From assembly GCA_041483675.1 (NCBI GenBank), contig JBGPGE010000008.1:1211-65210 (forward strand): a stretch of 64,000 nucleotides of DNA. Reading direction: 5' to 3'. How positions within the stretch are numbered: the first letter of the stretch is position 1; every line of letters starts with the position of its first letter. Of the stretch, positions 1 through 64,000 are shown piece after piece. The notes beneath the pieces are model-generated. The model did no database searches. It was not told where the DNA came from and saw only the letters and a program-made list of their open reading frames with translations. The stretch is from Candidatus Binatia bacterium (GTDB lineage: Bacteria; Desulfobacterota; Binatia; UBA9968). The position numbers were made by a program, and so were the translations under genes.

Positions 1-489
1 CGGCGTGGGGCATTTGAATTTGCCGGAGTAAACGTTGTTCCAAAGCTGATCCTGCGCGCAGGCCATGATGGCTCGGTCATTTGCTTCTGCGAGCATCGCT
101 TCGAGGGCAGGTTGAGGAATGAATACTTGATGAGACTTGCGCGCCTCCAGACACACCGGACAGCCACTCTCTAAAGAGTAGTTCGACAGACTCGAATGTA
201 CCCATCCCAACCTTCTGGGGAGACGCTTAAACCTCCACACGTGTGCAAATCGTTCCTTCAGGCTTGCGATCCTGTACGGATACAGGATGCTTATGTTCGA
301 GAGGTGAACGTCATGCGATGACAGGTTTCTGACAAAGATGTAGACGCCCGACTTCAGGGCGTCACCAGCGCCCTCGATTCCAAATATCAGATCAACCCGC
401 ACCCTCGGCCGAGACAGAAGTACGTTCCAAGCGAAGACCACTGTCGACAAGATCGCCGCGTAGATCGCTAGGTAGTCTGTGATCTTCAA
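1..489 (-). CDS. hypothetical membrane-anchored protein, partial (C-terminus beyond window edge)
   Basis: My own translation of the minus strand gives an uninterrupted frame from TTG at 487-489 (GAAGGAA about 8 nt upstream) to position 1. N-terminal hydrophobic helix YLAIYAAILSTVVFAWNVLL. Not in the ORF track because it is incomplete. No family recognised. Confidence 0.3.
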   Translation of the reverse strand, partial: MKITDYLAIYAAILSTVVFAWNVLLSRPRVRVDLIFGIEGAGDALKSGVYIFVRNLSSHDVHLSNISILYPYRIASLKERFAHVWRFKRLPRRLGWVHSSLSNYSLESGCPVCLEARKSHQVFIPQPALEAMLAEANDRAIMACAQDQLWNNVYSGKFKCPTP

Positions 490-616
490 GCGTTTCGTTC
501 CTTCGCGCAGGCAAGCACCTACCGATTGCGTGACGCCTAACGTTAGGCTGAGCGGCCGGCGTAGCCGGCCCGCTCAAGTCTGATGTTCGGCAGCAAGATT
601 AGATGCAGCAACGTCT

Positions 617-1168
617 CTATATCGCTGCGCATATCAAAGGGACTCCAGAAGACAGGGGCGGCACGTTCATCCGGACGTCAACCAGCTCTTGGAGCGCCTG
701 CATCGCGATGGGGCTAGAACTCTTGCTCGCCACCCACGCTCTCGCAGTCGTGGTCATGTCCGCGCAGAAGGTTTCGGCACGGAGGATTGTCCAGCTGTCA
801 CCGGCCGCGTCCGACGCAGTGCAGAGATGAAGCGACAACTTCGGCCCAATGTTGAACGCGATCAGCCGCTTGTGCGATGCCGCCAAGGAGTTTTTCGCAG
901 CCGGCGCTTGAGACGGAGAGCTTAGTCCCTCATGCAGAAGCTTACACCGCAGTGCGTAGAGCGCGGTTCCGTCGACACCGTGTTCCGCGTACGCGGGGCA
1001 ATTAGCCGTGAACCAGGTATCAATCCACGCGGCGTACCGCTGCTGAGATCCGACGCCAGGGGCATCGACGGCACCAGCGATGTCGGGAACGGTCAAGGCA
1101 GTCACGACCGCGGGGAAGCACGACCCCTGCTCGGACGCGCGGTCAATTGCGTCAAGAATGAAGTTCAT
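617..1168 (-). CDS. hypothetical protein (183 aa), no recognisable family
   Basis: Complete ORF in the track, in a region that looks lower in GC than the rest of the window. No motif I can name. Confidence 0.5.
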   Translation of the reverse strand: MNFILDAIDRASEQGSCFPAVVTALTVPDIAGAVDAPGVGSQQRYAAWIDTWFTANCPAYAEHGVDGTALYALRCKLLHEGLSSPSQAPAAKNSLAASHKRLIAFNIGPKLSLHLCTASDAAGDSWTILRAETFCADMTTTARAWVASKSSSPIAMQALQELVDVRMNVPPLSSGVPLICAAI

Positions 1169-1439
1169 AGAGGCGCCTCTTATTCAACGACGGTCACTAC
1201 TGTCTGCCGAACTATTAGGTGAGCCGCTTTAGGCCGCGACAAATGCCGGTCGGCCTATCTTCTAACGCGGCTCCACCGATCAAATCCGAATCCGTTGCAA
1301 TATCCGCCAGGTACTCCAATTGGGCAACAGCCTATTTACGTTGGGACCAGCCATAGGCGCGCTCCTCATGGCGGAATTGGGGCGTTTGAGGGAGTAATAC
1401 GCCTGACTGGCACGGTGCGTCAAGCGCTTTTCTGCATCC

Positions 1440-1553
1440 AGTGCGATGGAGATCCCGGCGATTTCTGGTCTAGAAGAGAAGCCCGATGCCCGCGCCCAAG
1501 GCGTAAACCATAAACGTGAGGAGCGTCATCGCCTGGGCGCGTTGGCTCACATC
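1440..1553 (-). pseudogene. orphan 3'-terminal fragment of a UbiA-family prenyltransferase gene (imperfect duplicate of 2920-3035)
   Basis: The minus strand reads ...SQRAQAMTLLTFMVYALGAGIGLLF* (stop at 1470-1472). This matches the C-terminus AQAMTLLAFLVYALGAGIGILW* of the intact gene at 2953-3855. Nucleotide similarity continues about 30 nt past the stop, and the frame is closed by TAA 27 codons upstream. Confidence 0.6.
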
Positions 1554-1684
1554 AGTTTTTTAAGTAGCTTGAACGCCCCGCGTGACCCGCACGGATGTTG
1601 CGCGCCTCGTCCTCACACCGTCCCGCCGCGGCCTTAAGGCTGCCTGACGCCAACCGTCCCGGTTCTGGAACAAACCGGCCCATC

Positions 1685-2248
1685 TTATGGTTTGCGATCG
1701 CAGCGCAAAACATCGTCGGCATCGCGATAAAAATCGCACTGCTGCTGCAACGCTTGCCGCAGGCGATGTCGCGCGCGGTGTATTCTGATTTTAGCCGTCG
1801 GCAAAGAACACCCGCATATCTCGGCCGTCTGTTCGACGCTCAGGCCCTCGAGATCATGTAGAACCAGCGATGCTCGATAGTCGTCGGGAAGACTGTCGAT
1901 CACTTGCCGTACGCAGGCATTCATTTCGTCTACCACTACGCGTTCATCAATTGGGCGTGCGCTATCCGGCGCCTCGTCCGCTTCACCTATGTCAACGATA
2001 CGGAGCCTGCGGTCGGGCTTACGAAAATAATCGGCGGCGACGTGCGTGGCGATTGAGAACGCCCACGTCTTAACGCTCGCACGGCCGGTGAAGCTGCCCA
2101 GCCCCCTGGCCATTCGAATCAGGGTCTCCTGCAGGAGATCGTCAGCGAGGGTTTGATCCCCAACCAGGCGCTGCAGGTACCGCAGGAGAGGCCCGGATAA
2201 GTCCTGCGCAAGCTTCTCGAATGAAACCTGTTCTGTGGAATCGCCCAT
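1685..2248 (-). CDS. RNA polymerase sigma-70 family, ECF subfamily sigma factor
   Basis: Region 2 (LLQETLIRMARGLGSF...KTWAFSIATHVAADYFRK) and region 4 (LVLHDLEGLSVEQTAEICGCSLPTAKIRIHRARHRLRQAL). Cys-containing C-terminal tail. Confidence 0.9.
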   Translation of the reverse strand: MGDSTEQVSFEKLAQDLSGPLLRYLQRLVGDQTLADDLLQETLIRMARGLGSFTGRASVKTWAFSIATHVAADYFRKPDRRLRIVDIGEADEAPDSARPIDERVVVDEMNACVRQVIDSLPDDYRASLVLHDLEGLSVEQTAEICGCSLPTAKIRIHRARHRLRQALQQQCDFYRDADDVLRCDRKP

Positions 2249-2323
2249 CTTCCCATCTCCAAGGAGGCGACTGCGTCCGGCGAAGTCTTAACCTTCGCCG
2301 GACACAGCGACCCACTAGCGATA

Positions 2324-2620
2324 TTACCCGCAGCACCGTCCACCTGCCTCAGTAGTCGGCGCGTTAGCAGCGCAGCCACCGTCAGGCGTTTGAACGTCAG
2401 CTGAAGTTTCGGGCAGCATCCTCAGAGCAGCGTCAAGCACCTTGCGTGCCGGCACCTGCCGAACCCTGTCGGCCAACCCGATCGCTTCCGCTATCTGCGA
2501 GTCGGTCAAACCAGCTTTTTTCGCTTCAGGAATGTGATGCTCGATGCAGGGCACGCAGTTGCTGCCCATTGCCCCGCCGAGTGCTACCAATTCACGTTCT
2601 CGCGGAGTGAGATAATTCAT
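2324..2620 (-). CDS. carboxymuconolactone decarboxylase (AhpD-like) family protein
   Basis: Small CMD-type protein with a CxxC motif followed by histidines (GSNCVPCIEHH). AAGGAGG RBS upstream. Confidence 0.85.
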   Translation of the reverse strand: MNYLTPRERELVALGGAMGSNCVPCIEHHIPEAKKAGLTDSQIAEAIGLADRVRQVPARKVLDAALRMLPETSADVQTPDGGCAANAPTTEAGGRCCG

Positions 2621-2650
2621 GACATCCTCCTTTCTTGAGTATGGGGCTCT

Positions 2651-2842
2651 CTATGGCGCGGCCCGCTGAGCCCTTGGTTCGACAATTCGCGCCGCCGATC
2701 TGAGCGCATGCGCAGCCGCGCGGCGGGACCGCCGAATGACATGCAGAAGCGCGACAATGCCTTCGCGCGTCAGTTGAACAGCAGATTCACTGCGCATTTT
2801 GCGCGCCCGAATCATGTAGTGCTCCAGTTCATCCGTATACAT
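2651..2842 (-). CDS. small hypothetical protein (63 aa)
   Basis: ORF with a GAGGAGGG RBS 6 nt upstream of the ATG. No family recognised. Confidence 0.45.
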   Translation of the reverse strand: MYTDELEHYMIRARKMRSESAVQLTREGIVALLHVIRRSRRAAAHALRSAARIVEPRAQRAAP

Positions 2843-2952
2843 GGTATGCCCTCCTCATCGGCCAAGGAGTTCCGTCTCCTACCTCCTTAGACGGATTCTG
2901 AAGGCAGAGCGATACAGGGTGCGCTTCAATGGAAATCGCGGCGATTTTTGTT

Positions 2953-3855
2953 CTACCAGAGAATCCCGATGCCCGCGCCGAGCGCGTAAACCAGAAACGC
3001 GAGGAGGGTCATCGCCTGGGCCGGGACGATGCGTTGAGTGGTTTCCGCATGGCGCAGCAGAATAGCGCAAGCCAGGCCGGCGGGAACCACGAACAACGCG
3101 CCGAGCCGCGCGCCGGCCGCCACGCCGAAGAGCGGCAGGAGTAACAGGAGTATCGTTGCGATTGCGACGATGGCGACGAACCAGCGCGCCGCCTTCGGAC
3201 GTCCCAGCTTCACCACCCAATTTTTTCTTCCCGCCCGGAGGTCCGCCTGGTAATCGGGAAATTCATTGACCCAGAGAAACGCGGCGATCAAAAGGCCGAG
3301 CACGATGGAGAGCGAGACAACTTCCATCGTTACCGTCTGTCGCTGCACCAGATAGGTCCCGGTGGTTATCACCGGACCGTAAGCGAGGCCGACGGCCAGC
3401 TCGCCGAAGCCGCGGTAAGAAAGCTTAAAGGGAGGCATGTGATAGAAAAACGCCAGAGCGACGCCGGCCACTCCGAACCAGATAACGTGCGGCTCGCGGT
3501 AGACGGCGATGACCAGACCGATAACGATTCCAGTCCAGTAGGTGACGGCGGAGATTGCGATAGTCTGGCCGCGGGTCAGAAGCCGATCGACGAGCACCCG
3601 CTTGCCGCCGGAAAACGGGCTGCGGTCCTCAGGTGCCACTGCCTGGTCCGTGCCCGAGTCGAAGTCGATGATTTCGCCCGAAGCGTTCTTGGCGATCTCG
3701 ATGGACAAAATCCCGAGCACCGTGAGCAACAACCATCCCCACGATAGCTCTCCGTCCCGCGCCGCCGCGCAGGCGCCCAGAAACATCCCGGCAAACGAGG
3801 CGAGTGAGATCTTCGGATCCGCCAGCCGCCAGAAGCCGGCCCGGAAATTGTCCAC
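2953..3855 (-). CDS. UbiA-family aromatic prenyltransferase (MenA-like)
   Basis: Polytopic membrane protein resembling MenA/UbiA family members. GTG start overlaps the upstream stop by 1 nt (TAGTG). Confidence 0.8.
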   Translation of the reverse strand: MDNFRAGFWRLADPKISLASFAGMFLGACAAARDGELSWGWLLLTVLGILSIEIAKNASGEIIDFDSGTDQAVAPEDRSPFSGGKRVLVDRLLTRGQTIAISAVTYWTGIVIGLVIAVYREPHVIWFGVAGVALAFFYHMPPFKLSYRGFGELAVGLAYGPVITTGTYLVQRQTVTMEVVSLSIVLGLLIAAFLWVNEFPDYQADLRAGRKNWVVKLGRPKAARWFVAIVAIATILLLLLPLFGVAAGARLGALFVVPAGLACAILLRHAETTQRIVPAQAMTLLAFLVYALGAGIGILW

Positions 3856-4478
3856 TAGTGTGCCGCTCCTCCCGCTGCCGTGACTTCGGGATAGTGGCCC
3901 TGCGCGTCGTTCTTGGCCGCGTCGTAGAGTCTTTCGACGTAGTGGATGAACTGAACGTAGGCCTCGACGTATCCTCGGCCCGCCGCAACGTCATCCGTCT
4001 TGAATTTCCTCTTGGCCGCGATCTCTTTAAATTTTCCGCGCACACCCTCCTGCAACGTTTCGGTCAGAAGCCTCAGCAGCGCATCCGGCTTGCCGCTCTC
4101 AATCGCCTTATCGGCGGCGGGAATCGCCGGCCCCAAATCCCGGCCTGCGGGCTTCAAGCCGGTGTAAGGCGCCCCCTCCCCGGCCCGATGGACACGCACA
4201 AGAGTCTCAAAGAAATATGTGTCTGCGAGGTCTTTTGCCTGCGGATTCAGTTTGCGGACGGCCAGAGTCTTCTGAAAGGCTTTCTTTATCTCACCTTCGT
4301 CTCTTGGCTGAACCCAGAGGAGGACGAAGTTTGCATTGCCGCTCTCCAGCGCCTTCTGGGCGGCCTTGACCACCGGCCCGTCCAACCCGTCGCAATGCGC
4401 ACGCGCCAAGTGAGGCAGGGAAAAACCAACGATGACTAACGTGGCCGTAACGAGCCCTAACCTAACGTTACGAAGCAT
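3855..4478 (-). CDS. secreted protein of unknown function (resembles DUF6448, from memory)
   Basis: Internal ATG at 4478 preceded by GGGAGGGA. Signal peptide MLRNVRLGLVTATLVIVGFSLPHLARA followed by HCDGLDGPVV. The 368-aa ORF in the track is an upstream over-extension that overlaps the neighbouring gene. Confidence 0.7.
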   Translation of the reverse strand: MLRNVRLGLVTATLVIVGFSLPHLARAHCDGLDGPVVKAAQKALESGNANFVLLWVQPRDEGEIKKAFQKTLAVRKLNPQAKDLADTYFFETLVRVHRAGEGAPYTGLKPAGRDLGPAIPAADKAIESGKPDALLRLLTETLQEGVRGKFKEIAAKRKFKTDDVAAGRGYVEAYVQFIHYVERLYDAAKNDAQGHYPEVTAAGGAAH

Positions 4479-4519
4479 TCTCCCTCCCGATACCGGATTC
4501 CAAACCGCCCCCTCCGAAT

Positions 4520-4942
4520 CTAAACCGACGGAGCTCGAATCCTCTGGAAAATCAGGAACAGAAAAAATAACAGGCTGAGAATTTGTAAAACCATTCCGGT
4601 CAGGGTTAGAAAGTAAGGGAGAAGGCCGGACTGGGCAAAAGGCTCGAACACGCTTCGAACTACCGTGCCTGCGTTGAACCCCACATACAGCGTCATCCCC
4701 TCTCGCTCTGTGGTCCAGCCGGGCGGCTCCTTCCTCCGCGGAAACATCCAAAGGGCCACGCCCATAATGATCTGGATAACCGCGCCCACCAAGATAAGGT
4801 GAACGTGGACGGTTCGCCAACCGGATATCCACGCCAATTCCGGGACTCGGCTGGAAAGGAAAGTCAGGAAGCCTATTAAGATGCCAAGAAAGAGATAGAT
4901 GAGAGAGGTCTTGATCATCAAGCGCTGGTAGCGAAATTTCAT
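4520..4942 (-). CDS. small integral membrane protein (about 4 TMH) with His-rich helix
   Basis: Hydrophobic 140-aa ORF directly downstream of norB. Motif WRTVHVHLILVGAVIQIIMG. Lower GC than its neighbours. Confidence 0.6.
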   Translation of the reverse strand: MKFRYQRLMIKTSLIYLFLGILIGFLTFLSSRVPELAWISGWRTVHVHLILVGAVIQIIMGVALWMFPRRKEPPGWTTEREGMTLYVGFNAGTVVRSVFEPFAQSGLLPYFLTLTGMVLQILSLLFFLFLIFQRIRAPSV

Positions 4943-5038
4943 GCGCCGTCTCCAGAACCAAACTCTAATCTAATGTTACGACCTTGTTGTAGCCGTCGAC
5001 AATGGGATGAAGCTCGATCGTCACCACGTCGCGAATAA

Positions 5039-6400
5039 CTATCTTGCGGCCGATGAGCTTTCTTTGAGCGCCGGCGCCGGCCGCAATGTCAGCAGGTCCA
5101 CCACAGTGAGGATAACGCCGCCCACAAACACCAGGCCCAGGACCGCCAGGATCGCGAACCAGAAACGCATCTGCGCTTGAGCCGTCATGTAGCCGAGTCC
5201 CATGACCCGCTCGATGTAGGTCTGGAGCACGCCCGCCACGCTGAAGGCCAAGGTCATCAGCATCATGGTGATACTCAGCCACCAGAAAGCCAGAGTTCCG
5301 CGCCGCTCGTCGAACTCGGCCAATCCCTTCAACTTGGGCATCGCGTAGTAGAAGAACATGAGGTTCAAGAGAACGTAAGCGCCAAAGAAGGCGATGTGGC
5401 CGTGAGCTACGGTCACCTGGCTGCCGTGAGTGTAGTAATTGATCTGCGGAAGCGTGTGGAGAAAGCCCCAGAAGCCGGCGCCGACGAAGTGGAGCACGGC
5501 CATCCCGATGGCGAGCGTAAAGACCAGCTTGCCGTTCAGCCCGTCGCGCCGGTTGCGGACGTAGTGCCAGGCGTCCGCGACCATGAGCAGGATCGGCACC
5601 GGCTCCAACGCGCTGAAGACGCCGCCGACCCATAGCCAGTACTTCGGCGCGCCGAGCCAGTAGTAGTGGTGCCCCGTCCCGGCGATGCCGGTAAACAGAA
5701 AAAGCCCGAGCTCGACGTAGAGCCATTTTTCCACCGTCTCGCGCGGCACATGGGTGATCTGGATGAGCAGCCACGCGGTCAGCGCCGCGGCGATCAACTC
5801 CCAGGCCCCTTCCACCCAAAGGTGGATGACCCACCACCAATAGTACCAGTCGATGGTGAGGTTGGAATAAAATGGGAGATTGAACAGGTACATCCCGGCC
5901 AAAAAGACCAGGCCGCCGAAGAGCGAGCCTTGAATGACCGTCCAGCGCCGGGCCTGGACGATCGTGATGCCGACGTTGAATAAAAAGATCAGCGCTCCCA
6001 CGACGATCAGGTAGTCGAGCGGGAAAGGAATCTCCAACAGCGGCTTCCCTTTCGTCCAGCCAAAGACGAAGCCAATCACGGCGGTCACGCCCACCCCGAC
6101 CAGAAGCGCAAGCTGCACATACGCGAGCGCGGGGCTGTAGAGTTCCCGGCCGCTCTCTTCGGGAATCATGAAATAGGTCGTCCCCATAAATCCCAACAAG
6201 ATCCACAGCACGAGAAGATTCGTGTGGATGGCCCGCGTGGTGCTGAATGGAAGGACATCGACCAGCCACTGGGGAATGGTGACGGCATAGCTCAAGGCCA
6301 GCCACACCCCCACGACGACCTGGAGTAGAAACAACAGCAGCGCGATGACGAAGTAGGGATAGGCGACGCGCTGCGAAGCATAAGTCAACGAATGGAACAT
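5039..6400 (-). CDS. norB: nitric oxide reductase large subunit NorB (cNOR, heme-copper oxidase superfamily)
   Basis: 12-TMH protein of about 450 aa with the HLWVEGAWE active-site motif, HHYYW and HGHIAFFGAY histidine ligands. Confidence 0.92.
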   Translation of the reverse strand: MFHSLTYASQRVAYPYFVIALLLFLLQVVVGVWLALSYAVTIPQWLVDVLPFSTTRAIHTNLLVLWILLGFMGTTYFMIPEESGRELYSPALAYVQLALLVGVGVTAVIGFVFGWTKGKPLLEIPFPLDYLIVVGALIFLFNVGITIVQARRWTVIQGSLFGGLVFLAGMYLFNLPFYSNLTIDWYYWWWVIHLWVEGAWELIAAALTAWLLIQITHVPRETVEKWLYVELGLFLFTGIAGTGHHYYWLGAPKYWLWVGGVFSALEPVPILLMVADAWHYVRNRRDGLNGKLVFTLAIGMAVLHFVGAGFWGFLHTLPQINYYTHGSQVTVAHGHIAFFGAYVLLNLMFFYYAMPKLKGLAEFDERRGTLAFWWLSITMMLMTLAFSVAGVLQTYIERVMGLGYMTAQAQMRFWFAILAVLGLVFVGGVILTVVDLLTLRPAPALKESSSAAR

Positions 6401-6425
6401 CAGAGCGGCTCCGTTGATTCGCGCA

Positions 6426-7124
6426 TCATTTCATCTCCGCCAGGAAGCGGGCCAGGTCGTCCCGTTCGCTCTGCGAGAGCGCCGTCGGCGGCATGGTTCC
6501 GTCCGGCTTGACCGACCGTGGATCGGTTAAGATCCTCTCGATCGTCTCGTAAGGCAGCCGCGATCCGACATGCGTGAGGTCGGGACCCAGGAGACCGCCG
6601 GTCTCGTAGAGACGGTGGCAGGCGAAGCAGCCTTTCTCCTGGAACAGCGCGGCCCCCGGGCTGACCCCAAGGGCCACCGCGCGTCCGGCGGCCGGACGCA
6701 GCTTGCGGTCTTGAGGCGGCCAGTCGTTCGTGTCGATCTCGCTCGTCCATTTAAAAAACGCGACGATATCGTCCAACTCCTGCTCGGTATAAGGAAAGCG
6801 CGGCATCTTTCGCCACGTGGTGAACTTCTCCGGATCGCGCATGACCGCCTTGATCCCTTCGCCGCCGCGGCGCCAGTACACTTTGGTCATGTCGGGAGCG
6901 TAGTACGACCCAAAACCCAGAATCGTATGGCAATCGTTGCAGTTGTACTTATGCCACACGCGCTTGCCGGCGATGACCTGCGGGCTGAGCCGGTCGGCGT
7001 GCGTCAGGGTTTCAAACTGGCGGTGCGTGTCGACGGTCAGGACCAGGAAAAGCGCCAGAGAAACCAACGTGCCGAGGTAAAAAATCCAGCGCGCAGTGTT
7101 CCAGCTCATGGAAAAGTTTCTCAA
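6426..7124 (-). CDS. norC: NorC-like membrane-anchored cytochrome c fused to a second class-I cytochrome c domain
   Basis: N-terminal anchor, first heme motif CNDCH with RKMPRF, second heme motif CFACH with GTMPP. Immediately upstream of norB. Confidence 0.85.
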   Translation of the reverse strand: MRNFSMSWNTARWIFYLGTLVSLALFLVLTVDTHRQFETLTHADRLSPQVIAGKRVWHKYNCNDCHTILGFGSYYAPDMTKVYWRRGGEGIKAVMRDPEKFTTWRKMPRFPYTEQELDDIVAFFKWTSEIDTNDWPPQDRKLRPAAGRAVALGVSPGAALFQEKGCFACHRLYETGGLLGPDLTHVGSRLPYETIERILTDPRSVKPDGTMPPTALSQSERDDLARFLAEMK

Positions 7125-7176
7125 TCCTCAACCGGCTTGAAAAGCCGGCGGGCCGGCCGCATTTTTCGACGCAACG

Positions 7177-7608
7177 TCACTTCTTGACGATCAGCACCGG
7201 ACAGCGGGCGTAGCGCAACGTCCGTTCGGCCACGCTGCCGATCATGAGCCGTTGAAACCCGGTCCTGCCGTGGCTCCCCATGACGATCATCGCGGCATGA
7301 GATTTTTTCGCTTGATCGGCGATGGCGCTGGCCGGCTCCACGGCCCTGACCAACAGCGGCCGGAACGTGCCCGGTTTGAGACGAAATCGTTTGATAAATT
7401 TCACCAGCGCCTGCCGCGCATCCTGCTCCAACTTCTGAATGATATCGCCGAAGCCGGCTTCCAACGGAAACGCAAAGACGGCTGAAACGACATGAAGGAT
7501 GACCAGCTTGCTCCTGTCCTTTTTCGCCAACCCTAGCGCGAACCGAAGGGCGGCCTCGGAGCCTTTCGAAAAATCGACCGGCACGAGATAAGTTTTGGAT
7601 GCTGCCAC
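7177..7608 (-). CDS. universal stress protein (single Usp domain)
   Basis: LVPVDFS...ILHVV...MGSHGRTGFQRLMIGSVAERTLRYARCPVLIV. Confidence 0.9.
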   Translation of the reverse strand: MAASKTYLVPVDFSKGSEAALRFALGLAKKDRSKLVILHVVSAVFAFPLEAGFGDIIQKLEQDARQALVKFIKRFRLKPGTFRPLLVRAVEPASAIADQAKKSHAAMIVMGSHGRTGFQRLMIGSVAERTLRYARCPVLIVKK

Positions 7609-7678
7609 GGTCCCTCCTTGTCTGCCGAATATACGCCTGCAGGCCGGAAAGTTTCAACTGCTTGACCTTTCGCAGTCA

Positions 7679-7693
7679 GCAGAAACCATGCCA
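7679..7693 (-). promoter_or_regulatory. sigma54 -24/-12 promoter (TGGCATGGTTTCTGC)
   Basis: GG and GC separated by exactly 10 nt. 70 nt upstream of the usp ATG at 7608, in the correct orientation. Confidence 0.6.
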
Positions 7694-7754
7694 AGGAGCG
7701 AGTCCTCGGAGACGCCGCTCGTTTCATTCGAATCCCCCGATAATTCTCAGTGTC

Positions 7755-7771
7755 TTTCGCACAAGTGAAAA
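7755..7771. promoter_or_regulatory. candidate enhancer (UAS) inverted repeat TTTCGCAC-AA-GTGAAAA
   Basis: Lies between the two divergent sigma54 promoters, 65-95 nt from each. Resembles the palindromes at 15350, 16981 and 20073. Confidence 0.35.
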
Positions 7772-7853
7772 AAACGGCGTCGAAACTTGCAGCGATGCGA
7801 AACAATGGATCGCCGCCGGCTGCGATATCGCCCTCTTCGCGCGCGCCTGAGGG

Positions 7854-7868
7854 AGGCATGTTTCTTGC
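7854..7868 (+). promoter_or_regulatory. sigma54 -24/-12 promoter (AGGCATGTTTCTTGC)
   Basis: GG-N10-GC spacing. 30 nt upstream of the GTG start at 7899 (AAGGAGG RBS lies between). Confidence 0.55.
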
Positions 7869-7898
7869 TCATGTTCGGCGCTGCAAGGAGGAAACGCC

Positions 7899-8813
7899 GT
7901 GTACACAAGAATCTTAGTCCCGCTGGACGGATCGCCGCGATCCGAGGGAATTCTGCCTTACACCCGCGCTTTAGCGAACGCGCATAAAATCCCGCTGGAG
8001 CTGCTGCATGTCATAGAGCCTCAAATTATTTCCACCTTCTCCGACCCGGCTCATGCGCGCTATGCGGATGTCGTGGAAGCCGACATGCGAAGAAACGGCC
8101 TCGCCTATCTGAAGACGGTCGCCGCGTCGCTCCCCAACTCCGCGGCGGTGCGCTGTTCGGTGTACGTGGGAAATCCCGCCGAGGTGATCGTCGACAGCGC
8201 CGCGGGCCAGGCCGGCACCTTGATAACCATGGCGACGCACGGCCGTTCCGGGATTCAGCGCTGGCTGATCGGCAGCGTGGCCGACAAGGTGCTGCACGGA
8301 ACAACCAGCCACCTCCTTTTGGCCCGAACCGAGACCGGCCACAAAAATCACGAATCGGCTGCTCTCAAAACGGTCATCGCGCCGCTGGACGGCTCCGGCC
8401 TTGCCGAGACTGCGCTGCCCGCCGTCGTTGCCCTGGCCAAAACCATGGCCCTGGAGATCGTGCTGGTCCGGGCGTTCATCCCGCCTTCGGGCGCTCTATA
8501 CGCCACCGACGAATATGTGCCCAACCTGATCGAAATCACCGAGCAGGCGCGACGGGAAGTGAAAAGCTACCTGGAGGGAAAAGTTCAGCAATTGCAGGCA
8601 GAAGGATTGAGCCGAGTCTCTTACCTGCTCGTGGAAGGGCAGGCCGCCGCCGAGATCATCGATCTGGCGCGCAAGACTCCCGACAATCTGGTGGCCATCT
8701 CCACCCACGGGAGATCGGGGGTGGGCCGCTGGGTGTTGGGCAGCGTCACCGACCGCGTGGTGCGCTACTCGGGCGATCCGGTGCTGATAATTCCGCCGAA
8801 CAAAGGCAAGTAG
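7899..8813 (+). CDS. tandem universal stress protein (two Usp domains)
   Basis: Two repeats of the Usp signature (ATHGRSGIQRWLIGSVADKVL and STHGRSGVGRWVLGSVTDRVV). Confidence 0.9.
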   Translation: MYTRILVPLDGSPRSEGILPYTRALANAHKIPLELLHVIEPQIISTFSDPAHARYADVVEADMRRNGLAYLKTVAASLPNSAAVRCSVYVGNPAEVIVDSAAGQAGTLITMATHGRSGIQRWLIGSVADKVLHGTTSHLLLARTETGHKNHESAALKTVIAPLDGSGLAETALPAVVALAKTMALEIVLVRAFIPPSGALYATDEYVPNLIEITEQARREVKSYLEGKVQQLQAEGLSRVSYLLVEGQAAAEIIDLARKTPDNLVAISTHGRSGVGRWVLGSVTDRVVRYSGDPVLIIPPNKGK

Positions 8814-8835
8814 GTCCAGCGAAGCCCGCGCCATT

Positions 8836-8993
8836 CGTCATGCCCGCGAAAGCCGGCATCCAGAACCCCCACTAAATCTCCCCCTTGCTAAGGGGCGACC
8901 CCCTCTTAATCTCCCCCTTTGTAAGGGGGAGAGACAGAGGGGGTATGGATTCCGGCTCGCCCCCCGCTTTCACGGGGGTCGGCCGGAATGACG
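8836..8993. repeat. composite intergenic hairpin repeat (GTCATnCCCGC...GCGGGnATCC family plus CCCCTT...AAGGGG hairpins)
   Basis: Unit cgtcatgcccgcgaaagccggcatccag with inverted partner ggattccggc...gccggaatgacg. Two internal cccctt/aagggg hairpins. Related units at 16015, 39825, 46495 and 54801. Confidence 0.7.
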
Positions 8994-9027
8994 TTCGGAA
9001 TTAGCTGACGAATTTTCGAGAGGCAGG

Positions 9028-9453
9028 CTAGCGCCACAGCCGGCGTAACTCTTCCGGCAGGATATTCTTGACGTCGTCGATCTCGCCGTCGCTGATGTGC
9101 CTCGCCAGCACGTTAAAGACTGCGCGAGCGACCTTTTCCGCGTCTACCCCCTCGCTGTTTCTGAACGCGCTCTTCACATGAGCGAGGAATTCGTCCTGGT
9201 GCCGCTCCTTGACGGGCTTACCGCTGGGATTCCAACCCTCGTAGTAACAACCCCGAACCAGCATCGGCAACTGGGCCGCAAGGTGCGCGGCCTCCGCGAC
9301 CGAGAGCCGATCGCGCAGCGCGTGAAGCACGCTCCTGAGCGCCGTGTAGGCCTTATGCTCGTCCTCCCACCCCAGCTCCCGCATGAGATCGGTCAGCCAG
9401 ATATGGGTTTTCTCCAGAGTCTTGCTGAAGAGTGTGTTGACGTTTGCGTTCAT
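9028..9453 (-). CDS. DUF2267 domain-containing protein
   Basis: Typical DUF2267 sequence (TLEKTHIWLTDLMRELG...AYTALRSVLHALRDRLSVAEAAHLAAQLPMLVRGCYYEGW). Confidence 0.8.
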   Translation of the reverse strand: MNANVNTLFSKTLEKTHIWLTDLMRELGWEDEHKAYTALRSVLHALRDRLSVAEAAHLAAQLPMLVRGCYYEGWNPSGKPVKERHQDEFLAHVKSAFRNSEGVDAEKVARAVFNVLARHISDGEIDDVKNILPEELRRLWR

Positions 9454-9486
9454 CCCGTGTCCCCCCTTGCTTATCCCGTGCGTGGA

Positions 9487-11952
9487 TCACGTCCCCGCCG
9501 GGGACCCTTCGCGACCGTTTGCGCTGAAGAACCCTTTGAGCCCCAACGCCAAGTCTCTGAGCCTGCGACCGACCGCGTCGTTCACGGTTCCTTCCTCCCC
9601 TATTCTCCCCGCACGCATCCCGGTGAGGATCTCCAGACCTTCGTCGATCGTGCGCACCGGATAGATGTGAAACTTGCGCTCCGCCACCGCCTGAACGACA
9701 TCGGCGCGAAGGATCAGATTGCGAACGTTCGCCGCGGGGATCATGACGCCTTGCTTGCCCGACAGTTCCGTTGTCCGGCAAACGTCGTAGAAGCCCTCGA
9801 CCTTTTCATTCACGCCGCCGATCGCCTGCACTTCGCCCGACTGGTTCACCGATCCGGTCACCGCGATGTCCTGGCGCAGCGGGATGCCCGAAAGACGGGA
9901 CAACAGCGCATAGAGCTCGGCCGAGGAGGCGCTGTCGCCCTCTACGCCGGTGTAGGATTGCTCGAAACAGAGACTCGCTGATAGAGCCAGCGGTTTGTCC
10001 TGACCGAAGCGGTTTCGAAGGTAGCCGGACAGAATGAGCACCCCTTTGTCGTGGATGCTCCCGCTCAAGTGAGACTCGCGCTCGATGTTAACGATCCCCG
10101 CTTGACCCATCGCCACGCTGGCCGTAACTCGCGCGGGCCGGCCGAACGTGTAGGTTCCGATATCGAGCACCGACAGCCCGTTGACCTGCCCTACTTTCCG
10201 GCCGTCGATGTCGATGAGCAGCGTGCCCTTCGCGATCAATTCTCTGATCTCCTCCTCGATGCGGTTCGAGCGAAACACTCTCTGCTGAAGCGCCCTTTCG
10301 ATATGGCGGCTGCCGACCGTTTGATCTTTGTCCTTCCGGGCCCAATAGGCGGCTTCACGCACCAGATCGGCGACTTCCGCGTAGGATGCCGAGACCTTTT
10401 CCCGATCCTCCGCTTTCCGAGCGCCGAACTCGGCCAACCGCTCGACGGCCCCGTGATCGAGGTGCGGGAGCTTCTCCTCGCTGCAGAGTTTCGCGACCCA
10501 CTGGGCATACACCAACAGGTGGCCCTGCTCCAGTTCCATGGCGTCGCGAAAATCCGCCCGCACCTTGAAGATCGCGCGGAATTCCTCATCCCAGATGCAT
10601 AGGAGGTGATAAAGCAGCGGGCTGCCGACGACAACTACCTTCGTGTTGATGGCCACCGGCTCGGGCTTCAAACCGGAGGCGGAGAAGAGGGCGAAAGGTT
10701 CGTAGGTCTCCATCTCGATCAGACCGCTTCTCAGCGTGCGCCTGAGAACCTTCCACACCGCCGGCTCGGTCAGAGCATCCTCCAGGCTGAAAATCAAATA
10801 GCCGCCGTGGGCGCGCAACAGCGACCCGGACTTGATCCGCGTAAAATTCGTCACCACCCGCCCGAAGCGATCCACCACTCGCTCGATGGTTCCGAAGAGA
10901 TTCAAATACGTCGGCGAGCCTTCGACCAGCACGGGCGCGCCCTCGGTCCCGGAGTTATCCACGACCAGATTCACGTCGTATTCCAAAAAGGCGTCACGCT
11001 CCTGCTGGTGGGGGGCAAACAGGAAGGGCATTAAGGGAGCCGTCCCTTCTTTAAAATCGTCCAGGTTGTCGAGCATGTGCGCCCGCACCTCTAAAAGGTA
11101 GGAGCTCACTTTTTTATTGTCCATCTCGCGCTCGATCTCCGCGATCAAGGGATTGAGAAGCTGCTCGCAGAACCGGCGCTCCACCATACGGATATCGGCC
11201 TCCATCTCGCGCATGACCTCGCGCTGCTTGCCGGCCATCTCCGCCATCTCGGCCATCAAGCCCTGCTGCCGTTTTTCGATCTCCGCCTGCTCCGCCTCGC
11301 TCAAGCGAGAAAAATCCTTGGGACTCTGCACCGGCTCGCCGTCGACGATGGGGATAAACAGGATCTCGCCGCCATGACCGACCTGCACCAGGAAGCCTCT
11401 CTCCCGCGCCAGCTTTTCAAACTGCGCGCTTAGCTCTTGCGCCCGCCTGCCGTACTTCTCTCTCAGCAGCGTCTTTTCCCTGTCGAATGCCTCATGGCGA
11501 AAAGCCTTGGGAAGTTCCTCTCTCAACCGTTTGACCAGGTTGCGCATCAACTCTCTCAGGCGATGGCCTTTCCCCGACTCAAGATAGACCGCCTGTGGAG
11601 CATCGGGCCGCTGGAAATTGTGCACGTATACCCAATCGCCCGGCGTCGGCGAGGCGGCCGCCCGCTCGGCAATCCAGTGCTGGAGAGCCGGCAGCTTCTC
11701 GGCTCCGGCGAGACCCGAGACAAAGATGTTGAATCCGCTTTGGGGCATGCCGAGACCGAGTTCAAGGGCGGCCAGCGCGCGTTCCTGTCCGGCGAAACCC
11801 AGCGCCGGGGTGAGCTCTTCCGTCGTCGTAAAGGCGATGTCGAGTTTGACGGAGAATCTGAGCTCATCGGCCCGAAGCTCAACCGGAAGGCAGAAGCCGT
11901 CCGATCCTCCAGCGCCTTCTCGCTCCTTTTCCACTATCGCAGCCCGGCTCAT
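9487..11952 (-). CDS. Lon-like protease with degenerate Walker A (LonC-like), S16 Ser-Lys protease domain
   Basis: C-terminal Lon protease domain (VEGDSASSAELYALLS, GGVNEKVEGF). AAA-like domain with GLAGAEKL in place of GxxGxGK[ST] and a coiled-coil insertion. Start chosen at ATG 11952, which overlaps the hsp20 stop as ATGA. Confidence 0.8.
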   Translation of the reverse strand: MSRAAIVEKEREGAGGSDGFCLPVELRADELRFSVKLDIAFTTTEELTPALGFAGQERALAALELGLGMPQSGFNIFVSGLAGAEKLPALQHWIAERAAASPTPGDWVYVHNFQRPDAPQAVYLESGKGHRLRELMRNLVKRLREELPKAFRHEAFDREKTLLREKYGRRAQELSAQFEKLARERGFLVQVGHGGEILFIPIVDGEPVQSPKDFSRLSEAEQAEIEKRQQGLMAEMAEMAGKQREVMREMEADIRMVERRFCEQLLNPLIAEIEREMDNKKVSSYLLEVRAHMLDNLDDFKEGTAPLMPFLFAPHQQERDAFLEYDVNLVVDNSGTEGAPVLVEGSPTYLNLFGTIERVVDRFGRVVTNFTRIKSGSLLRAHGGYLIFSLEDALTEPAVWKVLRRTLRSGLIEMETYEPFALFSASGLKPEPVAINTKVVVVGSPLLYHLLCIWDEEFRAIFKVRADFRDAMELEQGHLLVYAQWVAKLCSEEKLPHLDHGAVERLAEFGARKAEDREKVSASYAEVADLVREAAYWARKDKDQTVGSRHIERALQQRVFRSNRIEEEIRELIAKGTLLIDIDGRKVGQVNGLSVLDIGTYTFGRPARVTASVAMGQAGIVNIERESHLSGSIHDKGVLILSGYLRNRFGQDKPLALSASLCFEQSYTGVEGDSASSAELYALLSRLSGIPLRQDIAVTGSVNQSGEVQAIGGVNEKVEGFYDVCRTTELSGKQGVMIPAANVRNLILRADVVQAVAERKFHIYPVRTIDEGLEILTGMRAGRIGEEGTVNDAVGRRLRDLALGLKGFFSANGREGSPAGT

Positions 11953-12371
11953 AAGGACGATCCCGTCTTGGCGAGTTTCGGCAGGATAACCCGCAGGACC
12001 CCTGCGCTGAAATCGGCCTTGATCCGGTCCTTGTCCACCGACTCGGGGAGCGGTACTTCCCGAAAGAAGTCGCCGAACGAGCGCTCCTGGCAACAGAATC
12101 TGCCATTGCGATAGCTCCGGTCGGAGGAACGTCGGCCCTGCAGGAGCAATTTATTCCCCTCCACTTCTACCTTCACGTCTTCTCTTCTTACCCCGGGAAG
12201 GTCCGCATCAAGAATAAACGCTTCCGGTGTCTCGTAGAGATCCACAGCGGGGCGCCACTCCAGCAACTCGGTCCGAAGGCCCCACGGACGGTGAATAATC
12301 TCCTCGAAGAGCCGGTCCAGCTCTTTGTGGAGGCGTAGCGGGAATGAGTACAACTTACTGTGTGAGGGCAT
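11949..12371 (-). CDS. Hsp20/alpha-crystallin family small heat-shock protein
   Basis: Alpha-crystallin domain (PAVDLYETPEAFILDADLPGVRREDVKVEVEGNKLLLQG...FSAGVLRVILPK). Confidence 0.9.
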   Translation of the reverse strand: MPSHSKLYSFPLRLHKELDRLFEEIIHRPWGLRTELLEWRPAVDLYETPEAFILDADLPGVRREDVKVEVEGNKLLLQGRRSSDRSYRNGRFCCQERSFGDFFREVPLPESVDKDRIKADFSAGVLRVILPKLAKTGSSL

Positions 12372-12414
12372 ACGCTCGCCTCACGATCTCTTGAGCGACC
12401 GACGCGCCTCCTTC

Positions 12415-13875
12415 CTAGGCGGCGACAGGCAGCGTCAATCCCAACCCTTTGGCTACCCCCATGCCGTACTCCGGGTCGGCCTTGAGAAAGTGCTGAATTT
12501 GCCGTTCCTGAATGTAACGCGGCACCGGCTTCATGGCATTGACGATATTTTCTATGAGCCTTCTCTTCTCATCCGGCTTCATCAGACGAAAGAGGTTTCC
12601 CGCCTGGGTGTAGTCGTCGTTGCCCACGCGATGATCGTAGCGGTCCGCGTCCCCGGAGATTCGCAGCGGCGGCTCCTTCAAGCCGGAATCTTCCATCGGC
12701 CCGTCGAAGCTGTTGGGCTCGTAGTTGACGGCGCCGCCGTAGTTGCCGTCGAAGCGCATCGAGCCGTCGCGGTGATAGGTATGCACCGGACAGCGCGCCT
12801 TGTTGACCGGCAGATCCGCGTAGTTGGCGCCGCCGAGGCGGTACCGATGGGCGTCGGCGTAGGCGAAGATGCGGAACTGGAGCATCTTGTCCGGCGAGAA
12901 GCCGATGCCCGGCACGATGTTGGACGGCTCGAACGCCGCCTGTTCGACCTCCGCGAAATAGTTCTCCGGGTTGCGGTTGAGCTCCATGATCCCCACCTCG
13001 ATCAGCGGGTAGTCCTTGTGCGGCCAGACCTTGGTCAGATCGAAGAGGTTATAGGGAGTTTTCTCGGCCTCCTTCTCGGGCATGATCTGGACGCAGAAAC
13101 GCCATTTGGGGAAATCGCCGCGCTCGATCGCTTGAAACAGATCGCGCTGATGGCTCTCGCGATCGTCGCCGACGATCTTGGCGGCTTCGCCGTCGGTGAG
13201 GCATTGTATGCCCTGCATGGTCTTGAAGTGAAACTTCACCCAGAAGCGCTCGTTTTTCCCGTTGATGAGGCTGTAGGTGTGCGAACCATAGCCGTTGATG
13301 TGCCGGTAGCTCTTGGGGAGGCCACGATCGGAAAACAGAATCGTCACCTGATGGAGACTTTTCGGAGAGAGGGACCAAAAATCCCACATCGCCGTGGGGC
13401 TCCGCAGGTTGGTCTTGGGGTCGCGCTTTTGCGTGCGTATGAAGTCCGGAAACTTATACGGGTCGCGCACGAAAAACACCGGCGTATTGTTGCCGACCAG
13501 GTCCCAGTTGCCTTCCTCGGTGTAGAACTTGAGCGCGAAGCCGCGCACGTCGCGCTCCGCGTCGGCGGCGCCGCGCTCGCCGGCAACGGTCGAGAACCGC
13601 AGGAAGCAGTCGGTCTTCTTGCCGGCTTGCGAAAACACCTTGGCCTTCGAGTATCGGGCGATGTCGTGGGTGATAGTCAACGCGCCGTAGGCGCCGGAGC
13701 CTTTGGCGTGGACTATCCGCTCGGGAATCCGCTCCCGATTGAAGTGCGCGTGCTTCTCAAAGAGCTGCCAGTCCTGGACCAGCAGCGGCCCGCGCGCGCC
13801 TGCCGTCAGTGAATTTTGGTTATCGGTGACCGGGCTCCCGCTCGCCGTGGTCAATGTATTTTGCTTCTTCGCCAT
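12415..13875 (-). CDS. katA: monofunctional heme catalase (small-subunit type)
   Basis: [26 protein letters not shown]-like and RLFSY-like regions. 486 aa. Confidence 0.95.
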
Positions 13876-13878
13876 AAA

Positions 13879-14232
13879 TCATTTCTCCTTGGTCGGATTT
13901 CGTTGTTGCGACCGATGCGCAGGCTGCCGGCGGCGCGAAACCCGCTTATTGCATAGCTCCTTGAGCTCGGCGAGCACCATCTGTTCCGCCTCCAACCAGT
14001 CGTCCAGGTCGCAGCCGTGGATCCGGCCCCGTTTGCAGAACAAGTCGTATGCCTTCTCGCCGATTTTTATATGAAGCGTATGGTCGCCGATGGCCGGTTC
14101 GGTGAGATGGAGGGCGAAGGCCGCGCCCGGCGGGGGAAGGCTTTTTCTGTACGATTGATTGCCGATGGTTGACTCGGGAAGGTAAGGGACGTGGGGCGGC
14201 TTCGTCGGCTCGACGTTTTTCTGCTTTTCCAT
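13879..14232 (-). CDS. DUF2934 domain-containing protein
   Basis: IGEKAYDLFCKRGRIHGCDLDDWLEAE matches the DUF2934 signature. 3 nt upstream of the catalase gene. Confidence 0.65.
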   Translation of the reverse strand: MEKQKNVEPTKPPHVPYLPESTIGNQSYRKSLPPPGAAFALHLTEPAIGDHTLHIKIGEKAYDLFCKRGRIHGCDLDDWLEAEQMVLAELKELCNKRVSRRRQPAHRSQQRNPTKEK

Positions 14233-14254
14233 GCGACACTCCCTGCGCGTGAAG

Positions 14255-15220
14255 CTAAGCCGCGCAGCTCTTGTCGTCCCATCCGTTGAGCCGGTCCAGA
14301 TAACCTAACTTTCTAAGCGCCGCGACAATCCGCCGCTCGGATCCCCAATCGCTCCAGAAGACTCCGTGAACCGGCAGGACCAACAGACGGGCGGCGCGCT
14401 CGCGCGCAACTGCTTCCAGCAGGCCGGTGGAAAAATTCATCGGCGCGATCCGGTTGTAGGCCGTTTCGACCGCCTCCGTTTCCGCCGCCGTCCCGATCGC
14501 GTCGTGGATCGAGAGAAACACGCGCCACAACTCCGGAGAAGCTTCACAGACAAGCTCCAACAGAGTCTCAACTTTAAAAACCATCACCATCGTGTTCCAC
14601 AACCCCCCGCCGAGGAGGAACTCCCGCGCCGTATGGCGATCCGGCTTTTCCCTGAACCGCGCGATCCGGTGGACCGCCAAAGGCGCCAGCCGCGTCACCG
14701 GCTCTCCGGGGAGGATGTACCCATACTCGGATTCGGGTTCATCCGGCTTCATCCCTAAAAGAACCAGGTGGCCGGGAAGGCGCTCGACCACGCGGCAAGC
14801 CAGATCGACATGGGCGGCGAAGAGTTCCTCCTCCACAATGAAATGATCGGACGGGAAGACCACGACCGTCGCGTCGGGATATTTTTTGTAGATGTGCATC
14901 AACGGAAGCAGAAGGCCGGGCGCAGTCTCTTTGTTCTCCGGCTGTACCACCACGGTGCTTTGAGGCCGCCGGGAAAGCTGGCGGCGCACTTCTGTGTGAG
15001 TTAAATGCGCCTTGCTTACTACGGTAAAAATGCGCTCGGGCGCGATCAAACTATCGGCCCGCTCGAAGGTATGTTCGAGCATCGAGCGGGCACCGATGAA
15101 ATTCACGTATTGTTTCGGCAGCGCGTTTCCGCGCAGACGCCGGACAAAAGGCTCAAGCCGCCTCCCCTCTCCCGCAGCCAAAACCACCCCGCAGCGATGC
15201 GAGGTGCCGTGAATTTGCAT
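14255..15220 (-). CDS. sugar-phosphate nucleotidyltransferase (mannose-1-phosphate guanylyltransferase-like)
   Basis: VVLAAGEGRRL...LPKQY N-terminal NTP-transferase motif. Start moved to ATG 15220 (GAGGAG RBS) because the sigma54 promoter at 15262-15276 overlaps the longer ORF. Confidence 0.75.
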   Translation of the reverse strand: MQIHGTSHRCGVVLAAGEGRRLEPFVRRLRGNALPKQYVNFIGARSMLEHTFERADSLIAPERIFTVVSKAHLTHTEVRRQLSRRPQSTVVVQPENKETAPGLLLPLMHIYKKYPDATVVVFPSDHFIVEEELFAAHVDLACRVVERLPGHLVLLGMKPDEPESEYGYILPGEPVTRLAPLAVHRIARFREKPDRHTAREFLLGGGLWNTMVMVFKVETLLELVCEASPELWRVFLSIHDAIGTAAETEAVETAYNRIAPMNFSTGLLEAVARERAARLLVLPVHGVFWSDWGSERRIVAALRKLGYLDRLNGWDDKSCAA

Positions 15221-15261
15221 GAATCTATTCTCCTCAATGGCCTGGTTGTAAATCATTAGAA

Positions 15262-15276
15262 GCAATGGCTATGCCA
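15262..15276 (-). promoter_or_regulatory. sigma54 -24/-12 promoter (TGGCATAGCCATTGC)
   Basis: Exact GG-N10-GC spacing. 41 nt upstream of ATG 15220. Heads the apparent six-gene minus-strand operon that runs down to 9028. Confidence 0.65.
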
Positions 15277-15316
15277 CGGCGACCCGCTATATTTTCCCGG
15301 CGGTGGGGAAACCGAG

Positions 15317-15334
15317 CTTGTCAACCTTGACAAG
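15317..15334. promoter_or_regulatory. perfect palindrome CTTGTCAA-CC-TTGACAAG
   Basis: Seen directly, between the divergent sigma54 promoters at 15262 and 15417. Confidence 0.35.
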
Positions 15335-15349
15335 AAACCGGGAGCCTCC

Positions 15350-15365
15350 TTTGCACGGGTGCAAA
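15350..15365. promoter_or_regulatory. candidate UAS, perfect palindrome TTTGCAC-GG-GTGCAAA
   Basis: Seen directly. 52 nt upstream of the + promoter and 74 nt upstream of the - promoter. Confidence 0.45.
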
Positions 15366-15416
15366 TAAAGCGGAGGGTGGCCCGCCATTCACGGCAGGGA
15401 GACCGGCAGGCAGAGA

Positions 15417-15431
15417 TGGCACGCTTTATGC
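15417..15431 (+). promoter_or_regulatory. sigma54 -24/-12 promoter (TGGCACGCTTTATGC)
   Basis: GG-N10-GC spacing. 31-49 nt upstream of the usp start candidates. Confidence 0.65.
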
Positions 15432-15480
15432 GGCGCGGAGTTGGCGGGAGCGGAAAACGGCAATGCGAAGCGAAGAAGAG

Positions 15481-15990
15481 ATGGCGAACCAAATCAAAAA
15501 AATCCTCGCCCCGACTGACCTGTCTGACTTCTCGCAGGCCGGGGTGCGCTACGCTCTGAACCTGGCGAGAGCGGTCGGCGCGGAGGTGACGGTTTATTAC
15601 GTCGTCGACCGGCGCGATCTAGCGCAGCACCATGACGGGGAGGAAGAAAAGGTGGGCATCGCCGCCGCCTTTCAGCAGTACGAGAGGCTCAGAAAAAGCC
15701 GCCAGCTTGCCCTGGCCCGATTCCTGAACACTCATTTCTCGGATCTGATTCCGTGGGTGAAAATTCGCGAAAAGGTGGAACTCGGCGTGCCGGCAAAGAG
15801 CATCGTCGAATGGGCGAAGACCGACGGCGCCGACCTCGTTGTGATCTCCATCTGCGGGAAAGGCGGCGCAGCCCACCAATTTGTCGGGAGCATCGCTGCG
15901 GAAGTGGTGCGGAACTCGTCTTGTCCGGTCCTGACGATCCCTCCGGAACCTGAGGAGGCGGAGAACCGCCAACTCATCGCGACAGGCTAA
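15481..15990 (+). CDS. universal stress protein
   Basis: KILAPTDLSDFS...ICGKGGAAHQFVGSIAAEVVRNSSCPVLTI. The start may instead be ATG 15463. Confidence 0.85.
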   Translation: MANQIKKILAPTDLSDFSQAGVRYALNLARAVGAEVTVYYVVDRRDLAQHHDGEEEKVGIAAAFQQYERLRKSRQLALARFLNTHFSDLIPWVKIREKVELGVPAKSIVEWAKTDGADLVVISICGKGGAAHQFVGSIAAEVVRNSSCPVLTIPPEPEEAENRQLIATG

Positions 15991-16014
15991 CGGAACGGTC
16001 GGCCCCTCTCGCTA

Positions 16015-16126
16015 TCATTCCCGCGAAAGCGATCCCTCACGGCGCGAGTCTTCGGGCCGCTCGGCTTCGCAGTGGAAGCCGGCGCTGGTTCGACCAAGCT
16101 CACCACCCTGAGCCAAGTCGAAGGGC
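16015..16126. repeat. degenerate copies of two intergenic repeat families
   Basis: atcattcccgcgaaagcgatccc (GTCATTCCCGC family) and ggttcgaccaagctcaccaccctgagccaagtcgaagggc (same family as 46408-46457). Confidence 0.5.
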
Positions 16127-16215
16127 CGGTCGTAGAGCCTGCGCATCCGATACTGCCGGGGGGAATAAGCAGCGACCCATTGCGCAGGCTTGGGTGAGGG
16201 TGGCGGCTTCCATCG

Positions 16216-16830
16216 TCAAGGGCGAAGCGCGGCGCTCAACGAATGTTTCCCCGCGAGCTTGACGGTGCTGGCCTGAGGCCCCCGGAGACCCTCCTCCTCC
16301 GCAAAAGTCACATCGACCCCGACTTTCAACCGCTCAAAGCCCGGCTCCAGCACGCTGTTTCGGTGAAAATAGATTTCCCTGCCGTCCGCGGTTTTCAGAA
16401 ATCCATAGCCTTCTTCGGAGAATAGCTTGGCGACGCGGGCGAGAGGCTGAGCCTCGTGGATTTTTTTGGTTCCGCGCTGGCGGCGCGCGAAATCCTGAAG
16501 TTTGCGGCGGGAGGCGTCGAAGGCGTCGCGCACGGCTACGTAAACATCGCTGTGCGCCGCGTGTTGGCTCGGCTCGCGGTTGATCACCAGCTCTCCGCCC
16601 GGGACGGCGATATCGATTCGCACATGGTAAAGCTTGCCCTTATGGTGGTGGCGGTGCGGCGCCTCGACGACGACTTTGCAACTGACAACCCTGTCATAGA
16701 ACGATTCCAGCTTGGCCGCCTTGTCCCGGATGTCGGCCTCGACCGCCTTGGAGGGAGACATGTTGCGAAACGCCACTCGCAGCGGTAACTCGGTGAAGAT
16801 TTTCTCGCTATTGCCGGATAGTTTTTTCAT
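16216..16830 (-). CDS. HPF/RaiA ribosome hibernation factor fused to a C-terminal cold-shock domain
   Basis: N-terminal part has S30AE/HPF features (LPLRVAFRNMSPSKAVEADIRDKAAKLESFYDRVVSCKVVVE). C-terminal part is a CSD (EGYGFLKTADGREIYFHRNSV...GVDVTFAEEEGLRGPQASTV). ATG 16830 has a GAGGAGG RBS. Confidence 0.8.
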   Translation of the reverse strand: MKKLSGNSEKIFTELPLRVAFRNMSPSKAVEADIRDKAAKLESFYDRVVSCKVVVEAPHRHHHKGKLYHVRIDIAVPGGELVINREPSQHAAHSDVYVAVRDAFDASRRKLQDFARRQRGTKKIHEAQPLARVAKLFSEEGYGFLKTADGREIYFHRNSVLEPGFERLKVGVDVTFAEEEGLRGPQASTVKLAGKHSLSAALRP

Positions 16831-16871
16831 AAGTCGTTCAACCTCCTCTGGATTTACCGAGCCTATAAGTG

Positions 16872-16886
16872 GCAAATCTTATGCCA
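16872..16886 (-). promoter_or_regulatory. sigma54 -24/-12 promoter (TGGCATAAGATTTGC)
   Basis: Consensus spacing. 41 nt upstream of ATG 16830. Confidence 0.65.
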
Positions 16887-16980
16887 CCATCGTTTCGGTC
16901 GATTTACGCCGACGCCGAAAGCCGGAAAAGGAAAATCCCGGGGCCAAACTTCCCACATCCGAGAACTACCAACCGGCGCC

Positions 16981-16996
16981 TTCGCAGCCGTGAGAA
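16981..16996. promoter_or_regulatory. candidate UAS-like imperfect inverted repeat TTCGCAG-CC-GTGAGAA
   Basis: Resembles the 7755, 15350 and 20073 elements. About 95 nt upstream of the minus-strand promoter at 16872. Confidence 0.25.
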
Positions 16997-17018
16997 GACC
17001 GACCTCTTCGCAAAGCCC

Positions 17019-17033
17019 TGGCACATCCCTTGC
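17019..17033 (+). promoter_or_regulatory. sigma54 -24/-12 promoter (TGGCACATCCCTTGC)
   Basis: Perfect TGGCAC-N5-TTGC. 47 nt upstream of the osmC ATG at 17081. Confidence 0.7.
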
Positions 17034-17080
17034 TCTCGATTCTTCCAGGGGCGATAGGCTGACGGAAAACGGAGGCTCAA

Positions 17081-17545
17081 ATGACTTTCGTCTACGAAAC
17101 AGAGATCGAGTGGACCGGAGAGCGCGCCGGCCGCTTGCGAGCGCCGCATCTGCCGCCGCTCGAAGTCTCCGCGCCGCCGGAATTCGACGGACGCGACGGC
17201 GTGTGGACTCCCGAGCATCTCTATGTCGGCGCCGTAGCGTCGTGCTTCATGACGACATTTCTGGCGATCGCGCGGAATTCCAAGCTGGAGTTTGTCAGTT
17301 TCACGACAACGGCAAGCGGCAAGCTGGAGAAGGTACCGGAAGCCGGATTGCAGATGACGGAGATTGTCTTGAAGCCGCGGCTCGTCATTCACAGCATCGG
17401 CGACACCGACCGCGCGCGGCGGATTATCGAAAAGGCAGAGAAAAATTGCTTGATTTCAAACTCTATCAAGACGGCGATCCGCGTCACCCCTGAAATTTAC
17501 CATCACCAGGACCCCGTTTACCCGTGTCCGACGTTGGCGATTTAG
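17081..17545 (+). CDS. OsmC/Ohr family peroxiredoxin-like protein
   Basis: Two conserved Cys contexts (VGAVASCFMTTF and AEKNCLISNS). About 150 aa. Confidence 0.85.
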   Translation: MTFVYETEIEWTGERAGRLRAPHLPPLEVSAPPEFDGRDGVWTPEHLYVGAVASCFMTTFLAIARNSKLEFVSFTTTASGKLEKVPEAGLQMTEIVLKPRLVIHSIGDTDRARRIIEKAEKNCLISNSIKTAIRVTPEIYHHQDPVYPCPTLAI

Positions 17546-17574
17546 CCTACGAGGAGATTAAGCAGGGGCGGCTT

Positions 17575-18225
17575 ATGCCATTCCAAAATCGCGAAGAAGC
17601 GGCGCATCTCCTGGCGCAAAGGTTGACGAGATACCGGCGATTCAACCCGCTGGTCCTGGCTATACCGCGGGGCGCGGTTGCAATGGCCAAGATCATCGCG
17701 GACGCATTGGGCGGCGAGCTTGATGTGGTATTGGTCCACAAGTTGGGAGCGCCGGGTCAGCCCGAGTTGGCCATCGGGGCGGTCGATGAGCAGGGGCAGG
17801 TTTATTTGTCCGACCACGCCGAGGCCCTCGACATCAGCCCCGAATATTTGGCCGCCGAAACGGAAGCCCAACTCAAGGTCCTGCGCGCGCGGCGCGCCGC
17901 CTACACCCCTCTCCGAGCCCCCGCCGACCCTGCCGGACGCGTGGTCATCGTCGTGGACAACGGCGTCGCCACGGGAGCCACTCTGATCGCCGGCTTGCGG
18001 GCTGTGCGCGCCAGAGGGCCGGCCAGACTCGTCGCCGCTGTAGCCGTGGCGCCAAGAGAAACTTTCAGGAAGATCGCTCGGGAGGCGGACGAGACCGTTT
18101 GTCTGGAAGTGCCGGCGATCTTTTTCGCCGTAGGAGAGTTTTTCAAGGACTTCTCTCAGGTAACCGACGAAGAGGTGGCGGCGGTTTTGCGCCAGAGCGG
18201 TCCACGCTCAGGGCTGGGTAAATGA
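17575..18225 (+). CDS. phosphoribosyltransferase family protein
   Basis: FQNREEAAHLLAQRL...VLAIPRGAV...VVIVVDNGVATGATL PRPP-binding loop. Start at MPFQNRE. The longer ORF overlaps osmC. Confidence 0.8.
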   Translation: MPFQNREEAAHLLAQRLTRYRRFNPLVLAIPRGAVAMAKIIADALGGELDVVLVHKLGAPGQPELAIGAVDEQGQVYLSDHAEALDISPEYLAAETEAQLKVLRARRAAYTPLRAPADPAGRVVIVVDNGVATGATLIAGLRAVRARGPARLVAAVAVAPRETFRKIAREADETVCLEVPAIFFAVGEFFKDFSQVTDEEVAAVLRQSGPRSGLGK

Positions 18226-18246
18226 GCGGCTCGCCGGCCGCGCCGG

Positions 18247-18891
18247 CTATCGATCCGGCCGGCGGCAAAGATGGCGCTCAAACCATTCGGATGCCAGGCG
18301 CGCGACTTCTTCCAAAGCGCCGGGTTCTTCAAACAGATGTGTCGCTCCCGGAATAATCTTTAACTCCTTCTCCGCTTTGAGCCGTTTGTAGGCCCGCTGA
18401 TTGAGATCGATCACGATATCGTCAAGGCCGCCGACGATGAGCAGAGTAGGCGCCGTGACTTGCTCCAACGCCGTCCAAGCCAGATCCGGCCTGCCCCCAC
18501 GGGACACCACTGCGCTAACGACCGGTCCCAATGCTGCGGCGGCGCGAAGGGCTGCTGCGGCTCCGGTGCTGGCCCCGAAATAGCCGACGGCAAGGGCTGC
18601 GGTTGCAGCCGACTTAGCCACCCAGCGCGTGGCGTTCTCCAATCGATTGGTCAGCAGATCGATATCGAAACGCGTTTCGTAGTCGGCATCCTCCTGCGGC
18701 GTCAAGAGATCCATCAGCAGGGTGCCAAGACCGCTCGCGCGCAATACTTGCGCGACATACTGATTTCTTGGGCTGCGGCGGCTGCTGCCGCTGCCATGAG
18801 CGAACAAAACAACCGCGTCCGCGTCCGAGGGAATCGCCAGCTCTCCCTCGAGCACGACGGAGTCCACCGGGATGTGGACCAGTTCCTTCAC
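18247..18891 (-). CDS. dienelactone hydrolase-like alpha/beta hydrolase
   Basis: VVLFAHGSGSSRRSPRN...GYFGASTGAAAAL nucleophile elbow, and IPGATHLFEEPG. Confidence 0.8.
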   Translation of the reverse strand: MKELVHIPVDSVVLEGELAIPSDADAVVLFAHGSGSSRRSPRNQYVAQVLRASGLGTLLMDLLTPQEDADYETRFDIDLLTNRLENATRWVAKSAATAALAVGYFGASTGAAAALRAAAALGPVVSAVVSRGGRPDLAWTALEQVTAPTLLIVGGLDDIVIDLNQRAYKRLKAEKELKIIPGATHLFEEPGALEEVARLASEWFERHLCRRPDR

Positions 18892-18923
18892 GCCGCCCTC
18901 ACGCCCTGAGACTTAGATACAGA

Positions 18924-18950
18924 AAAGGCCCAGGTTATGCCTGGGCCTTT
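18924..18950 (-). terminator. rho-independent terminator after the CBS gene
   Basis: 11-bp stem aaaggcccagg/cctgggccttt with a 5-nt loop, followed on the minus strand by TTTTCTGT. Confidence 0.55.
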
Positions 18951-19000
18951 CCGGGCAAGGGCAGCCACGCCCAACTCCATCTGCGCCAAACGCCTTCGCG

Positions 19001-19429
19001 CTAGGCGGTCCCGACCGGCGTCGTTTCCGCCACAGCCTTACCCAGCTCAGCCATCTCGTCGCTGAGCAGTGCGATGACGTCGTCCATGGTGACGATGCCG
19101 AGCACCTCGTCCAGGCCGTCAACCACCGGAACGCGCCGAACGTGCTGCGCGTGCATGAGAGTGGTCAACTCTCTGAGGCCCTTGTCTACGGGGATCCGCA
19201 CCGGGTTGCGAGTCATAATCTCGCTCACCTTGGTCTTAAGCGGATCCCGCTTCTCTCCGGTCACCTTTAACGCGACATCGCGGTCGGTCAGGATGCCGCA
19301 CAACTTGCCGCGTTCCTCTACCACCATACAGCCGACGTTCTTTTCCCCCATCATGCGGCAGGCCTCCACGATGTTGTTTTCCGGAGAGATACTGACAACG
19401 CGCCGTTGGCAAAATTCCTGCAATGACAT
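19001..19429 (-). CDS. CBS domain pair protein
   Basis: Two CBS motifs (VGCMVVEERGKLCGILTDRD and VRRVPVVDGLDEVLGIVTMDD). Confidence 0.9.
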   Translation of the reverse strand: MSLQEFCQRRVVSISPENNIVEACRMMGEKNVGCMVVEERGKLCGILTDRDVALKVTGEKRDPLKTKVSEIMTRNPVRIPVDKGLRELTTLMHAQHVRRVPVVDGLDEVLGIVTMDDVIALLSDEMAELGKAVAETTPVGTA

Positions 19430-19440
19430 GGCACACCTCC

Positions 19441-19944
19441 CTACTCCACCTTCACCTTAGTTTCTTTTTTCTTCGCCTCCTCGGTCTTGGGGAGGTGAAT
19501 TTCCAGCACGCCGTTCTTGAACGACGCTCGCGCTTTCTCCATTTGAACGTCCGCGGGCAACTCCATGCTGCGGCTGAAGGAGCCGTACGACCGCTCGCAG
19601 CGGTAGAAATTCTTTTCCTTAACTTCCTCCTCCTTTTTCTTCTCGCCCTTGATCGTCAGGTGGTGATCGGCCAGGTTCACCTCGATATCTTCTTTGCTCA
19701 TGCCCGGCAGCTCCACTTTGGCCACGATCTCGTCTTTCTCCTCGTAGAGATCCACGGCCGGAGTGGCGAGGGCGGCCGTCCTCGGTCCCCACCAGCGCTC
19801 ATCCAAAATTGGCCGTAAGCGGCGACCGAAGAAGTCTTCGAACATATCCCCCATTTCCCGCTCCCATCGGGCCATTTCCGTAAATGGGCGCCACGGGACC
19901 AGTTTTTTCTCCTCTTTCGAGCCTTGCGGCATTGGCTTTGCCAT
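19441..19944 (-). CDS. Hsp20/alpha-crystallin family small heat-shock protein
   Basis: PAVDLYEEKDEIVAKVELPGMSKEDIEVNLADHHLTIKGE...FKNGVLEIHLPK. Start at ATG 19944 with an AAAGGAGGA RBS. The 255-aa ORF in the track is an over-extension. Confidence 0.9.
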   Translation of the reverse strand: MAKPMPQGSKEEKKLVPWRPFTEMARWEREMGDMFEDFFGRRLRPILDERWWGPRTAALATPAVDLYEEKDEIVAKVELPGMSKEDIEVNLADHHLTIKGEKKKEEEVKEKNFYRCERSYGSFSRSMELPADVQMEKARASFKNGVLEIHLPKTEEAKKKETKVKVE

Positions 19945-19987
19945 AGCGAGTCCTCCTTTCGTGACCGTTGCTATCCGATTCAAGAAA

Positions 19988-20002
19988 GCATCTTTCATGC
20001 CA
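19988..20002 (-). promoter_or_regulatory. sigma54 -24/-12 promoter (TGGCATGAAAGATGC)
   Basis: GG-N10-GC spacing. 43 nt upstream of ATG 19944. Confidence 0.6.
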
Positions 20003-20072
20003 GCGCACAGATGACGAGAACCAGCTCGAATGCGCCATTTTTCGACGTTTTTCAATCCGCGGACCGACCCTG

Positions 20073-20090
20073 TTTTGCGCCCGTGCAAAA
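20073..20090. promoter_or_regulatory. candidate UAS near-palindrome TTTTGCGC-CC-GTGCAAAA
   Basis: 70-88 nt upstream of the sigma54 promoter at 19988. Same half-site as 15350-15365. Confidence 0.4.
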
Positions 20091-20219
20091 AACTACGGGC
20101 AAGGAATCGCGAAGCTGCAAACGGGATTTGTCTATGATAGAAAGGTCGCTGCGCCTGAGCGGCGTTCGCGTTCGCTACGAGGGGGCATAGTTCTTGCTCG
20201 CTTTTCATTCAATGTAAAC

Positions 20220-20320
20220 CCCGCCTCTTGAGGCGGGCACAAAACCGATGGGGTTTCCAAAGGGGAGAAGCGGCAGCTCTCCCCTTTGGTCGAACACGGG
20301 GATTCAAACCCCGTGTTCGA
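20220..20320. repeat. three consecutive GC-rich hairpins (6-bp, 12-bp and 12-bp stems)
   Basis: cccgcc-tcttga-ggcggg; ccaaaggggaga-agcggcagc-tctcccctttgg; tcgaacacgggg-attcaaa-ccccgtgttcga. The last two are directly abutting. Confidence 0.7.
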
Positions 20321-20349
20321 TATAAGTTGATTTTTGAAATTTACGCACT

Positions 20350-21681
20350 ATGGCCGACGAGCGCGTTTTGATAATGGGGGCGGCAGGCCGGGACTTTCAC
20401 ACCTTCAACGTCTACTTCCGCGACAATCCCGACTACAAAGTGGTGGCTTTCACCGCCGCGCAAATCCCCGGCATCGAGAACCGCTGGTATCCGGCAAGCC
20501 TCAGCGGGAAGTTCTATCCCCAGGGCATTCCCATCTACCCGGAAGATTGGCTGGAGTGCCTCATTCGCGACCAGGGCGTGAACCAGGTGGTGTTTGCGTA
20601 TAGCGACGTCTCTCATGCGACGGTCATGCACCTGGCCTCGCGCGCGCTCGCCGCCGGCGCCGACTTTCGTCTGTTGGGGCCGGCGCATAGTTTCCTCAAG
20701 TCGACGCGCCCGGTGATTTCGGTCTGCGCCGTGCGCACCGGCTGCGGCAAAGGCTCGGTGGTCCGCCGGATCGCGACGCTGCTCAGGGAGCGGCAGCTTC
20801 GGCCGGTGGTGGTGCGCCATCCCATGCCCTACGGCGACCTGGCCGGTCAGGCGGTGCAGCGCTTCGCCGCGATCGAAGATTGCGACCGGCAGCATTGCAC
20901 GGTTGAAGAGCGGGAAGAGTACGAACAACACATCCAACAGGGCGTGGTCGTGTACGCCGGCGTCGACTACGAGCGCATTCTCCGCTCGGCGGAGCAGGAG
21001 GCGGACGTCATTCTCTGGGACGGCGGAAACAACGACTGGCCGTTTTTCCGGCCCGACCTGGAGATCGTGCTGCTCGATCCGCATCGCGCCGGCCACGAGC
21101 TGCTCTACCATCCCGGCGAAACGAATCTCCGGCGGGCGCATATCCTGATCGTCAACAAGCTCGACTCCGCCCCGGTCGAGGGCGTCCGGCAAGTGATAAA
21201 GAACATCGCCGAGATCAACCCGGCCGCCACGGTGATTCAGGCCCGTTCGGCGCTGTCCGTCGACCGCCCTGAGTTGATCCGCGGCAAACGGGTCCTGGTC
21301 GTCGAAGACGGGCCGACGCTGACGCACGGCGAGATGGGATACGGCGCCGGCGTGATCGCGGCCCGGCAAAACGGAGCTTCCGAACTGCTCGACCCGCGCC
21401 CTTTCGCCAAGGGAAGTCTGGTCGAGACGTTTCGCCGCCATCCCTGGGTGACGCAGGCGCTTCCCGCCATGGGCTATTCGACTGCTCAACTCGATGACCT
21501 CGCCGCTACGATCGCCGCCGTTTCTTGCGACGCGCTCGTGCTGGCGACGCCGATCGACCTGCTCCGCCTGATTCCCATAGACCGGCCGTGCGCGCGCGTG
21601 CGCTACGAGCTTGCGGAGATCGGCCGCCCCGATCTGGCCGAGGCGATCGCAGTATTTGTGCGCCAGCGTGTGAAGCGATGA
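20350..21681 (+). CDS. cyclic 2,3-diphosphoglycerate synthetase-like GTPase-fold protein (COG2403-like)
   Basis: N-terminus VLIMGAAGRDFHTFNVYFRDNP and P-loop CAVRTGCGKGSV. Recognised from memory of archaeal CpgS-like proteins. Confidence 0.65.
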   Translation: MADERVLIMGAAGRDFHTFNVYFRDNPDYKVVAFTAAQIPGIENRWYPASLSGKFYPQGIPIYPEDWLECLIRDQGVNQVVFAYSDVSHATVMHLASRALAAGADFRLLGPAHSFLKSTRPVISVCAVRTGCGKGSVVRRIATLLRERQLRPVVVRHPMPYGDLAGQAVQRFAAIEDCDRQHCTVEEREEYEQHIQQGVVVYAGVDYERILRSAEQEADVILWDGGNNDWPFFRPDLEIVLLDPHRAGHELLYHPGETNLRRAHILIVNKLDSAPVEGVRQVIKNIAEINPAATVIQARSALSVDRPELIRGKRVLVVEDGPTLTHGEMGYGAGVIAARQNGASELLDPRPFAKGSLVETFRRHPWVTQALPAMGYSTAQLDDLAATIAAVSCDALVLATPIDLLRLIPIDRPCARVRYELAEIGRPDLAEAIAVFVRQRVKR

Positions 21682-21743
21682 GCCCGGACCGGAACAGGAA
21701 TCATTCCGTCAGAGCCCGCGTTCGGCCGGCCCGCGCGGCGGGT

Positions 21744-23093
21744 TCACTTATCCTCGATACCCAGCCTCTCCATCTTCCGATAGAGCGTCGAGAGGCTTAA
21801 ACCCAGCATTTCGGCGGTGCGCTTTTTATCGCCGGAAGTTTTCTCCAACAGCCTCGCGATGTGGACCCGCTCGCATTCTTTCAGGACTTCCTCGAGATTG
21901 TCGTTCAAAGGATGTTCCTGCGGCGGCGCCTCATGGCCGGGCAGATCGGCGGGCGTAATCCATTCGCCGTTGCCCAGGATCATCGCCCGTTCCAGCGTGT
22001 TATCCAATTCGCGGACATTGCCTTTCCAGGGAAGCGACATGAAAACCCTCATGGTGACGTTGTCGACCCCGCGATAATTCTTCTTCATCTCCTGGTTATG
22101 GCGGTGGATCAGATGCTCCACCAGCAAAGGAATGTCTTCGCGTCTCTCGCGCAGCGGCGGGATATGGACGCCGACGACGTTCAGGCGATAGTAAAGATCC
22201 TCGCGGAACCTGCCGGCTTCGATTTCCAAGTTCAACTCCCGGTTGGTGGAAGCTAGGATGCGCACGTCGACCTGAGTCGGGTTGGTCGAGCCTACGGGCA
22301 AGACTTTTTTTTCTTCGATCACGCGCAGCAGCTTGGGCTGCAGGCTGAGCGGCATCTCGCCGATTTCATCGAGAAAAATCGTGCCGCCGCGCGCGCGCTG
22401 AAAGAGCCCCTCTTGCGAATTGGTGGCGCCGGTAAAGGCGCCTTTGACGTAGCCGAAGAGCTGGCTTTCGAGCAGCGTCTCCGGGATTGCGCTGCAATTG
22501 ACCGGCAGGAACACGCGGTCGCGGCGCGGGCTGCGCAGGTGGATGGCGCGCGCCACCACTTCCTTTCCCACGCCGCTCTCGCCCGTGATAAGCACCGTCG
22601 AAGGAGTCGGCGCGACCTTTTCCACCAGCGCCAGGATTTCCTGGATCGCCTTGCTGGATCCCACCGGCTGCTCCGGCGCGGAATATTTGGACGCCTCTCT
22701 GCGGAGCAGCTGGAGCTCCCAGGCAAGGCTGCGGTGCTCCATCAGATGATGCACCTTGCGCAAGACGTCTTCGAAGATCAACGGCTTTAAGATGTAATCC
22801 TGCGCTCCCAGGCGCAACGCCTCCACCGCCGTATCCACCGATGCGTAGGCGGTCATAAGAATAGCGAGAGTTTGCGGCGAGACTTCGCGCACATGCTTGA
22901 GCACGGCAAGGCCGTCGGCCGCGGGGAGCCTCAAGTCCGTCAGCACAAGGTCGAGATCCAGCTCGTCGGCGAGTTTGATGGCTGCCGCGCCGTCGGCGGC
23001 TTCGTGCACCTGGTAGCCTTCCTCGCGAAGGAGCTCGCAAAGGCTCCGGCGAGCCGCTTCCTCGTCTTCGACAACTAGAATGTTTCCTGCCAT
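21744..23093 (-). CDS. sigma54-dependent response regulator (NtrC family: REC, AAA+, Fis-type HTH)
   Basis: REC (ILVVEDEEA...DLVLTDLRLP), Walker A GESGVGKE, GAFTGA loop (KGAFTGA), C-terminal HTH (TAEMLGLSLSTLYRKM). Confidence 0.93.
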   Translation of the reverse strand: MAGNILVVEDEEAARRSLCELLREEGYQVHEAADGAAAIKLADELDLDLVLTDLRLPAADGLAVLKHVREVSPQTLAILMTAYASVDTAVEALRLGAQDYILKPLIFEDVLRKVHHLMEHRSLAWELQLLRREASKYSAPEQPVGSSKAIQEILALVEKVAPTPSTVLITGESGVGKEVVARAIHLRSPRRDRVFLPVNCSAIPETLLESQLFGYVKGAFTGATNSQEGLFQRARGGTIFLDEIGEMPLSLQPKLLRVIEEKKVLPVGSTNPTQVDVRILASTNRELNLEIEAGRFREDLYYRLNVVGVHIPPLRERREDIPLLVEHLIHRHNQEMKKNYRGVDNVTMRVFMSLPWKGNVRELDNTLERAMILGNGEWITPADLPGHEAPPQEHPLNDNLEEVLKECERVHIARLLEKTSGDKKRTAEMLGLSLSTLYRKMERLGIEDK

Positions 23094-23128
23094 TCGGCGC
23101 CTTTTCGATCAACCTGCATTGCTTTGTC

Positions 23129-23158
23129 AGAAGTGCGAATAGCCCTATGGGCACTTCT
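23129..23158. promoter_or_regulatory. inverted repeat AGAAGTGC-N14-GCACTTCT in the leader of the activator gene
   Basis: Perfect 8-bp arms seen directly. 36-65 nt upstream of ATG 23093. Confidence 0.3.
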
Positions 23159-23217
23159 CACACGCGCGAAAAAGTGACGCGGATTAAGCGAACTTCAATA
23201 CTTTGTGTTGTGGTCTT

Positions 23218-23232
23218 GCAAATCTCAGACCA
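23218..23232 (-). promoter_or_regulatory. weaker sigma54-like element (TGGTCTGAGATTTGC)
   Basis: Correct GG-N10-GC spacing and a TTTGC -12 box, but the -24 box is TGGTCT. 124 nt upstream of the activator ATG. Confidence 0.3.
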
Positions 23233-23322
23233 CCCGATGCGTCGCCACTATGCCGGTGAGCGTGATCGGCGGGTTCCGCACAAAGGGATGTTGCAGAAGG
23301 AGCAAAAAGAACACCACCGGGG

Positions 23323-25395
23323 TCAAGCGGTCGGAGCCGAAGGCGTAAGCGGGAACGTGACACGGAACACGGTTCCTTTTCCTCGCTCGCTGGAATAGGA
23401 AACGGCGCCTCCATGGGCTGAAATAATCTGCCGCACGATCACCAGGCCGAGTCCGGTGCCCGATTCCTTCGTCGTGACGAACGGCTCGAAGACATCGACT
23501 CCATCCGGAATCCCGACACCGCTGTCGAAGATTTCCAGGAGCACTTCCCCACCGGCCTCGCGCGCCCGCAGCGTCAACGCGCCGCCGCGCGGCATCGCCT
23601 CGGTGGAATTCTTAATCAAGTTCAAGATCGCTTGCTTGAGCTTGTCGCCGTCAGCTTGCACAAACGGCAGGTCCGGAGGAAAAACCTGCTCGACGCGGAT
23701 GCCCAGGGCGGCGCAACGACTCCTTTCAAGCTCGACGACTTCCTTAGTCACGGCGGCCAAGGAAGTCGGCCGCAAACTGTACTTATCTCGCCGCGAGAGC
23801 GAGCTGAACTCGTGAAGCAGATTGCTGAGGCGGGAAATCTCGTCCGTCAGCCTGCGCAGCGTGGACTTGGCGGGTCCGTCCAAACCTGCTCCCTCACGCC
23901 CCAGATGCCGTTCAAGAAGTTGCGCCGTGAGCGACATGCTGTTGAGCGGGTTGCCGATTTCGTGGGCCAGCTTAGCCGCGGTGGCGCCAATGGCGGCCAA
24001 ACGTTCGCTCTCGATCAATCGATCTTGGAGCTTGGATTTTTCGGAGATGTCGCGAACGAAAGCCGTATAGCGGATATCGCCTTCGGTCGCGACCTCGGTG
24101 ACCGAAAGCTCGGCGGGGAACACATCGCCGTTTTTCCTTCGCGCCGCTACGGTCCGAATGCGCCCGATGACCCGTCGCTCTCCGGTCCGCTCGTAGCGGG
24201 CGATATAGTCCTCATGCTCGCTGGCGTAAGGCTCGGCCATGAGGAGGCCGATTTTCTGTCCCTGCACTTCGCCCGTCGCGTAGCCGAAGATTTTCTCCGC
24301 CGACCGGTTGAACAGCTTGATCCTTCCCGCTCGGTCGATCGAGACCACGCCATCCTGCGTCGCCTCGATGAGAGTCTGCAGCCACGTTTCCGCTCGCGCT
24401 CGCTCGCGGACGTCGATCTCCTCGGCGCGCTTGCGCTCGGTAATGTCCATGGAGATGCCGCAGACGGCGTATAGAACGCCGGCGGAGTTGCGTAGCGGGA
24501 ATTTGTTCGAGCTATAGACGTGAAGGCCGTCGTCCTGCATGACTTGCTCCTCGAACTCAAGGGGAACTCCGGCCTCAATGGTTTTAAGATCGTTCGCCCG
24601 GTACGCATCCGCCAACTCTTTCGGGAAAATGTCGTGATCGGTTTTTCCGGCGATCTGTTCCGCGCTTAAGTGAAACAATTTTTCGTATTGGCGATTCACC
24701 AGCAGGTATCGCCCTTCCCGGTCCTTCAGGTAGATGATCCTCGTCGAGGTGTCGACGATCGCGCGCAGACGTCCCTCGCTCTCGCGCAGCGCGTGCTCGG
24801 CGCGCTTCAGCTCCAAAACCGGGCCTAGGTGACTCGCAATCATCGAGATGGTCTCGATGTGCGCCTTGTCTTCTTTGCGAAGCTCGAAGGCCCAGAACAC
24901 CAGGACAGCCACCACCCGGCCGCCCGCCATGACGGGAATGCCCAGCGAGGTCTTGAGCCCCGCCTCCTTTGCGATCTGGAAGCGGAGGTTTTCCGGAACT
25001 GCTGAAATATCTGCAATCCACTCCGGCTGCCTCGATGCCCAGACCCGGCCGGGGAGACCGATGCCCGGACCAAACGCGACGCCCTCGCTAAACAACCTAA
25101 AAGGACGGAGGCCCTCGCGGGTCGCGCAGCATACCGGCCTGAATTCCAGAATTTCTCCGGCAGAGTTCGGGACCCACGCCTCACAATGATCCCACCCCAA
25201 AGCGGCGCACACTCCCTCCAGCGTCGCCGCCAGGGCGGAATTGAAATCGGCGGCCTCGCTGACCGCTTCAGCGATTTGCAGAAAGAGCTGGAAACGGAAG
25301 TCTTCGCTCTTCGAAGGCGTGGGAGCGAGAGTGGATCTTTTTTTTGGATGGCTATGTCGGGTCGTAAGCATCCAAAACTCAATCCCGGCATTCAC
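23323..25395 (-). CDS. sensor histidine kinase (GAF, two PAS, HisKA, HATPase_c), soluble
   Basis: H-box AKLAHEIGNPLN, N/G boxes (LNLIKNSTEAM, DSGVGIP, GTGLGL), PAS S-box-like segments and an N-terminal GAF-like region. Start may be Met9. Confidence 0.9.
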   Translation of the reverse strand: MNAGIEFWMLTTRHSHPKKRSTLAPTPSKSEDFRFQLFLQIAEAVSEAADFNSALAATLEGVCAALGWDHCEAWVPNSAGEILEFRPVCCATREGLRPFRLFSEGVAFGPGIGLPGRVWASRQPEWIADISAVPENLRFQIAKEAGLKTSLGIPVMAGGRVVAVLVFWAFELRKEDKAHIETISMIASHLGPVLELKRAEHALRESEGRLRAIVDTSTRIIYLKDREGRYLLVNRQYEKLFHLSAEQIAGKTDHDIFPKELADAYRANDLKTIEAGVPLEFEEQVMQDDGLHVYSSNKFPLRNSAGVLYAVCGISMDITERKRAEEIDVRERARAETWLQTLIEATQDGVVSIDRAGRIKLFNRSAEKIFGYATGEVQGQKIGLLMAEPYASEHEDYIARYERTGERRVIGRIRTVAARRKNGDVFPAELSVTEVATEGDIRYTAFVRDISEKSKLQDRLIESERLAAIGATAAKLAHEIGNPLNSMSLTAQLLERHLGREGAGLDGPAKSTLRRLTDEISRLSNLLHEFSSLSRRDKYSLRPTSLAAVTKEVVELERSRCAALGIRVEQVFPPDLPFVQADGDKLKQAILNLIKNSTEAMPRGGALTLRAREAGGEVLLEIFDSGVGIPDGVDVFEPFVTTKESGTGLGLVIVRQIISAHGGAVSYSSERGKGTVFRVTFPLTPSAPTA

Positions 25396-25454
25396 CCTGC
25401 CGGCTTGAGCAAGCCTACTGCGTGTTCCACATGAACGTCAAGAGCCGAGTTGGC

Positions 25455-25483
25455 TTGGACGGAGATGGGAAAGATGGTAGGTA
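25455..25483 (+). promoter_or_regulatory. possible sigma70 promoter for selC (TTGGAC-N17-TAGGTA)
   Basis: Spacing counted directly. The -10 box ends 17 nt before the mature tRNA 5' end. Confidence 0.3.
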
Positions 25484-25500
25484 ACTCAGGATGCGCGCGG

Positions 25501-25595
25501 GGAGAAGGAAGAGGCCCGGTGGCTTCGCTGGTCTTCAAAACCAGTCTGGGGGTCGTAAGGTCCCCGGAGGGTTCGACTCCCTCCCTTCTCCGCCA
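25501..25595 (+). tRNA. selC: tRNA-Sec (anticodon TCA), CCA encoded
   Basis: Hand-folded: 8-bp acceptor GGAGAAGG/CCTTCTCC, 6-bp D stem GAGGCC/GGCTTC with 4-nt loop, anticodon stem CTGGT/ACCAG with loop CTTCAAA, long variable arm (GGGGG...TCCCC), T arm GAGGG-TTCGACT-CCCTC, discriminator G, then CCA. The 8/5 geometry is diagnostic of bacterial tRNA-Sec. Confidence 0.88.
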
Positions 25596-25638
25596 AGTTT
25601 ACTTTTTCGTATAAGATTATTTTTCCGTACCTGGGATT

Positions 25639-26637
25639 TTATATCGACACCTCCGTGCCGATACCTTTCGCTCGCGCAAGTCCGTAAACCCACGCGGCCA
25701 TGGCCGGATCCCAGACGGAAGAGGCCGGCACCAGGGAGGTGATAATTTCCTCATCGTTCGTCCGACCCGGCAGAACACCGGTAACCACGTCGTGGAGCTC
25801 CTGGCATTTCTCCTCAAACTCGGCGAGCCGGCCTTGAGCCTCTAAAGTTTTGAAAGGTTCCCGCGGCGGCCGATCGTGGAGCGCCTGCTCCTTCCAGGTT
25901 GAAAAGAAACGTCCTCGCTCTAAGGTCCTCACATCCACCTCGCCGGGCGCCAACGAGATCACGAGCGCGCCGGGTTGGAGCCAGTCGCCATCGTAAACCG
26001 GACGATGCGCATTGGTCGCCGCGATGAGAATATCGGCGCTCTCTACAACCTTCTTAGGCTCCTCTTCCGGCTCGACCTCGACGGAAAGGAGTGCTCCCAT
26101 ATCGTGAGCATAGCTCAGACGATGCTCCGGGTTCGGGCTGTATACTTTGATGCGCCGAAACTTGCGCACGCAGGCGACCGCCTCCGCCGCCCGCCGGGCA
26201 ATCCGTCCCGTGCCGATGACCCCCAGGGTGTCGATGCTGGAACGGGAAAGATACTTCGCCGCCACCCCGGCCGGCGCGCCGGTGCGGATGTAGTGGAGCC
26301 AGCTATCATTGATAATCGCTCTAAGCGTCATGTCTTCAAAACTAAAAAGGACGAGTAAGGCGCTGGCTTCGCCGCTTTTTCTCGGCCCTACGGTATAGGT
26401 GCGAAACCCCGCGGCGTCGAAGGCCGGCACGATCGCCGGCAATACCCTGAGTGTGCGCTCGCCAAAACCGGCGCGCCTCTGCGAATCGCCGCCCGGCGGA
26501 TACGGCAGGTGGACGCGCGGATGGTTGGTGACCTCTCCCGATGCCTGAAGATGGAAACACCTCTCGATGACCTCGATCGCGCCGGCCATCGGCGGATTCA
26601 AGGCCTTTACGTCTGCGTCGTTCAGGATCAAGACCAT
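25639..26637 (-). CDS. ornithine cyclodeaminase/mu-crystallin family protein
   Basis: Rossmann motif GVIGTGRIARRAAEAV and overall OCD-like N-terminus. Confidence 0.8.
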   Translation of the reverse strand: MVLILNDADVKALNPPMAGAIEVIERCFHLQASGEVTNHPRVHLPYPPGGDSQRRAGFGERTLRVLPAIVPAFDAAGFRTYTVGPRKSGEASALLVLFSFEDMTLRAIINDSWLHYIRTGAPAGVAAKYLSRSSIDTLGVIGTGRIARRAAEAVACVRKFRRIKVYSPNPEHRLSYAHDMGALLSVEVEPEEEPKKVVESADILIAATNAHRPVYDGDWLQPGALVISLAPGEVDVRTLERGRFFSTWKEQALHDRPPREPFKTLEAQGRLAEFEEKCQELHDVVTGVLPGRTNDEEIITSLVPASSVWDPAMAAWVYGLARAKGIGTEVSI

Positions 26638-26861
26638 AAAAAGCTAACCTCTCCTACCGATCCTTAGAGACGACCGTCGCTCCCGTCAAGCGATCGGGAA
26701 GAGGAACAGCTCCCATCCTCGTCGGCCTTCCGCCCAGCGAGTCGAACCGCATTTCACGCGCCTGTCGTGAGACGATCCTCTACCACTTTCTCAGATATTA
26801 TTGTAACCTCCCGGTGGACCCCAACTTTGCCTTTTGCCTTTGGGTTTGAGAATAGCTTGAG

Positions 26862-28226
26862 ATGGCTGACGGCGACCTGAGCGAGCTAGAAGACTACCCT
26901 CCTCCCCCAAAAAGTTGGGAGATCGAAACCGCGCCTAGAGAACGGCTGGAGAAGATCCAGGATCTGGGATTGAAGCGTCTCATCCAAAGGGCCTGGGACC
27001 ACATCCCTTTTTATCGCGAGCGCTGGGAGGCTCAGGGGATTCGCCCCGAGGAGATCCGGGAGCGCGGCGATCTCGGCAAGCTGCCGGTCGTTTGCAAGAG
27101 AGACCTGGAGGCGAGCCTCCTCGCCCATCCACCCTTCGGCAACTACCAGGGGGACTTTCCTGCGGTGCGCATCCAGGCAAGCTCGGGCAGCACGGGCCAG
27201 CCCAAGCCCTTTTTCCATACCATGCATGATTGGCAGGCCATCGCCAATTTTTGGGCCCGACGGCTTCACGCGCAGGGAGTTCAACGGGGAGATATCGTGC
27301 AGGTGGCTTTTGCCTATTCGCTCTTCATCGTTGGCTTCACATCGACCGAGGGAGCCATGAAGTTGGGCGCCCTGGTGGTCCCCACGGGAAGCGGCGCAGT
27401 CACGCCAAGCGAAAGGCAATTGAAAATCGCCCGTGACTGGGGGACGACGGTTCTGGTGGGGACTCCCTCTTACGTTTTGCACCTGGCCGATGTCGCCGAA
27501 AGGATGGGGTTCGACAGGCGAAAGGATTTCCGCTTGCGCTTGACGATCCACACCTCGGAGCCTTTGACCGAGCCGGCGCGCCGCGCCATCGAAGAGAGGT
27601 GGGGGGTCCAGGCTTATGACAATTTCGGCAGTGTCGAGACCGGGGCGCCGACGTTCGAGTGCAGGGAGAAAAACGGCTACCACATCAACGAAGACGGCTA
27701 TATTTTCGAAGTCCTCGATCCTGAAAGCTACGAGCCTGTGGCCCCCGGCCGGGACGGCGTCGTGGTCGTCACCAGCCTGTTCAAAGAGGCCGCGCCGGTC
27801 ATCCGCTACAATCTAGACGACGTCTCCTCTTTGCTGGAGGGCCCCTGCCCCTGCGGCAGGAGCACCAGGAGACTCGCCAAGGTCAAAGGGCGCGTAAGCG
27901 AGATGGTGAAAATCCGCGGCGTGGCCTTCTACCCGACGATGGTCGAGACGGTTCTCGAGAGATTGCCCGAATTGATGCGCGAATATTTCGTCGTCTTGGA
28001 TCGCGTAGGCCAACAGGATACGGTGACGGTGCAGGTGGAGTGCCGGCTGGATGGCGCGGCCGGAGCGTCTATTAAAGAAACGCTGGAACGGGAGTTGAAG
28101 GCGACCACCGGGCTTTCCATGGCGGCCGAACTCCTCGCGCCGGGCGAGCTGGCGCGCTCCATGAAAATCGAGGAGAGGATCAAAGCGAAAAGAATTTGGG
28201 ACAGGAGAGGCAAAAACGATGTCTGA
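26862..28226 (+). CDS. phenylacetate-CoA ligase-like (PaaK / coenzyme F390 synthetase family) adenylating enzyme
   Basis: IPFYRERWEAQGI, SSGSTGQPK P-loop-like motif, GYHINED, KVKGRVSEMVKIRGV. Confidence 0.85.
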   Translation: MADGDLSELEDYPPPPKSWEIETAPRERLEKIQDLGLKRLIQRAWDHIPFYRERWEAQGIRPEEIRERGDLGKLPVVCKRDLEASLLAHPPFGNYQGDFPAVRIQASSGSTGQPKPFFHTMHDWQAIANFWARRLHAQGVQRGDIVQVAFAYSLFIVGFTSTEGAMKLGALVVPTGSGAVTPSERQLKIARDWGTTVLVGTPSYVLHLADVAERMGFDRRKDFRLRLTIHTSEPLTEPARRAIEERWGVQAYDNFGSVETGAPTFECREKNGYHINEDGYIFEVLDPESYEPVAPGRDGVVVVTSLFKEAAPVIRYNLDDVSSLLEGPCPCGRSTRRLAKVKGRVSEMVKIRGVAFYPTMVETVLERLPELMREYFVVLDRVGQQDTVTVQVECRLDGAAGASIKETLERELKATTGLSMAAELLAPGELARSMKIEERIKAKRIWDRRGKNDV

Positions 28227-29649
28227 CGACACCCGGGAATTTATCGAGACCCTGCGCTCCACGGGCGATCTGCTGGAGATCGACGACGAGGTGAGCTGGG
28301 ATCTGGAGTTGGGGGCGATCAGCAGGTTGGCGTGCGAGAAGGACGGGCCGGCCCTCTGGTTCAAGCGCATCGCCGATTACCCGAAGGACGTGTCGGTGTT
28401 CGTCAATCCAATGGCGACGTGGCGTCGTGTCGCCGCGGCCTTCGGGCTCGCGCCGACCTCTTCGGTCAAGGAGATTTATCAGGAGTATGAAAGGCGCGAG
28501 GGGAAGCTGATTCCGCCCGTGACCGTCGATCGCGGTCCGTGCAAGGAAGTGCGATGGGTGGGAGACAAAATCGACCTGTTCAACCTCCCCGCTCCCATGC
28601 TGCACGAAGGAGACGGCGGACGCTATATCGGCACGTGGGATCTCGCGGTCTCTCGCGACCCGAGCACCAACTGGGTCAATTGGGGGATGTATCGTTTTAT
28701 GGTTTACGATTCGACCCATCTGACCGGCTTCCCCCGCCCTACAAGCCATCTGGGGAAGGTGTTCCAAGACCATTATGTTTCCAAGGGAAAAGCCATGCCG
28801 CTGGCGATTGTGATCGGCGCGGACCCGCTCTCTCATTTTGCCGCCGCGGCGACTTACCACCTCGGCGGCGACGAGGCCGCGCTTGCCGGCGGTCTTAAGG
28901 GAAGCCCGGTGGAGTTGATCCGCTGCGAAGCCAGCGATCTTCTCGTGCCGGCAAGGGCAGAGATTGTGATCGAGGGCGAGGCGCTGCCTGACCGAGTGGC
29001 TCTTGAGGGACCTTACGGAGAGTATCCGGGCTACCGAACCGGGGAGATGGGAAACGGCATCCTTGTTCGGGCTACCGCCGTCACGCACCGGCGCAGTCCG
29101 ATTCTTACCGTGGACGCAACCGGGTACAAGGACGACAGCTCCACCATCACCGCCATGTCGGGGGCTGTAGCCATCAAGCGCCGGCTCGAGCGCCACGGCG
29201 TCCCTGTGGTCGATGTCTACCTCCCACCGGAGGGCGCCGTGCACCTGGCGGTGATTGCAGTGCAGTTCGGCGGGAAGGAGATCGCGCGCAAAATCCTCGA
29301 GACCCTCACTTCGAGGCGGGCGCTGCTCTCCAAGATTTTCATGGTCGAGACGGATGTGGATATCTTTGACATCGGCAAGGTGCTCCACGCCTTTTCCACC
29401 AAGTGCCATCCCGCCCACGGCGTGCACGCGGTGCATTACGAAGGCCGGGCCAATACTTTGACTCCGTGTTACAGCCAGGCCGAGCGCGCCGCCCAGAAAG
29501 GGGCGACCGTGCTGTTCGATTGTACCTGGCCCGGAGAGTGGTCGAGACAATGGGAGGTCCCGGTGAAGGCCACCCTGGACTCGATCTTCCCGGAATCGAT
29601 TCGTCAGAAGGCGCTTGAGCGATGGAGGGGCTATGGCTTCAAACAGTAA
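28219..29649 (+). CDS. UbiD-family (prFMN-dependent) decarboxylase/carboxylase
   Basis: N-terminus FIETLRSTGDLLEIDDEVSWDLELGAISR, GGRYIGTW, EGPYGEYPGY motifs. 8-nt overlap with the upstream ligase gene. Confidence 0.88.
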   Translation: MSDDTREFIETLRSTGDLLEIDDEVSWDLELGAISRLACEKDGPALWFKRIADYPKDVSVFVNPMATWRRVAAAFGLAPTSSVKEIYQEYERREGKLIPPVTVDRGPCKEVRWVGDKIDLFNLPAPMLHEGDGGRYIGTWDLAVSRDPSTNWVNWGMYRFMVYDSTHLTGFPRPTSHLGKVFQDHYVSKGKAMPLAIVIGADPLSHFAAAATYHLGGDEAALAGGLKGSPVELIRCEASDLLVPARAEIVIEGEALPDRVALEGPYGEYPGYRTGEMGNGILVRATAVTHRRSPILTVDATGYKDDSSTITAMSGAVAIKRRLERHGVPVVDVYLPPEGAVHLAVIAVQFGGKEIARKILETLTSRRALLSKIFMVETDVDIFDIGKVLHAFSTKCHPAHGVHAVHYEGRANTLTPCYSQAERAAQKGATVLFDCTWPGEWSRQWEVPVKATLDSIFPESIRQKALERWRGYGFKQ

Positions 29650-29962
29650 GCGGAAGAGTTGGGAGACCTTCGTGCGGCGCCCGACGGATCTGCCGGAAGG
29701 AGTGGAGATTCCGCTCGTCCTCAGGGACTTGAATCCCGGACGCCGAAAATATGGGATGCGCCACGTCGTCGCCATAGTCGGCAAGGACGAGCATCCGGCG
29801 CAAATGGATCTTCTTTACGTGCGCACCGTGGTGGGCGTTCTTCTTCCGGAGCCAATGAGAATCAAGATCCTCCGCGAACTTCCGATCGAGCTTCCGGGGC
29901 AGGCTTACCGCGACTTTTTCGGCGCTCTGCGCGCCGCGGCAAAAGAAGCGAAGCAAAATTAA
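29633..29962 (+). CDS. small hypothetical protein, translationally coupled to the UbiD-family gene
   Basis: ATG 29633 overlaps the UbiD 3' end. No family recognised. Confidence 0.45.
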   Translation: MASNSKRKSWETFVRRPTDLPEGVEIPLVLRDLNPGRRKYGMRHVVAIVGKDEHPAQMDLLYVRTVVGVLLPEPMRIKILRELPIELPGQAYRDFFGALRAAAKEAKQN

Positions 29963-30090
29963 CGAGAAAGTTTTTTAACGAGTGAATAAGCGCGCCGGAT
30001 GTGGATCTTAGCCGGCGCCGTGAAAGGCGCTGCTCGGAGCGGGGGCCTACGACAAACGGAATTGCGCGGAGTCTGTGGGATAGAAGAAAA

Positions 30091-30122
30091 AGAAATGGGG
30101 GCGGTCGGCCGCCCCCATTTCT
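30091..30122 (-). terminator. rho-independent terminator after paralogue A1
   Basis: 14-bp perfect stem agaaatgggggcgg/ccgcccccatttct with a 4-nt loop. T-rich tract follows on the minus strand. Its core is nearly identical to the terminator at 34374-34415. Confidence 0.75.
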
Positions 30123-30143
30123 TCCACTATCGGGGATCACTGA

Positions 30144-30773
30144 TCAGGGAACGGGACAATCACTGATGATTCTGGCAGCCTCGCCCGCTTTCGCAACCTC
30201 TATCGGAACCTCCTGCAGCTCGGTTTCGCGCATATGGAGGAACCTGCGGTTGCTATTATCGCTGGTCTGCGCCACATAATGTGTGAGCCAGCCTTTGGCC
30301 CCGGCCTGAACTCTTCTGGCCGCGTCCACGGTCAGGACCTTTACGGTGAAGTCGTGGCTGTCATAAGCGGCGAACTCCTGGATCAAGTTGACCTCCGCGT
30401 ATTCGTTCCGATCGAGAGATTTAATCACGCATCCAAGCAAGAACGGCTGGCCGTTGGAAGTCGCGGCATAAGCCGCGACATAGGCCGAGAGCGAATTATT
30501 GGTCGGGTTGACCAACCGAACCACGGCCTCGACGGTGTCGGACTCGGCCAAGTTACCCCCGGCGCCATTCGTGAAGCACGCGTTGCCGAAACAGTCATGA
30601 TCCTGGCCGTTCACGGCTCCAATAAGGTAGGCGGACAGGGAGCCGCCTTTTGATGGCAAATTCAACACTGACGAAATGAGCACGGCGCCCATAGCCAGCA
30701 CACCCCCGACAGCAACCGCCGCCAGCGCCTGACTGCGGCCCCATTTTAACGATCTCAAATTAATAAACCTCAT
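30144..30773 (-). CDS. exported 4-Cys protein of unknown family, paralogue A1
   Basis: N-terminal hydrophobic anchor. Motifs GGSLSAYLIG, CFGNAC, RLVNPTNNSL, VQAGAKGWLTHYV, ELQEVPIE, C-terminal Cys. ATG 30773 with an AAGGAG RBS. Confidence 0.75.
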   Translation of the reverse strand: MRFINLRSLKWGRSQALAAVAVGGVLAMGAVLISSVLNLPSKGGSLSAYLIGAVNGQDHDCFGNACFTNGAGGNLAESDTVEAVVRLVNPTNNSLSAYVAAYAATSNGQPFLLGCVIKSLDRNEYAEVNLIQEFAAYDSHDFTVKVLTVDAARRVQAGAKGWLTHYVAQTSDNSNRRFLHMRETELQEVPIEVAKAGEAARIISDCPVP

Positions 30774-30828
30774 GCTTCGTCTCCTTCCCACGTTGAGTCA
30801 AAATTTCATCTTCCCCTCGACGACTATT

Positions 30829-31464
30829 TTAAAGACAGGTATTGGTGATTCTGAGCAGCTCAGCGTTATTATTCGCCTTGAGCGCCTCCGCTGGAACTTC
30901 CTGGAGCCGGCTGGCGCGTGAGAACAGAGCTTGAGTCTGGTCACTGCTCTCGATCACGAAATGGGTCAACGCGCCCTTTAGCCCCGCCTGCACCCTGCTG
31001 AAGTCCGAGTCCAGCACCGTCACGACCTTTACGGCGCCGAACTGTGAATCTCCATTGCCGCCGAGAATATTGTTATTCACGTATACTCGCACCGTTTCGT
31101 TGGTCGACACGGTCCTGGTGGTACAGTCAACGAACGCCCCGCTTATATCGAACAGAGCGATGACGGCGTGCAGAGCCGTCGCTGTCGGGTTGGTCAGGTC
31201 GATGGCCGCGTCCGTCCGGTGGGGCAGGAAACCCTCGCCACCGCCGGTGTCGGCACAGGCTGCACCAATGCAGCTATTACCGAAAGTACTGCGCGTCCTG
31301 AGATCGTAATAGCCCACCAGGTAGGGGCTCAGCGTCCCGCCATAGGAGGGGAAAACAAATACTTTTGTATAGATAAATCCTACGGCGAGCGTGCTCGCAA
31401 CCACTACGCTTAGCAGCATTATCAGCCTCGGCTGCCGTTTTAAAAAGTTTGCCAAAGATGCCAT
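30829..31464 (-). CDS. exported 4-Cys protein of unknown family, paralogue B1
   Basis: Anchor plus motifs GGTLSPYLVG, CIGAAC, IDLTNPTATAL, VQAGLKGALTHFV, RLQEVPAE, C-terminal Cys. GAGGAGGGG RBS. Confidence 0.75.
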   Translation of the reverse strand: MASLANFLKRQPRLIMLLSVVVASTLAVGFIYTKVFVFPSYGGTLSPYLVGYYDLRTRSTFGNSCIGAACADTGGGEGFLPHRTDAAIDLTNPTATALHAVIALFDISGAFVDCTTRTVSTNETVRVYVNNNILGGNGDSQFGAVKVVTVLDSDFSRVQAGLKGALTHFVIESSDQTQALFSRASRLQEVPAEALKANNNAELLRITNTCL

Positions 31465-31527
31465 AACTTGTCCCCTCCTCGTAATCGTCAGATTGGCTCT
31501 CCGTGAGCGGGAGCTTTGAATGTGCGC

Positions 31528-31556
31528 AACATACCTCGTGAGAAAGCGGCTGTCAA
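31528..31556 (-). promoter_or_regulatory. possible sigma70 promoter for B1-A1 (TTGACA-N17-TATGTT)
   Basis: Read on the minus strand in the 190-nt gap upstream of B1. A related TTGACA...TATGTT string with a shorter spacer lies upstream of B2 (35850-35873). Confidence 0.4.
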
Positions 31557-31655
31557 GACAAATTTTTAGCGCCTCGGCTATTCAGTATTGCGCCTTCTGG
31601 CCTCTGCGCAGCCGACACCGAACGCCCCCTCTTTTAGCCCACCGATCCTCGTATG

Positions 31656-34271
31656 TCAATCGGCGTTTGGCCCCGGGATCGGCCCGGGCGCAGGTCCGCC
31701 TTGCTCCAGCAGACGGGGAAGATATTTTACCACGCCCCTTGGAGCAGCCGCCGCCGCCTTCTTCTCCTCCTCCAGCGCCAGCTCTTTCTTCCCGGTCTGG
31801 CGGTAGATCTGCACCAGGGCGTAATGAATGCTCCAGGACTTATAGCCCTGCGCCTCAAGCGTCTGGATCTGTTTGAGCGCCTCCTGCGGCTGACCCTTCG
31901 CCAGATAAGCCAGGGCCGCCTGGACCGGCGGAGAGGCGCGGTTCGGGCTCATCTCGGCCGCCTCTTTATAGTAGCGGATCGCCGCGTCAAGGCGCTCTTG
32001 GTTTCCCCCCCGCACGCCCCAATGATGATTGAGACGGCCCAGGAGGTACGGGTAACGCCCGTCCAGGGGATCGAGGCGGCGAGCCTCCAGGAACGACATC
32101 TCAGCCAGGCCCATCGCGCCTTCACCCCCCAGTTGCAACAATGTGTCGAACCGGATCGTGCGGGCGAGCGAGAGATCCGGCTTAAAGCCCTCGGGCGGCT
32201 TGATCTCCGGCTTGTCGTTGAAAAGGACAAGCCCGATCTGCCCCAGAAACCGGCCGAGCGCAATCTGGTAGGAGCTTTCATTAGGCTCCAAGAGAGCGGC
32301 CTGCTGAAAAGCAAAAACAGACTCTTTCGGGTCGGTCTGGCCGAGGGTGAAGATCGTGTCGGCCGCCTGCGCCCGGAAGCTCAGGCGGTAGATCAGGAGC
32401 ACCGAAACCCCGAGGACGAGGGTGTACACGCCGAAATCGCGCCACCTCGCCCGACGATCGCCGTGGAGCGGGCCGAGATCGAGAGCCAGCAGGACTATCC
32501 CGGCGATCATCCCGGCCCAGGCGACGAGCAAGGAGACGTAGGTTCCGGTCAGGGAGAATGCGATTCTCAACCCCACGATCACTATCGCCAGGACGGCCAG
32601 CGTCGCGTAGAGCGCGTAACGGACCATCCGGCTTTTCCAGGGCGAGCGGTCCGCCGCCGGCTCCTCGGCTTCGGCGGCGGGCGCGGGTCGAGCCAAAAAA
32701 ACCGCCAGGGCAAGGAACAGCCAGAAGAGAAAACGGGTGGAGGTGACTCCAAGGCCGAACTGAAGCTCGACCAGATGGCCGGCCATCGCCGCCAGCAAGG
32801 CGATGAGGTAGAGCTGTCGGCTCGGGCTTTCCTCTTGCCAAAGCGCCTTAAGCCCAAGACGGGCGAAAGCGGCCAGCAGCAGCAGGAACGCGGCCAAACC
32901 GAGGAGGCCGCTCTCAGCCAGATGGTTCAACAGATCGTTATGAGCGCGGTCCTTGACGCGGGTCCACGGCTCTTCCCGTGCCACAAGCTGTCGATCCAGA
33001 GTCCTCTCGACCACCAACCCCAGGGTTTCCGGCCCATAACCGATCAGAGGCCGGATGGCTGCAAGCGAATCAGCCGGACGGAGCTCCGGGTTGGTCCATA
33101 CAAGACGCCAGACGCTCGGCCAGAGGCGCAGGCGGAAGCTCACGCTCCCCGCCATGGTCGAGAGGCTGCCCAACCGGGCAAAAACGGGATGGCGCTTGAG
33201 CGTTTCCAGCGGCCCCTGGGGAATATTCAGCAAGCCCACAAAGAGAACCGCCAGGACAGCGCCGGCCACGACACCGGTAAGCAGACGGCGCATCCGTTGG
33301 CGCAACGCGACCAAAACCCCGAAAGCCGCGGCCCCGGCGAGCCCGCCCAACCAAGCCCCGCGCGCCTGGGTTGCGAGCAGCGCCCCCATCTGAAGGCACA
33401 GGAGGACGGTATATCCGGCTACCTCGATCAACGGATTAACCTCGGCCTTAAGGCGGAGCGTCCAGATCAACAGGCCCACATAAGCGGTAAGGACCGAAAG
33501 GTTCATCCACCAGAGCTGCGGGTGGGTGAGGCCGTACAGCAGAAAGACGGTCATAGCGATATTTTGCGCCACGAGACTTACAGCCGCGAGTAGGCCTTTA
33601 CCGTTTCCGGAGCGATCGCCCGACCCTTCCTCACGCAAATAGTCCACAGCCGTCGCAAACAGTTTGGCCACCGTCCAGGGCAGCGCCATAATCAAGTAGG
33701 CGCCGAGAAAAAGGTGGTGGCCCAGCGTCGACCGGGCCGCCCACTGAAGGGTGTCCGACGGGCCGGCGTAGACGGCAGGGTCCAGCCCGATTTGCTGCGC
33801 GAGAGCATACAGGCAGACCGGGATGCTGGAGAGGACGACCACGGCGACAAGGCGGTCGAATTGCTCCCGGCGCTTAAGATTTGCGACCAACAGACAGAAA
33901 AAGGCCGCATAGGAGAGCGTCGTATAGGCCCCCTGCAACCGTTCAAACGAGCCGTAAAAGCTCAAGCCCGGCGCCACCGAGGTAAGCGAAGTGAGGACAA
34001 CTACGACGACGTAGCCCGCGACGGGGAGCGCCAGGGGTTTCTTCCAAAACGAAGCGAGGGGATGTTCGATGGAGTCATCGTCCCTCTCCTCCCAGAGCTT
34101 GACCACCCACGCGGCCACCATGAGCGGCACGACGACGCGCAAAAAATGCGCCTTGGCGACGGCATAGCCCTGGCTGCTGGCGCCGCTCACGTAGAGCTGT
34201 ACCAGGGCCGCGGCGACGAGCCAGCCGGCCTCTATAAAGCGGGCGCAAAAGTTGCTGAGCTTACTCATCAT
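31656..34271 (-). CDS. O-antigen ligase/polymerase-like (Wzy_C) polytopic membrane protein with C-terminal TPR region
   Basis: Many TMHs, Wzy_C-type motif RAHNDLLNHLAESGLLGLAAFLLLL, C-terminal TPR-like repeats. Start at the ATGATG at 34271/34268 behind a GGAGGAGAGG RBS. Confidence 0.8.
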   Translation of the reverse strand: MMSKLSNFCARFIEAGWLVAAALVQLYVSGASSQGYAVAKAHFLRVVVPLMVAAWVVKLWEERDDDSIEHPLASFWKKPLALPVAGYVVVVVLTSLTSVAPGLSFYGSFERLQGAYTTLSYAAFFCLLVANLKRREQFDRLVAVVVLSSIPVCLYALAQQIGLDPAVYAGPSDTLQWAARSTLGHHLFLGAYLIMALPWTVAKLFATAVDYLREEGSGDRSGNGKGLLAAVSLVAQNIAMTVFLLYGLTHPQLWWMNLSVLTAYVGLLIWTLRLKAEVNPLIEVAGYTVLLCLQMGALLATQARGAWLGGLAGAAAFGVLVALRQRMRRLLTGVVAGAVLAVLFVGLLNIPQGPLETLKRHPVFARLGSLSTMAGSVSFRLRLWPSVWRLVWTNPELRPADSLAAIRPLIGYGPETLGLVVERTLDRQLVAREEPWTRVKDRAHNDLLNHLAESGLLGLAAFLLLLAAFARLGLKALWQEESPSRQLYLIALLAAMAGHLVELQFGLGVTSTRFLFWLFLALAVFLARPAPAAEAEEPAADRSPWKSRMVRYALYATLAVLAIVIVGLRIAFSLTGTYVSLLVAWAGMIAGIVLLALDLGPLHGDRRARWRDFGVYTLVLGVSVLLIYRLSFRAQAADTIFTLGQTDPKESVFAFQQAALLEPNESSYQIALGRFLGQIGLVLFNDKPEIKPPEGFKPDLSLARTIRFDTLLQLGGEGAMGLAEMSFLEARRLDPLDGRYPYLLGRLNHHWGVRGGNQERLDAAIRYYKEAAEMSPNRASPPVQAALAYLAKGQPQEALKQIQTLEAQGYKSWSIHYALVQIYRQTGKKELALEEEKKAAAAAPRGVVKYLPRLLEQGGPAPGPIPGPNAD

Positions 34272-34373
34272 CCTCTCCTCCGCCCGGCCCGGCGAAACGG
34301 CGACCGGCAAAACGGGGAACTAAAGGCTTAACGATCGGCAAAGGTATCGGGGGGAACTTCTTAGTTGGAGGTT

Positions 34374-34415
34374 AAAAAAAATTGGGGGCGGTGGTTCTCA
34401 CCGCCCCCAATTTTT
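34374..34415 (-). terminator. rho-independent (bidirectional) terminator after paralogue A2
   Basis: 13-bp stem attgggggcggtg/caccgcccccaat with a 5-nt loop, flanked by A7 and T5 runs. Confidence 0.8.
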
Positions 34416-34435
34416 CCGCTAACGGCATCGTTCAA

Positions 34436-35080
34436 TTACGGGCAACCATGATTGACGCTATCACTTATAATTTTGGACGCCTCGCCGCCCGCCCTCGCGA
34501 TTTCGATCGGGACTTCCTGCATCTCCGTCTCGCGCATGTGGACGAAGTTCCGAGTCCCATTGCTTTCTAGGGTCTCCGCTTGAAAATGGGTGAGCCAGCC
34601 CTTGAGGCCCGCCAGCACGCTGGTGGGAGTCTGCGCGTTCACGCTCACAACCTTGATGGTATCTATGCTGTCGGTAAAACCCTCGCCCATGTCGTCGCGC
34701 AAGTAAACCTGGGCGTAGTTATTTCTGCCCAGGGTTTTCGTCTTACAGGCCAAGAAATTGCCGGCGTTGTAAACCGCGATATAGGCTTTCAACGAGGTAT
34801 TCGTGGGGTTGACCAAGCGAATCGCGATATCCGCGCTGTCGCTGCCAGGGAGGGAGTTGCCTATGCATGCCGTCCCCCAGCAGGAGTGGTTCTGGGCGTG
34901 CACGCCGCCGACAAGATAGGCCGCCAGCGATCCGCCGCTCGATTTAAAGTTCAAAATGTTAGGAAAAGTCGGAACGATAACAACGGTAAGCCCCATCGCC
35001 AGCACGCTCACGGCGGCAACCGCCGCAAGCGCCAGTCTTCGATTCCCCGTTATGATGGATTTTAGATCTAAAAGTTTCAT
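34436..35080 (-). CDS. exported 4-Cys protein of unknown family, paralogue A2
   Basis: Anchor plus GGSLAAYLVG, CWGTAC, IRLVNPTNTSL, LAGLKGWLTHFQ, EMQEVPIE, C-terminal Cys. GGAAGGAGAG RBS. Confidence 0.75.
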   Translation of the reverse strand: MKLLDLKSIITGNRRLALAAVAAVSVLAMGLTVVIVPTFPNILNFKSSGGSLAAYLVGGVHAQNHSCWGTACIGNSLPGSDSADIAIRLVNPTNTSLKAYIAVYNAGNFLACKTKTLGRNNYAQVYLRDDMGEGFTDSIDTIKVVSVNAQTPTSVLAGLKGWLTHFQAETLESNGTRNFVHMRETEMQEVPIEIARAGGEASKIISDSVNHGCP

Positions 35081-35129
35081 GCTCGCTCTCCTTCCGTGTC
35101 GACCGGAAATTTTTGTTCCAAAACGATCA

Positions 35130-35786
35130 TCAGGGCATCAAATTAGCCAGACACTGGGGCCGGGCTATATTAAAAAGCTCGGCATCCGAAGCCGCCTTGA
35201 GCGCCTCTACGGGAACCTGCTGCAGTTGGCTCTGACGGGAAAAAATGAAGCTCTGGCCGCCGCCATCCTGCCTCACATAGTGGGTGATCACCCCCTTGGC
35301 GCCCGCCTGCACTTTGCTCGGAACGGCAGGATCCTCGTCCAGGAAAGTCACGACTTTTATCACGCCGACCGCGCGGTCCGTCCCATCCGCCCCAAAACCG
35401 ATAATATCGTCATGAACAAATACCACATCCGTGTCGTTGTTGCCGAGGAATGTATTCGTACAATCTATGAAGTCCCCGTTCGCCTTGAATACCGAGATTA
35501 CTGCGATCAGATCCGTGTTCGTTGGATTGGTCAGCTCAATGCCCACGTCGGTCCGGTTGGCTACAAGATCGTCGGCGCAAGCGTCGCCGTAGCAGTCGTT
35601 TCCATGAGTACTATTATTGATCGTCCTGAGATCGAAATAGCCCACCAGATAGGGGCTTAAAGAGCCGCCGCTGCTCGGGAAGACAAAAATCTTCGTGTAG
35701 GTAAAGCCGAGGGCGAGCGCGCTCGCCACAGCCACACCTAAAAGAAGCAGCCCTGTTTTTCGCTTGGCAAAATCTAGAAACGCCAT
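35130..35786 (-). CDS. exported 4-Cys protein of unknown family, paralogue B2
   Basis: Start at ATG 35786 (GAGGAGG RBS). Motifs GGSLSPYLVG, CYGDAC, IELTNPTNTDL, VQAGAKGVITHYV, QLQQVPVE, C-terminal Cys. Confidence 0.75.
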   Translation of the reverse strand: MAFLDFAKRKTGLLLLGVAVASALALGFTYTKIFVFPSSGGSLSPYLVGYFDLRTINNSTHGNDCYGDACADDLVANRTDVGIELTNPTNTDLIAVISVFKANGDFIDCTNTFLGNNDTDVVFVHDDIIGFGADGTDRAVGVIKVVTFLDEDPAVPSKVQAGAKGVITHYVRQDGGGQSFIFSRQSQLQQVPVEALKAASDAELFNIARPQCLANLMP

Positions 35787-35903
35787 AATATGGTTCCTCC
35801 TCGCGACTGAAAATCGCCTCTGCGAACCCATTAAAATAACCTTTGAGTAACATAGGGGCATGATCCCTGTCAAGCACAAAATTATAAAAAAACGGCCCCC
35901 CCC

Positions 35904-36236
35904 TTACCCTTTCCCCCCCAACTGCCGCTTCCATCCCAGAGTCCGGGCCTTGGCCCCGATATGTTCCGCCTCGGCGATCATTCCCTTGCGCTGGTAGAAG
36001 ATCGACAGGCTGGTGTAGGCCAGCTCGTCTTCGGGGCTGACCTCGATCAGCCTTTTGCCCAGCTCGATCGCCTCGTCCAGCCGATCCTGGCGGGCCAGGA
36101 CCATCGCGAGGGCCTGAAGGGCGTCGGCGTAGCCGGGATCTTCCGCCAGCGCCGCGCGGTAGGCGGCGACGGCCTCGTCGAGCTTTTCGTCGGCGAACAG
36201 CTCCATCCCCCGGTTGTAGTGGTCTTCTTTCGGCAT
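35904..36236 (-). CDS. small TPR repeat protein (110 aa)
   Basis: TPR-like repeats (GMELFADEKLDEAVAAYRAALAEDPGYADALQALAMVLARQDRLDEAIELGKRLIEVSP). Start at ATG 36236. Confidence 0.7.
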   Translation of the reverse strand: MPKEDHYNRGMELFADEKLDEAVAAYRAALAEDPGYADALQALAMVLARQDRLDEAIELGKRLIEVSPEDELAYTSLSIFYQRKGMIAEAEHIGAKARTLGWKRQLGGKG

Positions 36237-36298
36237 GAGCGATTCCCCGCAGAGAAAGCGGCCGGCCGGTCGAAGAGAGCGGGTGGCGGCTTTCCGAG

Positions 36299-37405
36299 TC
36301 AAGAGTCGGTTCGCGCCGGCGCTTCCTCGCCGCGGCACTGCTGCAGGATGATCTTTCTGAGCCGGTCGGGGTCGATCGGCTTCTTAAAGATCACGCACTG
36401 AAGGCCCTCCAGGCAGCTCCGCTTGATAATGTGGTCCTTGTCATAGTGAAAAGCGGTCATGAGGATCACCGGCAGCCCGGGGCGCGTCTCCTTGACCGCA
36501 TGGTAGAGCGCGTAGCCGTCCATATCCGGCATGACGACGTCGCTCAAGATCAGGTCGAACTCCGACTTCTCCAGAACCTCCATCGCCTTGTTCCCCGACG
36601 GCGCCGTCGCCACGCGGCAACGCTCCTTTTGCAGCAGCTCCTGAAGCGACCGGCAGATCCCCAGGTCGTCGTCCACGACCAGCACCCGCAACCCGGCCAA
36701 CCCGCCTTTGCCGTCGGGCGCGGCGGCTAGTGCCTGCGACGCCCCTTTCGCGCCGAGATCGGTCATCATGCGGCCGCCGTGATATTCCTTGGTCCCGTAC
36801 TCTCCGCCTTCGGCCATCTCGCCGATGCGACGCGTGATCTCCTGGATTTTTTTTACCTGCTCCCCGACCGACTCCAACCGCTCCGATTCCACGAGAAAAT
36901 CTTCGTCGCCGGCGACGCGGCTTACGTAGCGCTGGAGCAGATCGATCTGGTTCACCAGCACTTCCAGCGAATTGTTGATCTCGTGCGACAGGCCGACGGC
37001 GATCTCGCCCAGCGTCACCAGCCGGTCGCGCCGCCGGATCTCCCGGATGTCTTTCGCGAATCCGATCGATCCGCTCTCGTTGCCCCGCTCGTCGTAGGTG
37101 ATCGACGCGGAGATCGCGACCGGAATCGGCTCGCCCCGCCTGGTCTTGAACGTGGTCTCGAAGTTTCTAACCTTCCCCTTCTCCCCTTCGGCCCCGCGCC
37201 GCATGGCCGCCATGACTCTGCGCGCCTCTTCTCGCGTGGGATAGATCTCCAAAACGCTTTTGCCCAACACCTCTTCCGACGTAAATCCCAGGTTCTGCCG
37301 GGCGCCGTCGTTGTAAAAGGTGATGACGCCCGCTTTGTTGACCGCGATGATGATATCGGGGCAGCTTTCGACGAGCTTGAGGAAGTACTCCGGGGATAGT
37401 GACAT
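36299..37405 (-). CDS. PAS-DHp(HisKA)-REC protein lacking an HATPase_c catalytic domain
   Basis: PAS (IIAVNKAGVITFYNDGARQNLGFTSEEVLGKSVLEIY), H-box GLSHEINNSL, then directly a receiver (RVLVVDDD...LILSDVVMPDMDG...KKP). No N/G1/F/G2 boxes are visible between the DHp and REC domains. Confidence 0.8.
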   Translation of the reverse strand: MSLSPEYFLKLVESCPDIIIAVNKAGVITFYNDGARQNLGFTSEEVLGKSVLEIYPTREEARRVMAAMRRGAEGEKGKVRNFETTFKTRRGEPIPVAISASITYDERGNESGSIGFAKDIREIRRRDRLVTLGEIAVGLSHEINNSLEVLVNQIDLLQRYVSRVAGDEDFLVESERLESVGEQVKKIQEITRRIGEMAEGGEYGTKEYHGGRMMTDLGAKGASQALAAAPDGKGGLAGLRVLVVDDDLGICRSLQELLQKERCRVATAPSGNKAMEVLEKSEFDLILSDVVMPDMDGYALYHAVKETRPGLPVILMTAFHYDKDHIIKRSCLEGLQCVIFKKPIDPDRLRKIILQQCRGEEAPARTDS

Positions 37406-37513
37406 AACGCAGCCGACTTAATTAACAATCATAAGTCGTTCCCCGCGCCGATTGCAAGCCCTCGCGGTTGATCCCGGAGGGGACCGCCCGCGACAACTGA
37501 CCTTTTCCTCCGC

Positions 37514-38554
37514 CTACTGCCTTCTGCCTACTGCCTCTCTGTAGACTCTCTCATACCCGTCCAACATCCGCTCCACCGAAAATTTTTCCTCTACCCACGC
37601 GCGGCAGCGCCGGCGATCGAGCTTGTCGATCGTGCGCAAGGCGTCGATCATCTCGTCTTCAGTTCGCGTGAGATAACCCGTCTCGCCGTCTTCGATCAGC
37701 TCGGGCATCGAGCCTCGCGCATAAGCCAGCACCGGCGCGCCGGCAGCCATCGACTCGACGACCGCCATCCCGAACGGCTCGTCCCACTGAAGCGGGAAGA
37801 GAAAACCTCTGGCGCGGCTCATGACCGCCAGCAGGTCACGGCGCGGCAGCCGCTCGATGTGTTTGATCCTGACGCCGTCGATGTGCGGCTTCACTTCCTT
37901 TTCAAAATAGGCCTCGCTCCATGGAAGATGCGAGGTGACGTGGCCGACGATCAGGAGAGGGACATCGGCTTTTTCAGCGATTGAAATCGCCTCCGCGATC
38001 CCCTTGCCCGGCGTCATCCGCCCGACGATCAGGAAAAACTCCTCCGGCTTTCCGCCGAACGGAATTCGATCGAGATCGACGCCGTTGTAAACCACCGGCA
38101 ACGACTCGTCGCCCAAACTTTTCGCCTGCGCCCGGCTGACGCAGACCGGCCGGCAGTTGCGGAACGTCGCGCGGTAGTAGTCGTGCAATTCCTTTTCGAT
38201 GTAGGCGTAGGTGACGAGGGTCGGCGTTTCGGTGAAGTTCGAGAAGTAGGGCGCGAGGGTCGGCCAGTGGGCATGGATCAGATCGAAGCGGTCCGCCTGG
38301 CGGTAGAGATTGAACGTGTTCCGTGTCTCGAATTCTTTTTCGAGGTAGACTGTGCTCTCAGGATCGTCCAGGCTCGCGACCGGCAGGACCGATTGCACCG
38401 GACAGTCCACTTGGGAATCGCCGGAGGCGAACAGCTCGACCCGATGGCCGCGCCGCGTCAACCCTTGGCAGAGATCGTGGACGATCCATTCCGTCCCGCC
38501 GTGGCTTTTCGGCGGGATCGACAGGTAGACGCTCGATATCTGCGCGATTTTCAT
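37514..38554 (-). CDS. glycosyltransferase family 4 (GT-B fold)
   Basis: MKIAQISSVYLSIPPKSHGGTEWIV N-terminus, and EPFGMAVVESMAAGAPVLA...E motif. Start at ATG 38554. Confidence 0.85.
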   Translation of the reverse strand: MKIAQISSVYLSIPPKSHGGTEWIVHDLCQGLTRRGHRVELFASGDSQVDCPVQSVLPVASLDDPESTVYLEKEFETRNTFNLYRQADRFDLIHAHWPTLAPYFSNFTETPTLVTYAYIEKELHDYYRATFRNCRPVCVSRAQAKSLGDESLPVVYNGVDLDRIPFGGKPEEFFLIVGRMTPGKGIAEAISIAEKADVPLLIVGHVTSHLPWSEAYFEKEVKPHIDGVRIKHIERLPRRDLLAVMSRARGFLFPLQWDEPFGMAVVESMAAGAPVLAYARGSMPELIEDGETGYLTRTEDEMIDALRTIDKLDRRRCRAWVEEKFSVERMLDGYERVYREAVGRRQ

Positions 38555-38658
38555 CGCAGCTAGAAATATTACAGGCGCGGCGAGGCCGCAAGGCACCCTT
38601 TCATAAGGCCGTCGAATCGCGTAGAATTGTGTTCACTCCTCGTTAGTTTCTCCGATTT

Positions 38659-39816
38659 ATGAATTTCTGGCTGAACATACCAAAGCCCATCATCGGCCTG
38701 TCGCCGATGGACGGCGTCACCGACGCCTCCTTTCGTTTTATCGCGGCGAAACACGGCGGCCCCGACGTTACGCTGACCGAGTTCGTCAATGTGGAAACCG
38801 CTGTCTTCGCGCCCCACACGTTGCTCAAAGACCTCACTTATTCCGAGATCGAGCGCCCGGTCGTAGCGCAGATCTACGGCCACACGCCGGAGCTGTTCTA
38901 CACGGTCGCGCACATCGTCTGCGAGTTGGGCTTCGACGGTCTCGATATCAACATGGGCTGCCCCGCGAAAAAAGTTGCGGCCAGCGGGAGCGGCGCGGCA
39001 CTGATCCTCAACCCGGAGTTGGCCCGCGAGATTATCCGCAGCGCAGCTCAAGGCATCCGGCACTGGCTCGAAGGACAAACTTTGTCGGACCTGAAGATCG
39101 ACCCGGAGTTCATTCGACAAATCGGAGCGGTGAATCGGTTGAGGAGCGGACCGGATACGCCTGCCTCGCGCCGTCTCATCCCCGTATCGGTGAAGACCCG
39201 GCTCGGTTACGACCGCGTCGTCATCGACGAGTGGATTCAAACCCTGTTGGAAGAAAATCCGGCGGCCATCTCGCTCCACGGCCGCACGCTGAGCCAGGGC
39301 TACAAGGGAAGCTCCGATTGGGCCGCGATCGCCCGCGCCGTCGAGATCGCGAAAAATTCGCCGACGTTGATCCTCGGCAATGGCGATCTCAAAGACATGG
39401 ACGACGTCCGCCGCCGCGTGCGCGAGACCGGCGTCGACGGCGTGCTCCTCGGCCGCGCCGCCCAGGGGAATCCCTGGATTTTTCGGGCCAAGGAGCAGGT
39501 CAAGGAGGCGCTGCGCTTGAACGCCGGCGCGTTCATTCCTCACGCTCCCATCAGCCTGGAGGAGCGCTTTGCGGTGATGCTGGAGCATGGCAATCGTTTC
39601 GCGAGATATGGGAACGCTTCATCGTTTGTCGGCATGCGAAAACACCTGGCCTGGTATTGCAAATCTTCTCCCGGGGCGGCGGCGCTCCGAGCGCAAATGG
39701 TCCAGGTCAACAACGTCGGCGAAGTCGTCGAGCGTTTGCGAAGCTACACAGCCAGGCTCGTGCAGTTGGTTGACAAAGACTCATCTGCTGACAGCTTGGC
39801 GCAGGCAAGCCTATAA
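38659..39816 (+). CDS. tRNA-dihydrouridine synthase (Dus family)
   Basis: LSPMDGVTDASFR, QIYGHTPE, DINMGCP catalytic Cys motif. Confidence 0.88.
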   Translation: MNFWLNIPKPIIGLSPMDGVTDASFRFIAAKHGGPDVTLTEFVNVETAVFAPHTLLKDLTYSEIERPVVAQIYGHTPELFYTVAHIVCELGFDGLDINMGCPAKKVAASGSGAALILNPELAREIIRSAAQGIRHWLEGQTLSDLKIDPEFIRQIGAVNRLRSGPDTPASRRLIPVSVKTRLGYDRVVIDEWIQTLLEENPAAISLHGRTLSQGYKGSSDWAAIARAVEIAKNSPTLILGNGDLKDMDDVRRRVRETGVDGVLLGRAAQGNPWIFRAKEQVKEALRLNAGAFIPHAPISLEERFAVMLEHGNRFARYGNASSFVGMRKHLAWYCKSSPGAAALRAQMVQVNNVGEVVERLRSYTARLVQLVDKDSSADSLAQASL

Positions 39817-39824
39817 GACCAGTC

Positions 39825-39910
39825 GTCATGCCCGCGTAAGCGGGCATCCAGCGCAGTCGCGGGAAGGGTGAAAGACGGAAAGACTGGATTCCCGCGTGCG
39901 CGGGAATGAC
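39825..39910. repeat. inverted pair of the 27-nt GTCATnCCCGCG-N4-CGCGGGnATCCAG hairpin unit
   Basis: gtcatgcccgcgtaagcgggcatccag (39825-39851) and ctggattcccgcgtgcgcgggaatgac (39884-39910) are reverse complements of one another apart from a few mismatches. Confidence 0.75.
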
Positions 39911-40586
39911 GGAAAGGAAGAACGCGTCTATCTTGAGCCAACGGAAGTTACACTCGATACGACTCATACTGGCCTCCACCTCCCCCCGCCGCCGTGAGAT
40001 TCTAGCCCTTCTCGGCCTGCCGTTCGAAGTGATCGCTCCGGGATTCGATGAGGTCCCGTCGGCGGGTCGCCCCGTTGAAGAGGAAGTTCTCGAGTTCGCC
40101 GCGGGGAAGGCCGCATCCGTCGCGAAGGATAGTCCTGAAACCATCGTCATCGGCAGCGATACGATGATCCTGATAGACGAAAACAAAAAGCTCGGCAAGC
40201 CCGACGGGATCGAGGACGCAAGACAAATGCTTCTAGCCCTCTCGGGCAAGGTCCACCGGATCTTCACCAGCGTGGCGATCGTCGACGGCTCCGGCGGGCC
40301 GGGCCTCAGGCTTGTGGAAAAAGTTTCCGTGAAGATGCGCGCGTATGCGGCAGAAGAGATCGAGGACTATCTCGCTTGCGGCGAATCGCTCGACAAAGCG
40401 GGCGCCTATTCGATCCAGGGCCGCGGTCGCGCGCTCATCGAATCGATCGACGGCGATTACCTTGCGGCGGTCGGCCTGCCGCTGGCGCCGATCGCCGGCT
40501 ATTTACGAAGCCGCGGCATTTGCGTTCCGTCGAGCGTCGAAAAACTCTACGCCAATAAATCGTTCCTGAACTGGCGGAGCTTCTAG
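39906..40586 (+). CDS. maf: Maf-like nucleoside triphosphate pyrophosphatase
   Basis: LILASTSPRRREIL, GSDT, GAYSIQG motifs. The annotated ATG lies inside the repeat unit, so the true start may be the downstream TTG. Confidence 0.85.
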   Translation: MTERKNASILSQRKLHSIRLILASTSPRRREILALLGLPFEVIAPGFDEVPSAGRPVEEEVLEFAAGKAASVAKDSPETIVIGSDTMILIDENKKLGKPDGIEDARQMLLALSGKVHRIFTSVAIVDGSGGPGLRLVEKVSVKMRAYAAEEIEDYLACGESLDKAGAYSIQGRGRALIESIDGDYLAAVGLPLAPIAGYLRSRGICVPSSVEKLYANKSFLNWRSF

Positions 40587-40612
40587 CAGGTTCTGAAAAA
40601 ACCCTCCGTCCG

Positions 40613-40648
40613 CCCTTCGACAAGCCTGTCCTGAGCGAAGTCGAAGGG
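40613..40648. repeat. intergenic hairpin repeat CCCTTCGAC...CCTGAGCGAAGTCGAAGGG
   Basis: 9-bp inverted arms. Shares the cctgagc-n-a-n-gtcgaa-n-gg core with 16107-16126, 46430-46457, 46531-46558 and 54817-54845. Confidence 0.6.
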
Positions 40649-40690
40649 TCGAAGCATGAAAAACTATTTTTAACAGCCTGCTGGTAATCT

Positions 40691-42607
40691 ATGCCGCCTT
40701 TGCTTCGCTTAGATAACGTCTCTCTGGCCTACGGCCACCTGCCGCTGCTCGCCCACGTGGATTTTCAGATCGAGGCGGGCGAACGCGTCTGCCTGGTCGG
40801 CCGCAACGGGACCGGCAAATCCACTCTGTTTCGCGTCATCACCGGAGCGGCGCTGCCTGACGAGGGCGAGGTCTGGCGTGAGGAGACGCTCCGCGTCGCG
40901 CATCTCGAACAGGAAGTCCCGCCGGATACGGAACAGACGGTGTTCGACGTGGTCGCCGCCGGGCTGGGCGAATTGGGCGCGCTGCTGGCGGAGTATCACC
41001 ACGTCACGCATCAGGCCGCCGTGGCCGAGGCCGCGTCTCTGGACCGCATGGCCGCTCTGCACGCGCGCATCGACGCGCTCGACGGCTGGGACATCGGCCA
41101 AAAGGTCGAGACCGTGCTGACGCGGTTGAATCTGCCCGCGGACAAGCCGCTCGCCGGCTGCTCCGGCGGGACCCGGAGACAAGTCATGCTCGCGCGGACC
41201 CTGGTGAGCGATCCCGATCTGTTATTGTTGGACGAGCCGACCAACCATCTCGACATCGCCGCCATCACCTGGCTCGAAGATTTTTTGCTGGCCTATCGTG
41301 GCGCGCTGATCTTCATCACCCACGACCGCACGCTCGTAAGACATCTGGCAACCCGCATCGTCGACCTCGACCGGGGAAGGTTGAGCTCTTTTCCCGGCGA
41401 CTTCGATACCTACCTCACCCGGAAAGAGGAAATGCTGGAGATCGAAGCTCGCGCGGCGGCCAAGTTCGATAAGCGGCTGGCGGAGGAAGAGGCGTGGATT
41501 CGCCGGGGGATCAAGGCGCGGCGCACGCGCAACGAAGGGCGGGTCAGGGCGTTACAGGCGATGCGAAGCGAGCGCAGCCAGCGCCTCGCGGCGCAGGGCA
41601 AGGCCGGCTTCAAGATCGACGCCGGAGATTTATCCGGCAAGCTGGTGGTCGATCTGCGCCACGTCAGTTTTCGCTACGGCGACAACCTGATTATCCACGA
41701 TCTGTCGACGGGCATTCTCCGCGGCGACCGGGTCGGCATCATCGGCCCCAACGGCTCCGGCAAGAGCACGCTGCTGCGGTTGATTCTCGGCGATCTTGCG
41801 CCGACCGGCGGGCAGGTGGTGACGGGCACGCGGCTCAGGGTCGCCTACTTCGACCAGCACCGCGGACGGCTGGACCCCGAAAAGACGGTGCGCGAGAATC
41901 TGAGCGACTCCAACTACATCACCGTCAGGGGCCGCTCGCGCCACGTCATCGGTTATCTCAAAGATTTTCTGTTTCCGCCGGAGCGCATCGACTCGCCGGT
42001 GAAGGCGCTGTCCGGCGGGGAGCGCAATCGTCTGCTGCTGGCGAAGATCTTCACCCGCTCCGTGAACCTGATGGTCCTCGACGAGCCGACCAACGATCTC
42101 GACGTCGATACGCTGGAGTTATTGGAAGATCTGCTGGCGGACTACAAAGGAACGCTGTTGCTGGTGAGCCACGACCGGACCTTTCTCGATAACGTCGTGA
42201 CGAGCACGCTGGTGTTCGAGGGCGACGGCAAGGTCGGGGAATACGTCGGCGGGTACGAAGATTGGGCGCGCTATCGACGGCTCGCCGCCGCCGAACGGGC
42301 CGAGCCGCCGAAACGCGCGACGGCCACGTCCTCAGCCGCCGCAACGGACGAGAAGCGCGACAGCAAACCCCGCAAGCTCTCCTACAAAGAACAGCGCGAG
42401 CTGGCGGCGCTGCCCGCAAAGATCGAATCGCTGGAGGCCGAGCAGTCCGAGCTGCGCGCGGCGATGAACGACGCCGACTTTTACCGCCAGCCGCGCAACA
42501 AGATCGCCGCTGCCACGGATCGCCTGGAGACCGTTGCGCGGGAACTCGAAGCCTGCTACGCCCGTTGGCAAGCTTTGGATTCGCAGGCCAACGCCGGGAG
42601 TAGTTAA
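40691..42607 (+). CDS. uup: ABC-F family ATPase (Uup-like, two ABC domains plus C-terminal coiled coil)
   Basis: Two Walker A motifs (GRNGTGKST, GPNGSGKST), two signature motifs (CSGGTRRQV, LSGGERNRL), C-terminal charged coiled-coil tail. Confidence 0.9.
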   Translation: MPPLLRLDNVSLAYGHLPLLAHVDFQIEAGERVCLVGRNGTGKSTLFRVITGAALPDEGEVWREETLRVAHLEQEVPPDTEQTVFDVVAAGLGELGALLAEYHHVTHQAAVAEAASLDRMAALHARIDALDGWDIGQKVETVLTRLNLPADKPLAGCSGGTRRQVMLARTLVSDPDLLLLDEPTNHLDIAAITWLEDFLLAYRGALIFITHDRTLVRHLATRIVDLDRGRLSSFPGDFDTYLTRKEEMLEIEARAAAKFDKRLAEEEAWIRRGIKARRTRNEGRVRALQAMRSERSQRLAAQGKAGFKIDAGDLSGKLVVDLRHVSFRYGDNLIIHDLSTGILRGDRVGIIGPNGSGKSTLLRLILGDLAPTGGQVVTGTRLRVAYFDQHRGRLDPEKTVRENLSDSNYITVRGRSRHVIGYLKDFLFPPERIDSPVKALSGGERNRLLLAKIFTRSVNLMVLDEPTNDLDVDTLELLEDLLADYKGTLLLVSHDRTFLDNVVTSTLVFEGDGKVGEYVGGYEDWARYRRLAAAERAEPPKRATATSSAAATDEKRDSKPRKLSYKEQRELAALPAKIESLEAEQSELRAAMNDADFYRQPRNKIAAATDRLETVARELEACYARWQALDSQANAGSS

Positions 42608-42652
42608 TCTGCGCGACTTTTATCGAAGAGGGTCACCGCTGAGTTCGGAGTC

Positions 42653-43060
42653 TCAAACAACCTCGGTGACAATTTCCTCCGGTGTCGAGACAGTGATTAT
42701 ATTCTGTCTGAAGTGCTTCTTATTTCGAGTCACAATCCGCTCCACGGCGGCAATCCTGGCACACTGGAACTGGATGGCATCCTCAAAGTCGGGGAGGCTG
42801 CTATCGTAGGCGGCCTCTAAAGTGTCTTCGCTTATCGGAACGATTGTAAACGAGGCGAGAGTTTCCCGCACGGTTTTCCGCGACAGCGGCTCATTGAGAG
42901 TGCGCCTTCCGAAGAAGTAAAGGATCGGCGGCGTTAAAGCAGAGACATAACCATCTAATTTCCCAGTCCGCACATAGCTGACGACCGCCAGGCTCGCCTC
43001 CCAACCCGTCCGCTGCCGGTAAATATCCTCGAAGATGTTGATGTCAACCAGGATCTTCAC
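42653..43060 (-). CDS. PIN-domain toxin (VapC-like)
   Basis: MKILVDINIFEDI N-terminal acidic motif and FEDAIQF. 4-nt overlap with the upstream small gene. Visibly lower GC. Confidence 0.7.
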   Translation of the reverse strand: MKILVDINIFEDIYRQRTGWEASLAVVSYVRTGKLDGYVSALTPPILYFFGRRTLNEPLSRKTVRETLASFTIVPISEDTLEAAYDSSLPDFEDAIQFQCARIAAVERIVTRNKKHFRQNIITVSTPEEIVTEVV

Positions 43061-43308
43061 TTCGATTCATAGAAAACATCGATTGCGTCGCGGAGGGCCT
43101 GTTTCTCCCGGCGGAGACTCAAGGGTGGATCGATACCGACGCATTTGAGCAACTCCGGATCTACGCGAAGCGCCGGAAATTTTCTTTTAAGAGCCTCTTC
43201 CGGTGGCGCCTTTTTCGCTTTCTTTAGACCTGCGGCGCTTTTCTCGACCAACCTAAGCCGCCGTTTGATCTCTTGTATCTCCTTGATGAGCTCTTTGCGG
43301 TTTTTCAT
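43057..43308 (-). CDS. putative antitoxin of the PIN toxin
   Basis: 83-aa charged protein, translationally coupled to the PIN gene. Family not recognised. Confidence 0.5.
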   Translation of the reverse strand: MKNRKELIKEIQEIKRRLRLVEKSAAGLKKAKKAPPEEALKRKFPALRVDPELLKCVGIDPPLSLRREKQALRDAIDVFYESK

Positions 43309-43431
43309 ACTCCCTCTGCCAACCTATTGTAAACTAGATCAGCGAAAAGATCACCTTATCGTACCATCGAACAATAGAAGCTGAATATCGCCGCGACATT
43401 CACAGAACAGAGACAGTACTGTCCAAGCGGC

Positions 43432-44466
43432 TCACTTCATCAGCCCCACGCTCTTTAAGAACCCTGCCTTCTCCAGACGATCGACGAAGGAGTTATCGAA
43501 GAACTCTTTCGGGTCTGAATTTTTGGCTTGCGGGAATTCCTTTTCGTCCATGTAGGCGAACTGCGCCTGGATCGCCTCGCCGCGCACGTGGAGATTCATC
43601 TCCCAATAGGGCGCGAACGCCTCATAGGTGCCGTCCACGGTCGGGGCGTCGTCTATCTTGGCGTATTTGGCGATGGCTTTTTTAGCGATCTCCGGCTGCT
43701 TCCTGGACAACACCACCGCTTCGGCCATCGCTTTTAAAAAGGCGTAAATCGTATTCGGGTTGCTCTTGAGATATTTCTCGGTGGTTCCGTAGGTCACCTG
43801 CAAACCCGGGATATTCAACTTGCCGATATCCACCAGCAGGTTGAGTCCGGCCTCTTTCGCTTTCAGCGTATTGGGGGCGGAGAGCGTGCCGGCGGAGGTC
43901 TTGCCGCCGATGATCGCGCTCAAAATGGCCGGCACGCTTTGCGCATAGAGAATCTGAACGTCTTTGTCCGGCGTCAGGCCGTTTTTCTTGAGCGCCTCGC
44001 GCGTCGCCGTGTCGAGCGCGGCGCGCGGGGTGCTCACGGCCACGGTCTTCCCTTTGAGCTGCTGGACGGCGCCGATCTCCTTGGCGCCCCACATCTGAAA
44101 GACCAGTTGCTGCATCGTGCCGCCGAAGTATTTGACCTCGCCGCCTCTCATGCGCGCGTTGATGAGGTCGGGGCCGTTGGTATAAAAATCGGCCTCGCCC
44201 GAAATCACCGCCTGAGCGGACACCTGCGGGGTCAGGAGCTGGAGCTTGGCGTTCAGCCCATATTTCTTGAACAGCCCGGCGTCGGCGGCCACCCAGATCG
44301 GCGTGAAGGCGCCGCTGGGCTGGGCGTAAGTCACAACGATATCTGTTTTTTCCGGTTTGCCGCCGACCTCGTTCTGGCCGAAGCTCGCCGAGGCAAAGAG
44401 CGCTAACGTCAGTCCGAGGACCGTCGCTAAAACGCTCTCACGTGAAATTATACGTCGCGCAAACAT
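43432..44466 (-). CDS. ABC transporter substrate-binding protein (NMT1/THI5-like, NitT/TauT family)
   Basis: Signal peptide MFARRIISRESVLATVLGLTLALFASASFG. Start at ATG 44466 with an AAAGGAGGA RBS. Confidence 0.75.
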   Translation of the reverse strand: MFARRIISRESVLATVLGLTLALFASASFGQNEVGGKPEKTDIVVTYAQPSGAFTPIWVAADAGLFKKYGLNAKLQLLTPQVSAQAVISGEADFYTNGPDLINARMRGGEVKYFGGTMQQLVFQMWGAKEIGAVQQLKGKTVAVSTPRAALDTATREALKKNGLTPDKDVQILYAQSVPAILSAIIGGKTSAGTLSAPNTLKAKEAGLNLLVDIGKLNIPGLQVTYGTTEKYLKSNPNTIYAFLKAMAEAVVLSRKQPEIAKKAIAKYAKIDDAPTVDGTYEAFAPYWEMNLHVRGEAIQAQFAYMDEKEFPQAKNSDPKEFFDNSFVDRLEKAGFLKSVGLMK

Positions 44467-44495
44467 TGGAGTTCCTCCTTTCATGGCACGCCTGT

Positions 44496-46280
44496 CTATA
44501 ACACGGAGGCCCTGGTATCCACCAGTCTCAGCTCCACGGACTTGGTCCCGTTCCACTCGTTCTCGCTCAGCCGATAAACCAGATCACACCTGGCGCCGGG
44601 CGCGAGCTTCGGAGCAGGCTGCTGACCGGGATCGCCGGTCGAGCCACGACGATCGTCGAACATCACTGCATCGAAGCTCCGGCTCCCCTGCCTGAGCTTC
44701 ACACGGGTCCCGCCGTTGAAGTCGCGCCGCGCCGTTACTTCAACCGCGCGGGTCAGAAAAAGCGGCTCCGGATTGCCGACGCCGAACGGCCGCAGCCCGT
44801 CCAGCTCGCGCATTAAAGGAAACCCCATCGCCGAAAATTCCAGCTCGGCATCTATCTCCAGCGCCGGGATGAGATCCTCGGCGCGGAGGCCGGCCCGCGC
44901 GACCGCTTCGAAGCGATCCCTGAACAGCGGAAACTTTTCCTCGCGAATCGTCAATCCCGCCGCGTATTCGTGGCCGCCGTACTTTTCCAGCAGGTCGGCG
45001 CAGCGGACGAAGCCTTCGACCAGGTGAAATCCGCGAATGCTCCGCGCCGAGCCCTTGCCCTCCCCGGCGCGAAATCCCACCACGACCGTCGGACGATAAA
45101 AGCGTTCGGTCAAGCGCGAGGCGACGATGCCGAGCACGCCCGGATGCCAGCCCTCTTGGCCGACGACGACGGAGTAGCGATCTTGCAGAAAGCCATCGCC
45201 GTGGCAGGTTGACAGCGCTTCGGCCAGCACGCGCGCCTCCATCTCCTGCCGCTCGCGGTTGTCGGCATCCAGTTCTTCGGCGATCCTCAGCGCGACCTCC
45301 TCCGAATCGGTCGTAAGCATTTCGACGACCTTAAGCCCCGCGTCCATCCGGCCGGCGGCGTTGATGCGCGGCCCAAGCCGAAACGCGACCTGTCCCACGC
45401 CGATCTCCCCGGGAGCGATCCCCGCCACGCGCTTGAGCGCCAGGATGCCGGGACGCGTCGAGCCGCCGAGTTCCACCAGCCCGCGCCGGACCAGCACCCG
45501 GTTGACTCCGCGTAGCGGCACCATGTCGGCGATCGTGCCGAGCGTGACGATATCGAGACAGCGGCGGACATCGGGCACCCCGTAAAGGGGCGAGGCCCCC
45601 ACGGGGCTTTTCGCCCCACCGTCGCCGAACCAGCCGCTGTCGCGCAGTTTCGCTCTGAGCGCCATGACAAGATAGAACGCCAGCCCGGCGCCGCATAGGC
45701 CCTTGTCGGGAAAGCGGCAATCTGTGCGGTGAGGATTGATAATCGCGACGGCGGGCGGGAGCCTCGCAGGCAGCTCATGGTGATCGACGACGATCGCGTC
45801 GATTCCCAGCTCCCGGGCGGCTTCGACTTCCTTGGCGTTCGAGATGCCGCAATCTACGGTTACGACGAGCCGCACTCCGCGCGCGGCCAGTTGTTTCATT
45901 CCCTCGACGTTCAGCCCGTAGCCTTCGTCGATCCGGTGGGGCACATAATAGCTCGCCCGCGCCCCGGCCTCTTTGAGAAACGACACAAGAGTCGCCGCGC
46001 CGGTCGTGCCATCGACGTCATAGTCTCCCCAGACGCAGATCTGCTCTTTGCCTTCCAGGGCGACGACGAGGCGCGCTACGGCTTCATCCATGCCCGCCAT
46101 GAGCGACGGGGACGGAAGATCGGAGCGCAGGCTCGAAGAGAGAAATTTCTCGGCGGTCGCAGGCTCGGTTAAGCCGCGGTTGACCAGCAGGCGGGCGATC
46201 AGAGGAGTGAGTTGAAGTTTTTGGGAGAGCAGCGAGACGAGAGCGTCATCCGCCTGTTTCACGATCCAGCGTTTGTCCAC
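44496..46280 (-). CDS. recJ: single-stranded-DNA-specific exonuclease RecJ
   Basis: DHH motifs (GDYDVDGTTG, VTVDCGI, IVVDHH) and a DHHA1 region. Confidence 0.93.
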   Translation of the reverse strand: MDKRWIVKQADDALVSLLSQKLQLTPLIARLLVNRGLTEPATAEKFLSSSLRSDLPSPSLMAGMDEAVARLVVALEGKEQICVWGDYDVDGTTGAATLVSFLKEAGARASYYVPHRIDEGYGLNVEGMKQLAARGVRLVVTVDCGISNAKEVEAARELGIDAIVVDHHELPARLPPAVAIINPHRTDCRFPDKGLCGAGLAFYLVMALRAKLRDSGWFGDGGAKSPVGASPLYGVPDVRRCLDIVTLGTIADMVPLRGVNRVLVRRGLVELGGSTRPGILALKRVAGIAPGEIGVGQVAFRLGPRINAAGRMDAGLKVVEMLTTDSEEVALRIAEELDADNRERQEMEARVLAEALSTCHGDGFLQDRYSVVVGQEGWHPGVLGIVASRLTERFYRPTVVVGFRAGEGKGSARSIRGFHLVEGFVRCADLLEKYGGHEYAAGLTIREEKFPLFRDRFEAVARAGLRAEDLIPALEIDAELEFSAMGFPLMRELDGLRPFGVGNPEPLFLTRAVEVTARRDFNGGTRVKLRQGSRSFDAVMFDDRRGSTGDPGQQPAPKLAPGARCDLVYRLSENEWNGTKSVELRLVDTRASVL

Positions 46281-46407
46281 AGTTTTTAGTTTAAAGCGAA
46301 AGCGCGCCGGGTCTTCATCCGAAAACTAAAGACTGAGAACCAATCAATAACCCCGCAGCAAGGTGCTGGGCATCAAGAGGCCCTCGGATGACTTTTCCCC
46401 AAGTTGT

Positions 46408-46577
46408 CATGGTTCGATCTTCCTCACCATGACCCTGAGTAAAGTCGAATGGGTCACCCCCGAATGTTTTAATCGGGGGTCCAGTCCGAAATTCGCCTGG
46501 ATTCCCGCTCATGGTTCGATCTTCCTCACCATGACCCTGAGCAACGTCGAATGGGTCAAAGCATGCGGGAATGACGG
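46408..46577. repeat. tandem 50-nt repeats (period 101 nt), the second nested inside a GTCATTCCCGC hairpin unit
   Basis: 46408-46457 and 46509-46558 differ at 2 of 50 positions. The second copy is flanked by ctggattcccgc ... gcatgcgggaatgacgg, which are the two halves of the 27-nt unit. An inverted copy lies at 54816-54867. Confidence 0.8.
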
Positions 46578-46653
46578 ACTCTGGCAGTGCTACCAATCTC
46601 CACTACGCAGCAAGCTGCGGGGAATTGACCCGCAGGAGATTAAAAACTCGCGT

Positions 46654-47547
46654 TTATTTCCGCTTCTCCCACAGCAGAATCACCGGGCTGGCGATGAAGA
46701 TCGTCGAATAGACGCCTGAAAAAAATCCGACGAGCAGCGCGTAGGCGAACGGGCGGATCACGGCGCCGCCCAGCAGGAACAACGCGACCAGCACTAAAAG
46801 CGCCGTGCCGGTGGTGATGATCGTCCGGCTGAGCGTTTCGTTGATGCTGGTGTTGATGATCGCCTCCAGGCCTTCCCTTCTGATCTTGCGCATATTTTCC
46901 CGGACGCGATCGCAGACGATAACCGTGTCGTTCACCGAAAAACCGACGATCGTCAGCAGCGCCGCCACGATGGTGAGATCGAACTCGTAGTTCGCCACCA
47001 GCAATGCGCCGATGGTGACCAGAATATCGTGGATCAAGGCGATCACCGCGCCCACGCCGAAGCGCAGCTCGAACCGAAACCATATATAAAGCCCCATCAT
47101 GACCGTGGCGGCGATAACCGACCAGACGCCTCGCTCGCGCAACTCCTTGCCGACCTTGGGCCCGACCGATTCGATACGACGAATCTCAAAGCGGCCTTGC
47201 CCGAACTGGGCGGAGAGCGCGCCGCGAATCTTTTCTCCCAGCGCGCCGAGTTCGATCGAGCTCTTCTCCAGCCGGACGATGAATTCGTTCGAACCGTCCT
47301 GGCCGAAGTCCTGGACCACCCCCTCGCCCAACCCCAATGGAGTAAGCGCCTGGCGGACCTCGGGGATTGAAATCTTTTGTTGAAACCTAAGCTGCACCAG
47401 AGTGCCTCCCGCAAAATCGACGCCCAGGTTCGGTCCTTTGATGAGCAGCAAGGCCAGCACCGCGACGTTCACCAGCGTCGAGATAGCCACGGCGATGTGA
47501 CGGTATTTCGTAAACGGGATTTTCGTTCCCGGTTTGATAAGCTCCAT
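46654..47547 (-). CDS. secF: protein translocase subunit SecF
   Basis: GVDFAGGTLVQL, and an RND-like TM bundle with FSVNDTVIVCDRVREN. Confidence 0.93.
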   Translation of the reverse strand: MELIKPGTKIPFTKYRHIAVAISTLVNVAVLALLLIKGPNLGVDFAGGTLVQLRFQQKISIPEVRQALTPLGLGEGVVQDFGQDGSNEFIVRLEKSSIELGALGEKIRGALSAQFGQGRFEIRRIESVGPKVGKELRERGVWSVIAATVMMGLYIWFRFELRFGVGAVIALIHDILVTIGALLVANYEFDLTIVAALLTIVGFSVNDTVIVCDRVRENMRKIRREGLEAIINTSINETLSRTIITTGTALLVLVALFLLGGAVIRPFAYALLVGFFSGVYSTIFIASPVILLWEKRK

Positions 47548-47557
47548 AGTGTTCCCC

Positions 47558-49144
47558 TCAGATGCTGATCCGCGCGAGCTTTCGCGCCGCGATGCGATAA
47601 TCGTAGTAAATCCGCGTCATGTAAACCGCGGACAGAATCGTCGTGACGATGCCGATGCAAAGCGTGATAGCGAATCCTCGTATCGGACCGGTGCCGAATT
47701 GAAAGAGAATGACGCCGGACAGAAACGTCGTGATATTGGAGTCGAGAATGGCCGGCAGCGCGCGCTCGTAACCCGCCTCGATGGCGGCGCGCGGGGATTT
47801 GCCGGCGCGCAGCTCTTCCCGTATGCGCTCATTGATGAGCACGTTCGCGTCGACGGCCATGCCGATGGTCAGGACGATGCCGCCGATGCCGGGGAGCGTC
47901 AGCACGGCCTTAAAGCCGGCCAGGACCGCTATCAAGTAAAGGATGTTGAAGACGACGGCCACGTCGGCCACCAGGCCGGCGCCGTTGTAGTACGCGATCA
48001 TAAACAGGATCACGAGGGATCCGCCGACGATAAACGAGATAATTCCCTGTCGGATCGAGTCGCGGCCGAGGGAGGGACCCACGGTGCGCTCTTCGACGAT
48101 CTCCAGCGGCGCGGGCAGGGCGCCGGCTCTCAGCACCAGCGCGAGGTCGCGCGCCTCTTTCATCTCGAAGTTTCCCGTGATCGAAGCCCGGCCGCCGCCG
48201 ATCCGGCCCAGGATGACCGGCGCCGAGTAAACCTTGTTGTCGAGGATGATGGCCAGGCGGCGCTTGACGTTGTCGCCCGTGATCCTCTCGAACAGCCGCG
48301 CGCCGCTCGAACTCAAGATCAGCTCGACGTAGGGCCCTTCGAGCTGCTGGCTGGGGCGCACGCGGGCGTCGGTGATATAATCGCCGGTCATGAGCGTGCG
48401 TGCCTCCAGGAGATAGGGGGGTTTTTCGCCGCCGGCTCTGCCATCGCCGTAACGGATTTCCATGCCGGGCGGCGGCCCGCTGCGCAGCGCCTCTTCGGGA
48501 TTGGGAAACTCGGCCACCAGCTTGAACTCCAGCAGCGCCGTCCTCTTGATGATCTCCTTGGCTCGGTCCGAATCCTGAATTCCAGGCAATTGGACCAGAA
48601 TGTCCTGCTCGCCGTGGCGCTGAATGATCGGCTCGCTCACGCCGAACTGATCGATCCGGTTGCGGATGGTTTCGAGCGCCTGATCCACGGTGGCGTCCTT
48701 CAGCTCTTTGAGATCCTTCGGGCTCAACGCCAGCACAAATTCCGTCTGGCCGGCGGCGGTTTGCGGGTTGGTCACGGTGAGGTTCGGGAATTCGGCTTTG
48801 AGCAGATCTCTCAGTTTGTCGGCGCTCGCCGTCGGGACTTTAAGCTGGATCTGATTGGCGCGAACGCGGGAAAGCTCGCTGAAGGCGATGCCCTTTTCTT
48901 TCAGCAGCCTGTTCAAGTCGTCTTTCATCCGTTCGATCGCGTTTTCGACCGCCTTGTCGACTTTGACTTCCAAGACCAGATGGCTCCCGCCCTGGAGGTC
49001 CAATCCGAGATTGATCCGCTCCGCCGGAAGGTAGGAACCCCACCACGACGGCAGCTCGCCGACGACCGACGGCAGCAGATAGAGGCCCGACGCGAAGCTC
49101 AAGACGAGAAAAATCGCCAGACGAACGACCACACCCCGTTGCAT
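47558..49144 (-). CDS. secD: protein translocase subunit SecD
   Basis: LGLDLQGGSHLVLEV, GPSLGRDSI, GMAVDANVLINERIREE. Confidence 0.93.
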   Translation of the reverse strand: MQRGVVVRLAIFLVLSFASGLYLLPSVVGELPSWWGSYLPAERINLGLDLQGGSHLVLEVKVDKAVENAIERMKDDLNRLLKEKGIAFSELSRVRANQIQLKVPTASADKLRDLLKAEFPNLTVTNPQTAAGQTEFVLALSPKDLKELKDATVDQALETIRNRIDQFGVSEPIIQRHGEQDILVQLPGIQDSDRAKEIIKRTALLEFKLVAEFPNPEEALRSGPPPGMEIRYGDGRAGGEKPPYLLEARTLMTGDYITDARVRPSQQLEGPYVELILSSSGARLFERITGDNVKRRLAIILDNKVYSAPVILGRIGGGRASITGNFEMKEARDLALVLRAGALPAPLEIVEERTVGPSLGRDSIRQGIISFIVGGSLVILFMIAYYNGAGLVADVAVVFNILYLIAVLAGFKAVLTLPGIGGIVLTIGMAVDANVLINERIREELRAGKSPRAAIEAGYERALPAILDSNITTFLSGVILFQFGTGPIRGFAITLCIGIVTTILSAVYMTRIYYDYRIAARKLARISI

Positions 49145-49145
49145 G

Positions 49146-49487
49146 TTATTGCTCCTTGCCCTCTTTGGCGGCCGGTTTTTCTCCGGTCACAACCTGGGAG
49201 ATTTGCGGCCGATGGACTCTGACCCGCACGTTCGGCGCCACCTCCAGCGTCACCACCGCGTCGGTTAAGTTCACAACCTTACCGTAAATCCCGCCGGAGG
49301 TCATCACGTCATCGTTTTTTTTGAGCTGCCCCAACATCTCCCGGTGCTCTTTGGCCTTTTTCTGCTGCGGCCGGATCAGCAAAAAGTAAAAAACGACGAA
49401 AACCAATATCAGCGGGGCGAAGCTTATCAGCCCGCTCGCCCCGCCCGCCCCCGGTCCCGCCTGCGCATACGCTAAATCGATCATCAT
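49146..49487 (-). CDS. yajC: preprotein translocase subunit YajC
   Basis: LILVFVVFYFLLIRPQQKKAKEHREML...GGIYGKVV. ATG 49487 overlaps the tgt stop as ATGA. Confidence 0.85.
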   Translation of the reverse strand: MMIDLAYAQAGPGAGGASGLISFAPLILVFVVFYFLLIRPQQKKAKEHREMLGQLKKNDDVMTSGGIYGKVVNLTDAVVTLEVAPNVRVRVHRPQISQVVTGEKPAAKEGKEQ

Positions 49488-50614
49488 TCCTCCTCGCCTG
49501 AATCTGTATCCTTCAGCATGACGGCCGAATCGTCGCGCCAACCGTCGAAGCCGTCCTCCCGGATCGCCTGGCGCAACTTTTCCATCAGCCGATGATAGAA
49601 ATGCAAATTATGCAGGGTTAAAAGGCAAGACGCAAGTATCTCGCCCGCCTGATAGAGATGGCGCAGGTAGGCGCGCGAGAAACGGCGGCAGCAATAGCAG
49701 TCGCAAGACTCATCCGCCGGCCGGGGGTCTTTGGCATATTCCGCACGCTTGATGTTCATCTTTCCTGCGGACGTAAATAGCGTGCCGGTGCGCGCGTTGC
49801 GCGTCGGCAGGACGCAGTCGAAGAGGTCGTAGCCCGAGCGCACGGCATGGAGGATATCTTCCGGGCGGCCGACGCCCATGAGGTAGCGCGGGCGCGCTTC
49901 GGGCAATAGCCCGGCGGAAAATTCCGCCATCGAATGGAGCAGCCCTTCCTCCTCCCCCACGCCCAAACCGCCGACGGCGAAACCGTCGAACTTGAGAGGC
50001 GTCATTCGGCGCGCGCACTCAGTCCGGAGATCCTCGTACATGCCGCCTTGAATAATACCGAACAGCGCCTGATCCTCCCGCGCGCGCGCCTTAAGCGAGC
50101 GCTCCGCCCAGCGCACGGTGCGCTCGGTGGAAGCGACGACGTACTCGCGGCTCGCCGGGTGCGGGATGCACTCGTCGAGGACCATCGCGATGTCGCTCCC
50201 CAAGGCTTCTTGAATCTCGACGACGCTCTCCGGCGTGAGAACGTGGCTCGACCCGTCGAGGTGCGACTGAAAGCGGACGCCGTCTTCGGTGATTTTCCGC
50301 ATCGCCCCCAGACTGAATACCTGAAAGCCGCCGCTGTCGGTCAGGATCGACCGCTCCCAACCCATAAAGCGGTGGAGCCCGCCAAACTCACGGATCACCT
50401 CGACTCCGGGCCGAAGGTAGAGATGATAAGTGTTTCCAAGAAGGATCTGACAACCTATCTCTTCCAGCTCCCGTGGCGACACGGCCTTCACGGTGCCCTG
50501 TGTCCCCACCGGCATAAACGCCGGCGTCTCGACCACGCCGTGAGCCGTGACAAGCCGCCCCAGACGGGCACGACTACTCGAATCTTTCTTGATAACGGTG
50601 AAATTGAAAGCCAT
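49484..50614 (-). CDS. tgt: tRNA-guanine transglycosylase (queuine tRNA-ribosyltransferase)
   Basis: TPAFMPVGT, LGNTYHL, TDSGGFQ, and zinc motif CDCYCC...H. Confidence 0.95.
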   Translation of the reverse strand: MAFNFTVIKKDSSSRARLGRLVTAHGVVETPAFMPVGTQGTVKAVSPRELEEIGCQILLGNTYHLYLRPGVEVIREFGGLHRFMGWERSILTDSGGFQVFSLGAMRKITEDGVRFQSHLDGSSHVLTPESVVEIQEALGSDIAMVLDECIPHPASREYVVASTERTVRWAERSLKARAREDQALFGIIQGGMYEDLRTECARRMTPLKFDGFAVGGLGVGEEEGLLHSMAEFSAGLLPEARPRYLMGVGRPEDILHAVRSGYDLFDCVLPTRNARTGTLFTSAGKMNIKRAEYAKDPRPADESCDCYCCRRFSRAYLRHLYQAGEILASCLLTLHNLHFYHRLMEKLRQAIREDGFDGWRDDSAVMLKDTDSGEEE

Positions 50615-50617
50615 GTT

Positions 50618-50684
50618 CCAATTTTCGATTTTTGATTTTGGATTTTAGATTCAATCGAAAATCGGCAATCTAAAATCTAAAATG
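50618..50684. repeat. AT-rich GATTTT(A/G)-type repeat with interleaved inverted arms
   Basis: ttttcgatt / aatcgaaaa and gattttagatt / aatctaaaatc occur in the order A-B-A'-B', between queA and tgt. Confidence 0.6.
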
Positions 50685-51722
50685 TCATAGAATAAGCATT
50701 GCGTCCCCATAGCTGTAGAACCGATACTCCGCGCGGATCGCCTCTTCGTAGGCGCGCCGGATGAGATCGAGTCCGGCGAACGCGGCGACGAGCAGCAGCG
50801 GCGTCGAGCCGGGCAGATGAAAGTTGGTGACCAGGGCGTCGATGACGCCGAGCGAGTCCCCTGGATGGATAAAGAGCCGCGCGAGTCCCTCGTCCGCCTC
50901 CACCTTGCCCTTCTTACGGGCTATCCATTCGAGCGCGCGCGTCGTTGTCGAGCCTACGGCGACGACCTTGCTGCCGCGAGCCTTGGCAAGATTGATTTTC
51001 TCCGCCGTCTCCGCCGTCAACGAGTAGTGCTCACCTTCCATCCGGTGCTTCTCGATTTCGTTTTCACGCACCGGCTCGAACGTCCCCGGTCCGACGTGCA
51101 ACGTCAGAAACGCCCGCTCGATGCCTCGCTCGCTCAACACCTCCAAAAATTCCGACGTGAAATGAAACCCGGCCGTCGGCGCAGCCACCGCCCCGACTTG
51201 GCGCGCGTAAACCGTCTGATAGCGCTCCCAATCAACGGCGGCCACGGCCCTCTGCTTGCCGACGTAGGGAGGAATCGGCGGCTCGCCGATCCGCTCCAGC
51301 AGGCTCATGAAATCCCCCTCGTAGTGAAATCTGACCCCATAGCGTCCCCGGCCGAGCTCGCCGATGATCTCCGCGTAGACGTCCGAGGCAAAAATAATCC
51401 GGCTGCCCACCAGCGGCTTCTTCGCGGCGTCTATCAGGGCGATCCAGAGGCCGGCCCAGTGAGGAAAAGGCTCCACGAGCAGCAGCTCGACTTCCCCGCC
51501 GCTCTCCTTGCGCCCGCGAAGGCGCGCGGGGAAGACGCGAGTGTCGTTTAAGACGAGCAGGTCGCCGGGCCGCAAAAAATCTCCCAGCGCCGAAAAACTA
51601 CTGTGGGATATCTCCGCACTTTCTCTGCGCACCACCATCAGTCGGGCCGCGGCGCGATCCGGCGCCGGCGTCGCCGCGATCAGCGAGCGCGGCAGCTCAT
51701 ACTGGAACTCTCGGAGATCCAT
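50685..51722 (-). CDS. queA: S-adenosylmethionine:tRNA ribosyltransferase-isomerase
   Basis: FQYELPRSLIA, PAR LMVV, NDTRVFPARL, GAVAAPTAGFHFT, YRFYSYGDAML. Confidence 0.95.
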   Translation of the reverse strand: MDLREFQYELPRSLIAATPAPDRAAARLMVVRRESAEISHSSFSALGDFLRPGDLLVLNDTRVFPARLRGRKESGGEVELLLVEPFPHWAGLWIALIDAAKKPLVGSRIIFASDVYAEIIGELGRGRYGVRFHYEGDFMSLLERIGEPPIPPYVGKQRAVAAVDWERYQTVYARQVGAVAAPTAGFHFTSEFLEVLSERGIERAFLTLHVGPGTFEPVRENEIEKHRMEGEHYSLTAETAEKINLAKARGSKVVAVGSTTTRALEWIARKKGKVEADEGLARLFIHPGDSLGVIDALVTNFHLPGSTPLLLVAAFAGLDLIRRAYEEAIRAEYRFYSYGDAMLIL

Positions 51723-51768
51723 CGGAGAAGGCTCTTACGGTTTGGTCGTTTCGCGTAGGAACGGGGTC

Positions 51769-51854
51769 AATGGATTGGAGTAATGGAGTATTGGAGTGCT
51801 GGAGTAATGTTCTTCGCTCCGTTAACCCACTACTCCATTACTCCAATACTCCAT
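51769..51854. repeat. hairpin-forming TGGAGTA(A/T) oligo-repeat
   Basis: aatggattggagtaatggagtattggagt ... actccattactccaatactccatt are inverted blocks built from the same heptamer. Confidence 0.65.
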
Positions 51855-51863
51855 TTTCCGTCT

Positions 51864-52619
51864 TTACGTGTCGCCCTTTTTCAGAAACGGCGTCAGCAGG
51901 TCAATGGGCACTGGAAAGAGAATGGTCGAGCTTTTTTCCGACGCTATTTCAACCAGACTCTGGAGAAAACGCAGCTGCAAGGCGATGGGCTGCCTGGCCA
52001 TGACCTCGGCCGCGTCGGCCAGTTTCTGCGAAGCCTGAAATTCTCCCTCGGCGTGGATGACCTTGGCGCGCCGCTCCCGCTCCGCCTCCGCCTGCTTGGC
52101 CATCGCCCGCTGCATCTCCTGCGGCAGATCGATGTGCTTGAGCGCCACCTGGCTGACCTTGATGCCCCAGGGATCGGTGTGCTGGTCGATAATAGTCTGA
52201 ACCTGGGCGTTGATCTTCTCGCGCGCGGCGAGCAGTTCATCCAACACGCATTCACCGCAGACGCTCCTGAGCGTCGTCTGGGCGAGCTGCGACGTGGCAA
52301 AGAGATAGTTTTCAACCTCGCGAATGGCGCGATTGGGATCCACCACCCTGAAGTAGAGCACCGCGTTGACCTTAACCGATACGTTGTCGCGCGTAATCAC
52401 ATCCTGAGGAGGGACGTCCATGGTGACCGTCCGAAGATCCATGCGCACCATCTTCTCGATAAACGTCCAGATCCAGGTAATCCCCGGCCCTCGCGCAGGC
52501 ACCATGCGGCCAAGCCGGAAAATGACGGCCCGCTCGTATTCACGCAGGATTTTCACGCAGCTCACCACGTAAAGCAGCAAGATGAAACCCACCGTTCCCA
52601 AAGGTCCGAGACCTAACAT
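51864..52619 (-). CDS. SPFH/Band 7 (stomatin-like) protein
   Basis: [15 protein letters not shown]..., [16 protein letters not shown], and a C-terminal coiled coil [15 protein letters not shown]. Confidence 0.9.
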
Positions 52620-52636
52620 GACTTCCTCCTCTCTTC

Positions 52637-53995
52637 TCAGCGCAAGCCCGCGTCCTTCGAAGCTCGCTTCACCTTAAGACGCATCCCGTCAAAGCTCACC
52701 ACCTCCACCTTCTCCCCTACTCCGATCTCTTCCCCATCTCCATCGACGCTCCATAATTCCCCATGAACGAAAACTCTGCCGCCGGGTTTCAGCGCCTCTT
52801 TCACCTCGCCGATTTCGCCGACCAGGCCTTCTAAGCCCAACGTCGGCTTGCGCCGCTGCGAGTTGAAAACCAGATACGCGAGCAACAGCATCAAGCCGCT
52901 CACCGTGCCGACGACCGCGAAGATCATCGAACGGTCCACCATCAAGTCGGAACCCTCCGTATCGAACAGCAGCAGCGAACCCAAGGCGAGAGAGATCGCG
53001 CCGCCGATCCCGAGGACACCGAAGCTCGGTACAAACGCCTCGCCGATGAGCAGCGCCACCCCCAGCAAGATCAACAGCAGCCCGGCGTAATTGAACGGAA
53101 GAATCTGCAGTGATGTCAGCCCTAACAGCAGGCAGATGCCGCCGGCGACTCCGGGAAAGATCACGCCGGGGTGGGAGAACTCCATGTAGAGACCGAGGAT
53201 GCCGGCCATCAACAGCAGATAGGCGATGTTGGGGTCGGCCAGAATGTTGATCACCTTCTGCTTGAGTCCCATCTCGAAGCGCTCGATGCGCGCCCCCTGG
53301 AGGGACAACGCCTGCTCGTGGCCGTCCACGTCTACTTTCCTGCCCTCGGCCTGCTTGAGCAGATCGTCGATGTCTTTGGCCACAATGTCGATAACATTCT
53401 TTTTCAACGCCTCTTTTTCCGTGATCGAGACGCTGCGGCGCACCGCCTGGATCGCCCACTCCGTGTTGCGCCCGCGCTTCTGCGCGATCGCCTCGCTGAA
53501 CGAAGCAGTGAAGTTTTCGATCTTCTCGCCCATCACCCCTTTGACTTCCTGCCCGCCGCCGGCGACCGGATGGGCGGCGCCGATGTTGGTTCCCGGCGCC
53601 ATCGCCGCGATATGGCCGGCCATCGTAATAAAGACTCCGGCCGAGCCTGCGCCCGCTCCGCTCGGGGCGACGTAAACGATGACCGGCACCGGCGCGCCGA
53701 GGATATCCTTGACGATGGAGCGGGTGGAGGTGAGCAGGCCGCCGGGGGTGTCGAGTTGAATGATCATCGCCTTCGAGCCGGCGTTGCGGGCGCGGGCGAT
53801 GCTCTCGCGGATAAAATCGTCGACCGCGGGATTAATGCTGCCGTCGATCACGATGAGGTCGACGCGCGGCCCCGACGCTCCCTTCGGCTGGGCGAGTGCC
53901 GACAGGCCGAGCGCGATGAACAGCAGCGCCAGCCCGGCCTTAAGCAGAGGCCGTCTTGAGCTCTTCAAGAACTTTCTGGATGTCTTCCCAAACAA
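52637..53995 (-). CDS. NfeD-family membrane-bound ClpP-class serine protease
   Basis: ClpP-like N-domain ([23 protein letters not shown]), TM bundle, C-terminal OB (NfeD) domain. Classic pairing with the downstream SPFH gene. The annotated start overlaps the UDG gene by 56 nt and so is uncertain. Confidence 0.85.
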
Positions 53996-54722
53996 GTTTT
54001 TTGTCTCCCGGGTTGCGCAGCAGATATGCCGGATGGAACGTCGGCATGAGTTTGATGCCGTGGTATTCGTGCCAGGTCCCGCGCAAGCGCGTGATCGACA
54101 CTTTGCTCTGAAGCAGCGTCTGGACCGCGAACTTGCCCAGCCCGACGATGATCCGCGGCCGGATCAGCTCGATCTGCTTTTTGAGAAACGGCTCGCACGA
54201 CTCGACCTCGTCGGGTTCCGGATTGCGATTCTCCGGCGGGCGGCACTTGATCACGTTGGCGATGTAAACGTCCTCTCGCCGAAGCTTCATGCCTTTGGTG
54301 ATGATGTCGGTGAGCAGTTGGCCGGCTCTTCCGACAAAGGGTTCCCCTTGCAGATCTTCATCCCGGCCCGGCCCTTCGCCGACAAACAGGATCTCCGCCC
54401 GAGGATTGCCGACGCCGTAGACCAGGTGGGTGCGCCCCGACGAAAGTTTGCAGCGGCGGCAGTCGCCGATCGCCGCGCGCAATTTCTCCAGGGAATCGGC
54501 CGCGCGCGCCTCGCCGTAGTCCGAAAACAGGTTGTCGTCCAGGCCGCCAAGCGTGCCGGAGGTCCCCGGTTGATCGGCTTGCCCGTGTCCCGCGCGCTTC
54601 TTAGGCATAGCGCGGATTCCGGCGGCGGCCCTCTGTTGCAGATGGCCGCGGAGCGTCGTCACGAGCGTCGTTAACTCTGCTCGCGCATCCGTCGAGCCGG
54701 CCGGTTCACCCATGAATCGCAT
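53940..54722 (-). CDS. uracil-DNA glycosylase, family 4
   Basis: C..C cluster (CRRCKL), [30 protein letters not shown]. Confidence 0.88.
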
Positions 54723-54800
54723 CTTAGCACCGTTATTGGATTACTATCAACTCGGCAAGTCGATCCGCGGCCCTGTCAAACGCTCTCCGTTACGAAGTCC

Positions 54801-54867
54801 GTCATTCCCGCATGCTTTGACCCATTCGACGTTGCTCAGGGTCATGGTGAGCACAGTCGAACCATGA
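54801..54867. repeat. inverted copy of the nested repeat seen at 46509-46575
   Basis: gtcattcccgcatgc followed by tttgacccattcgacgttgctcagggtcatggtgagcacagtcgaaccatga, which is the reverse complement of the 46.5-kb element with a few changes. Confidence 0.75.
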
Positions 54868-54899
54868 CAATTGACCAAGCGATTCTCGGCCCAGACAAG

Positions 54900-56129
54900 C
54901 TAAACGGCGGAACGTTCTTTGGCGTCTTTCAGCGCGAGGAGGCGATCGTAGATCCGGTCGGCCACTTCCTCCTTGGTCATCAACGGCAGCGGCTGCACGC
55001 CTCCCGTCCGGTCCAGGATAGTGGCGATGTTGGTGTCTCCCTCGAAGCCGCTTCCCTCTTCGGCCACGTTGTTGGCGACGATCATGTCGAGGTTTTTTTC
55101 GCGCAGCTTCTTTTTCGCGTTCGCCATCAGCTCCTCGGTTTCGGCGGCAAAGCCGATCAGCATCCGACCGTTCTTTTTTGCGCCTAGCTCTTTTAGAATA
55201 TCGGCATTGGGCTTGAGAGTGAGATGGAGGGTCGTCTCGGTTTTCTTGAGCTTGTGCGGCGCGGTCCGCTCCGGCCGGTAGTCCGCTACCGCGGCGGCCA
55301 TCAATACGGCCGTTGCCTGCGGAAATTCCTTCAACACCGCGGCGCGCATCTCGGCCGCCGTCCTGACTCTGACAACCTTGGCGCCCTGCGGCGGCGGAAG
55401 AGCCGTCGGGCCGCTCACCAACGTCACCTCCGCTCCTCGCCTGAGCCCCGCCCGCGCGAGCGCGTAGCCCATTTTGCCCGAGGAACGGCTGGCGAGATAA
55501 CGAACCGGGTCGAGCGGCTCGTGATTCGGTCCGGCGGTGATCAGCAGCTTTTCACCCGCGAGGTCCTTTTTTTTTAGCAGCCGCCGTATCTCCTCGACGA
55601 TCTGCTCCGGCTCGGGCAGGCGCCCTTTCCCCTCGTAGCCGCAGGCCAGATATCCCTCCGCAGGTTCCATGAAATGATAACCCACACGCCTTAACTTGCG
55701 GATGTTCTCCTGCAAGATCGGATTCTCGTACATATGGACGTTCATCGACGGCGCGATCAGCACCGGGGCCTGCGTCGCCATGACCACGGTCGTGAGCAGG
55801 TCGTCCGCGATTCCGCCGGCGATCTTGCCGATGATGTTGGCCGTGGCGGGCGCGACCACGAACACGTCCGCCTGGTCCGCCAGATTGATATGGCCGATCT
55901 CGGATTCCTGGGTGAGGCTGAAGATCTCGGTGGCAACCGGCCGGCCGGAGAGGGTCTGGAAAGTTAACGGAGTGACGAATTCCGCTGCCTCCCGGGTCAT
56001 CACCACCCGCACCGTGAAGCCTTCCTGGACAAGCAGCCGAACCAGCTCGACCGACTTATAGCAGGCTATCCCCCCGGCCACGCCCAACACCACCGAGGGA
56101 AGGGCTTTTTTAGCATCCATACGAGGCAA
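54900..56129 (-). CDS. coaBC: bifunctional phosphopantothenoylcysteine decarboxylase / phosphopantothenate-cysteine ligase
   Basis: GVAGGIACYKS flavoprotein N-domain, PAMN-like SMNVHM, and C-terminal CoaB (ITAGPNHEPLDPVRYLASRSSGKMG). Confidence 0.93.
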   Translation of the reverse strand: MPRMDAKKALPSVVLGVAGGIACYKSVELVRLLVQEGFTVRVVMTREAAEFVTPLTFQTLSGRPVATEIFSLTQESEIGHINLADQADVFVVAPATANIIGKIAGGIADDLLTTVVMATQAPVLIAPSMNVHMYENPILQENIRKLRRVGYHFMEPAEGYLACGYEGKGRLPEPEQIVEEIRRLLKKKDLAGEKLLITAGPNHEPLDPVRYLASRSSGKMGYALARAGLRRGAEVTLVSGPTALPPPQGAKVVRVRTAAEMRAAVLKEFPQATAVLMAAAVADYRPERTAPHKLKKTETTLHLTLKPNADILKELGAKKNGRMLIGFAAETEELMANAKKKLREKNLDMIVANNVAEEGSGFEGDTNIATILDRTGGVQPLPLMTKEEVADRIYDRLLALKDAKERSAV

Positions 56130-56294
56130 AAATACCTAATTGGCCGGGGGTTTGCAAACCTTCATTGCCCTAGGCATCCGGGCGGATCGGTCGGGCCGGC
56201 GGACAAGCAGAAAAAAGAAGTCGAAAAAAGGCTTGACCGGACCTAAAACTTCGTGTAGATGTGGCGAAAGTATCTCAGTAGGAGGAACACTTAA

Positions 56295-57128
56295 ATGGGG
56301 ATGCATCAACGCCTTTCCGAACTGTGTAAGACGCTGATCGTGCTGGCGGCGCTCGCTGTCTTCAGCTTTGGGAGCCCGTGGAGAGCCCACGCCGAGCAAG
56401 GCGAGCTGAGCGTCGTCGAAGCGGCCTCGGCGGAGTTCGCCGCTCCGGGGAGCCTGGACGACACCCAAGTTCTCACGAACGCCTTGGACCTGGATGAAGC
56501 GCAAGCCGGGGCGGGAGGCGACGACCGCGACCTGGATCCTTGGGAGGGATTCAACGAGGCGATCTTTACTTTCAACCGGCAAGCCGACCGCTGGGTCTTG
56601 AAGCCCATAGCGACCGTATGGGATTTTATCCTCCCGGATGCGTTCCAGAGAAGCCTGAAAAATAGTTTTGATAATCTCCTCTTCCCGCGACGCCTGGTCA
56701 ACAACCTGCTCCAGGCCAAGTTCGGAGGAGCAGGACGCGAAGTCGCCCGTTTTACCATCAACAGCACGATCGGGTTTGTGGGCTTCCTCGATGTCGCGAA
56801 GGACGGCTTCGGAATCCAGCAGAGCGACGAAGATACCGGACAGACCTTCGGAGTCTGGGGAATCGGCCCCGGCCCCTATTTGATCCTTCCCTTGCTGCCG
56901 CCGCTGACCGTGCGCGATGCCATCGGCTTGGCCTTTGATACCGCCATGAATCCGATGAGCTACTTCTTCCCGATCGGCGTAACTATCGGCACCTATGGAG
57001 CCAGGTACGTCAACGAACGGTCGCTCAACCTCGACAAGTTCGAGCGGGTCGAAGAGAGCGTGGTCGATCTCTATAGCGCGGTGCGTAACGCCTACCTCCA
57101 GAGACGGGCGGCGGAGATCAAGGAGTAG
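56295..57128 (+). CDS. mlaA: MlaA/VacJ family outer-membrane lipid asymmetry protein
   Basis: DPWEGFNEAIFTFNRQADRWVLKPIA, NNLLQ, INSTIGFVGFLDVA. Confidence 0.85.
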   Translation: MGMHQRLSELCKTLIVLAALAVFSFGSPWRAHAEQGELSVVEAASAEFAAPGSLDDTQVLTNALDLDEAQAGAGGDDRDLDPWEGFNEAIFTFNRQADRWVLKPIATVWDFILPDAFQRSLKNSFDNLLFPRRLVNNLLQAKFGGAGREVARFTINSTIGFVGFLDVAKDGFGIQQSDEDTGQTFGVWGIGPGPYLILPLLPPLTVRDAIGLAFDTAMNPMSYFFPIGVTIGTYGARYVNERSLNLDKFERVEESVVDLYSAVRNAYLQRRAAEIKE

Positions 57129-57143
57129 CCGCGCGGATGGGCG

Positions 57144-58253
57144 ATGGCGAGAAAGAGCCAGTTTCTCACCGGGAGGAGAATCGATCCAAGTCCGATCACC
57201 CCTAAAACCTCTATCGCGGAGCTGGTCGACAGCGACTTCCTCTCGTACAATGCCGGCCGGCTCCGCGAAGCTTGCCAGTTATTCGCAGATAAGATCCTTT
57301 CCGACGACGTCACCGTCGGTCTCAGCCTGAGCGGGGCCCTGACCCCCGCCGGGCTGGGCGTTTCAGCCCTCATTCCCCTCATCGAAAACGGCTTTGTAGA
57401 CTGGATCGTCAGCACCGGCGCCAATCTCTACCACGATACGCATTTCGCGATGGGTCTTCCCATGCATCGGGGAACGCCCAACGCGGACGATGTCGTTCTG
57501 AGGGAGGAGGGGATCGTCCGGATCTACGACATCTTTTTCGACTACGACATCCTCATCTCGACCGACGACTTCTTCCGCGAGCTTCTCAAAGCGCCGGAAT
57601 TCCAGCGGGCGATGAGCACCTCGGAGCTGCACTACCGCGTGGGAAGATACCTCGCGGAACGCGAGAAGCTGCTCGGAACCGAGAAAAAATCCCTGCTGGC
57701 CGCCGCCTACCATCACGCGGTGCCGATCTACACCTCTTCCCCCGGAGACAGCTCTATCGGGATGAACGTCGCGGCCATAGCCCTCAAGGGAAACAAGCTG
57801 GCCTTCGACGTCTCGCTCGACGTGAATGAGTCCGCGGCGATCGTCCTCGACGCGAAGCGAGGCGGCGGAAAGAGCGCGGCGATTGTTCTTGGCGGCGGCT
57901 CGCCGAAGAACTTTCTCCTCCAGACCGAACCGCACATTCAAGAGGTGCTGAGTCTGACTGAAAAGGGACACGATTATTTCATTCAGATCACCGATGCCCG
58001 GCCGGATACCGGCGGACTCTCCGGCGCCACGCCGGCCGAGGCGGTCAGCTGGGGAAAGATCGATCCGGACCGCTTGGCCGACTCGGTGGTCTGTTACGTA
58101 GACTCCACCATCGCCCTTCCCATCCTCACCGCGTACGTTCTCGCGAAGCGGCCGCCAAGAACCCCCAAGCGGCTCTTCGACCGAAGAGAAGAGCTGATGA
58201 AAAATATCGAGAAGGAGTTTCAGGAAAAATTCGGCAAGATCAAACTACGTTAA
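57144..58253 (+). CDS. deoxyhypusine synthase-like (homospermidine synthase-like) protein
   Basis: DHS-family layout with [20 protein letters not shown] and LGGGSPKNF motifs. Confidence 0.8.
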
Positions 58254-58283
58254 GCGGGCATGCGCGGCGAACGCCGAGGGTCG

Positions 58284-58311
58284 AACCGGCCCCGGTTAAC
58301 CGGGGCCGGTT
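58284..58311. terminator. bidirectional terminator hairpin between convergent genes
   Basis: Perfect palindrome aaccggccccgg-ttaa-ccggggccggtt (12-bp stem). Confidence 0.65.
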
Positions 58312-58329
58312 TCCCGTTATCGTGCTGGC

Positions 58330-59400
58330 CTAGTCGTGTGCCGGCTCCGGCACCGGCTCAGTTTCGGGATCGGGTGGCTCTTCAGGTTCCACTCCCGCTT
58401 CGATCTCGTTGGCAACCATGGTGACGCTATTATATTCCGCGCTCGCCTCATCCCCGACCAGCAAGTCCGAGAGGAGAGCCGGCACGTCGTTACGTTCGAT
58501 TTTGGTGCTGGCGTCCACTAGCAGGGTGATGGCAACTCCGTCGCCGTTGGTGATCGTGACGGTGCCGGCTGTCGGATCGATGGCCGTAATCACGCCTTCG
58601 ATTTCGGCCTCTTCTCCTTCACACTCGGCGTCGATCCTAAAGGCGTTGAGGGTTAGCGGGTCGTACACTAGCTCGACAAACAGCCCGCTCGCCAGATCGT
58701 TGATCGTTGCGGCTCCGTCGCAGACTTCGATCAGCGTATCGGCCGTGACATTTACGGTTACGTCGGAACCGCCCTCCTTCGGAGTAATGGTCACTGTGCC
58801 TGCCGTTGTATCCACGACCGCAACGGTCCCGTGTAGTTCACTCTCTTCGGGTCCTTCGGCGATGACATCCAGGGCATCCCCGCTTCCCGCTACCACCGTT
58901 GGAGCTGGCGCGCCCCTTGCGGCGAGGTGCGCCTTCAGGGTGTCGTGGGCCGTAAGCGACTTGAGCGATGAAACCTTGCCGTTTCGAAGGACGCGGGTTT
59001 GGGCATTGGTGCCGAAGTTTCCGGTTGTGATCTGCACCACCCCCGTCCCCCCGCTCACATTCAGCACGCCGCCCCGCACGGTGGTCACCTTAGGTCCTTT
59101 GGCCGCTACCTGCTTGGCATTCCGTAGAACGTCGAACTGGACGCTGGCCTGATCCCCCAGGACCAGGTCGGCGAGGGTCGCTTTTTTATTGTTGCGCGTG
59201 ATCTTGCTGCTACGCGTGATGTTCAACGTGTTCAACACGTCACCGGCGTCTTTCAGCGTGACCGTTTTCGCCGTCGTATCGATCGCGTAAACCGTGCCGT
59301 CCAATCTAGTCAGCTTCGCCGCTTCGACCGGCTGGACCAACAGCCCAACGCTCGCCAAAAAAAACAAAACGACAATGATCCGACTTCTATGAATGAACAT
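58330..59400 (-). CDS. secreted repeat protein (DUF5666-like beta-rich repeats)
   Basis: Signal peptide MFIHRSRIIVVLFFLASVGLLVQPVEA. Repeated ...GTVTIT...VTV.VTADT.IE... modules. ATG 59400 with an AGGAGG RBS. Confidence 0.7.
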   Translation of the reverse strand: MFIHRSRIIVVLFFLASVGLLVQPVEAAKLTRLDGTVYAIDTTAKTVTLKDAGDVLNTLNITRSSKITRNNKKATLADLVLGDQASVQFDVLRNAKQVAAKGPKVTTVRGGVLNVSGGTGVVQITTGNFGTNAQTRVLRNGKVSSLKSLTAHDTLKAHLAARGAPAPTVVAGSGDALDVIAEGPEESELHGTVAVVDTTAGTVTITPKEGGSDVTVNVTADTLIEVCDGAATINDLASGLFVELVYDPLTLNAFRIDAECEGEEAEIEGVITAIDPTAGTVTITNGDGVAITLLVDASTKIERNDVPALLSDLLVGDEASAEYNSVTMVANEIEAGVEPEEPPDPETEPVPEPAHD

Positions 59401-59742
59401 CACAACACCTCCTGTGTGGTGGAGCGGAAGCCCGCGCCTTGTAAACTGCCAGCAAAGAGAATGCCATCCATCGTCCGGCAGGCGCGCCGGTTCCATATCG
59501 CTCCAAGCGAGGCCGGGATTTTCCCGCGAAAGTATGGACGCGCTTTCCGCGATCTACGCCCCGCAACACCGCTCTAGCTACTCTATAGCGGGGGGCACGA
59601 CACTTTTGTCCAACGGATATGACGTTTTGCGGCATCCACGCCGCGCCGATTTCCTTGGATTGCCGCGAAGGAGGCAAAGGAAATTGACGTTGAGATCGCG
59701 GCTCTAGTCCGTCCGAGAAAGGTCCGGTGCGGGAGCTACTGC

Positions 59743-59777
59743 GGTAATTTCTACGCGCCGCGACGGGTAATTTCTAC
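59743..59777. repeat. direct repeat GGTAATTTCTAC x2 (23-nt period)
   Basis: 59743-59754 and 59766-59777 are identical 12-mers. A partial third copy (ggtaac) is at 59783. Confidence 0.6.
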
Positions 59778-59813
59778 ACGGCGGTAACAGTTTTGGATAA
59801 AGCAAAGTCTCTT

Positions 59814-60923
59814 CTAGGTCGGATCGGGAAGGGTTTTCTTGTCGCCATCCGCGGCCAGCAGCTTCTGCCCGAATTGATCCAGTCGCTTTTCCGCCGCCTG
59901 AAAACTCGACTGGGCGTGGCCCAGATGCTTTCCAACCAGACTGAACTCGTCCTTGAATCTGCCGAAGTCCCCTTCGAGGCGGCCCAGGTACTGCATGACC
60001 TCCTTGGCCCGCTCTTCGATCTTCATCCCCTTGAGGCCCAGGACGATGGCCTGAAGGTAGGCGTAAAAGCTGTTGGGAGAAACCGGGATAACCCGTTTGC
60101 CCATCGCATACTGGCTCAGCCCCTTCTCCCCGCCCGCAAAGTCGTCCTTGATGATCGTTTCGTAATAGACGTTTTCCGCCGGAATATACATGAGGGCGAA
60201 GTCGTAGGTTCCCTCGTCGGGCAGAATGTATTTCGTCGCAATCGCATCGATGTGTTTTTTGACGTCGCTCACGAACTGGCGTTTGGCTTTAGCCTTCTCT
60301 TCGTCTGTGCCGGCATCTAGGAGGCGCCTGAAATTTTCCAAGGGGAATTTGGAATCGACCGGAACCACCGAACCGCCCAACTTGATGACCGCGTCCACCT
60401 TCTCGCCGCTCCTGAAGGCGAACTGCGTGGCGAAGTGATCGGACGGAAGAATCTGGCCTAAGAGATCTTCGAGGAAGAACTCTCCCAGGCCGCCCCTGAG
60501 CTTGGGGGCGCGAAGGATCTCCTGCAGGGAGGCGATGTCTTTTCCGACTTCGTAGATTTTGCGATTCGCCTCCTCCAGGCTGCCCAGGCTTTTTTGCACA
60601 TTGCCCACGACCCGGGCCGCGTTATCGAGCCTCTCCCCCAGGTTCTGCTGGGTTTTCTGCATGACCTCGGAGCTTTCCTTGAGCCGGTCGTTCACGTGGG
60701 TCATCAATTGTCCCAACTGCTGATGAATGAGTTGCGTGCTGCCGTCGAGCACCTGCGTAAACTGCCCGCGCAGCTGGTCGATCTGTTGCTGGATGAGGAT
60801 CATCGACTGATCTTCCTTTTTCTCCCCCAGCATCGTTTGGACGCGGCGGAGCAAAAGCCAGCCGAGAAGGGCGACGCCGCCCAGGAACAGGAGCAGCAGC
60901 GCGATAGGATTCAGGGAGTCCAC
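59814..60923 (-). CDS. rmuC: DNA recombination protein RmuC
   Basis: N-terminal TM helix, long coiled coil, and a C-terminal RmuC nuclease-like region (VDAVIKLGGSVVPVDSKFPLE, ALMYIPAENVYYE). Confidence 0.88.
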   Translation of the reverse strand: MDSLNPIALLLLFLGGVALLGWLLLRRVQTMLGEKKEDQSMILIQQQIDQLRGQFTQVLDGSTQLIHQQLGQLMTHVNDRLKESSEVMQKTQQNLGERLDNAARVVGNVQKSLGSLEEANRKIYEVGKDIASLQEILRAPKLRGGLGEFFLEDLLGQILPSDHFATQFAFRSGEKVDAVIKLGGSVVPVDSKFPLENFRRLLDAGTDEEKAKAKRQFVSDVKKHIDAIATKYILPDEGTYDFALMYIPAENVYYETIIKDDFAGGEKGLSQYAMGKRVIPVSPNSFYAYLQAIVLGLKGMKIEERAKEVMQYLGRLEGDFGRFKDEFSLVGKHLGHAQSSFQAAEKRLDQFGQKLLAADGDKKTLPDPT

Positions 60924-60940
60924 GATTTGGCGTTGGGGAG

Positions 60941-61153
60941 TTAAAGCAACCGAAGGGCGTATTCCAAAAGCTCGCTCAGCTTGCGCATTTGAGTGGCGCG
61001 TATCGCTCTCTCTTCGGGCGGCGAGGAAAAATACTGGTCCAAGCTACGCTTAAGGTTCCATTCGAGCATTTCCACGCATTGCTCCACGCTCATCTTTTCC
61101 GCGCGGCGCTGCCGAGCCTGGTGGACTTCCTTCAGCTTGATAACCTGACCCAT
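60941..61153 (-). CDS. small hypothetical protein (70 aa)
   Basis: ORF immediately upstream of rmuC. No clear RBS and no family recognised. Confidence 0.35.
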   Translation of the reverse strand: MGQVIKLKEVHQARQRRAEKMSVEQCVEMLEWNLKRSLDQYFSSPPEERAIRATQMRKLSELLEYALRLL

Positions 61154-61228
61154 TGCCGCTCATAGTAAGGAGGTTGCCCCCGCTTTGCAAGCGCTTGCAG
61201 ACCGCTGAAAAAGGTCCATCGTTTCAAG

Positions 61229-61294
61229 AAAGGATGAAGGCGGAGGGCGGAGGGATGAATTTTTTCATCCCTCATCCTTCATCCCTCATCCCTC
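61229..61294. repeat. hairpin-forming CATCCCT oligo-repeat
   Basis: gaaaggatgaaggcggagggcggagggatgaa-ttttt-tcatccctcatccttcatccctcatccctc. Confidence 0.65.
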
Positions 61295-61371
61295 GCCGGC
61301 GCGCGCCTTGTGGCTGGAACTTTCGACTTAGCTCAGGTCAGACCTTTTTGACCGGCCTGAGGATAGAAGTT

Positions 61372-62448
61372 TTATAGCGCCGAAACCAGCGGCTCTTGCT
61401 GCGTCACGCAATGAATCGCCCCGCGCCCGGTAACAAGCGGCGCACAGGGAATACCGATGACGGCGCGATCCGGAAAAAGCTCTCGAAGGATGCCGAGGGC
61501 CGTGTGGTCATTAGGATGGTCGTAGGTAGGCGTCAGAACGACGCCGTTGGCGATGTAGAAATTCGCATAGCTGGCCGGCAGTCTCGCTCCTGCATCGGCA
61601 ACGGCGCCGGGCATCGGCAGCGGGACTATCGTGAGCTTTTTGCCGTTCCGATCTTCCGCGCCTTCAAGACGCTCATAGTTCTCGTGCAACGGGCGGTAAT
61701 TTCGATCGCGCGGGTCCTGTTCGAGCGCGCATACCACGGTCGTCGGATCCACGAACCGGGCGATGTCGTCGATATGACCGTCGGTGTCGTCGCCCGCGAT
61801 CCCTTCCCCCAGCCAGATAACCTGATCCACGCCTAGGGAATCCTTGAGAAACTGCTCGATCCCGGCGCGGCTTAAGTGCGGATTGCGGTTGGGATTCAGC
61901 AGGCACTGCTCCGTCGTGAGACACGCGCCCTGGCCGTTGACCTCGATGGAGCCGCCTTCGAGCACGACAGGGTGCTCGAAAACCCGTGCGCCCAAGAGCG
62001 GCGTCATTGCCTTCGCCACGCTATCGTCGGCCCGGTAAGATTCATACTTCCCGCCCCAACCGTTGAAAATCCAATCGTTGAGAGCGAGCCGCTGATCGCC
62101 GTCCCGCTTCACCGCGAAGGTCGGGCCGAAGTCTCGAAACCAGACATCGACCGTCGGAATCGTGTGGAAGGTCACATGCCCCATCTCCACGCCCGCCCGC
62201 CGCAGTCGCCGGTCCGCCTCGTCGTGAGCCCGCTGTTCGTTCACCAATAGACAAACCGTCTCATGCGGCGCGAGCGCCTTAACCATCTGCACCCAGATTT
62301 CCTTGAGCTGGTCCAATTGGCCCGGCCAGGCGTCGCGGTTGTGCGGCCACGCCAGCCAGGTCGCCCTGTGGGGTTCCCACTCGGCCGGCATGCGGTAGCC
62401 CAACTCGCGCGGGCAAGGGGCATGGGTATCCTTAGCAGAAGGATTCAA
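61372..62448 (-). CDS. aguA: agmatine deiminase
   Basis: MPAEWEPH, WFRDFGP, GGSIEVNG, DGHIDD, and C-terminal GAIHCVTQQ catalytic Cys. Confidence 0.93.
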   Translation of the reverse strand: MNPSAKDTHAPCPRELGYRMPAEWEPHRATWLAWPHNRDAWPGQLDQLKEIWVQMVKALAPHETVCLLVNEQRAHDEADRRLRRAGVEMGHVTFHTIPTVDVWFRDFGPTFAVKRDGDQRLALNDWIFNGWGGKYESYRADDSVAKAMTPLLGARVFEHPVVLEGGSIEVNGQGACLTTEQCLLNPNRNPHLSRAGIEQFLKDSLGVDQVIWLGEGIAGDDTDGHIDDIARFVDPTTVVCALEQDPRDRNYRPLHENYERLEGAEDRNGKKLTIVPLPMPGAVADAGARLPASYANFYIANGVVLTPTYDHPNDHTALGILRELFPDRAVIGIPCAPLVTGRGAIHCVTQQEPLVSAL

Positions 62449-62463
62449 GGGACGGTCCGTGGT

Positions 62464-63348
62464 CTAGTCGTCAAGGTACCGAGCGGTCAGACCGCCATAC
62501 GCGTCGATCCGCCGGTCCCGGAGAAACGGCCAGCTCTGGCGCGTTTCATCTATTTTTTTTAGATCGCAGCGGGCCAGCAGGAGTTCCTCTTGATCGCCGC
62601 CGGCGCTGGCAATGATCTCTCCCGCAGGGTCGGCGATGAAAGAGCTTCCCCAAAATTTAATCTTACCCTCCCGCCCCACGCGATTCACCACCGCGACGTA
62701 GACGCCGTTGGCGACCGCGTGGGCGCGCTGGATCGTCTCCCAGCCGTTTCTTTGCGCCCTGGCCGCGGCCCGCGGCTCCCCTGCCAGCCAGCCGATCGCC
62801 GTGGGATAGAAGATGATCTCCGCGCCGCGCATCGAGACCAGCCGCGCGGCCTCGGGAAACCACTGATCCCAACAGACCAGCACGCCGATCTTTGCGTAAC
62901 GCGTTTGAAAACAGGGAAAGCCGAGATCGCCGGGGGTGAAATAAAACTTCTCGTAATAGCCGGGGTCGTCCGGGATGTGCATCTTGCGATACTTGCCCAG
63001 GATCGCGCCGTCGGCATCGATCACCACCGCCGTGTTGTGGAACACGCCGGCGGAGCGGCGCTCAAAGATGGAGGAGACGATGACGATCCGCTTCGACCGC
63101 GCCACTCGGCTGAGCGCGTCGGTCGTGGGACCGGGGATGCTTTCCGCCAGCTTGAACTTTCCGGCCTCCTCGATCTGAGGAAAGTAACGCGAGCGGAACA
63201 GCTCCTGGAGGCAAACAATTTGAGCCCCCTTCCTGGCGGCCGCCTCGATCCTGGCGACGGCTTTGGCGAGATTGGAATCCGGCGCCTCCGCCGCGCTCAT
63301 TTGAACGAGGCCGACGGTAACCGTGCCGCCTTTGCGCCTGCCGGGCAA
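62464..63348 (-). CDS. aguB: N-carbamoylputrescine amidase (carbon-nitrogen hydrolase family)
   Basis: CN-hydrolase E-K-C triad contexts (CLQELF, YRKMHIP, LVCWDQWFPE). Adjacent to aguA. Confidence 0.88.
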   Translation of the reverse strand: MPGRRKGGTVTVGLVQMSAAEAPDSNLAKAVARIEAAARKGAQIVCLQELFRSRYFPQIEEAGKFKLAESIPGPTTDALSRVARSKRIVIVSSIFERRSAGVFHNTAVVIDADGAILGKYRKMHIPDDPGYYEKFYFTPGDLGFPCFQTRYAKIGVLVCWDQWFPEAARLVSMRGAEIIFYPTAIGWLAGEPRAAARAQRNGWETIQRAHAVANGVYVAVVNRVGREGKIKFWGSSFIADPAGEIIASAGGDQEELLLARCDLKKIDETRQSWPFLRDRRIDAYGGLTARYLDD

Positions 63349-63358
63349 ATCGCCGCCC

Positions 63359-64000
63359 CTATTTCAGATGCCGGGCGAAGAAAGACTTGAATTTCTCCCA
63401 GGCATCCTTGGCGGAGTCGGCATGATAGCTGCCACGGTCGTCGCAGAAAAAGCCGTGCCCCGCTTCCGGATAGACGTTCATTGCAAACGTCTTCTTGTTG
63501 TCCGTCAGCGCCTTGTTGACTTGTGCGACATGGTCCTGCGGGATGAACGCGTCCTTGCCGCCGAAAAAGAGGTGGATCGGGCAGTTGATCTCGCCGGTCC
63601 GGGAGAGCGGGCTCGGATTGCCCATCGGAATCCCGCCGCCGTAGAAAGCGACCGCCGCTTTGACGTCCTTGTTGTGATGCGCGGCGCTCAGATAGGTAAA
63701 TCGGCCGCCCATGCAAAAGCCGGTCACTCCGAGCGCGCCCGGCTTGACGTAGTTCTGCGCCTTGAGGTGCGCGATGACGGCCCCCACGTCGGCCATGATC
63801 TTGGGATCCTGCAGGCGAGTCATGATGCCGACCGCCTTCTGCAGCTCGGCGTAAGGAACGATGCGCTCCGGCTCGCGATGATAAAGATCGGGCGCGATCG
63901 CCACGTAGCCTTCACGGGCGATCCGCTCGGTCACGTCCTTGATGTGCTTGTTGACTCCGAAAGCCTCCATCAGCACGATGACCGCCGGCCGCGGGCCGCC
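63359..64000 (-). CDS. dienelactone hydrolase family protein (N-terminus beyond window edge)
   Basis: GFCMGG nucleophile motif. The frame stays open upstream of the listed Met to the window end (..PAVIVLMEAFGVN). Confidence 0.8.
   Translation of the reverse strand, partial: GGPRPAVIVLMEAFGVNKHIKDVTERIAREGYVAIAPDLYHREPERIVPYAELQKAVGIMTRLQDPKIMADVGAVIAHLKAQNYVKPGALGVTGFCMGGRFTYLSAAHHNKDVKAAVAFYGGGIPMGNPSPLSRTGEINCPIHLFFGGKDAFIPQDHVAQVNKALTDNKKTFAMNVYPEAGHGFFCDDRGSYHADSAKDAWEKFKSFFARHLK

Follow-up and report, generated by a model that had tools for sequence, protein, structure and literature searches.

Does the island of stress-related genes at positions 7177-25395 (about 18 kb) form one regulon, and which signal would then control it? 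The window, i.e. the whole stretch analysed, comprises 64,000 nt of contig JBGPGE010000008.1, from an uncultured bacterium of soil or groundwater. A sequence-only reading had proposed a dormancy programme triggered by NO, hypoxia or redox changes, convergent in content with the mycobacterial DosR regulon and wired through sigma-54. Our analysis makes it probable that the adjacent two-component pair controls the island as a single sigma-54 regulon, which serves as a low-oxygen persistence programme.

Pfam and PDB searches placed all the gene families named in that reading in the island, HPF being found fused to a cold-shock domain, and the cNOR genes (norCB) do follow immediately downstream of a Usp gene. 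The genes and transcription units, assigned by Pfam except for the last one, are:

5039-7608, minus strand: P1 transcription unit (Usp, NorC, NorB), promoter P1
7177-7608, minus strand: Usp, first gene of the P1 unit
6426-7124, minus strand: norC, carrying an additional cytochrome c domain, P1 unit
5039-6400, minus strand: norB, P1 unit
7899-8813, plus strand: tandem Usp with two Usp domains, driven by P2
9028-15220, minus strand: P3 operon, on one strand with short gaps between genes
14255-15220, minus strand: NTP transferase, mannose-1-P-guanylyltransferase-like, P3 operon
13879-14232, minus strand: DUF2934, P3 operon
12415-13875, minus strand: catalase, P3 operon
11949-12371, minus strand: Hsp20-2, P3 operon
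9487-11952, minus strand: LonC-like protease, ATGA start/stop overlap, P3 operon
9028-9453, minus strand: DUF2267, P3 operon
15463-15990, plus strand: Usp, driven by P4
16216-16830, minus strand: HPF (S30AE) with a fused cold-shock domain, promoter P5
17081-18225, plus strand: P6 operon (OsmC, PRTase)
17081-17545, plus strand: OsmC, P6 operon
17524-18225, plus strand: PRTase, likely start about 17 codons downstream, P6 operon
18247-19944, minus strand: P7 operon (Hsp20, CBS pair, DLH-like hydrolase)
19441-19944, minus strand: Hsp20, P7 operon
19001-19429, minus strand: CBS pair, P7 operon
18247-18891, minus strand: DLH-like (alpha-beta) hydrolase, P7 operon, convergent with the PRTase gene
20350-21681, plus strand: cyclic-2,3-diphosphoglycerate (cDPG)-synthetase-like P-loop enzyme, driven by P8 (Foldseek of an AF2 model)

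NorB matched the P. aeruginosa cNOR NorB (3O0R_B) with E = 1e-111; a scan of the minus strand gave no terminator-like site in the usp-norC gap, and the P1 unit probably extends on into two small ORFs and UbiA. Stand-alone homologues of the PRTase (216 aa) are abundant. The predicted output of the island is about 20 genes, including four Usp-domain proteins, two Hsp20s, the CBS pair and cNOR. DUF2267, DUF2934, the NTP transferase and the cDPG-synthetase-like gene are additions to the earlier gene list.

Eight correctly oriented -24/-12 sites (P1-P8) were found, one before each of eight transcription units and all with GG and GC intact. They stand 29-69 nt upstream of each unit's first gene (29 nt for the tandem Usp, 30 nt for Usp 15463-15990, 42 nt for the P7 Hsp20), except for the cDPG-synthetase-like gene, where the 151 nt are explained by a 131-bp insertion in the leader. 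The sites form four divergent pairs around a central palindrome, TTYGCA-N4-TGCRAA:

7678-7869: bidirectional module 1, P1 (7693-7678, minus strand) and P2 (7854-7869, plus strand), palindromes TTCGCACAAGTGAAAA (7756-7771) and CTTGCAGCGATGCGAA (7786-7801)
15261-15432: bidirectional module 2, P3 (15276-15261, minus strand) and P4 (15417-15432, plus strand), perfect palindrome TTTGCACGGGTGCAAA (15350-15365)
16871-17034: bidirectional module 3, P5 (16886-16871, minus strand) and P6 (17019-17034, plus strand), palindrome TTCGCAGCCGTGAGAA (16981-16996)
19987-20198: bidirectional module 4, P7 (20002-19987, minus strand) and P8 (20183-20198, plus strand), palindrome TTTGCGCCCGTGCAAA (20074-20089)

With at most one mismatch the palindrome occurred five times in the window versus 0.65 expected, each time in one of the four divergent intergenic regions. 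The sigma-54 wiring claimed earlier is strongly supported at the sequence level. Points against the main reading are that rpoN is absent from the window, that the sigma-54 site before the activator gene is weak, and that most promoters have a single strong palindrome, whereas NtrC-type activators usually need at least two sites.

The regulators had been described as a soluble GAF-PAS-PAS kinase beside an NtrC-type activator, and the domain searches agreed:

23323-25395, minus strand: sensor histidine kinase, GAF-PAS1-PAS2-HisKA-HATPase (Pfam), true start likely Met9 at 25371
21744-23093, minus strand: NtrC-type sigma-54 enhancer-binding response regulator, REC, AAA+ and Fis-type HTH (Pfam)
23155-23232, minus strand: kinase-activator intergenic control region, weak sigma-54-like site and palindrome
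23232-23217, minus strand: weak sigma-54-like site TGGTCTGAGATTTGCA, two mismatches, the ninth site
23170-23155, minus strand: palindrome TTCGCGCGTGTGAGAA, downstream of TGGTCTGAGATTTGCA and 62 bp upstream of the start codon of the activator, fifth strong palindrome site of the window

No membrane segment was predicted in the kinase (23323-25395), which points to a soluble protein. Its PAS2 (aa 336-462) is a FixL-type haem domain, with a gap-free alignment to 1DP6, the haem domain of BjFixL (E = 3e-26), and FixL-like specifically (E = 1e-26, versus 1e-13 for DosP); His394 corresponds to the proximal His H200, Arg400 to R206 and Arg414 to the distal, O2-binding R220. His478 of the H box does not vary, nor do the N and G boxes, and of the 120 best-matching kinase homologues 94 keep the FixL-type haem motif; in the close homologue P0244 the distal Arg is replaced by Ser. 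The GAF domain showed no haem signature and, in the PDB search, no DosS/DosT match, its best match being the Aquifex Nlh1 GAF (7e-5). The check for haem ligands in GAF and PAS suggested in the sequence-only reading came out positive for PAS2 and negative for GAF, so that the earlier analogy with GAF haem kinases is wrong in detail: the sensor is not DosS-like. We still regard the kinase as a putative haem gas sensor whose ligand is most likely O2; O2 may not be the sole input, GAF and PAS1 being two further sensory domains. In the activator, Asp53, Thr81, Lys103 and GAFTGA (216-221) were read directly, and the catalytic and sigma-54-contact motifs are complete. Its gene is probably autoregulated via the ninth site with the downstream palindrome.

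Orthologous loci were recovered as L001, L081, L161-163, L168, L169, L170, L172 and L173. Kinase-activator adjacency is kept in all of them and, as the sequence-only reading had suggested checking, the pair adjoins Usp/Hsp20/CBS/HPF clusters with -24/-12 promoters in every one. The HPF-cold-shock fusion is common to L001, L161-163, L169, L172 and L173, and a PRTase adjoins the pair in L001, L169, L170, L172 and L173. Activator orthologues (8 loci) are 68-96% identical, versus at most 49% for paralogues, and the HTH recognition helix 'SLSTLYRK' is kept across them. Among 11 other loci (227 kb, outside the window), 25 of the 35 palindrome matches lay no more than 150 bp from a sigma-54 site (8.3% expected, p = 8.5e-20) with a modal spacing of 71-74 bp to the -24 element; promoters, palindrome and this spacing are kept in eight orthologous loci. 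L161 (~91% nucleotide identity) retains every promoter and palindrome site, with palindrome substitutions confined to the central N positions, and lacks the segments 17540-19436 (CBS, DLH and opposite-strand PRTase), 9430-12405 (Hsp20-2 and LonC) and 3847-7161. The kinase-activator spacer contains a sigma-54 site followed by a palindrome 99-118 bp downstream in L168, L169, L172 and L173, and a sigma-54 site in L170, L001 and L081; norCB of L168 is equipped with a sigma-54 site and palindromes of its own, in favour of its place in the regulon. Among loci retrieved by activator similarity only, Usp/Hsp20 genes are present in 3/3 with a FixL-type kinase versus 4/69 without (p = 6e-4). Two analogous acidobacterial loci (L020, L059) combine the pair, a Usp/Hsp20/CBS/HPF cluster and -24/-12 promoters. 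Islands of relatives add a (class-II-like) ribonucleotide reductase (RNR), RtcB, a P-type cation ATPase and hemerythrin. The same wiring, which has no previous description, recurs in many related genomes.

Could the stress genes merely adjoin an unrelated two-component system, without common regulation and with -24/-12 matches arising by chance? With two mismatches allowed, the count in the window is modestly above that in shuffles (33 vs 23). With at most one mismatch, however, there are 8 matches versus 2.2 expected, 7/8 in island intergenic regions and all correctly oriented; sigma-54-like sites precede 9/18 island genes versus 4/39 elsewhere in the window (Fisher p = 0.002), and sites and spacing are kept where activators are only 68-81% identical. 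Because of the comparative data we hold such coincidence to be very unlikely indeed. The palindromes might instead be CRP/FNR/FixK-type boxes (TTG(C)-N6-(G)CAA) of a regulator encoded elsewhere, the pair controlling just part of this gene set, or different genes. The perfect sites TTTGCAC-N2-GTGCAAA do contain TTGC-N6-GCAA, which presumably falls within the loose FixK2 consensus, and FNR-type boxes reportedly control the Burkholderia lxa locus, whose motif is said to be FNR/Anr-like, and Anr-dependent Usp genes. But what is conserved is GCA...TGC, in part at positions left unconstrained by FNR/FixK boxes, and in variant sites TCGC and GAGA take the place of the TTG and CAA required by FNR. The palindrome keeps its fixed 71-74 bp from the -24 element of sigma-54 promoters in many genomes and recurs in kinase-activator spacers of orthologues, a CRP/FNR-family gene is absent from all islands examined, and these promoter regions hold one sigma-70-like match only, which together make this assignment improbable.

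A different signal or sign in the same circuit, i.e. a kinase switched on by O2, NO or CO, or a dominant GAF/PAS1 ligand (metabolite or redox cofactor), would turn the island into an oxidative, nitrosative or energy-stress regulon. Catalase and OsmC are equally compatible with an oxidative-stress regulon, which counts against the main reading; with Hsp20 and Lon they suit oxidative or proteotoxic stress, and cNOR suits NO stress. The proximal His is replaced by Tyr in one orthologous kinase (P0252, of L169). PAS2, on the other side, is specifically FixL-like and keeps Arg414, and in FixL the equivalent Arg220 couples O2 binding to kinase inhibition; Usp, HPF, CBS and cNOR, with the RNR and hemerythrin of relatives, are hypoxia-regulon content in Mycobacterium, Burkholderia and Myxococcus. 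In favour of another signal or sign, the PAS1-PAS2 pair is weakly similar to the tandem PAS of MmoS (3EWK, 6e-8), of which the first PAS binds FAD, and some haem kinases, e.g. AfGcHK and NmpU, are active with O2 bound (PMC11841059). On balance another signal or sign appears unlikely, although it deserves to be taken seriously.

In the preferred low-oxygen reading, O2 bound at the PAS2 haem and held by the distal Arg414 would keep the kinase off, a sign assumed by analogy with FixL. When O2 falls, the deoxy-haem kinase would autophosphorylate at His478 and pass the phosphoryl group to Asp53 of the activator, which would oligomerise at its putative binding site TTYGCA-N4-TGCRAA, typically 71-74 bp upstream of the -24 element. 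Its GAFTGA loop would then open sigma-54 holoenzyme complexes at the eight promoters, while the ninth promoter with its downstream palindrome would autoregulate the activator gene. Induction by hypoxia or NO would be expected, with dormancy as the presumed physiological outcome: the HPF-cold-shock fusion may silence ribosomes, cNOR may serve NO detoxification or respiration within low-oxygen persistence, and catalase and OsmC may protect the cell upon re-oxygenation.

Among known systems, M. xanthus NmpRSTU, FixLJ, DosRST and the Burkholderia lxa locus come closest. As in rhizobial FixL, the haem PAS (gap-free against the BjFixL and RmFixL domains, with the equivalents of His200, Arg206 and Arg220 kept) precedes the same HisKA and HATPase core, but the kinase here has an extra N-terminal GAF and PAS, its partner is an NtrC-type sigma-54 activator instead of the LuxR/NarL-type FixJ, the FixK relay is missing from the island, and the predicted targets serve stress and persistence, in place of the cbb3, nif and fix genes. 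The pair also resembles Brucella NtrY-NtrX, a haem-PAS histidine kinase (O2/redox) with an NtrC-family regulator controlling denitrification genes. Unlike the island kinase NtrY is membrane-bound, NtrX is generally regarded as no classical sigma-54 activator, and the pair is not known to have a Usp/Hsp20/HPF regulon.

NmpRSTU is likewise a haem O2-sensing pathway ending in an NtrC-like response regulator (PMC11841059; PMC6211767). NmpR activates sigma-54 promoters from palindromic upstream sites, as predicted here, its operon is autoregulated, as the activator here probably is, and its regulon, which like the island includes proteins of the CBS-domain and universal stress families, is induced under hypoxia (PMC11841059). 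Nmp differs by its four-component relay with the globin-coupled kinase NmpU and the hybrid kinase NmpS, where the island has a single FixL-type haem-PAS kinase beside the activator, by its site (GCGCA-N5-TGCGC versus TTYGCA-N4-TGCRAA), and by a regulon centred on oxygen use (cbb3 oxidase, HemN, hemerythrin) rather than persistence (Usp, Hsp20, HPF, Lon, cNOR).

The DosR membership given in the sequence-only reading was correct for Rv2623, HspX, Rv2626c, Rv0079 and Rv0571c, the latter as a putative PRTase (PMC5309233). The M. tuberculosis regulon and the island share single and tandem USPs, alpha-crystallin, a CBS pair (Rv2626c), a ribosome-associated HPF-like factor (Rv0079) and a PRTase (Rv0571c); orthologous islands extend the overlap to RNR (Rv0570), RtcB (Rv2631) and the P-type cation ATPase (Rv1997). 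A haem-containing histidine kinase is in control in both, as predicted for the island, but DosS/DosT carry haem in GAF and the kinase here in PAS (predicted), with a GAF lacking DosS/DosT similarity; DosR is a NarL-type regulator at sigma-70-type promoters, versus an AAA+ enhancer-binding protein with sigma-54, and the island adds catalase, OsmC, LonC, cNOR and the cDPG-synthetase-like enzyme. The B. cenocepacia lxa locus is also a USP-rich genomic island with alpha-crystallin; low O2 induces it, an 'lxa motif' is common to its genes, and its authors noted homology of content to the DosR regulon (PMC3721108). The lxa set is larger and more metabolic (PHA synthesis, RNR, PFK), and sigma-54/enhancer-binding-protein wiring, predicted here, is unreported for it. 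DosR-like content outside mycobacteria had already been shown by lxa (PMC3721108), and a haem sensor acting through an NtrC-like regulator on sigma-54 by NmpRSTU (PMC11841059); the convergence with DosR holds for gene content and is less new than assumed.

The cDPG-synthetase-like gene (20350-21681) gave no Pfam or NCBIfam match. Its homologues number over 8000, of which the best 120 reach ≥72% identity; homologues are annotated elsewhere as 'predicted GTPase'. Foldseek of its AF2 model (pLDDT 80.5) returned M. fervidus cDPG synthetase (8ORU) as top match (E = 1.7e-19, 15% identity). Its homologues in L164-L167 have a sigma-54 site 15-60 bp upstream, accompanied by the palindrome in L164 and L166.

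Open reading frames of the island (7177-25395) were mapped with GC3 guidance and searched against Pfam, NCBIfam and PDB, which recovered every family named in the sequence-only reading.

Genes of the island and of the adjoining nor operon (position, strand, product; Pfam where the assignment is from Pfam)
5039-6400, minus: norB, following norC
6426-7124, minus: norC, directly 3' of the first Usp gene
7177-7608, minus: Usp (Pfam)
7899-8813, plus: tandem Usp (Pfam)
9487-11952, minus: LonC-like protease
11949-12371, minus: Hsp20, second gene (Pfam)
12415-13875, minus: catalase
15463-15990, plus: third Usp (Pfam)
16216-16830, minus: S30AE/HPF protein fused to a cold-shock domain, HPF-CSD (Pfam)
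17081-17545, plus: OsmC
17524-18225, plus: phosphoribosyltransferase (PRTase), convergent with the DLH-like gene
18247-18891, minus: dienelactone-hydrolase-like (DLH-like) hydrolase, convergent with the PRTase gene
19001-19429, minus: CBS pair (Pfam)
19441-19944, minus: Hsp20 (Pfam)
20350-21681, plus: cyclic-2,3-diphosphoglycerate-synthetase-like (cDPGS-like) protein, 443 aa, predicted to be driven by promoter P8
21744-23093, minus: NtrC-type activator
23323-25395, minus: GAF-PAS-PAS histidine kinase

Beyond the families first named, the island encodes DUF2267, DUF2934, a mannose-1-phosphate-guanylyltransferase-like enzyme and the 443-aa protein, which has no Pfam match; outside it, the window encodes housekeeping functions (SecDF, YajC, Tgt, QueA, RecJ, CoaBC and others). 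GC content gave no foreign-DNA signature in the island, the base composition being uniform across the window. In the HPF protein (16216-16830, minus strand) the C-terminal cold-shock domain replaces the usual dimerisation domain of long HPF, and the same fusion is present, every time inside the regulon, in L001, L161-L163, L169, L172 and L173 (L numbers denote loci from other genomes or metagenomes compared with the window). By Pfam, single and tandem Usp, alpha-crystallin, a CBS pair, an HPF-like factor and a PRTase are co-present, so that the content is DosR-like, and the DosR members cited in the sequence-only reading (Rv2623, HspX, Rv2626c, Rv0079 and, as a putative PRTase, Rv0571c) do belong to the published regulon (PMC5309233). 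A PRTase-DLH fusion was also sought: the best 120 PRTase homologues were all stand-alone, and the literature calls Rv0571c only a 'putative phosphoribosyltransferase' (PMC5309233).

A cNOR operon had been placed directly downstream of an island Usp gene, and norC-norB lie there, at 7124-5039 on the minus strand. NorB matched subunit B of the P. aeruginosa cNOR in the PDB search (3O0R_B, E = 1e-111; 4XYD_A, 4e-109) and NorC showed NorB_cytochrome_c-like and cytochrome c domains in Pfam; homology of NorB to solved cNOR structures and the adjacent cytochrome c subunit NorC thus predict a cNOR. The 232-aa NorC (6426-7124, minus strand) carries an additional cytochrome c domain C-terminal to its NorC-like part, as does that of L168, and this domain may donate electrons to cNOR as a fused partner. 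Between norB and UbiA (3855-4942, minus strand), we found also two products that L161 lacks and that are possible accessory subunits of cNOR: a four-helix membrane protein of 140 aa, weakly matching COX1/DUF2871, and a secreted protein (about 200 aa).

Candidate sigma-54 promoters were defined by resemblance to TGGCAC-N5-TTGCW, invariant GG and GC 10 nt apart, a position upstream of a gene on its own strand and retention in relatives. The pattern TGGCAY-N5-TTGCW with at most one mismatch matched the window eight times for 2.2 expected, and seven of these sites were inside the island, all intergenic, on the strand of the downstream gene and about 29-69 nt before the start codons (151 nt for P8, owing to a 131-bp insertion in the leader). 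An eighth island site, with two mismatches, precedes the third Usp gene. Each predicted transcription unit opens with a gene that has one of these eight sites (P1-P8) upstream.

Predicted transcription units of the island
P1: usp-norC-norB, with no terminator-like site between usp and norC in the scan
P2: tandem usp
P3: NTP-transferase, DUF2934, catalase, hsp20, lonC (ATGA start/stop overlap), DUF2267
P4: usp
P5: HPF-CSD
P6: osmC-PRTase
P7: hsp20-CBS-DLH
P8: cDPGS-like gene

A sigma-54-like site is located before 9 of the 18 genes of the island vs 4 of the 39 outside (Fisher p = 0.002). The sigma-54 wiring proposed for the island is borne out at the level of predicted promoters, with eight -24/-12 sites in the correct orientation that are conserved in L161. 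These candidate promoters form four divergent pairs, and each pair has one central 16-bp palindrome of the general form TTYGCA-N4-TGCRAA, with a perfect copy, TTTGCACGGGTGCAAA, at 15350-15365. With at most one mismatch, the palindrome matched the window five times for 0.65 expected, and all five matches were in the four divergent regions. In the P3-P4 interval, a second perfect palindrome, TTGTCAACCTTGACAA (15318-15333), is located 17 bp from the main one; it may bind the activator as a further, divergent site or else serve another regulator. Elsewhere in the window, a perfect sigma-54 consensus, TGGCATTCTCTTTGCT (59451-59466, minus strand), is located 49 nt before the RBS and ATG of a 356-aa signal-peptide protein without Pfam match; no TTYGCA-N4-TGCRAA palindrome was found near it, and a different activator therefore probably controls this promoter.

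The adjacent regulator is of the NtrC-family sigma-54 enhancer-binding type, as first read, with Pfam matches to Sigma54_activat (4e-69), Response_reg (9e-28) and HTH_8 (3e-11). Its REC catalytic set, read from the sequence, is complete (Asp53, the acceptor, Thr81 and Lys103), the GAFTGA sigma-54 contact loop corresponds to residues 216-221 and the C-terminal HTH is Fis-type. In the kinase-activator spacer, a palindrome (23155-23170) is located downstream of a weaker -24/-12 match, TGGTCTGAGATTTGCA (23232-23217). The 'TGGCTT...' sigma-54 site present before the activator gene in L001 and L081 was sought in the window, which holds only the weaker TGGTCTGAGATTTGCA, so autoregulation of the activator gene from this spacer is proposed tentatively.

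The GAF and PAS domains of the kinase were then inspected for a haem ligand. The PAS2 domain (aa 336-462) aligned without gaps to the FixL haem domains of B. japonicum (1DP6, E = 3e-26) and R. meliloti (1D06, E = 4e-25), with a far weaker match to the haem PAS of E. coli DosP (1e-13). In this alignment, His394 corresponds to H200 of BjFixL, the proximal haem ligand, Arg400 to the propionate-binding R206 and Arg414 to R220, the R220 and R206 columns being fixed unambiguously by the PDB mutant entries 1Y28 (R220A) and 2CMN (R206A). In FixL, R220 is the O2-binding residue and the one through which O2 inhibits the kinase. The proximal His is unchanged in four aligned kinases, and the haem motif MAEPYASEHDGYIARYERTGE.RAIGRIR is kept in 94 of the best 120 kinase homologues of the protein collection; the exceptions include P0252, with Tyr for the proximal His, and P0244, with Ser for the distal Arg. 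Homology and the His/Arg ligand residues thus assign PAS2 as a predicted FixL-type haem domain. No membrane segment was predicted in the kinase. The GAF domain (aa 31-200) gave no DosS/DosT match in PDB, its best match being the Aquifex Nlh1 GAF at 7e-5, and no His is conserved between the GAF domains of the window and L001; on both grounds a DosS-type haem in this domain was rejected. The interpretation first given is thus supported overall, with the sensor reassigned from the GAF to the FixL-type haem PAS.

Retrieval of related loci that started from the cDPGS-like gene, and later from kinase homologues, yielded far more than activator or kinase-alignment scans. The activator scan of reference-genome contigs returned mostly NtrC-family paralogues of 40-48% identity, with a single orthologue, that of L001, a Candidatus Binatia MAG (68% identity, the closest in reference genomes); the non-orthologous loci served as negative control set. 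The metagenome scan with the kinase alignment returned mainly generic PAS kinases, and the matches listed included just one orthologous locus, L081, and one partly orthologous, L085. Activators of the kinase-anchored loci are 68-81% identical to that of the window, whereas paralogues reach at most 49%; orthologues also share the recognition helix 'SLSTLYRK'.

Gene content of kinase-anchored loci
L168: NTP transferase, Usp, tandem Usp, norCB, kinase, activator, CBS
L169: five Usp, DUF2267, Hsp20, NTP transferase, HPF-CSD, PRTase, CBS, kinase, activator, Nar-like oxidoreductase
L170: Usp, ribonucleotide reductase (RNR), DLH, hemerythrin, three CBS, kinase, activator, NAPRTase, PRTase, Band 7, RtcB
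L172 (Acidoferrales MAG): Hsp20, Usp, HPF-CSD, RNR, kinase, activator, PRPP synthase, PRTase
L173: Hsp20, Usp, HPF-CSD, two Usp, kinase, activator, FtsH, glycogen phosphorylase, CBS, PRTase

Sites equivalent to the -24/-12 sites of the window are present in L001 and L164-L173. Over 11 loci (227 kb, window excluded), 25 of 35 palindromes had a sigma-54 site within 150 bp vs 8.3% expected (p = 8.5e-20), the modal position being 71-74 bp upstream of the -24 element; five matches were instead located 99-118 bp downstream of the sigma-54 site in the kinase-activator spacer, the arrangement also seen in the window. In L168, norCB has its own sigma-54 site and palindromes. The cDPGS-like genes of L164-L167, away from the regulators, still carry a sigma-54 site, some with the palindrome too, and the CBS-OsmC operon of L165 and L167 has both; L166 and L170 are on one 661-kb contig, and the regulon is therefore dispersed in that genome. 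The co-occurrence of the kinase/activator pair with Usp/Hsp20, suggested for checking, was observed among loci of at least 10 kb retrieved by activator similarity alone: Usp/Hsp20 genes were present in 3/3 loci with a FixL-type kinase beside the activator vs 4/69 without it (p = 6e-4). Of the loci that have a FixL-type kinase and lack the activator, 0/5 carried such genes. The acidobacterial L020 and L059 combine non-orthologous activators (43% identity) and FixL-type kinases with adjoining Usp/Hsp20/CBS genes carrying -24/-12 sites, and the design of FixL-type kinase, sigma-54 activator and stress genes seems to have arisen, or diverged, more than once.

From this anatomy and its conservation, we infer signal, phosphotransfer, activator binding and physiological outcome in the following scheme, which is the best supported. 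The FixL-type haem domain would sense O2 and, with the sign assumed from FixL, a fall in O2 would activate the kinase, which would phosphorylate the adjacent activator; the latter would bind the palindrome common to each divergent promoter pair and drive sigma-54 open-complex formation at the promoters, and from the spacer site it would probably autoregulate its own gene. The predicted output would comprise Usp and CBS nucleotide-binding stress proteins, Hsp20 holdases, HPF with an RNA-binding cold-shock domain, a Lon-like protease, nucleotide salvage enzymes, NO reductase and the peroxide defence proteins catalase and OsmC, the last two plausibly anticipating re-oxygenation. The likeliest rival, itself improbable, keeps the same circuit with another signal or the opposite sign, the genes then forming an oxidative or nitrosative stress regulon, or GAF/PAS1 inputs dominating. 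Far less probable is that the palindromes are sites of an FNR/FixK-type regulator, with which their conserved positions and their fixed phase relative to the -24 elements disagree, and we give hardly any weight to clustering by chance, the last of the three. Returning to the O2-kinase-activator-sigma-54 scheme, a wider reading is conceivable, which we put forward as somewhat less than an even bet: the kinase/activator pair and its palindrome may define a widespread, undescribed sigma-54 'hypoxic persistence' regulon of uncultured lineages from soil and the subsurface (Binatia, some Acidobacteriota and possibly others), a functional counterpart of mycobacterial DosR. Its features would be bidirectional pairs with a single enhancer in fixed phase, ~72 bp away from the -24 element, autoregulation of the activator gene from a downstream enhancer, and cNOR, Hsp20-LonC and PRTase-DLH-CBS modules gained or lost mostly downstream of sigma-54-driven genes between ~91%-identical strains.

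The overlap with DosR is widened by the relatives, which add RNR (Rv0570), RtcB (Rv2631) and a P-type ATPase (Rv1997). DosS/DosT bind haem in a GAF domain through a conserved His whereas the predicted haem domain of the island kinase is a PAS, and DosR is NarL-type whereas the island regulator is an AAA+ NtrC-type enhancer-binding protein; these two differences rule out a Dos system. FixLJ is ruled out by the type of the partner regulator: FixJ consists of REC and a LuxR/NarL HTH, and the island partner, as in all orthologous loci, of REC, sigma-54 AAA+ and HTH_8. A resemblance of gene content to DosR had earlier been reported in a non-mycobacterium, at the Burkholderia lxa locus (PMC3721108), and the NmpRSTU pathway of M. 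xanthus, described in 2018 and 2025, leads from a haem sensor to an NtrC-like regulator and sigma-54, with CBS/USP targets under hypoxia (PMC6211767, PMC11841059). Nmp uses a globin-coupled kinase and a hybrid-kinase relay whereas the island has a single predicted PAS-haem kinase, and Pfam found no globin or hybrid kinase there; the NmpR site is GCGCA-N5-TGCGC (PMC11841059) vs TTYGCA-N4-TGCRAA, and the Nmp output differs in consisting of oxygen-utilisation genes. Full-text searches of a literature collection without most subscription journals turned up neither a FixL-type kinase that has a sigma-54 activator as its partner nor the island regulon.

Soils and aquifers contain Binatia and many Acidobacteriota in abundance; these bacteria are largely uncultured and are exposed to fluctuating oxygen. 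The evidence supports an oxygen-sensor/sigma-54 persistence regulon, conserved and so far uncharacterised, that uncultured Binatia share with some Acidobacteriota and whose bidirectional enhancer layout is unusually regular; it is not categorically new but complete enough for direct testing, the locus offering His394/Arg414, the activator, the 16-bp motif, nine promoters and a defined target list as a testable regulatory hypothesis, and the motif being usable for regulon prediction in related genomes. If true, no fewer than three unrelated transcriptional mechanisms (NarL-type, FNR-type and sigma-54 enhancer-dependent) would have taken up the DosR-like set (USP, alpha-crystallin, CBS, HPF, PRTase, RNR, RtcB), which would argue that these proteins work together as a module in the survival of non-growing cells. 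A very tight off-state is a property of enhancer-dependent control and makes it of interest for dormancy entry and for the building of oxygen-responsive switches.

The cDPGS-like protein has no Pfam or NCBIfam model and no PDB sequence match. The top Foldseek match of its AF2 model (pLDDT 80.5) was the Methanothermus fervidus cDPGS (8ORU, E = 1.7e-19), with only 15% identity and a TM of about 0.49, suggesting likeness at the fold level only. It has more than 8000 homologues, the best 120 all at least 72% identical, a very strong conservation, and is 95% identical to a protein of 'Deltaproteobacteria bacterium RIFCSPLOWO2_12_FULL_60_19'; elsewhere the family is labelled 'predicted GTPase' or 'cyclic 2,3-diphosphoglycerate synthase', its genes often being beside glycogen phosphorylase and a P-type cation ATPase. 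In the wider reading of a 'hypoxic persistence' regulon, HPF-CSD and this putative enzyme would hint at unstudied mechanisms of ribosome silencing and of a dormancy metabolite. The 131-bp insertion between P8 and its start (20208-20338), absent from L161, forms three hairpins and could be a MITE/REP-like element or a leader structure; it matched no Rfam family, the scan finding tRNA-Sec only, and has no second copy in the window.

The same RIFCSPLOWO2_12_FULL_60_19 relative (L161-L163, about 91% nucleotide identity) has the same island with all promoters and palindromes kept, the palindrome substitutions in L161 being confined to the central unspecified positions.

Segments present in the window and absent from L161
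3847-7161: norCB and two ORFs
9430-12405: hsp20-lonC
17540-19436: PRTase-DLH-CBS
cDPGS-like leader: 131-bp hairpin-rich insertion

The three large gene blocks are inside, or at an end of, units that already have a sigma-54 promoter, and regulon membership therefore shifts between close strains without new promoters. The catalase gene is intact in the window and has a 552-bp internal deletion (window 12708-13259) in L161 and L163, leaving fragments of 231 aa and 88 aa; in L162 no catalase gene was called in the corresponding gap. Two intergenic segments are also specific to the window relative to L161, 8798-9033 (236 bp, after the tandem Usp), rich in 'CCCCCTT(G)NTAAGGGG(G)' palindromes, and 16026-16226 (200 bp, after the third Usp). 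Further regulators of the window, seemingly unrelated to the island, are a PAS-REC protein beside a TPR protein (36299-37405), an ECF sigma factor (1685-2248) and a PIN-domain toxin (42653-43060), all on the minus strand. Just past the kinase gene, a tRNA-Sec is located at 25501-25595 on the plus strand (ARAGORN; Rfam 77 bits), and synteny with L161 stops exactly at its 3' end, which suggests an insertion or rearrangement there in one of the two strains.

Follow-up and report, generated by a model that had tools for sequence, protein, structure and literature searches.

Results

Genes and promoters of the island

The 64-kb window, by which we mean the whole stretch of DNA that was analysed, stems from an uncultured soil bacterium of the phylum Binatota. 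It contains an island (2.9-21.7 kb) that encodes five Usp domains, two Hsp20 proteins, an HPF-cold-shock-domain ribosome hibernation factor, a CBS-pair protein, OsmC, catalase and LonC, as well as a phosphoribosyltransferase, an alpha/beta-hydrolase, a sugar nucleotidyltransferase and a cDPG-synthase-like enzyme. An initial annotation had listed seven intergenic 15-mers as sigma-54 promoters, with three divergent pairs among them. All seven were found where it placed them and on the strands it gave, and their geometry, their free consensus positions, their conservation and their density back the assignment, but the count rises to eight promoters, which form four divergent pairs, and there is one orphan besides. 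The seven assignments draw on motif search and Pfam, and for AGGCATGTTTCTTGC, TGGCACGCTTTATGC, TGGCACATCCCTTGC and TGGCATGAAAGATGC also on relatives; the gene identities proposed downstream agree with Pfam.

In the leftmost divergent region, TGGCATGGTTTCTGC (7679..7693, minus strand; identical in the related loci L003 and L004) is predicted to drive usp (7608-7177), and AGGCATGTTTCTTGC (7854..7868, plus strand) a tandem-Usp gene (7899-8813). Genes for a cytochrome c (7124-6426), a COX1-like oxidase subunit (6400-5039), a DUF6448 protein (4961-3855) and UbiA (3855-2953) follow usp on the minus strand and are probably co-transcribed with it, which would probably place the cytochrome c and haem-copper oxidase pair among the regulon products. 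The second region holds TGGCATAGCCATTGC (15262..15276, minus strand), ahead of a six-gene operon for the nucleotidyltransferase (15220-14255), DUF2934, catalase, Hsp20, LonC and DUF2267 (end 9028), and TGGCACGCTTTATGC (15417..15431, plus strand), ahead of another usp (15463-15990). The shorter start at 15220 for the nucleotidyltransferase gene, already favoured by the initial annotation, is supported by a GAGGAG ribosome-binding site and by the L003 and L004 orthologues, which are called at 321 aa. In the third region, TGGCATAAGATTTGC (16872..16886, minus strand) precedes the HPF-cold-shock-domain fusion gene (16830-16216), and TGGCACATCCCTTGC (17019..17033, plus strand) precedes the genes for OsmC (17081-17545) and the phosphoribosyltransferase (17524-18225).

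The fourth region combines TGGCATGAAAGATGC (19988..20002, minus strand), which would drive hsp20 (19944-19441) and the CBS gene (19429-19001), with the newly found eighth promoter GGGCATAGTTCTTGC (20183..20197, plus strand), ahead of a 443-aa gene (20350-21681) that the source annotation names cyclic 2,3-diphosphoglycerate synthase or predicted GTPase. The GGGCATAGTTCTTGC motif is identical in L003 and L004, where it lies 29 nt ahead of the ATG. The alpha/beta-hydrolase gene (18891-18247) probably belongs to the hsp20-CBS unit. This unit and that of usp (7608) probably extend further than first proposed. The distances from 15-mer end to start codon for the seven originally listed sites are 70, 30, 41, 31, 41, 47 and 43 nt, matching the range of 30-70 nt given for them.

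The housekeeping half of the window had been described as free of comparable matches, but it does hold a strict one, the orphan TGGCATTCTCTTTGC (59452..59466, minus strand), 48 nt upstream of the gene for a secreted DUF5666 protein (59403-58330).

Statistics of the sigma-54 motif

The window was searched with a looser pattern, GGCAY-N6-TGC, and a strict one, DGGCAY-N6-TGC. The looser pattern has 15 matches (4.4 +/- 2.4 in shuffles) and the strict one has 9 (2.9 +/- 1.8 in shuffles), and 0 of 100 shuffles reach either count. Nine of the 15 looser matches fall in intergenic DNA, which makes up 12% of the window (binomial P = 1.6e-5). The strict matches are all intergenic (9/9), each is oriented toward a start codon, and they show the canonical GG-N10-GC geometry; in the six looser matches that are not promoter-like, a C invariably precedes the GG. 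In a set of 56 sites, the positions that the search left free also agree with the sigma-54 consensus: 44 sites have T at -26, 41 have T at -15, and in 43 a purine comes directly after GGCAY. Per 10 kb, there are 4.2 motifs in the island and 0.2 in the remainder of the window. Orthologous Binatia loci have 1.9 motifs per 10 kb, four to five times the density of loci whose activators are more distant (0.39-0.49 per 10 kb).

Comparison of the intergenic regions revealed no common extended repeats, which argues that the motifs are not copies of a single duplicated element. Sigma-70-like matches are not enriched (3 versus 3.8 by chance), and the four divergent regions contain only one, a weak match at 7657-7628 (minus strand) between TGGCATGGTTTCTGC and the usp start codon. 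No rpoN gene was found in the 64-kb window, which is part of a metagenome contig, or in any of the loci compared with it.

Activator and sensor kinase

An NtrC-family response regulator and sigma-54 activator is encoded at 21744..23093 (minus strand), with REC, AAA+ and HTH_8 domains according to Pfam. As first noted, it carries the GAFTGA motif (residues 218-223) and lies close to the island, at 1.74 kb from the nearest promoter (1.7 kb in the initial annotation). Orthologues in related Binatia are 57-96% identical and have Asp53, GAFTGA and the HTH recognition helix invariant. We predict that this activator is the regulator of the island.

Adjacent to it lies the gene for a cytoplasmic sensor kinase (23323..25371, minus strand) with GAF, PAS, haem-type PAS, HisKA and HATPase domains in this order. 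The second PAS domain (residues 328-454, approximately) is homologous to the haem domain of FixL (E = 2e-26, gapless over 127 residues, about 40% sequence similarity), and equivalents of the haem ligand His200 and of Arg206 and Arg220 are present here and in all orthologues. By this resemblance, the kinase looks like a haem-based oxygen detector. Because the PAS domain matches that of FixL, with the histidine and the two arginines kept, we infer that oxygen is the signal and that the system is switched on when oxygen is low.

A palindrome between the divergent promoters

A 16-bp palindrome, TTnnCAC-N2-GTGnnAA, lies centrally in each of the four divergent regions, at 60-103 bp upstream of the -24 elements on either side, with one exception at 31 bp. 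Allowing at most one mismatch, there are 7 matches against 1.0 expected, 6 of them within five regulatory regions. The site TTCGCACAAGTGAAAA (7756..7771; conserved in L003) lies 71 and 91 bp upstream of its flanking -24 elements, the perfect palindrome TTTGCACGGGTGCAAA (15350..15365) 82 and 60 bp, and TTTGCGCCCGTGCAAA (20074..20089; TTTGCACGCGTGCAAA at the equivalent position in L003) 80 and 102 bp. A weaker second site, TTGTCAACCTTGACAA (15318-15333), lies 32 bp from TTTGCACGGGTGCAAA. The HPF/OsmC region has TTCGCAGCCGTGAGAA (16981..16996) and, 31 bp away, TTCCCACATCCGAGAA (16950-16965). Here just 31 bp separate the strong palindrome from the -24 element of the OsmC promoter, too short a distance for looping, which would leave this promoter to the weaker site at a distance of 63 bp. 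No palindrome was found near the orphan TGGCATTCTCTTTGC, which for this reason is probably served by another activator.

Two further palindrome-like sites precede the activator gene, one at 23124-23139 and the other at 23155-23170, with a spacing of 31 bp. Both are conserved in L003, and their centres lie 38 and 69 bp upstream of the activator's start codon, which points to autoregulation. They lie downstream of the sole -24/-12-like element there, a degenerate TGGTCT-N5-TTTGCA. The spacing of 31-32 bp between paired sites is typical of NtrC-type enhancers. A set of 15 independent Binatia loci contains 12 palindromes, and 8 of these have a sigma-54 motif to which they are upstream by 20-200 bp (4.9% expected; P = 1.3e-8). 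As the palindrome is common to the promoters and the activator's own gene, it ties the promoters to the neighbouring NtrC-type activator, and we infer that this protein binds it. Neither the palindromic upstream sites nor the likely signal figured in the initial annotation.

Conservation in related Binatia

L003 and L004, whose activator is 96% identical, retain all eight promoters. In L007 (activator 78% identical) the gene order is rearranged, and motifs precede genes for a hemerythrin, a usp-kinase-activator operon, CBS, Usp, a tRNA-editing domain and a nucleotidyltransferase. The same pattern is seen in L005, L008, L010, L011, L017, L040, L041 and L044. Motifs in the relatives recur before Usp, CBS, Hsp20, HPF, nucleotidyltransferase, phosphoribosyltransferase and hemerythrin genes, the commonest downstream families being Usp, CBS, nucleotidyltransferase, HPF and DksA-type zinc finger. 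The nucleotidyltransferase gene has an orthologous promoter in L003, L007 and L017, and HPF orthologues have the motif in L011 and L044. That the motifs stay upstream of the same families although gene order has changed supports their role as sigma-54 promoters.

Discussion

Together, our data make it likely that the genes of the island form a sigma-54 regulon under the control of the two-component system next to it, through a low-oxygen haem-PAS switch. In this model, the kinase would autophosphorylate via its FixL-type haem-PAS domain when oxygen is low and pass the phosphate to Asp53 of the activator. The activator would then bind the palindrome, present as one strong copy per divergent region, often with a weaker copy 31-32 bp off. 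From this central enhancer, its AAA+ ring would contact sigma-54 RNA polymerase at the -24/-12 elements on both sides and open the promoters by ATP hydrolysis through the GAFTGA loop. Eight transcription units would be switched on jointly, and the activator would regulate itself through the two sites ahead of its own gene.

It is possible, though rather unlikely, that promoters and activator act as proposed but respond to energy, redox, heat, osmotic or oxidative stress, perceived by the other sensor domains of the kinase. Its N-terminal GAF or first PAS (PAS_4) could sense something other than oxygen. The presence of catalase and OsmC fits oxidative stress better than low oxygen, and with Hsp20 and LonC they are typical of oxidative and heat stress responses. 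There is also a precedent in Myxococcus xanthus, where the NtrC-type system HsfA/HsfB switches on a heat-shock lon gene. What speaks for oxygen is the strong, gapless FixL match with its invariant residues, the cytochrome c and oxidase pair here and hemerythrin in L007, and the similarity to the low-oxygen regulons of NmpR (PMC11841059) and DosR (PMC5309233) in Usp, CBS and Hsp20.

Read as TTGCA-N4-TGCAA, the palindrome has the 14-bp format of a CRP/FNR box, so another regulator could bind it, and the true activator sites might then lie elsewhere; alternatively, another sigma-54 activator might serve the island, given that paralogous activators adjoin similar genes in Binatia genomes (L040-L052). 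We regard either as improbable. No CRP/FNR-type gene was found within the 64-kb window, the sites lie 60-115 bp upstream of -24 elements rather than at the -41.5 position of a sigma-70 promoter, their pairing at about 31 bp is NtrC-enhancer-like, two of them directly front the activator's own gene, and the palindrome tracks activator orthologues across loci. It is harder still to credit that the motifs are chance matches or some other repeated element and that ordinary sigma-70 promoters drive the genes. The motif is short and usp does have a sigma-70-like match upstream, but the counts exceed all shuffles, the strict matches are without exception intergenic and gene-oriented (P about 1e-5), rearranged relatives keep the motifs, extended repeats are absent, and sigma-70-like matches stay at chance level.

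The closest characterised system to the proposed low-oxygen regulon is NmpRSTU of M. xanthus, in which the hypoxia-induced NtrC-like activator NmpR acts at sigma-54 promoters of CBS, USP, cbb3 oxidase and hemerythrin genes (PMC11841059), families also found here or in L007. Both have an NtrC-like response regulator, sigma-54 promoters and paired palindromic sites (predicted here); hypoxic induction, a haem-dependent kinase at the top of the pathway and autoregulation are known for NmpRSTU and presumed here (PMC11841059). NmpRSTU differs in using a phosphorelay from the globin-coupled kinase NmpU to the hybrid kinase NmpS, whereas a single FixL-type haem-PAS kinase adjoins the activator here, and in its site, GCGCA-N5-TGCGC, as against the predicted TTnnCAC-N2-GTGnnAA. 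The regulon proposed here is larger, richer in dormancy functions (Hsp20, HPF, LonC, catalase, OsmC) and clustered in four divergent pairs.

The oxygen-sensing FixL-FixJ(-FixK) systems of rhizobia resemble the island's system in the haem domain of FixL, to which the kinase PAS domain is homologous, with equivalents of His200, Arg206 and Arg220 conserved. High-affinity oxidases and stress proteins are likewise part of FixLJ-FixK regulons. Among the targets is cbb3 (as cited in PMC11841059). FixJ, however, is a LuxR-type regulator acting at sigma-70 promoters, whereas the partner here is an NtrC-type sigma-54 activator, and the kinase here has an extra GAF and an extra PAS ahead of the haem-PAS.

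DosS/DosT-DosR (DevR) of Mycobacterium tuberculosis couples a haem-based kinase, as proposed here, to a clustered regulon with many universal stress proteins, along with the alpha-crystallin Hsp20, the CBS-pair protein Rv2626c, the ribosome-associated hibernation factor Rv0079 and the phosphoribosyltransferase Rv0571c, and its promoters characteristically carry tandem regulator boxes (PMC5309233, PMC3177182). Its wax-ester/diacylglycerol acyltransferase is also found in some relatives of the island. DosR, in contrast, is a NarL-type regulator at sigma-70-type promoters, and DosS/DosT hold their haem in a GAF domain. We saw no specific orthology between the DosR regulon and the island, and the likeness is at protein-family level only.

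Divergent sigma-54 promoter pairs with one common enhancer are known from zraP-zraSR and hyc-hyp of E. coli. The island has the same back-to-back -24/-12 promoters flanking activator sites (predicted here) in a short intergenic region, but fourfold within 13 kb and under one predicted activator. If the proposed regulon is true, the island would be a low-oxygen survival or dormancy programme.

Predicted sigma-54 promoters of the stress-gene island

Eight predicted sigma-54 promoters, arranged in four divergent pairs, lie in the stress-gene island (approximately 2.9-21.7 kb of the window). The initial annotation had proposed seven -24/-12 promoters with three divergent pairs. All seven 15-mers were recovered, with positions and strands confirmed, and their distances to the start codon are indeed 30-70 nt. 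The seven therefore stand, but a fourth divergent pair, formed by the motif GGGCATAGTTCTTGC at 20183-20197 (+) and the promoter at 19988 (-), had been overlooked, as had an orphan ninth site. The right half of the window contains housekeeping genes (Dus, Maf, ABC-F, RecJ, SecF, Tgt, QueA, UDG, CoaBC), and the statement that nothing comparable occurs there is not quite right, because the sigma-54-type promoter TGGCATTCTCTTTGC is found at 59452-59466 (-), 48 nt upstream of the gene for a secreted DUF5666 protein (59403-58330). Neither a copy of the palindrome described below in the vicinity of this orphan nor a second activator gene in the window was found.

The motif is clearly more frequent than in random sequence. 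The pattern GGCAY-N6-TGC has 15 matches in the 64-kb window, compared to 4.4 +/- 2.4 in dinucleotide-preserving shuffles (n = 100), and the stricter DGGCAY-N6-TGC, which demands a non-C before the GG, has 9 compared to 2.9 +/- 1.8; in both cases the observed count was reached in 0/100 shuffles. All nine strict matches are intergenic and face a start codon, at distances of 30-152 nt. Intergenic DNA makes up 12% of the window, and the probability of at least 9 of the 15 looser matches falling there is P = 1.6e-5. The six looser matches that the stricter pattern drops all have a C before the GG and are mostly located inside coding sequence. The geometry is that of the sigma-54 class, with GG and GC exactly 10 nt apart within TGGCAC-N5-TTGCW. 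When 56 sites were compared to the sigma-54 consensus, using only positions left free by the search pattern, a T was found at -26 in 44/56, a T at -15 in 41/56, and a purine after GGCAY in 43/56. Counts, orientation and conservation (see below) support and extend the sigma-54 reading of the island, and the eight island promoters are best regarded as sigma-54 dependent on this sequence evidence. No RpoN-box peptide turned up when the window and 87 loci were translated in six frames and searched, and the Binatota genome paper makes no mention of sigma factors. The conservation of activators with GAFTGA is an indirect sign that an rpoN gene is present.

A poor motif match, CGGCATTCACCCTGC at 25387 (+), overlaps the start of the kinase gene, about 100 nt upstream of a tRNA gene, and is probably due to chance. 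The tRNA gene (25501-25595, +; Rfam 77 bits) adjoins the kinase gene and codes for a selenocysteine tRNA with anticodon TCA.

A palindrome in the divergent regions

A 16-bp palindrome, TTnnCAC-N2-GTGnnAA, is present in all four divergent regions, with one strong copy in each: TTCGCACAAGTGAAAA at 7756-7771, TTTGCACGGGTGCAAA at 15350-15365, TTCGCAGCCGTGAGAA at 16981-16996 and TTTGCGCCCGTGCAAA at 20074-20089. With at most one mismatch, the window contains 7 matches compared to 1.0 +/- 1.0 expected, and 4/7 are those of the divergent regions. At seven of the eight promoters, 60-103 bp separate the -24 element from the palindrome centre upstream of it, which we regard as agreeing with the roughly 70-150 bp typical of upstream sites in the sigma-54 class; at the OsmC promoter the distance is 31 bp. 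Weaker second sites are present at 15318-15333 and 16950-16965, 31-32 bp from the strong copies, and two more of the 7 matches lie directly upstream of the activator gene, at 23124-23139 and 23155-23170, again 31 bp apart. This spacing corresponds to three helical turns, as in classical NtrC enhancers. The last of the 7, a palindrome-like sequence at 234-249, was rejected as a target, since about one chance match is expected and nothing promoter-like is near.

As the palindrome was derived from the window itself, it was tried on independent sequence. In 15 independent Binatia loci, 8 of the 12 palindrome matches have a strict sigma-54 motif 20-200 bp downstream (P = 1.3e-8, against a background in which 4.9% of positions qualify). 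We infer from these patterns that the palindrome is the binding site of the activator.

Genes of the predicted regulon

Pfam searches bear out the gene assignments of the initial annotation. The predicted promoters precede genes for a Usp (7608-7177, -), a tandem Usp (7899-8813, +), a further Usp (15463-15990, +), a ribosome hibernation factor (HPF) fused to a cold-shock domain (16830-16216, -), OsmC and a phosphoribosyltransferase (17081-18225, +), Hsp20 and a CBS protein (19944-19001, -), and an operon for a nucleotidyltransferase, DUF2934, catalase, Hsp20, LonC and DUF2267 (15220-9028, -). For the last of these, the shorter start at 15220 that had been suggested is backed by a GAGGAG ribosome-binding site and by orthologues called at 321 aa. 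Downstream of the first usp gene, in the same orientation and spaced by 25-77 nt, are genes for a dihaem cytochrome c, a COX1-type subunit, DUF6448 and UbiA, so that this transcription unit probably runs on through cytochrome c to UbiA. Behind the Hsp20-CBS pair comes an alpha/beta-hydrolase gene, which is probably part of the same unit. The eighth promoter precedes the gene for a 443-aa protein (20350-21681) without a Pfam, NCBIfam or PDB sequence match, whose homologues are annotated at source as cyclic 2,3-diphosphoglycerate synthase or predicted GTPase.

Three further features of the island deserve mention. The block at 5039-7124 (-), between usp and DUF6448-UbiA, encodes the COX1-type subunit of 453 aa and the dihaem cytochrome c, whose weak matches are NorB-cytochrome-c-like and FixO; the block may represent a nitric-oxide reductase or a haem-copper oxidase of an unusual kind. 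It is missing at that place in L003 and L004, two loci of related genomes with homologues of the activator, and adjoins a sigma-54-driven hemerythrin gene in L007, another such locus. The eighth promoter is separated from its gene by an inserted element of about 125 nt (20207-20332), which has three strong hairpins (RNA fold z = -7.1); L003 and L004 do not have it at this position, and there 29 nt lie between the promoter and the ATG. Copies with 95-99% identity occur on more than 120 metagenome contigs, and the 95 copies with both flanks represent 88 different flank contexts. Because the flanks differ, we take it for a dispersed MITE- or REP-like repeat, which belongs to no Rfam family and may attenuate or stabilise the transcript. 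Finally, tandem and inverted 31-nt C-rich repeats (ACCCCC..CTCCCCCTT..AAGGGG) at 8865-8944, between the convergent tandem-usp and DUF2267 genes, may act as a terminator in both directions or be a small repeat element of another kind.

The activator and its kinase

The only sigma-54 activator encoded in the window (21744-23093, -) has the Pfam domains Response_reg, Sigma54_activat and HTH_8, as expected for an NtrC-family response regulator, and its GAFTGA loop, which had been noticed earlier, is present at residues 218-223. Asp53 and the HTH are invariant among activator orthologues, including the recognition helix, which fits with the palindrome as a conserved binding site. Membership in the AtoC, NtrC, ZraR, NtrX, GlrR and PilR groups was considered and rejected, since the activator scores below every NCBIfam equivalog cut-off (at best AtoC with 438 bits versus 714; NtrC with 391 versus 559).

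Upstream of the activator gene lies that of a cytoplasmic kinase (23323-25371, -) with GAF, PAS, PAS, HisKA and HATPase domains according to Pfam. The second PAS domain aligns with the haem PAS of Bradyrhizobium FixL (1DP6) without gaps over 127 residues (E = 2e-26), and more weakly with E. coli DosP. Aligned with FixL His200, Arg206 and Arg220, in BjFixL numbering with His200 as the proximal haem ligand, are H, R and R, and these residues are kept in the kinases of L003, L007, L011 and L014. This domain thus appears to be a FixL-type haem oxygen-sensor module.

The sole -24/-12-like element at the activator gene is the degenerate TGGTCTGAGATTTGCA at 23217-23232 (-), 124 nt from the ATG; in the related locus L008, the canonical TGGCATAGGATTTGCG is present at the same 124-nt distance. 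The upstream regions of more distant relatives are too divergent for their alignment to be interpreted. The two palindrome-like sites at 23124-23170 are downstream of TGGTCTGAGATTTGCA, inside the would-be leader. Predicted sites at its own gene imply that the activator is autoregulated, in either direction: the leader sites may activate, as a downstream enhancer, or repress, as a roadblock.

Conservation in related genomes

The closest homologues of the activator, 57-96% identical, are encoded by metagenome-assembled genomes that bear the label Candidatus Binatia or Binatota and used to be classed as Deltaproteobacteria. With 96% identical activators, L003 and L004 have a compact island that keeps all eight promoters and all palindromes. 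In L007 (78% identical), the gene order is rearranged and two divergent pairs are again found; strict motifs precede a hemerythrin gene, a usp-kinase-activator operon, two CBS genes, a usp gene, a tRNA-editing-domain gene and a nucleotidyltransferase gene. The pattern of motifs and genes is repeated in L005, L008, L010, L011, L017, L040, L041 and L044. When 40 open reading frames behind relatives' motifs were scanned with Pfam, together with one reference protein from the window, the commonest families were Usp, CBS, nucleotidyltransferase, HPF and DksA-type zinc finger, with single cases of Hsp20, phosphoribosyltransferase, hemerythrin, wax-ester/diacylglycerol acyltransferase and others. Motif density is 1.9 per 10 kb in the 15 Binatia loci, compared to 0.39-0.49 in 65 loci with activators that are at most 53% identical.

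The catalase gene is degraded in both close relatives, split into fragments of 231 aa and 88 aa in L003 (17126-18026) and not called in L004 (13664-14581), and the hsp20 and LonC genes are likewise missing from their operon, indicating that the content of the regulon shifts fast between close strains. In L040, L041, L044, L047 and L052 (at about 10000-12700), there is a paralogous Binatia activator that matches the window protein only from residue ~141 and seems to be devoid of the REC domain. It is directly followed by a sigma-54 motif and a gene for a protein of about 530-545 aa, of which the L044 member, the sole one scanned, matched Pfam AAA_33. Genes for CBS, HPF, Hsp20 and DksA-type proteins are also found behind motifs in its neighbourhood, some with the same palindrome upstream.

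Comparison with known systems

Divergent sigma-54 promoter pairs are known, for example at E. coli zraP-zraSR. A search of the literature on sigma-54 in connection with universal stress proteins, Hsp20 and hibernation found no description of the regulon proposed here. The closest known system appears to be NmpRSTU of M. xanthus, and the island is proposed to work alike. NmpR is an NtrC-like regulator that uses paired GCGCA-N5-TGCGC sites 14-15 bp apart and depends on a sigma-54 site; hypoxia induces it, and its targets are a CBS protein, a USP, a cbb3 oxidase and hemN-hemerythrin (PMC11841059). However, the island differs in its predicted binding site, a TTnnCAC-N2-GTGnnAA palindrome with centres 31-32 bp apart, as well as in the size and clustering of the regulon. 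Moreover, NmpRSTU relies on a phosphorelay between the globin-coupled kinase NmpU and the hybrid kinase NmpS, whereas the window encodes a single GAF-PAS-PAS kinase in which no globin domain was found. The FixL sensor module is shared with FixLJ, but its LuxR/NarL-type partner FixJ is not: the adjacent regulator is NtrC-type, and the window therefore has a FixL-like module rather than a FixLJ system.

In gene content, the island resembles the DosR regulon of M. tuberculosis, which comprises USPs, Hsp20, the CBS protein Rv2626c, the ribosome-associated Rv0079 and the phosphoribosyltransferase Rv0571c (PMC5309233), and whose promoters carry tandem regulator boxes (PMC3177182). The likeness extends to gene families and to the tandem boxes. 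Orthology found no support: queried against the PDB, the CBS, tandem-Usp and phosphoribosyltransferase proteins matched only at the level of families. DosR is a NarL-type regulator with the GAF-haem kinases DosS and DosT, whereas the regulator in the window is NtrC-type and its kinase has a haem-type PAS domain.

A model for the island and its alternatives

Together, our observations suggest the following model. At low oxygen, the kinase would turn active in its deoxy-haem form and would pass its phosphate to Asp53 of the activator, which would then assemble at the central palindrome or palindrome pair. Through its GAFTGA loop, it would use ATP to open the sigma-54 closed complexes on the two flanking promoters, so that the eight units would be switched on jointly.

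Could the motifs have arisen by chance, or could sigma-70 promoters drive the genes? One sigma-70-like match does lie between the sigma-54 motif and the start of the first usp gene, where it may add basal expression, but sigma-70-like matches number 3 versus 3.8 expected, and the counts, orientation and conservation of the sigma-54 motifs exclude this explanation for practical purposes. That the four divergent regions are copies of one repeat was rejected, as a search for extended shared repeats found none. As the palindrome core can also be read as TTGCA-N4-TGCAA, a CRP/FNR-type protein might bind it. This reading agrees poorly with how far the palindromes are from the promoters, with their pairing at 31 bp and with the presence of copies at the activator gene, and no CRP/FNR-type regulator is encoded in the window. 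An inducing signal other than oxygen is possible, given the two further sensor domains of the kinase and the presence of catalase and OsmC in the regulon. We favour low oxygen because of the FixL-like PAS domain with its conserved residues, the pair of cytochrome c and haem-copper oxidase genes, and the hemerythrin gene in L007.

With low oxygen as the favoured signal, the island would be an NtrC-type sigma-54 two-component regulon, conserved within an uncultured phylum and probably oxygen-responsive. Although mechanistically unsurprising, the model is well defined and can be tested. It is quite possible, if somewhat short of probable, that the regulon is a conserved Binatia sigma-54 counterpart of the mycobacterial DosR dormancy regulon, in which a haem sensor of the FixL type feeds straight into an NtrC-type activator, one central enhancer per divergent region fires both promoters, and hibernation (ribosome hibernation factor, Usp, Hsp20, CBS and protective enzymes) sets in once oxygen is gone. 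If true, the same dormancy gene set has been independently recruited under three regulator classes, NarL-type DosR, FixJ/FixK and sigma-54/NtrC. The island would also stand beside M. xanthus NmpR as a second, independently wired sigma-54 case of a Usp/CBS/oxidase hypoxia regulon. In practical terms, the promoter positions correct several start codons, and the motif pair of -24/-12 element and palindrome offers a means of following the regulon through metagenomes.

For an uncultured phylum, this amounts to a complete testable regulatory model, which runs from the sensor through the activator and its predicted site to eight promoters and some 25 target genes. Members of the Binatota have been described as aerobic bacteria of soils and sediments that live as methylotrophs and alkane degraders (PMC8262859). 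With a hard-wired programme for surviving low oxygen, their persistence across oxygen gradients would be easier to explain.

Follow-up and report, generated by a model that had tools for sequence, protein, structure and literature searches.

A window of 64 kb (the whole stretch of DNA analysed) contains four related genes, two on either side of a gene encoding a Wzy_C-family membrane protein. What are the products of these genes, and does their position beside the Wzy_C gene reflect a common function?

Structure of the locus

A check of the ORFs agreed with the preliminary description of four paralogues (A1, B1, A2, B2), all on the minus strand, and Pfam confirmed the neighbours named there. 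The locus contains the following genes and signals.

30088..30125, minus strand: intrinsic terminator after A1, with the same stem core as that after A2 (search and folding)
30144..30773, minus strand: A1, A-subtype exported ASRT-fold protein, 209 aa (ORF and alignment; protein modelled)
30829..31464, minus strand: B1, B-subtype exported ASRT-fold protein, 211 aa (ORF, alignment, B clade, family HMM)
31528..31556, minus strand: sigma-70-like promoter of the B1-A1 unit, TTGACA-17-TATGTT, 10/12 matches
31656..34268, minus strand: Wzy_C-family polytopic membrane protein with C-terminal TPR, 870 aa (Pfam, hydropathy)
34375..34416, minus strand: intrinsic terminator after A2, consisting of an A-tract, a TGGGGGCGGTG..CACCGCCCCCA stem and a T-tract (search and folding)
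34436..35080, minus strand: A2, A-subtype exported ASRT-fold protein, 214 aa (ORF, alignment, A clade, family HMM)
35130..35786, minus strand: B2, B-subtype exported ASRT-fold protein, 218 aa (ORF, alignment, B clade; E 2.5e-75 with the family HMM)
35849..35873, minus strand: promoter-like element of the B2-A2 unit, TTGACA-13-TATGTT (geometry kept in relatives)
35904..36338, minus strand: small TPR protein upstream of B2 (profile matches, neighbourhoods of relatives)
36299..37405, minus strand: PAS/DHp-like/REC regulator (Pfam)
37514..38596, minus strand: GT4 glycosyltransferase (Pfam)

The Wzy_C domain (PF04932, E 1.3e-13) and the TPR belong to one protein. Its rough hydropathy topology comprises about 15 transmembrane segments, an Arg-rich loop (618-624), the last transmembrane segment and a TPR tail, which is predicted to be periplasmic. 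The separate small TPR protein contains no hydrophobic segment and has 115 aa as called in relatives. The regulator has PAS and REC domains and a weak HisKA match. The glycan context of the A and B genes consists of the Wzy_C/TPR gene directly downstream and the GT4 gene nearby. In relatives an amino-acid permease gene in the opposite orientation lies between the GT4 and regulator genes, and the tie of the GT4 gene to the A/B unit is weak.

The proposed division into two subtypes was upheld. A1 and A2 share 55% identity in the four-way alignment, compared to 36% between A and B; in a wider alignment the values are 52% for both A1/A2 and B1/B2, and 32-36% between the subtypes. Within the A clade, A2 has diverged furthest. 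All motifs listed earlier were found in the alignment, namely GG[ST]L[SA]xYL[IV]G, CxGxAC, NPT, VQAGxKG..TH, LQEVPxE and the terminal Cys. Residues N89-P90 are invariant and T91 and Y49 nearly invariant among up to 68 diverse members.

Expression signals and duplication of the unit

The ATG start of each of the four genes is preceded by a strong Shine-Dalgarno box, GGAAGGAGA or GAGGAGG. The TTGACA and TATGTT boxes reported upstream of both B genes are indeed present, although the spacing is unequal, 17 nt for B1 and 13 nt for B2. It is the 13-nt version that is conserved in relatives; this spacing is not canonical for sigma-70. The terminator hairpins have energies of -33.7 kcal/mol (z -7.6) after A2 and -32.3 kcal/mol (z -6.45) after A1. 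The TGGGGGCGG-loop-CCGCCCCCA pattern occurs at two sites only in 64 kb, both of them A-gene terminators (chance expectation 0), and the same hairpin is found 3' of the A gene in relatives. Thus the similarity of the terminators is not due to chance. The promoter, 5' UTR and terminator of the B-A unit are better conserved than its coding sequence. Each pair is a self-contained unit, apparently made for strong expression: a TTGACA promoter element and a conserved 5' UTR precede genes with strong ribosome-binding sites, and the terminator is both very strong and conserved. GC3 is 0.65-0.70 in the A and B genes and 0.72-0.86 in the neighbours.

The whole transcription unit was thought to have been duplicated, and each B-A unit does have its own promoter-like site and terminator. 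However, the duplication is old: the identity of A1 with a protein of a different metagenome (71%) exceeds that with A2 (52% in the wider alignment).

Family and fold

The preliminary description called the family unrecognisable. At the level of curated families this is correct: no sequence match to A or B was observed in Pfam, NCBIfam, PADLOC, PHROGs or PDB, and Pfam ASRT matched neither these proteins nor 68 single-domain relatives. The family is very rare, with 27 clusters among 5.8 billion proteins and 160 representatives among 1.84 billion. The fold, on the other hand, can be recognised. A1 was modelled with AlphaFold twice, at full length and as residues 37-209. The latter, a confident model (pLDDT 85.8, pTM 0.83), shows a beta-sandwich of eight strands followed by a C-terminal helix. 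The best Foldseek match of this domain in PDB is 1NC7 (TM1070; probability 1.00, E 1.5e-4, target TM-score 0.69), and the ASRT structures 2II7 and 2II8 follow at probability 0.97-0.99.

ASRT/TM1070 is Pfam family PF07100, formerly DUF1362, of the 'ASRAH' superfamily of De Souza, Iyer and Aravind 2009 (PMC2739507). The superfamily hallmarks are the eight-stranded sandwich, a near-invariant Asn closing strand 2 and an aromatic residue opening strand 1 (PMC2739507). The invariant NPT of A and B coincides with the position of this Asn, which is followed by a tight turn in both families, and an aromatic residue is likewise present in strand 1. The family profile also matched two proteins, P0108 and P0139 (library-wide E 1.7e-7 and 2.6e-5), which Pfam assigns to DUF5719 (4e-11 and 4e-19); P0108 in addition matches ASRT PF07100 with 25.8 bits at a cut-off of 25. 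Comparison of the family with the DUF5719-type repeats of these proteins by hhalign produced a significant similarity over strands 2-6 (probability 94%, E 1e-7). However, the direct hhalign comparison with ASRT was not significant (probability 0.8%, E 0.07). Hence the superfamily assignment depends on the fold, on the motifs and on a transitive link with a weak second step (57%). Judging by the model, the A/B domain is an ASRT/TM1070-like eight-stranded beta-sandwich.

Cysteines, export and pairing

The proteins had been described as a four-cysteine family. In fact, only two cysteines (C115 and C206 of A1) are family-wide, whereas the CxGxAC pair is clade-specific. The proposed disulfides agree with co-variation of the cysteines as two pairs: the loop contains 0 or 2 of them in 178/182 domains, and 56 of the 80 scorable domains have C115 together with the C-terminal Cys.

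Export of A and B is upheld by the N-terminal hydrophobic segment of all four proteins and by plain, cleavable Sec signal peptides immediately ahead of the domain in distant relatives. In some relatives the domain is C-terminal in secreted multi-domain proteins with S8 peptidase, CARDB and Big_2. A lies about 50 nt downstream of B on every contig long enough to show the pair, and a Chloroflexota genome likewise has a tandem pair. This constant co-encoding of B and A makes a heteromer plausible.

Divergence

A and B diverge far faster than their neighbours. Compared to their counterparts in the relative L008, they are 47-57% identical, whereas identity is 78% for Wzy_C and 85-93% for the remaining neighbours (85% for the small TPR protein, 90% for the PAS/DHp-like/REC regulator). 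Between strains with about 99.5% DNA identity, B differs by 17 nt and one codon, all within one 60-nt loop stretch, and one loop of A contains 8-9 nt differences. The changes between near-identical strains are thus clustered in two loops. Such divergence fits exposure or co-diversification.

Context of the Wzy_C gene

The B-A unit is found immediately upstream of the Wzy_C/TPR gene in about three related lineages only, represented by the window, the L008 group and L020; in the window the second pair, B1-A1, is immediately downstream. Every unit of the A/B clade with enough flank adjoins a Wzy_C gene on one side or the other. The synteny asked for by the preliminary description therefore holds in these lineages, but not in other phyla or beside distant Wzy_C orthologues. 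No Wzy_C gene was observed in the flanks examined of A/B relatives in L009 (Chloroflexota), the L007 contig and L016. Conversely, full-length Wzy_C/TPR orthologues (47-52% identity) directly adjoin a gene of the Bac_transf initiating sugar transferase, further glycosyltransferase genes surround them in 3/4 loci with flanking DNA, and none of these four loci contains an A/B gene. This makes polysaccharide ligation or polymerisation the probable ancestral role of Wzy_C/TPR. What lies upstream of the B-A unit varies: the window and L008 have a TPR gene there, L020 and L021 have one for an outer-membrane beta-barrel protein, and for B1-A1 it is Wzy_C itself. The synteny with L008 stops exactly at the B1-A1 pair.

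Possible functions

We tentatively suggest, with a probability of about 40%, that exported A/B hetero-oligomers bind an envelope glycan, organise it or are linked to it in some other way, the most probable candidate being the glycan of the adjacent Wzy_C/TPR enzyme. All four proteins are exported by Sec and would then either stay in the inner membrane by their signal anchor or be cut behind a conserved A-x-A-like site. The domain outside the cytoplasm, about 140 aa long, is by its fold an ASRAH-type sandwich with three family-specific features: a C-terminal helix presumably fastened by a disulfide between C115 and C206, a small C-x4-C loop that separates strands 1 and 2 as an insertion, and the variable loops. 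A and B would assemble similarly to other ASRAH domains and act on the periplasmic or cell-surface side. ASRAH domains are reported to be found exclusively as dyads, tetrads or tetramers, whose dimer interface holds the binding cleft (PMC2739507). Carbohydrate binding by ASRAH domains is itself a published prediction only, and extracellular ones are linked to glycosyltransferases (PMC2739507). The ligand signature SHEshChhN of the ASRT type is absent from A and B. Two more points count against the glycan explanation, the narrow phylogenetic range of the Wzy_C link and the strong terminator between A2 and Wzy_C. Moreover, permanent anchoring of the proteins in the inner membrane would make it harder to ascribe the strain-level hypervariability to outside selection.

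It is also conceivable, though rather unlikely, that the adjacency has no meaning, A and B being abundant, fast-evolving exported beta-sandwich proteins that have nothing to do with Wzy_C in function (for instance a structural envelope or surface component, or an arms-race target) and whose unit was merely inserted beside Wzy_C in this lineage. The autonomous signals of the unit, better conserved than the coding sequence, its changing upstream neighbours, the position of B1-A1 at the end of the L008 synteny, the lower GC3 and the broader family lacking a Wzy_C link all point this way; however, the consistent adjacency within the clade and the membership in a fold family predicted to bind sugars and travelling with glycan enzymes (PMC2739507) do not. 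The idea of the preliminary description, that A and B are acceptors O-glycosylated by Wzy_C/TPR as a PglL/TfpO-like O-oligosaccharyltransferase, with the periplasmic TPR recruiting them, is weakened but not refuted, and we consider it doubtful. It agrees with the same-strand position next to the enzyme in three lineages, the second pair in the window, the predicted location of the TPR tail, and the flexible, low-confidence, strain-variable loops rich in Ser/Thr/Asn/Gly, one of which carries a NQTGNQTGNQTG insert in the relative L015. There are precedents as well: 21/31 pglL homologues adjoin pilin acceptor genes (PMC3643930), and the gene that immediately follows pilA encodes TfpW, whose C-terminal TPR domain is periplasmic (bioRxiv 10.1101/2020.04.19.049825). 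Against it are the Bac_transf-linked orthologues lacking A/B, the relatives in other phyla lacking Wzy_C, the A2 terminator, the lack of any PglL-specific Pfam family for the enzyme at E<=1, and the lack of a flippase or initiating transferase among the scanned ORFs of the window. Finally, A and B could be periplasmic accessory subunits of the enzyme, such as chain-length or ligation modulators anchored beside it; in favour of this are the one hydrophobic segment at each N-terminus, the outside location of the domain and the flanking genes. This is improbable: subunits should match the evolutionary rate of the enzyme, but A and B change much faster, with loops hypervariable at the strain level; orthologous enzymes do without them, and the expression signals suggest that they are far more abundant than the enzyme.

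Comparison with known systems

Like A and B, ASRT/TM1070 proteins come in twos or fours, with a predicted carbohydrate context. However, they are solo homotetrameric proteins of the cytoplasm, about 125 aa long, having the SHEshChhN signature and no cysteine pairs, whereas A and B are two diverged exported paralogues in which strands 1 and 2 are separated by an insert of 25 residues that contains Cys and the C-terminal helix ends in Cys. Further similarities exist to the repeat proteins of DUF5719 (PF18986) and to secreted ASRAH families, namely two-domain actinobacterial lipoproteins and four-domain amidase fusions (PMC2739507). Like A and B, these are extracytoplasmic, membrane-tethered or secreted, contain the domain in multiples and, for secreted ASRAH, are linked to glycosyltransferases. 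On the other hand, their repeats reside in one polypeptide with a lipobox or amidase domain, while A and B carry one domain each, are encoded by separate genes and have a hydrophobic N-terminus of their own.

The genes pglL, tfpO and tfpW commonly adjoin acceptor genes (PMC3643930; bioRxiv 10.1101/2020.04.19.049825). The pilA-tfpO/pilO, pilA-tfpW and comP-pglL modules resemble our locus in that a small, abundant, fast-evolving exported disulfide protein is encoded beside a polytopic enzyme of the Wzy_C type (GT-C for TfpW), and TfpW shares the periplasmic TPR domain. In contrast, the orthologues of the Wzy_C/TPR enzyme belong to polysaccharide loci. A and B are not pilins, as they have neither the G|FxxxE leader nor a long N-terminal helix packed on the sheet.

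The A and B proteins represent a new family, yet no new kind of system. They constitute a rare, unannotated, fast-evolving branch of the ASRT-like fold, whose members are predicted to bind sugars.

Gene pairs and their expression signals

Four minus-strand ORFs encode the small exported paralogues A1, B1, A2 and B2, which form two B-A pairs on either side of a Wzy_C/TPR gene. Their positions agree with the preliminary description.

30144-30773, minus strand, A1 gene (ORF)
30829-31464, minus strand, B1 gene (ORF)
34436-35080, minus strand, A2 gene (ORF)
35130-35786, minus strand, B2 gene (ORF)
30088-30125, terminator hairpin after A1
34375-34416, terminator hairpin after A2

The proposed division into A and B subtypes stands as well: in a four-way alignment A1 and A2 are 55% identical, and the identity of A to B is 36%. 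The alignment has 44 invariant columns, including GG.L..YL.G, NPT, AG.KG..TH, Q.VP.E and three of the four cysteine columns. Every ATG start is preceded by a strong Shine-Dalgarno sequence. Pfam recovers the neighbours that had been named, namely the Wzy_C protein (870 aa, TPR repeats at the C-terminus), a small TPR protein, a PAS/REC regulator with a weak HisKA match, and a GT4 glycosyltransferase.

A hairpin with the common core that had been noticed, A-tract, TGGGGGCGG...CCGCCCCCA, T-tract, comes after both A genes. It is found only at these two 3' sites in 64 kb (chance expectation 0), and its folding energies are -32 to -34 kcal/mol (z-scores -6.5 and -7.6). The terminator is also present in relatives, at 10668-10692 of L008, the closest genome, and at ~1835-1870 of the contig L020. 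The 9-bp stem core TGGGGGCGG / CCGCCCCCA is identical after every A gene, although the A proteins are just ~50% identical. With its A-tract and T-tract the terminator looks bidirectional, and the hairpin may also stabilise the mRNA 3' end.

The hexamers TTGACA and TATGTT precede both B genes, as had been observed, but their spacing is not equal, 17 nt at B1 and 13 nt at B2. The B1 promoter, TTGACA-17-TATGTT, is close to the sigma-70 consensus; the 13-nt spacing is the geometry kept upstream of the B genes of relatives. In units with proteins just ~50% identical, conservation extends to the terminator stem and to sections of the 5' UTR and promoter. No RNA family was found in the untranslated regions by Rfam at gathering thresholds.

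The B-gene 5' UTRs (31465-31530 and 35787-35848) share the blocks GGAGAGsCrATyT...ACGAGGAGG, the proteins of those units being 52-63% identical. Upstream of the B gene in L020 (264-510) and in another relative's contig, L021 (706-1005), there is a ~100-nt module in two tandem copies. Each copy consists of the conserved block AATCGAsGCGACTTTAmCTCAG...AAACGsTGTCAA and, after it, a promoter-like TTGACA element; the arrangement resembles a promoter or regulatory region that has been duplicated. A gene for an outer-membrane beta-barrel protein lies on its other side.

Fold and superfamily

The proteins had been left without a family assignment. Indeed, A1, B1, A2 and B2 have no real match in Pfam, NCBIfam, PADLOC or PHROGs scans, and 68 diverse relatives have no Pfam match; neither set matches PF07100 (ASRT). 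Sequence-profile searches against PDB gave chance matches only, e.g. ribosomal protein S10 via the string NPT, and no viral structure was matched by Foldseek below E 1e-3. The fold, on the other hand, turned out to be recognisable. In more distant relatives the domain comprises ~140 residues, from a few residues past the Sec signal-peptide cleavage site to the C-terminal Cys, and it also occurs as the C-terminal part of larger secreted proteins that contain CARDB-like, S8 peptidase or Big_2 domains. Some distant members (P0055, P0057, P0063, P0065) begin directly at the domain with M-x3-5-FPPSGG and no signal peptide; either their gene starts were called wrongly or the domain also exists in cytoplasmic versions.

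The model of full-length A1 (pLDDT 69) consists of a hydrophobic helix of 24 residues (13-36), a low-confidence loop or linker, and a beta-sandwich. Its generic Ig-like matches (transglutaminase, GH2, ASF1; TM-score <=0.33) were discarded in favour of those of a domain-only model. The latter, based on a 68-sequence alignment (pLDDT 85.8, pTM 0.83), comprises eight strands plus a C-terminal helix, and its sandwich includes the conserved N-terminal strand. The best PDB match in Foldseek is 1NC7, Thermotoga TM1070 (probability 1.00, E 1.5e-4, target TM-score 0.69, rmsd 4.3 A), and the ASRT structures 2II7 and 2II8 are matched with probability 0.97-0.99. At the level of the fold, the earlier label 'unrecognisable' is contradicted by these matches to TM1070/ASRT structures at probability 0.97-1.00.

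The defining features of the ASRAH superfamily of De Souza, Iyer and Aravind are a sandwich of eight strands, an aromatic residue where strand 1 begins, and a nearly invariant Asn at which strand 2 ends (PMC2739507). In the A/B family (A1 numbering) N89 and P90 are invariant and T91 nearly so in alignments of 27, 68 and 68 sequences. In the A1 model these residues directly follow strand 81-88, that is, they mark the end of strand 2, and hhalign pairs N89 with N38 of ASRT. K145 is invariant in the family, and Q156, K160, W162 and H165 are conserved. In strand 1, where ASRAH domains begin with a polar residue and a conserved Trp, the family has a nearly invariant Tyr, Y49 (S/P-Y-L). The ASRT-like signature SHEshChhN is absent from A and B, strand 2 being EAVVRLVNPT.

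A direct hhalign comparison with ASRT is not significant (probability 0.8%, E 0.07), although equivalent strands align; the ASRT profile is thin because the homologue search gave only close cyanobacterial orthologues. The family matches two proteins with DUF5719-type repeats, P0108 and P0139, with hhalign probability 94% and E 1e-7 (library-wide E 1.7e-7 and 2.6e-5, respectively). Pfam DUF5719 matches these proteins at E 4e-11 and 4e-19, and PF07100 matches P0108 with 25.8 bits at a cut-off of 25. The repeats in turn align with ASRT at probability 57%, E 1e-4. Since the modelled fold and the motifs fit the ASRAH definition, A and B probably represent a new branch of the ASRT/ASRAH superfamily, the direct sequence link not being significant. 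The kind of domain is already known (ASRT-like), while the family itself is unannotated in any library.

Distribution and divergence

The family is rare. A profile search produced 27 clusters among 5.8 billion proteins, and an exhaustive HMM search of 1.84 billion proteins produced 160 representatives at E<=1e-3, only 15 of them at E<=1e-30. A pattern scan of 185,579 species genomes yielded three candidate loci, one of which (L010) is spurious; a scan of a metagenome collection with the narrow alignment as query yielded six. The genome closest to the window locus, L008, is a MAG labelled 'Deltaproteobacteria bacterium RIFCSPLOWO2_12_FULL_60_19'. The neighbour-joining tree has three clades, A, B and a third one seen, e.g., in the Chloroflexota MAG L009, again as two copies in tandem. 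Every sufficiently long contig contains a B-A pair, and the window contains two.

In a wider alignment A1 is 71% identical to a foreign sequence, compared with 52% to A2; B1 and B2 are also 52% identical. The two pairs are therefore old paralogues. A recent duplication of the B-A unit is rejected on these identities.

Identity between the window and L008, by protein
ABC-F: 93%
PAS/REC: 90%
Dus: 89%
GT4: 87%
TPR: 85%
Maf: 85%
Wzy_C: 78%
B: 53-57%
A: 47-55%

Over 2.3 kb the contigs of nearly identical strains share ~99.5% identity, and where they differ the changes are clustered. In the B loop just after CxGxAC, 17 nt and one codon differ within 60 nt (ADNNEDGNPGEAAGIL vs AGQNEDTQRHADRAGIM), and 8-9 nt differ in one A loop (DSWSQGNTFSQN vs DSYSESGSFSQN). 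GC3 is 0.65-0.70 in the A and B genes, compared with 0.72-0.86 in their neighbours. The fast, clustered divergence and lower GC3, together with the conserved terminator, promoter and 5' UTR, suggest that the product is abundant and that its loops are exposed and diversifying.

A high-GC relative similar to P0026 (L015, ~2700-3441) has a low-complexity GGGGGGGNGTGNQTGNQTGNQTGG insert made of several N-x-T triplets, situated in the very loop where the A proteins differ between strains. An amino-acid permease/Usp gene in the opposite orientation separates GT4 from PAS/REC in L001 (5640-7478) and L008 (5681-7585); it is missing from the window (37405-37514).

Cysteines and export

The label of a four-cysteine family applies only in part. 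Only C115 and the C-terminal one occur family-wide: 56 of 80 scorable domains have both, and another 18, truncated sequences possibly among them, have C115 only. The CxGxAC pair is clade-specific; it is situated in an insert between strands 1 and 2, and 178 of 182 domains have either both of its cysteines or neither. Such a distribution agrees with one local disulfide (C61-C66) and one long-range disulfide (C115-C206), both predicted.

The hydrophobic N-terminus is long enough for a signal anchor. It also resembles a signal peptide, with a basic start, 10-14 hydrophobic residues and a conserved A-L-A, V-L-A or A-W-A, read from the sequences at ~16 residues before the GG motif. It may therefore act as an anchor or as a cleaved peptide.

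Several other assignments were rejected. Type IV pilins have a short basic leader ending with Gly, F/M-x-x-x-E, and a ~50-residue N-terminal helix packed on a beta-sheet, whereas the N-termini of A and B (MGFLDFAKQKPRLLLLG... and MKFLKLTSIKPSRG...) lack an FTLIE string preceded by Gly and the model has a 24-residue helix, linker and sandwich. Thus both leader and fold are wrong for a type IV or Tad pilin. A lipoprotein would need a lipobox Cys, which is absent. N-glycosylation at NPT was dropped, as the sequon does not allow Pro at +1 and this Asn is a structural hallmark of the fold. A defence or immunity system was dropped for lack of a PADLOC match.

Genomic context of the Wzy_C/TPR enzyme

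The Wzy_C domain (PF04932) of the enzyme covers residues 306-408 (E 1.3e-13), and there are ~15 hydrophobic segments. Pfam at E<=1 yields only Wzy_C, TPR families and two chance matches, and no PglL-specific family; Pfam holds a PglL_A model. [quoted passage not shown]

Synteny with Wzy_C genes in other genomes was observed in some cases only. In three cases, the window, the L008 group and L020, a B-A pair sits immediately upstream of Wzy_C. The ORF following the terminator in L020 starts with MGKAAGFCDRFI, matching the N-terminus of Wzy_C orthologues, while the upstream neighbour is the outer-membrane beta-barrel protein gene instead. The second pair, downstream of Wzy_C, occurs in the window only, exactly at the end of the synteny with L008. 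On the other hand, full-length Wzy_C/TPR orthologues with 47-52% identity (L017, L018, L019, L022) have the gene of a Bac_transf initiating sugar transferase immediately upstream, and family HMMs found no A/B gene in these loci. The genes around the orthologues in L017-L019 include GT2, GT4, WecG and sulfotransferase. No Wzy_C gene adjoins the A/B relatives of other lineages in the flanking DNA examined. The association of A/B with Wzy_C is restricted to one lineage. The Wzy_C-plus-TPR architecture itself is widespread (530 matches).

Wzy/WaaL polysaccharide loci have an initiating transferase and glycosyltransferases. The same holds for L017, L018, L019 and L022, whereas the window has only a GT4 in the vicinity, and its scanned ORFs include neither a Bac_transf nor a flippase. 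In L019 a UbiD-family decarboxylase gene (11030-12245) is located ~7 kb downstream of the Wzy_C orthologue, with acyl-AMP ligase, sulfotransferase, GT2 and WecG genes in between; in the window, only B1-A1 and one small ORF intervene between Wzy_C and UbiD (28219-29649). Comparison of these intervals suggests that B1-A1 occupies the former site of glycan-modification genes.

Other genes of the window

A selenocysteine tRNA gene (25501-25595, plus strand, anticodon TCA; Rfam RF01852, 77 bits) was found, so the organism uses selenoproteins. A LonC/LonB-like AAA protease (9490-12150, minus strand) is an ordinary neighbour, and a GAF-PAS-PAS histidine kinase stands beside a sigma-54 activator with a receiver domain (21747-25437, minus strand); neither has an evident relation to A/B. 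Three long ORFs have no Pfam match at E<=1e-5: 12295-13809 (plus strand), 20344-21708 (minus) and 58333-59553 (minus), of 505, 455 and 407 aa from stop to stop.

Possible functions

We consider it quite likely that A and B are pairs of exported ASRT-like beta-sandwich paralogues. The function that we favour, with a probability of about 0.4, is that these paired ASRT-fold proteins form predicted hetero-oligomers and are functionally tied to an envelope glycan, glycan binding being the likeliest mechanism. In the ASRAH superfamily, the cleft between the members of a dimer is predicted to bind sugar, the domains are always found as dyads, tetrads or tetramers, and extracellular families travel with glycosyltransferases or peptidoglycan amidase (PMC2739507). 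For A and B, pairing is seen at the level of the genes (B-A pairs, and the tandem pair in L009).

A rival view, which we regard as rather unlikely, is that A and B are functionally unrelated neighbours of the enzyme. Slightly less weight is given to A and B as glycosylation substrates. TfpW has a periplasmic TPR tail, and its gene follows that of its pilin substrate (bioRxiv 10.1101/2020.04.19.049825); 21 of 31 pglL homologues adjoin pilin genes (PMC3643930). The TPR tail of the window enzyme is likewise periplasmic by a rough hydropathy count, so by analogy its putative O-glycosylation of A and B is possible. However, the link to Wzy_C is phylogenetically narrow, and the ancestry of the enzyme points to polysaccharide work. 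That A and B serve as accessory subunits of the same enzyme seems improbable.

A further possibility, a long shot, is that in this uncultured groundwater and soil lineage A and B are the two subunits of an abundant, fast-evolving surface assembly of a new type (fibre, sheath or lattice), decorated with glycan by Wzy_C/TPR. Signal peptidase would cleave at the conserved A-x-A site, and the mature proteins would start with a conserved amphipathic segment, e.g. FTYTKVFVF or TFSSVFNF, which is unstructured in the monomer model. This segment would pair with the edge of the partner's sandwich, giving an alternating A/B polymer, and Wzy_C/TPR, acting as a TPR-bearing protein O-oligosaccharyltransferase, would glycosylate the strain-variable loops.

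The finding is of use chiefly for annotation and for building hypotheses; it comes from an uncultured organism and affects no long-standing open question. The family, with its ~160 representative clusters, is missing from Pfam and NCBIfam. If A and B belong to ASRT/ASRAH, they extend the superfamily by separate A and B products, each with its own export signal, by a C-terminal helix probably tied by a disulfide, and by strain-variable loops. The function of the ASRAH superfamily has so far been only predicted, and A/B next to Wzy_C/TPR provide a concrete test case: whether envelope glycans are bound by extracytoplasmic ASRAH domains or, alternatively, proteins are glycosylated by Wzy_C enzymes that carry TPR.
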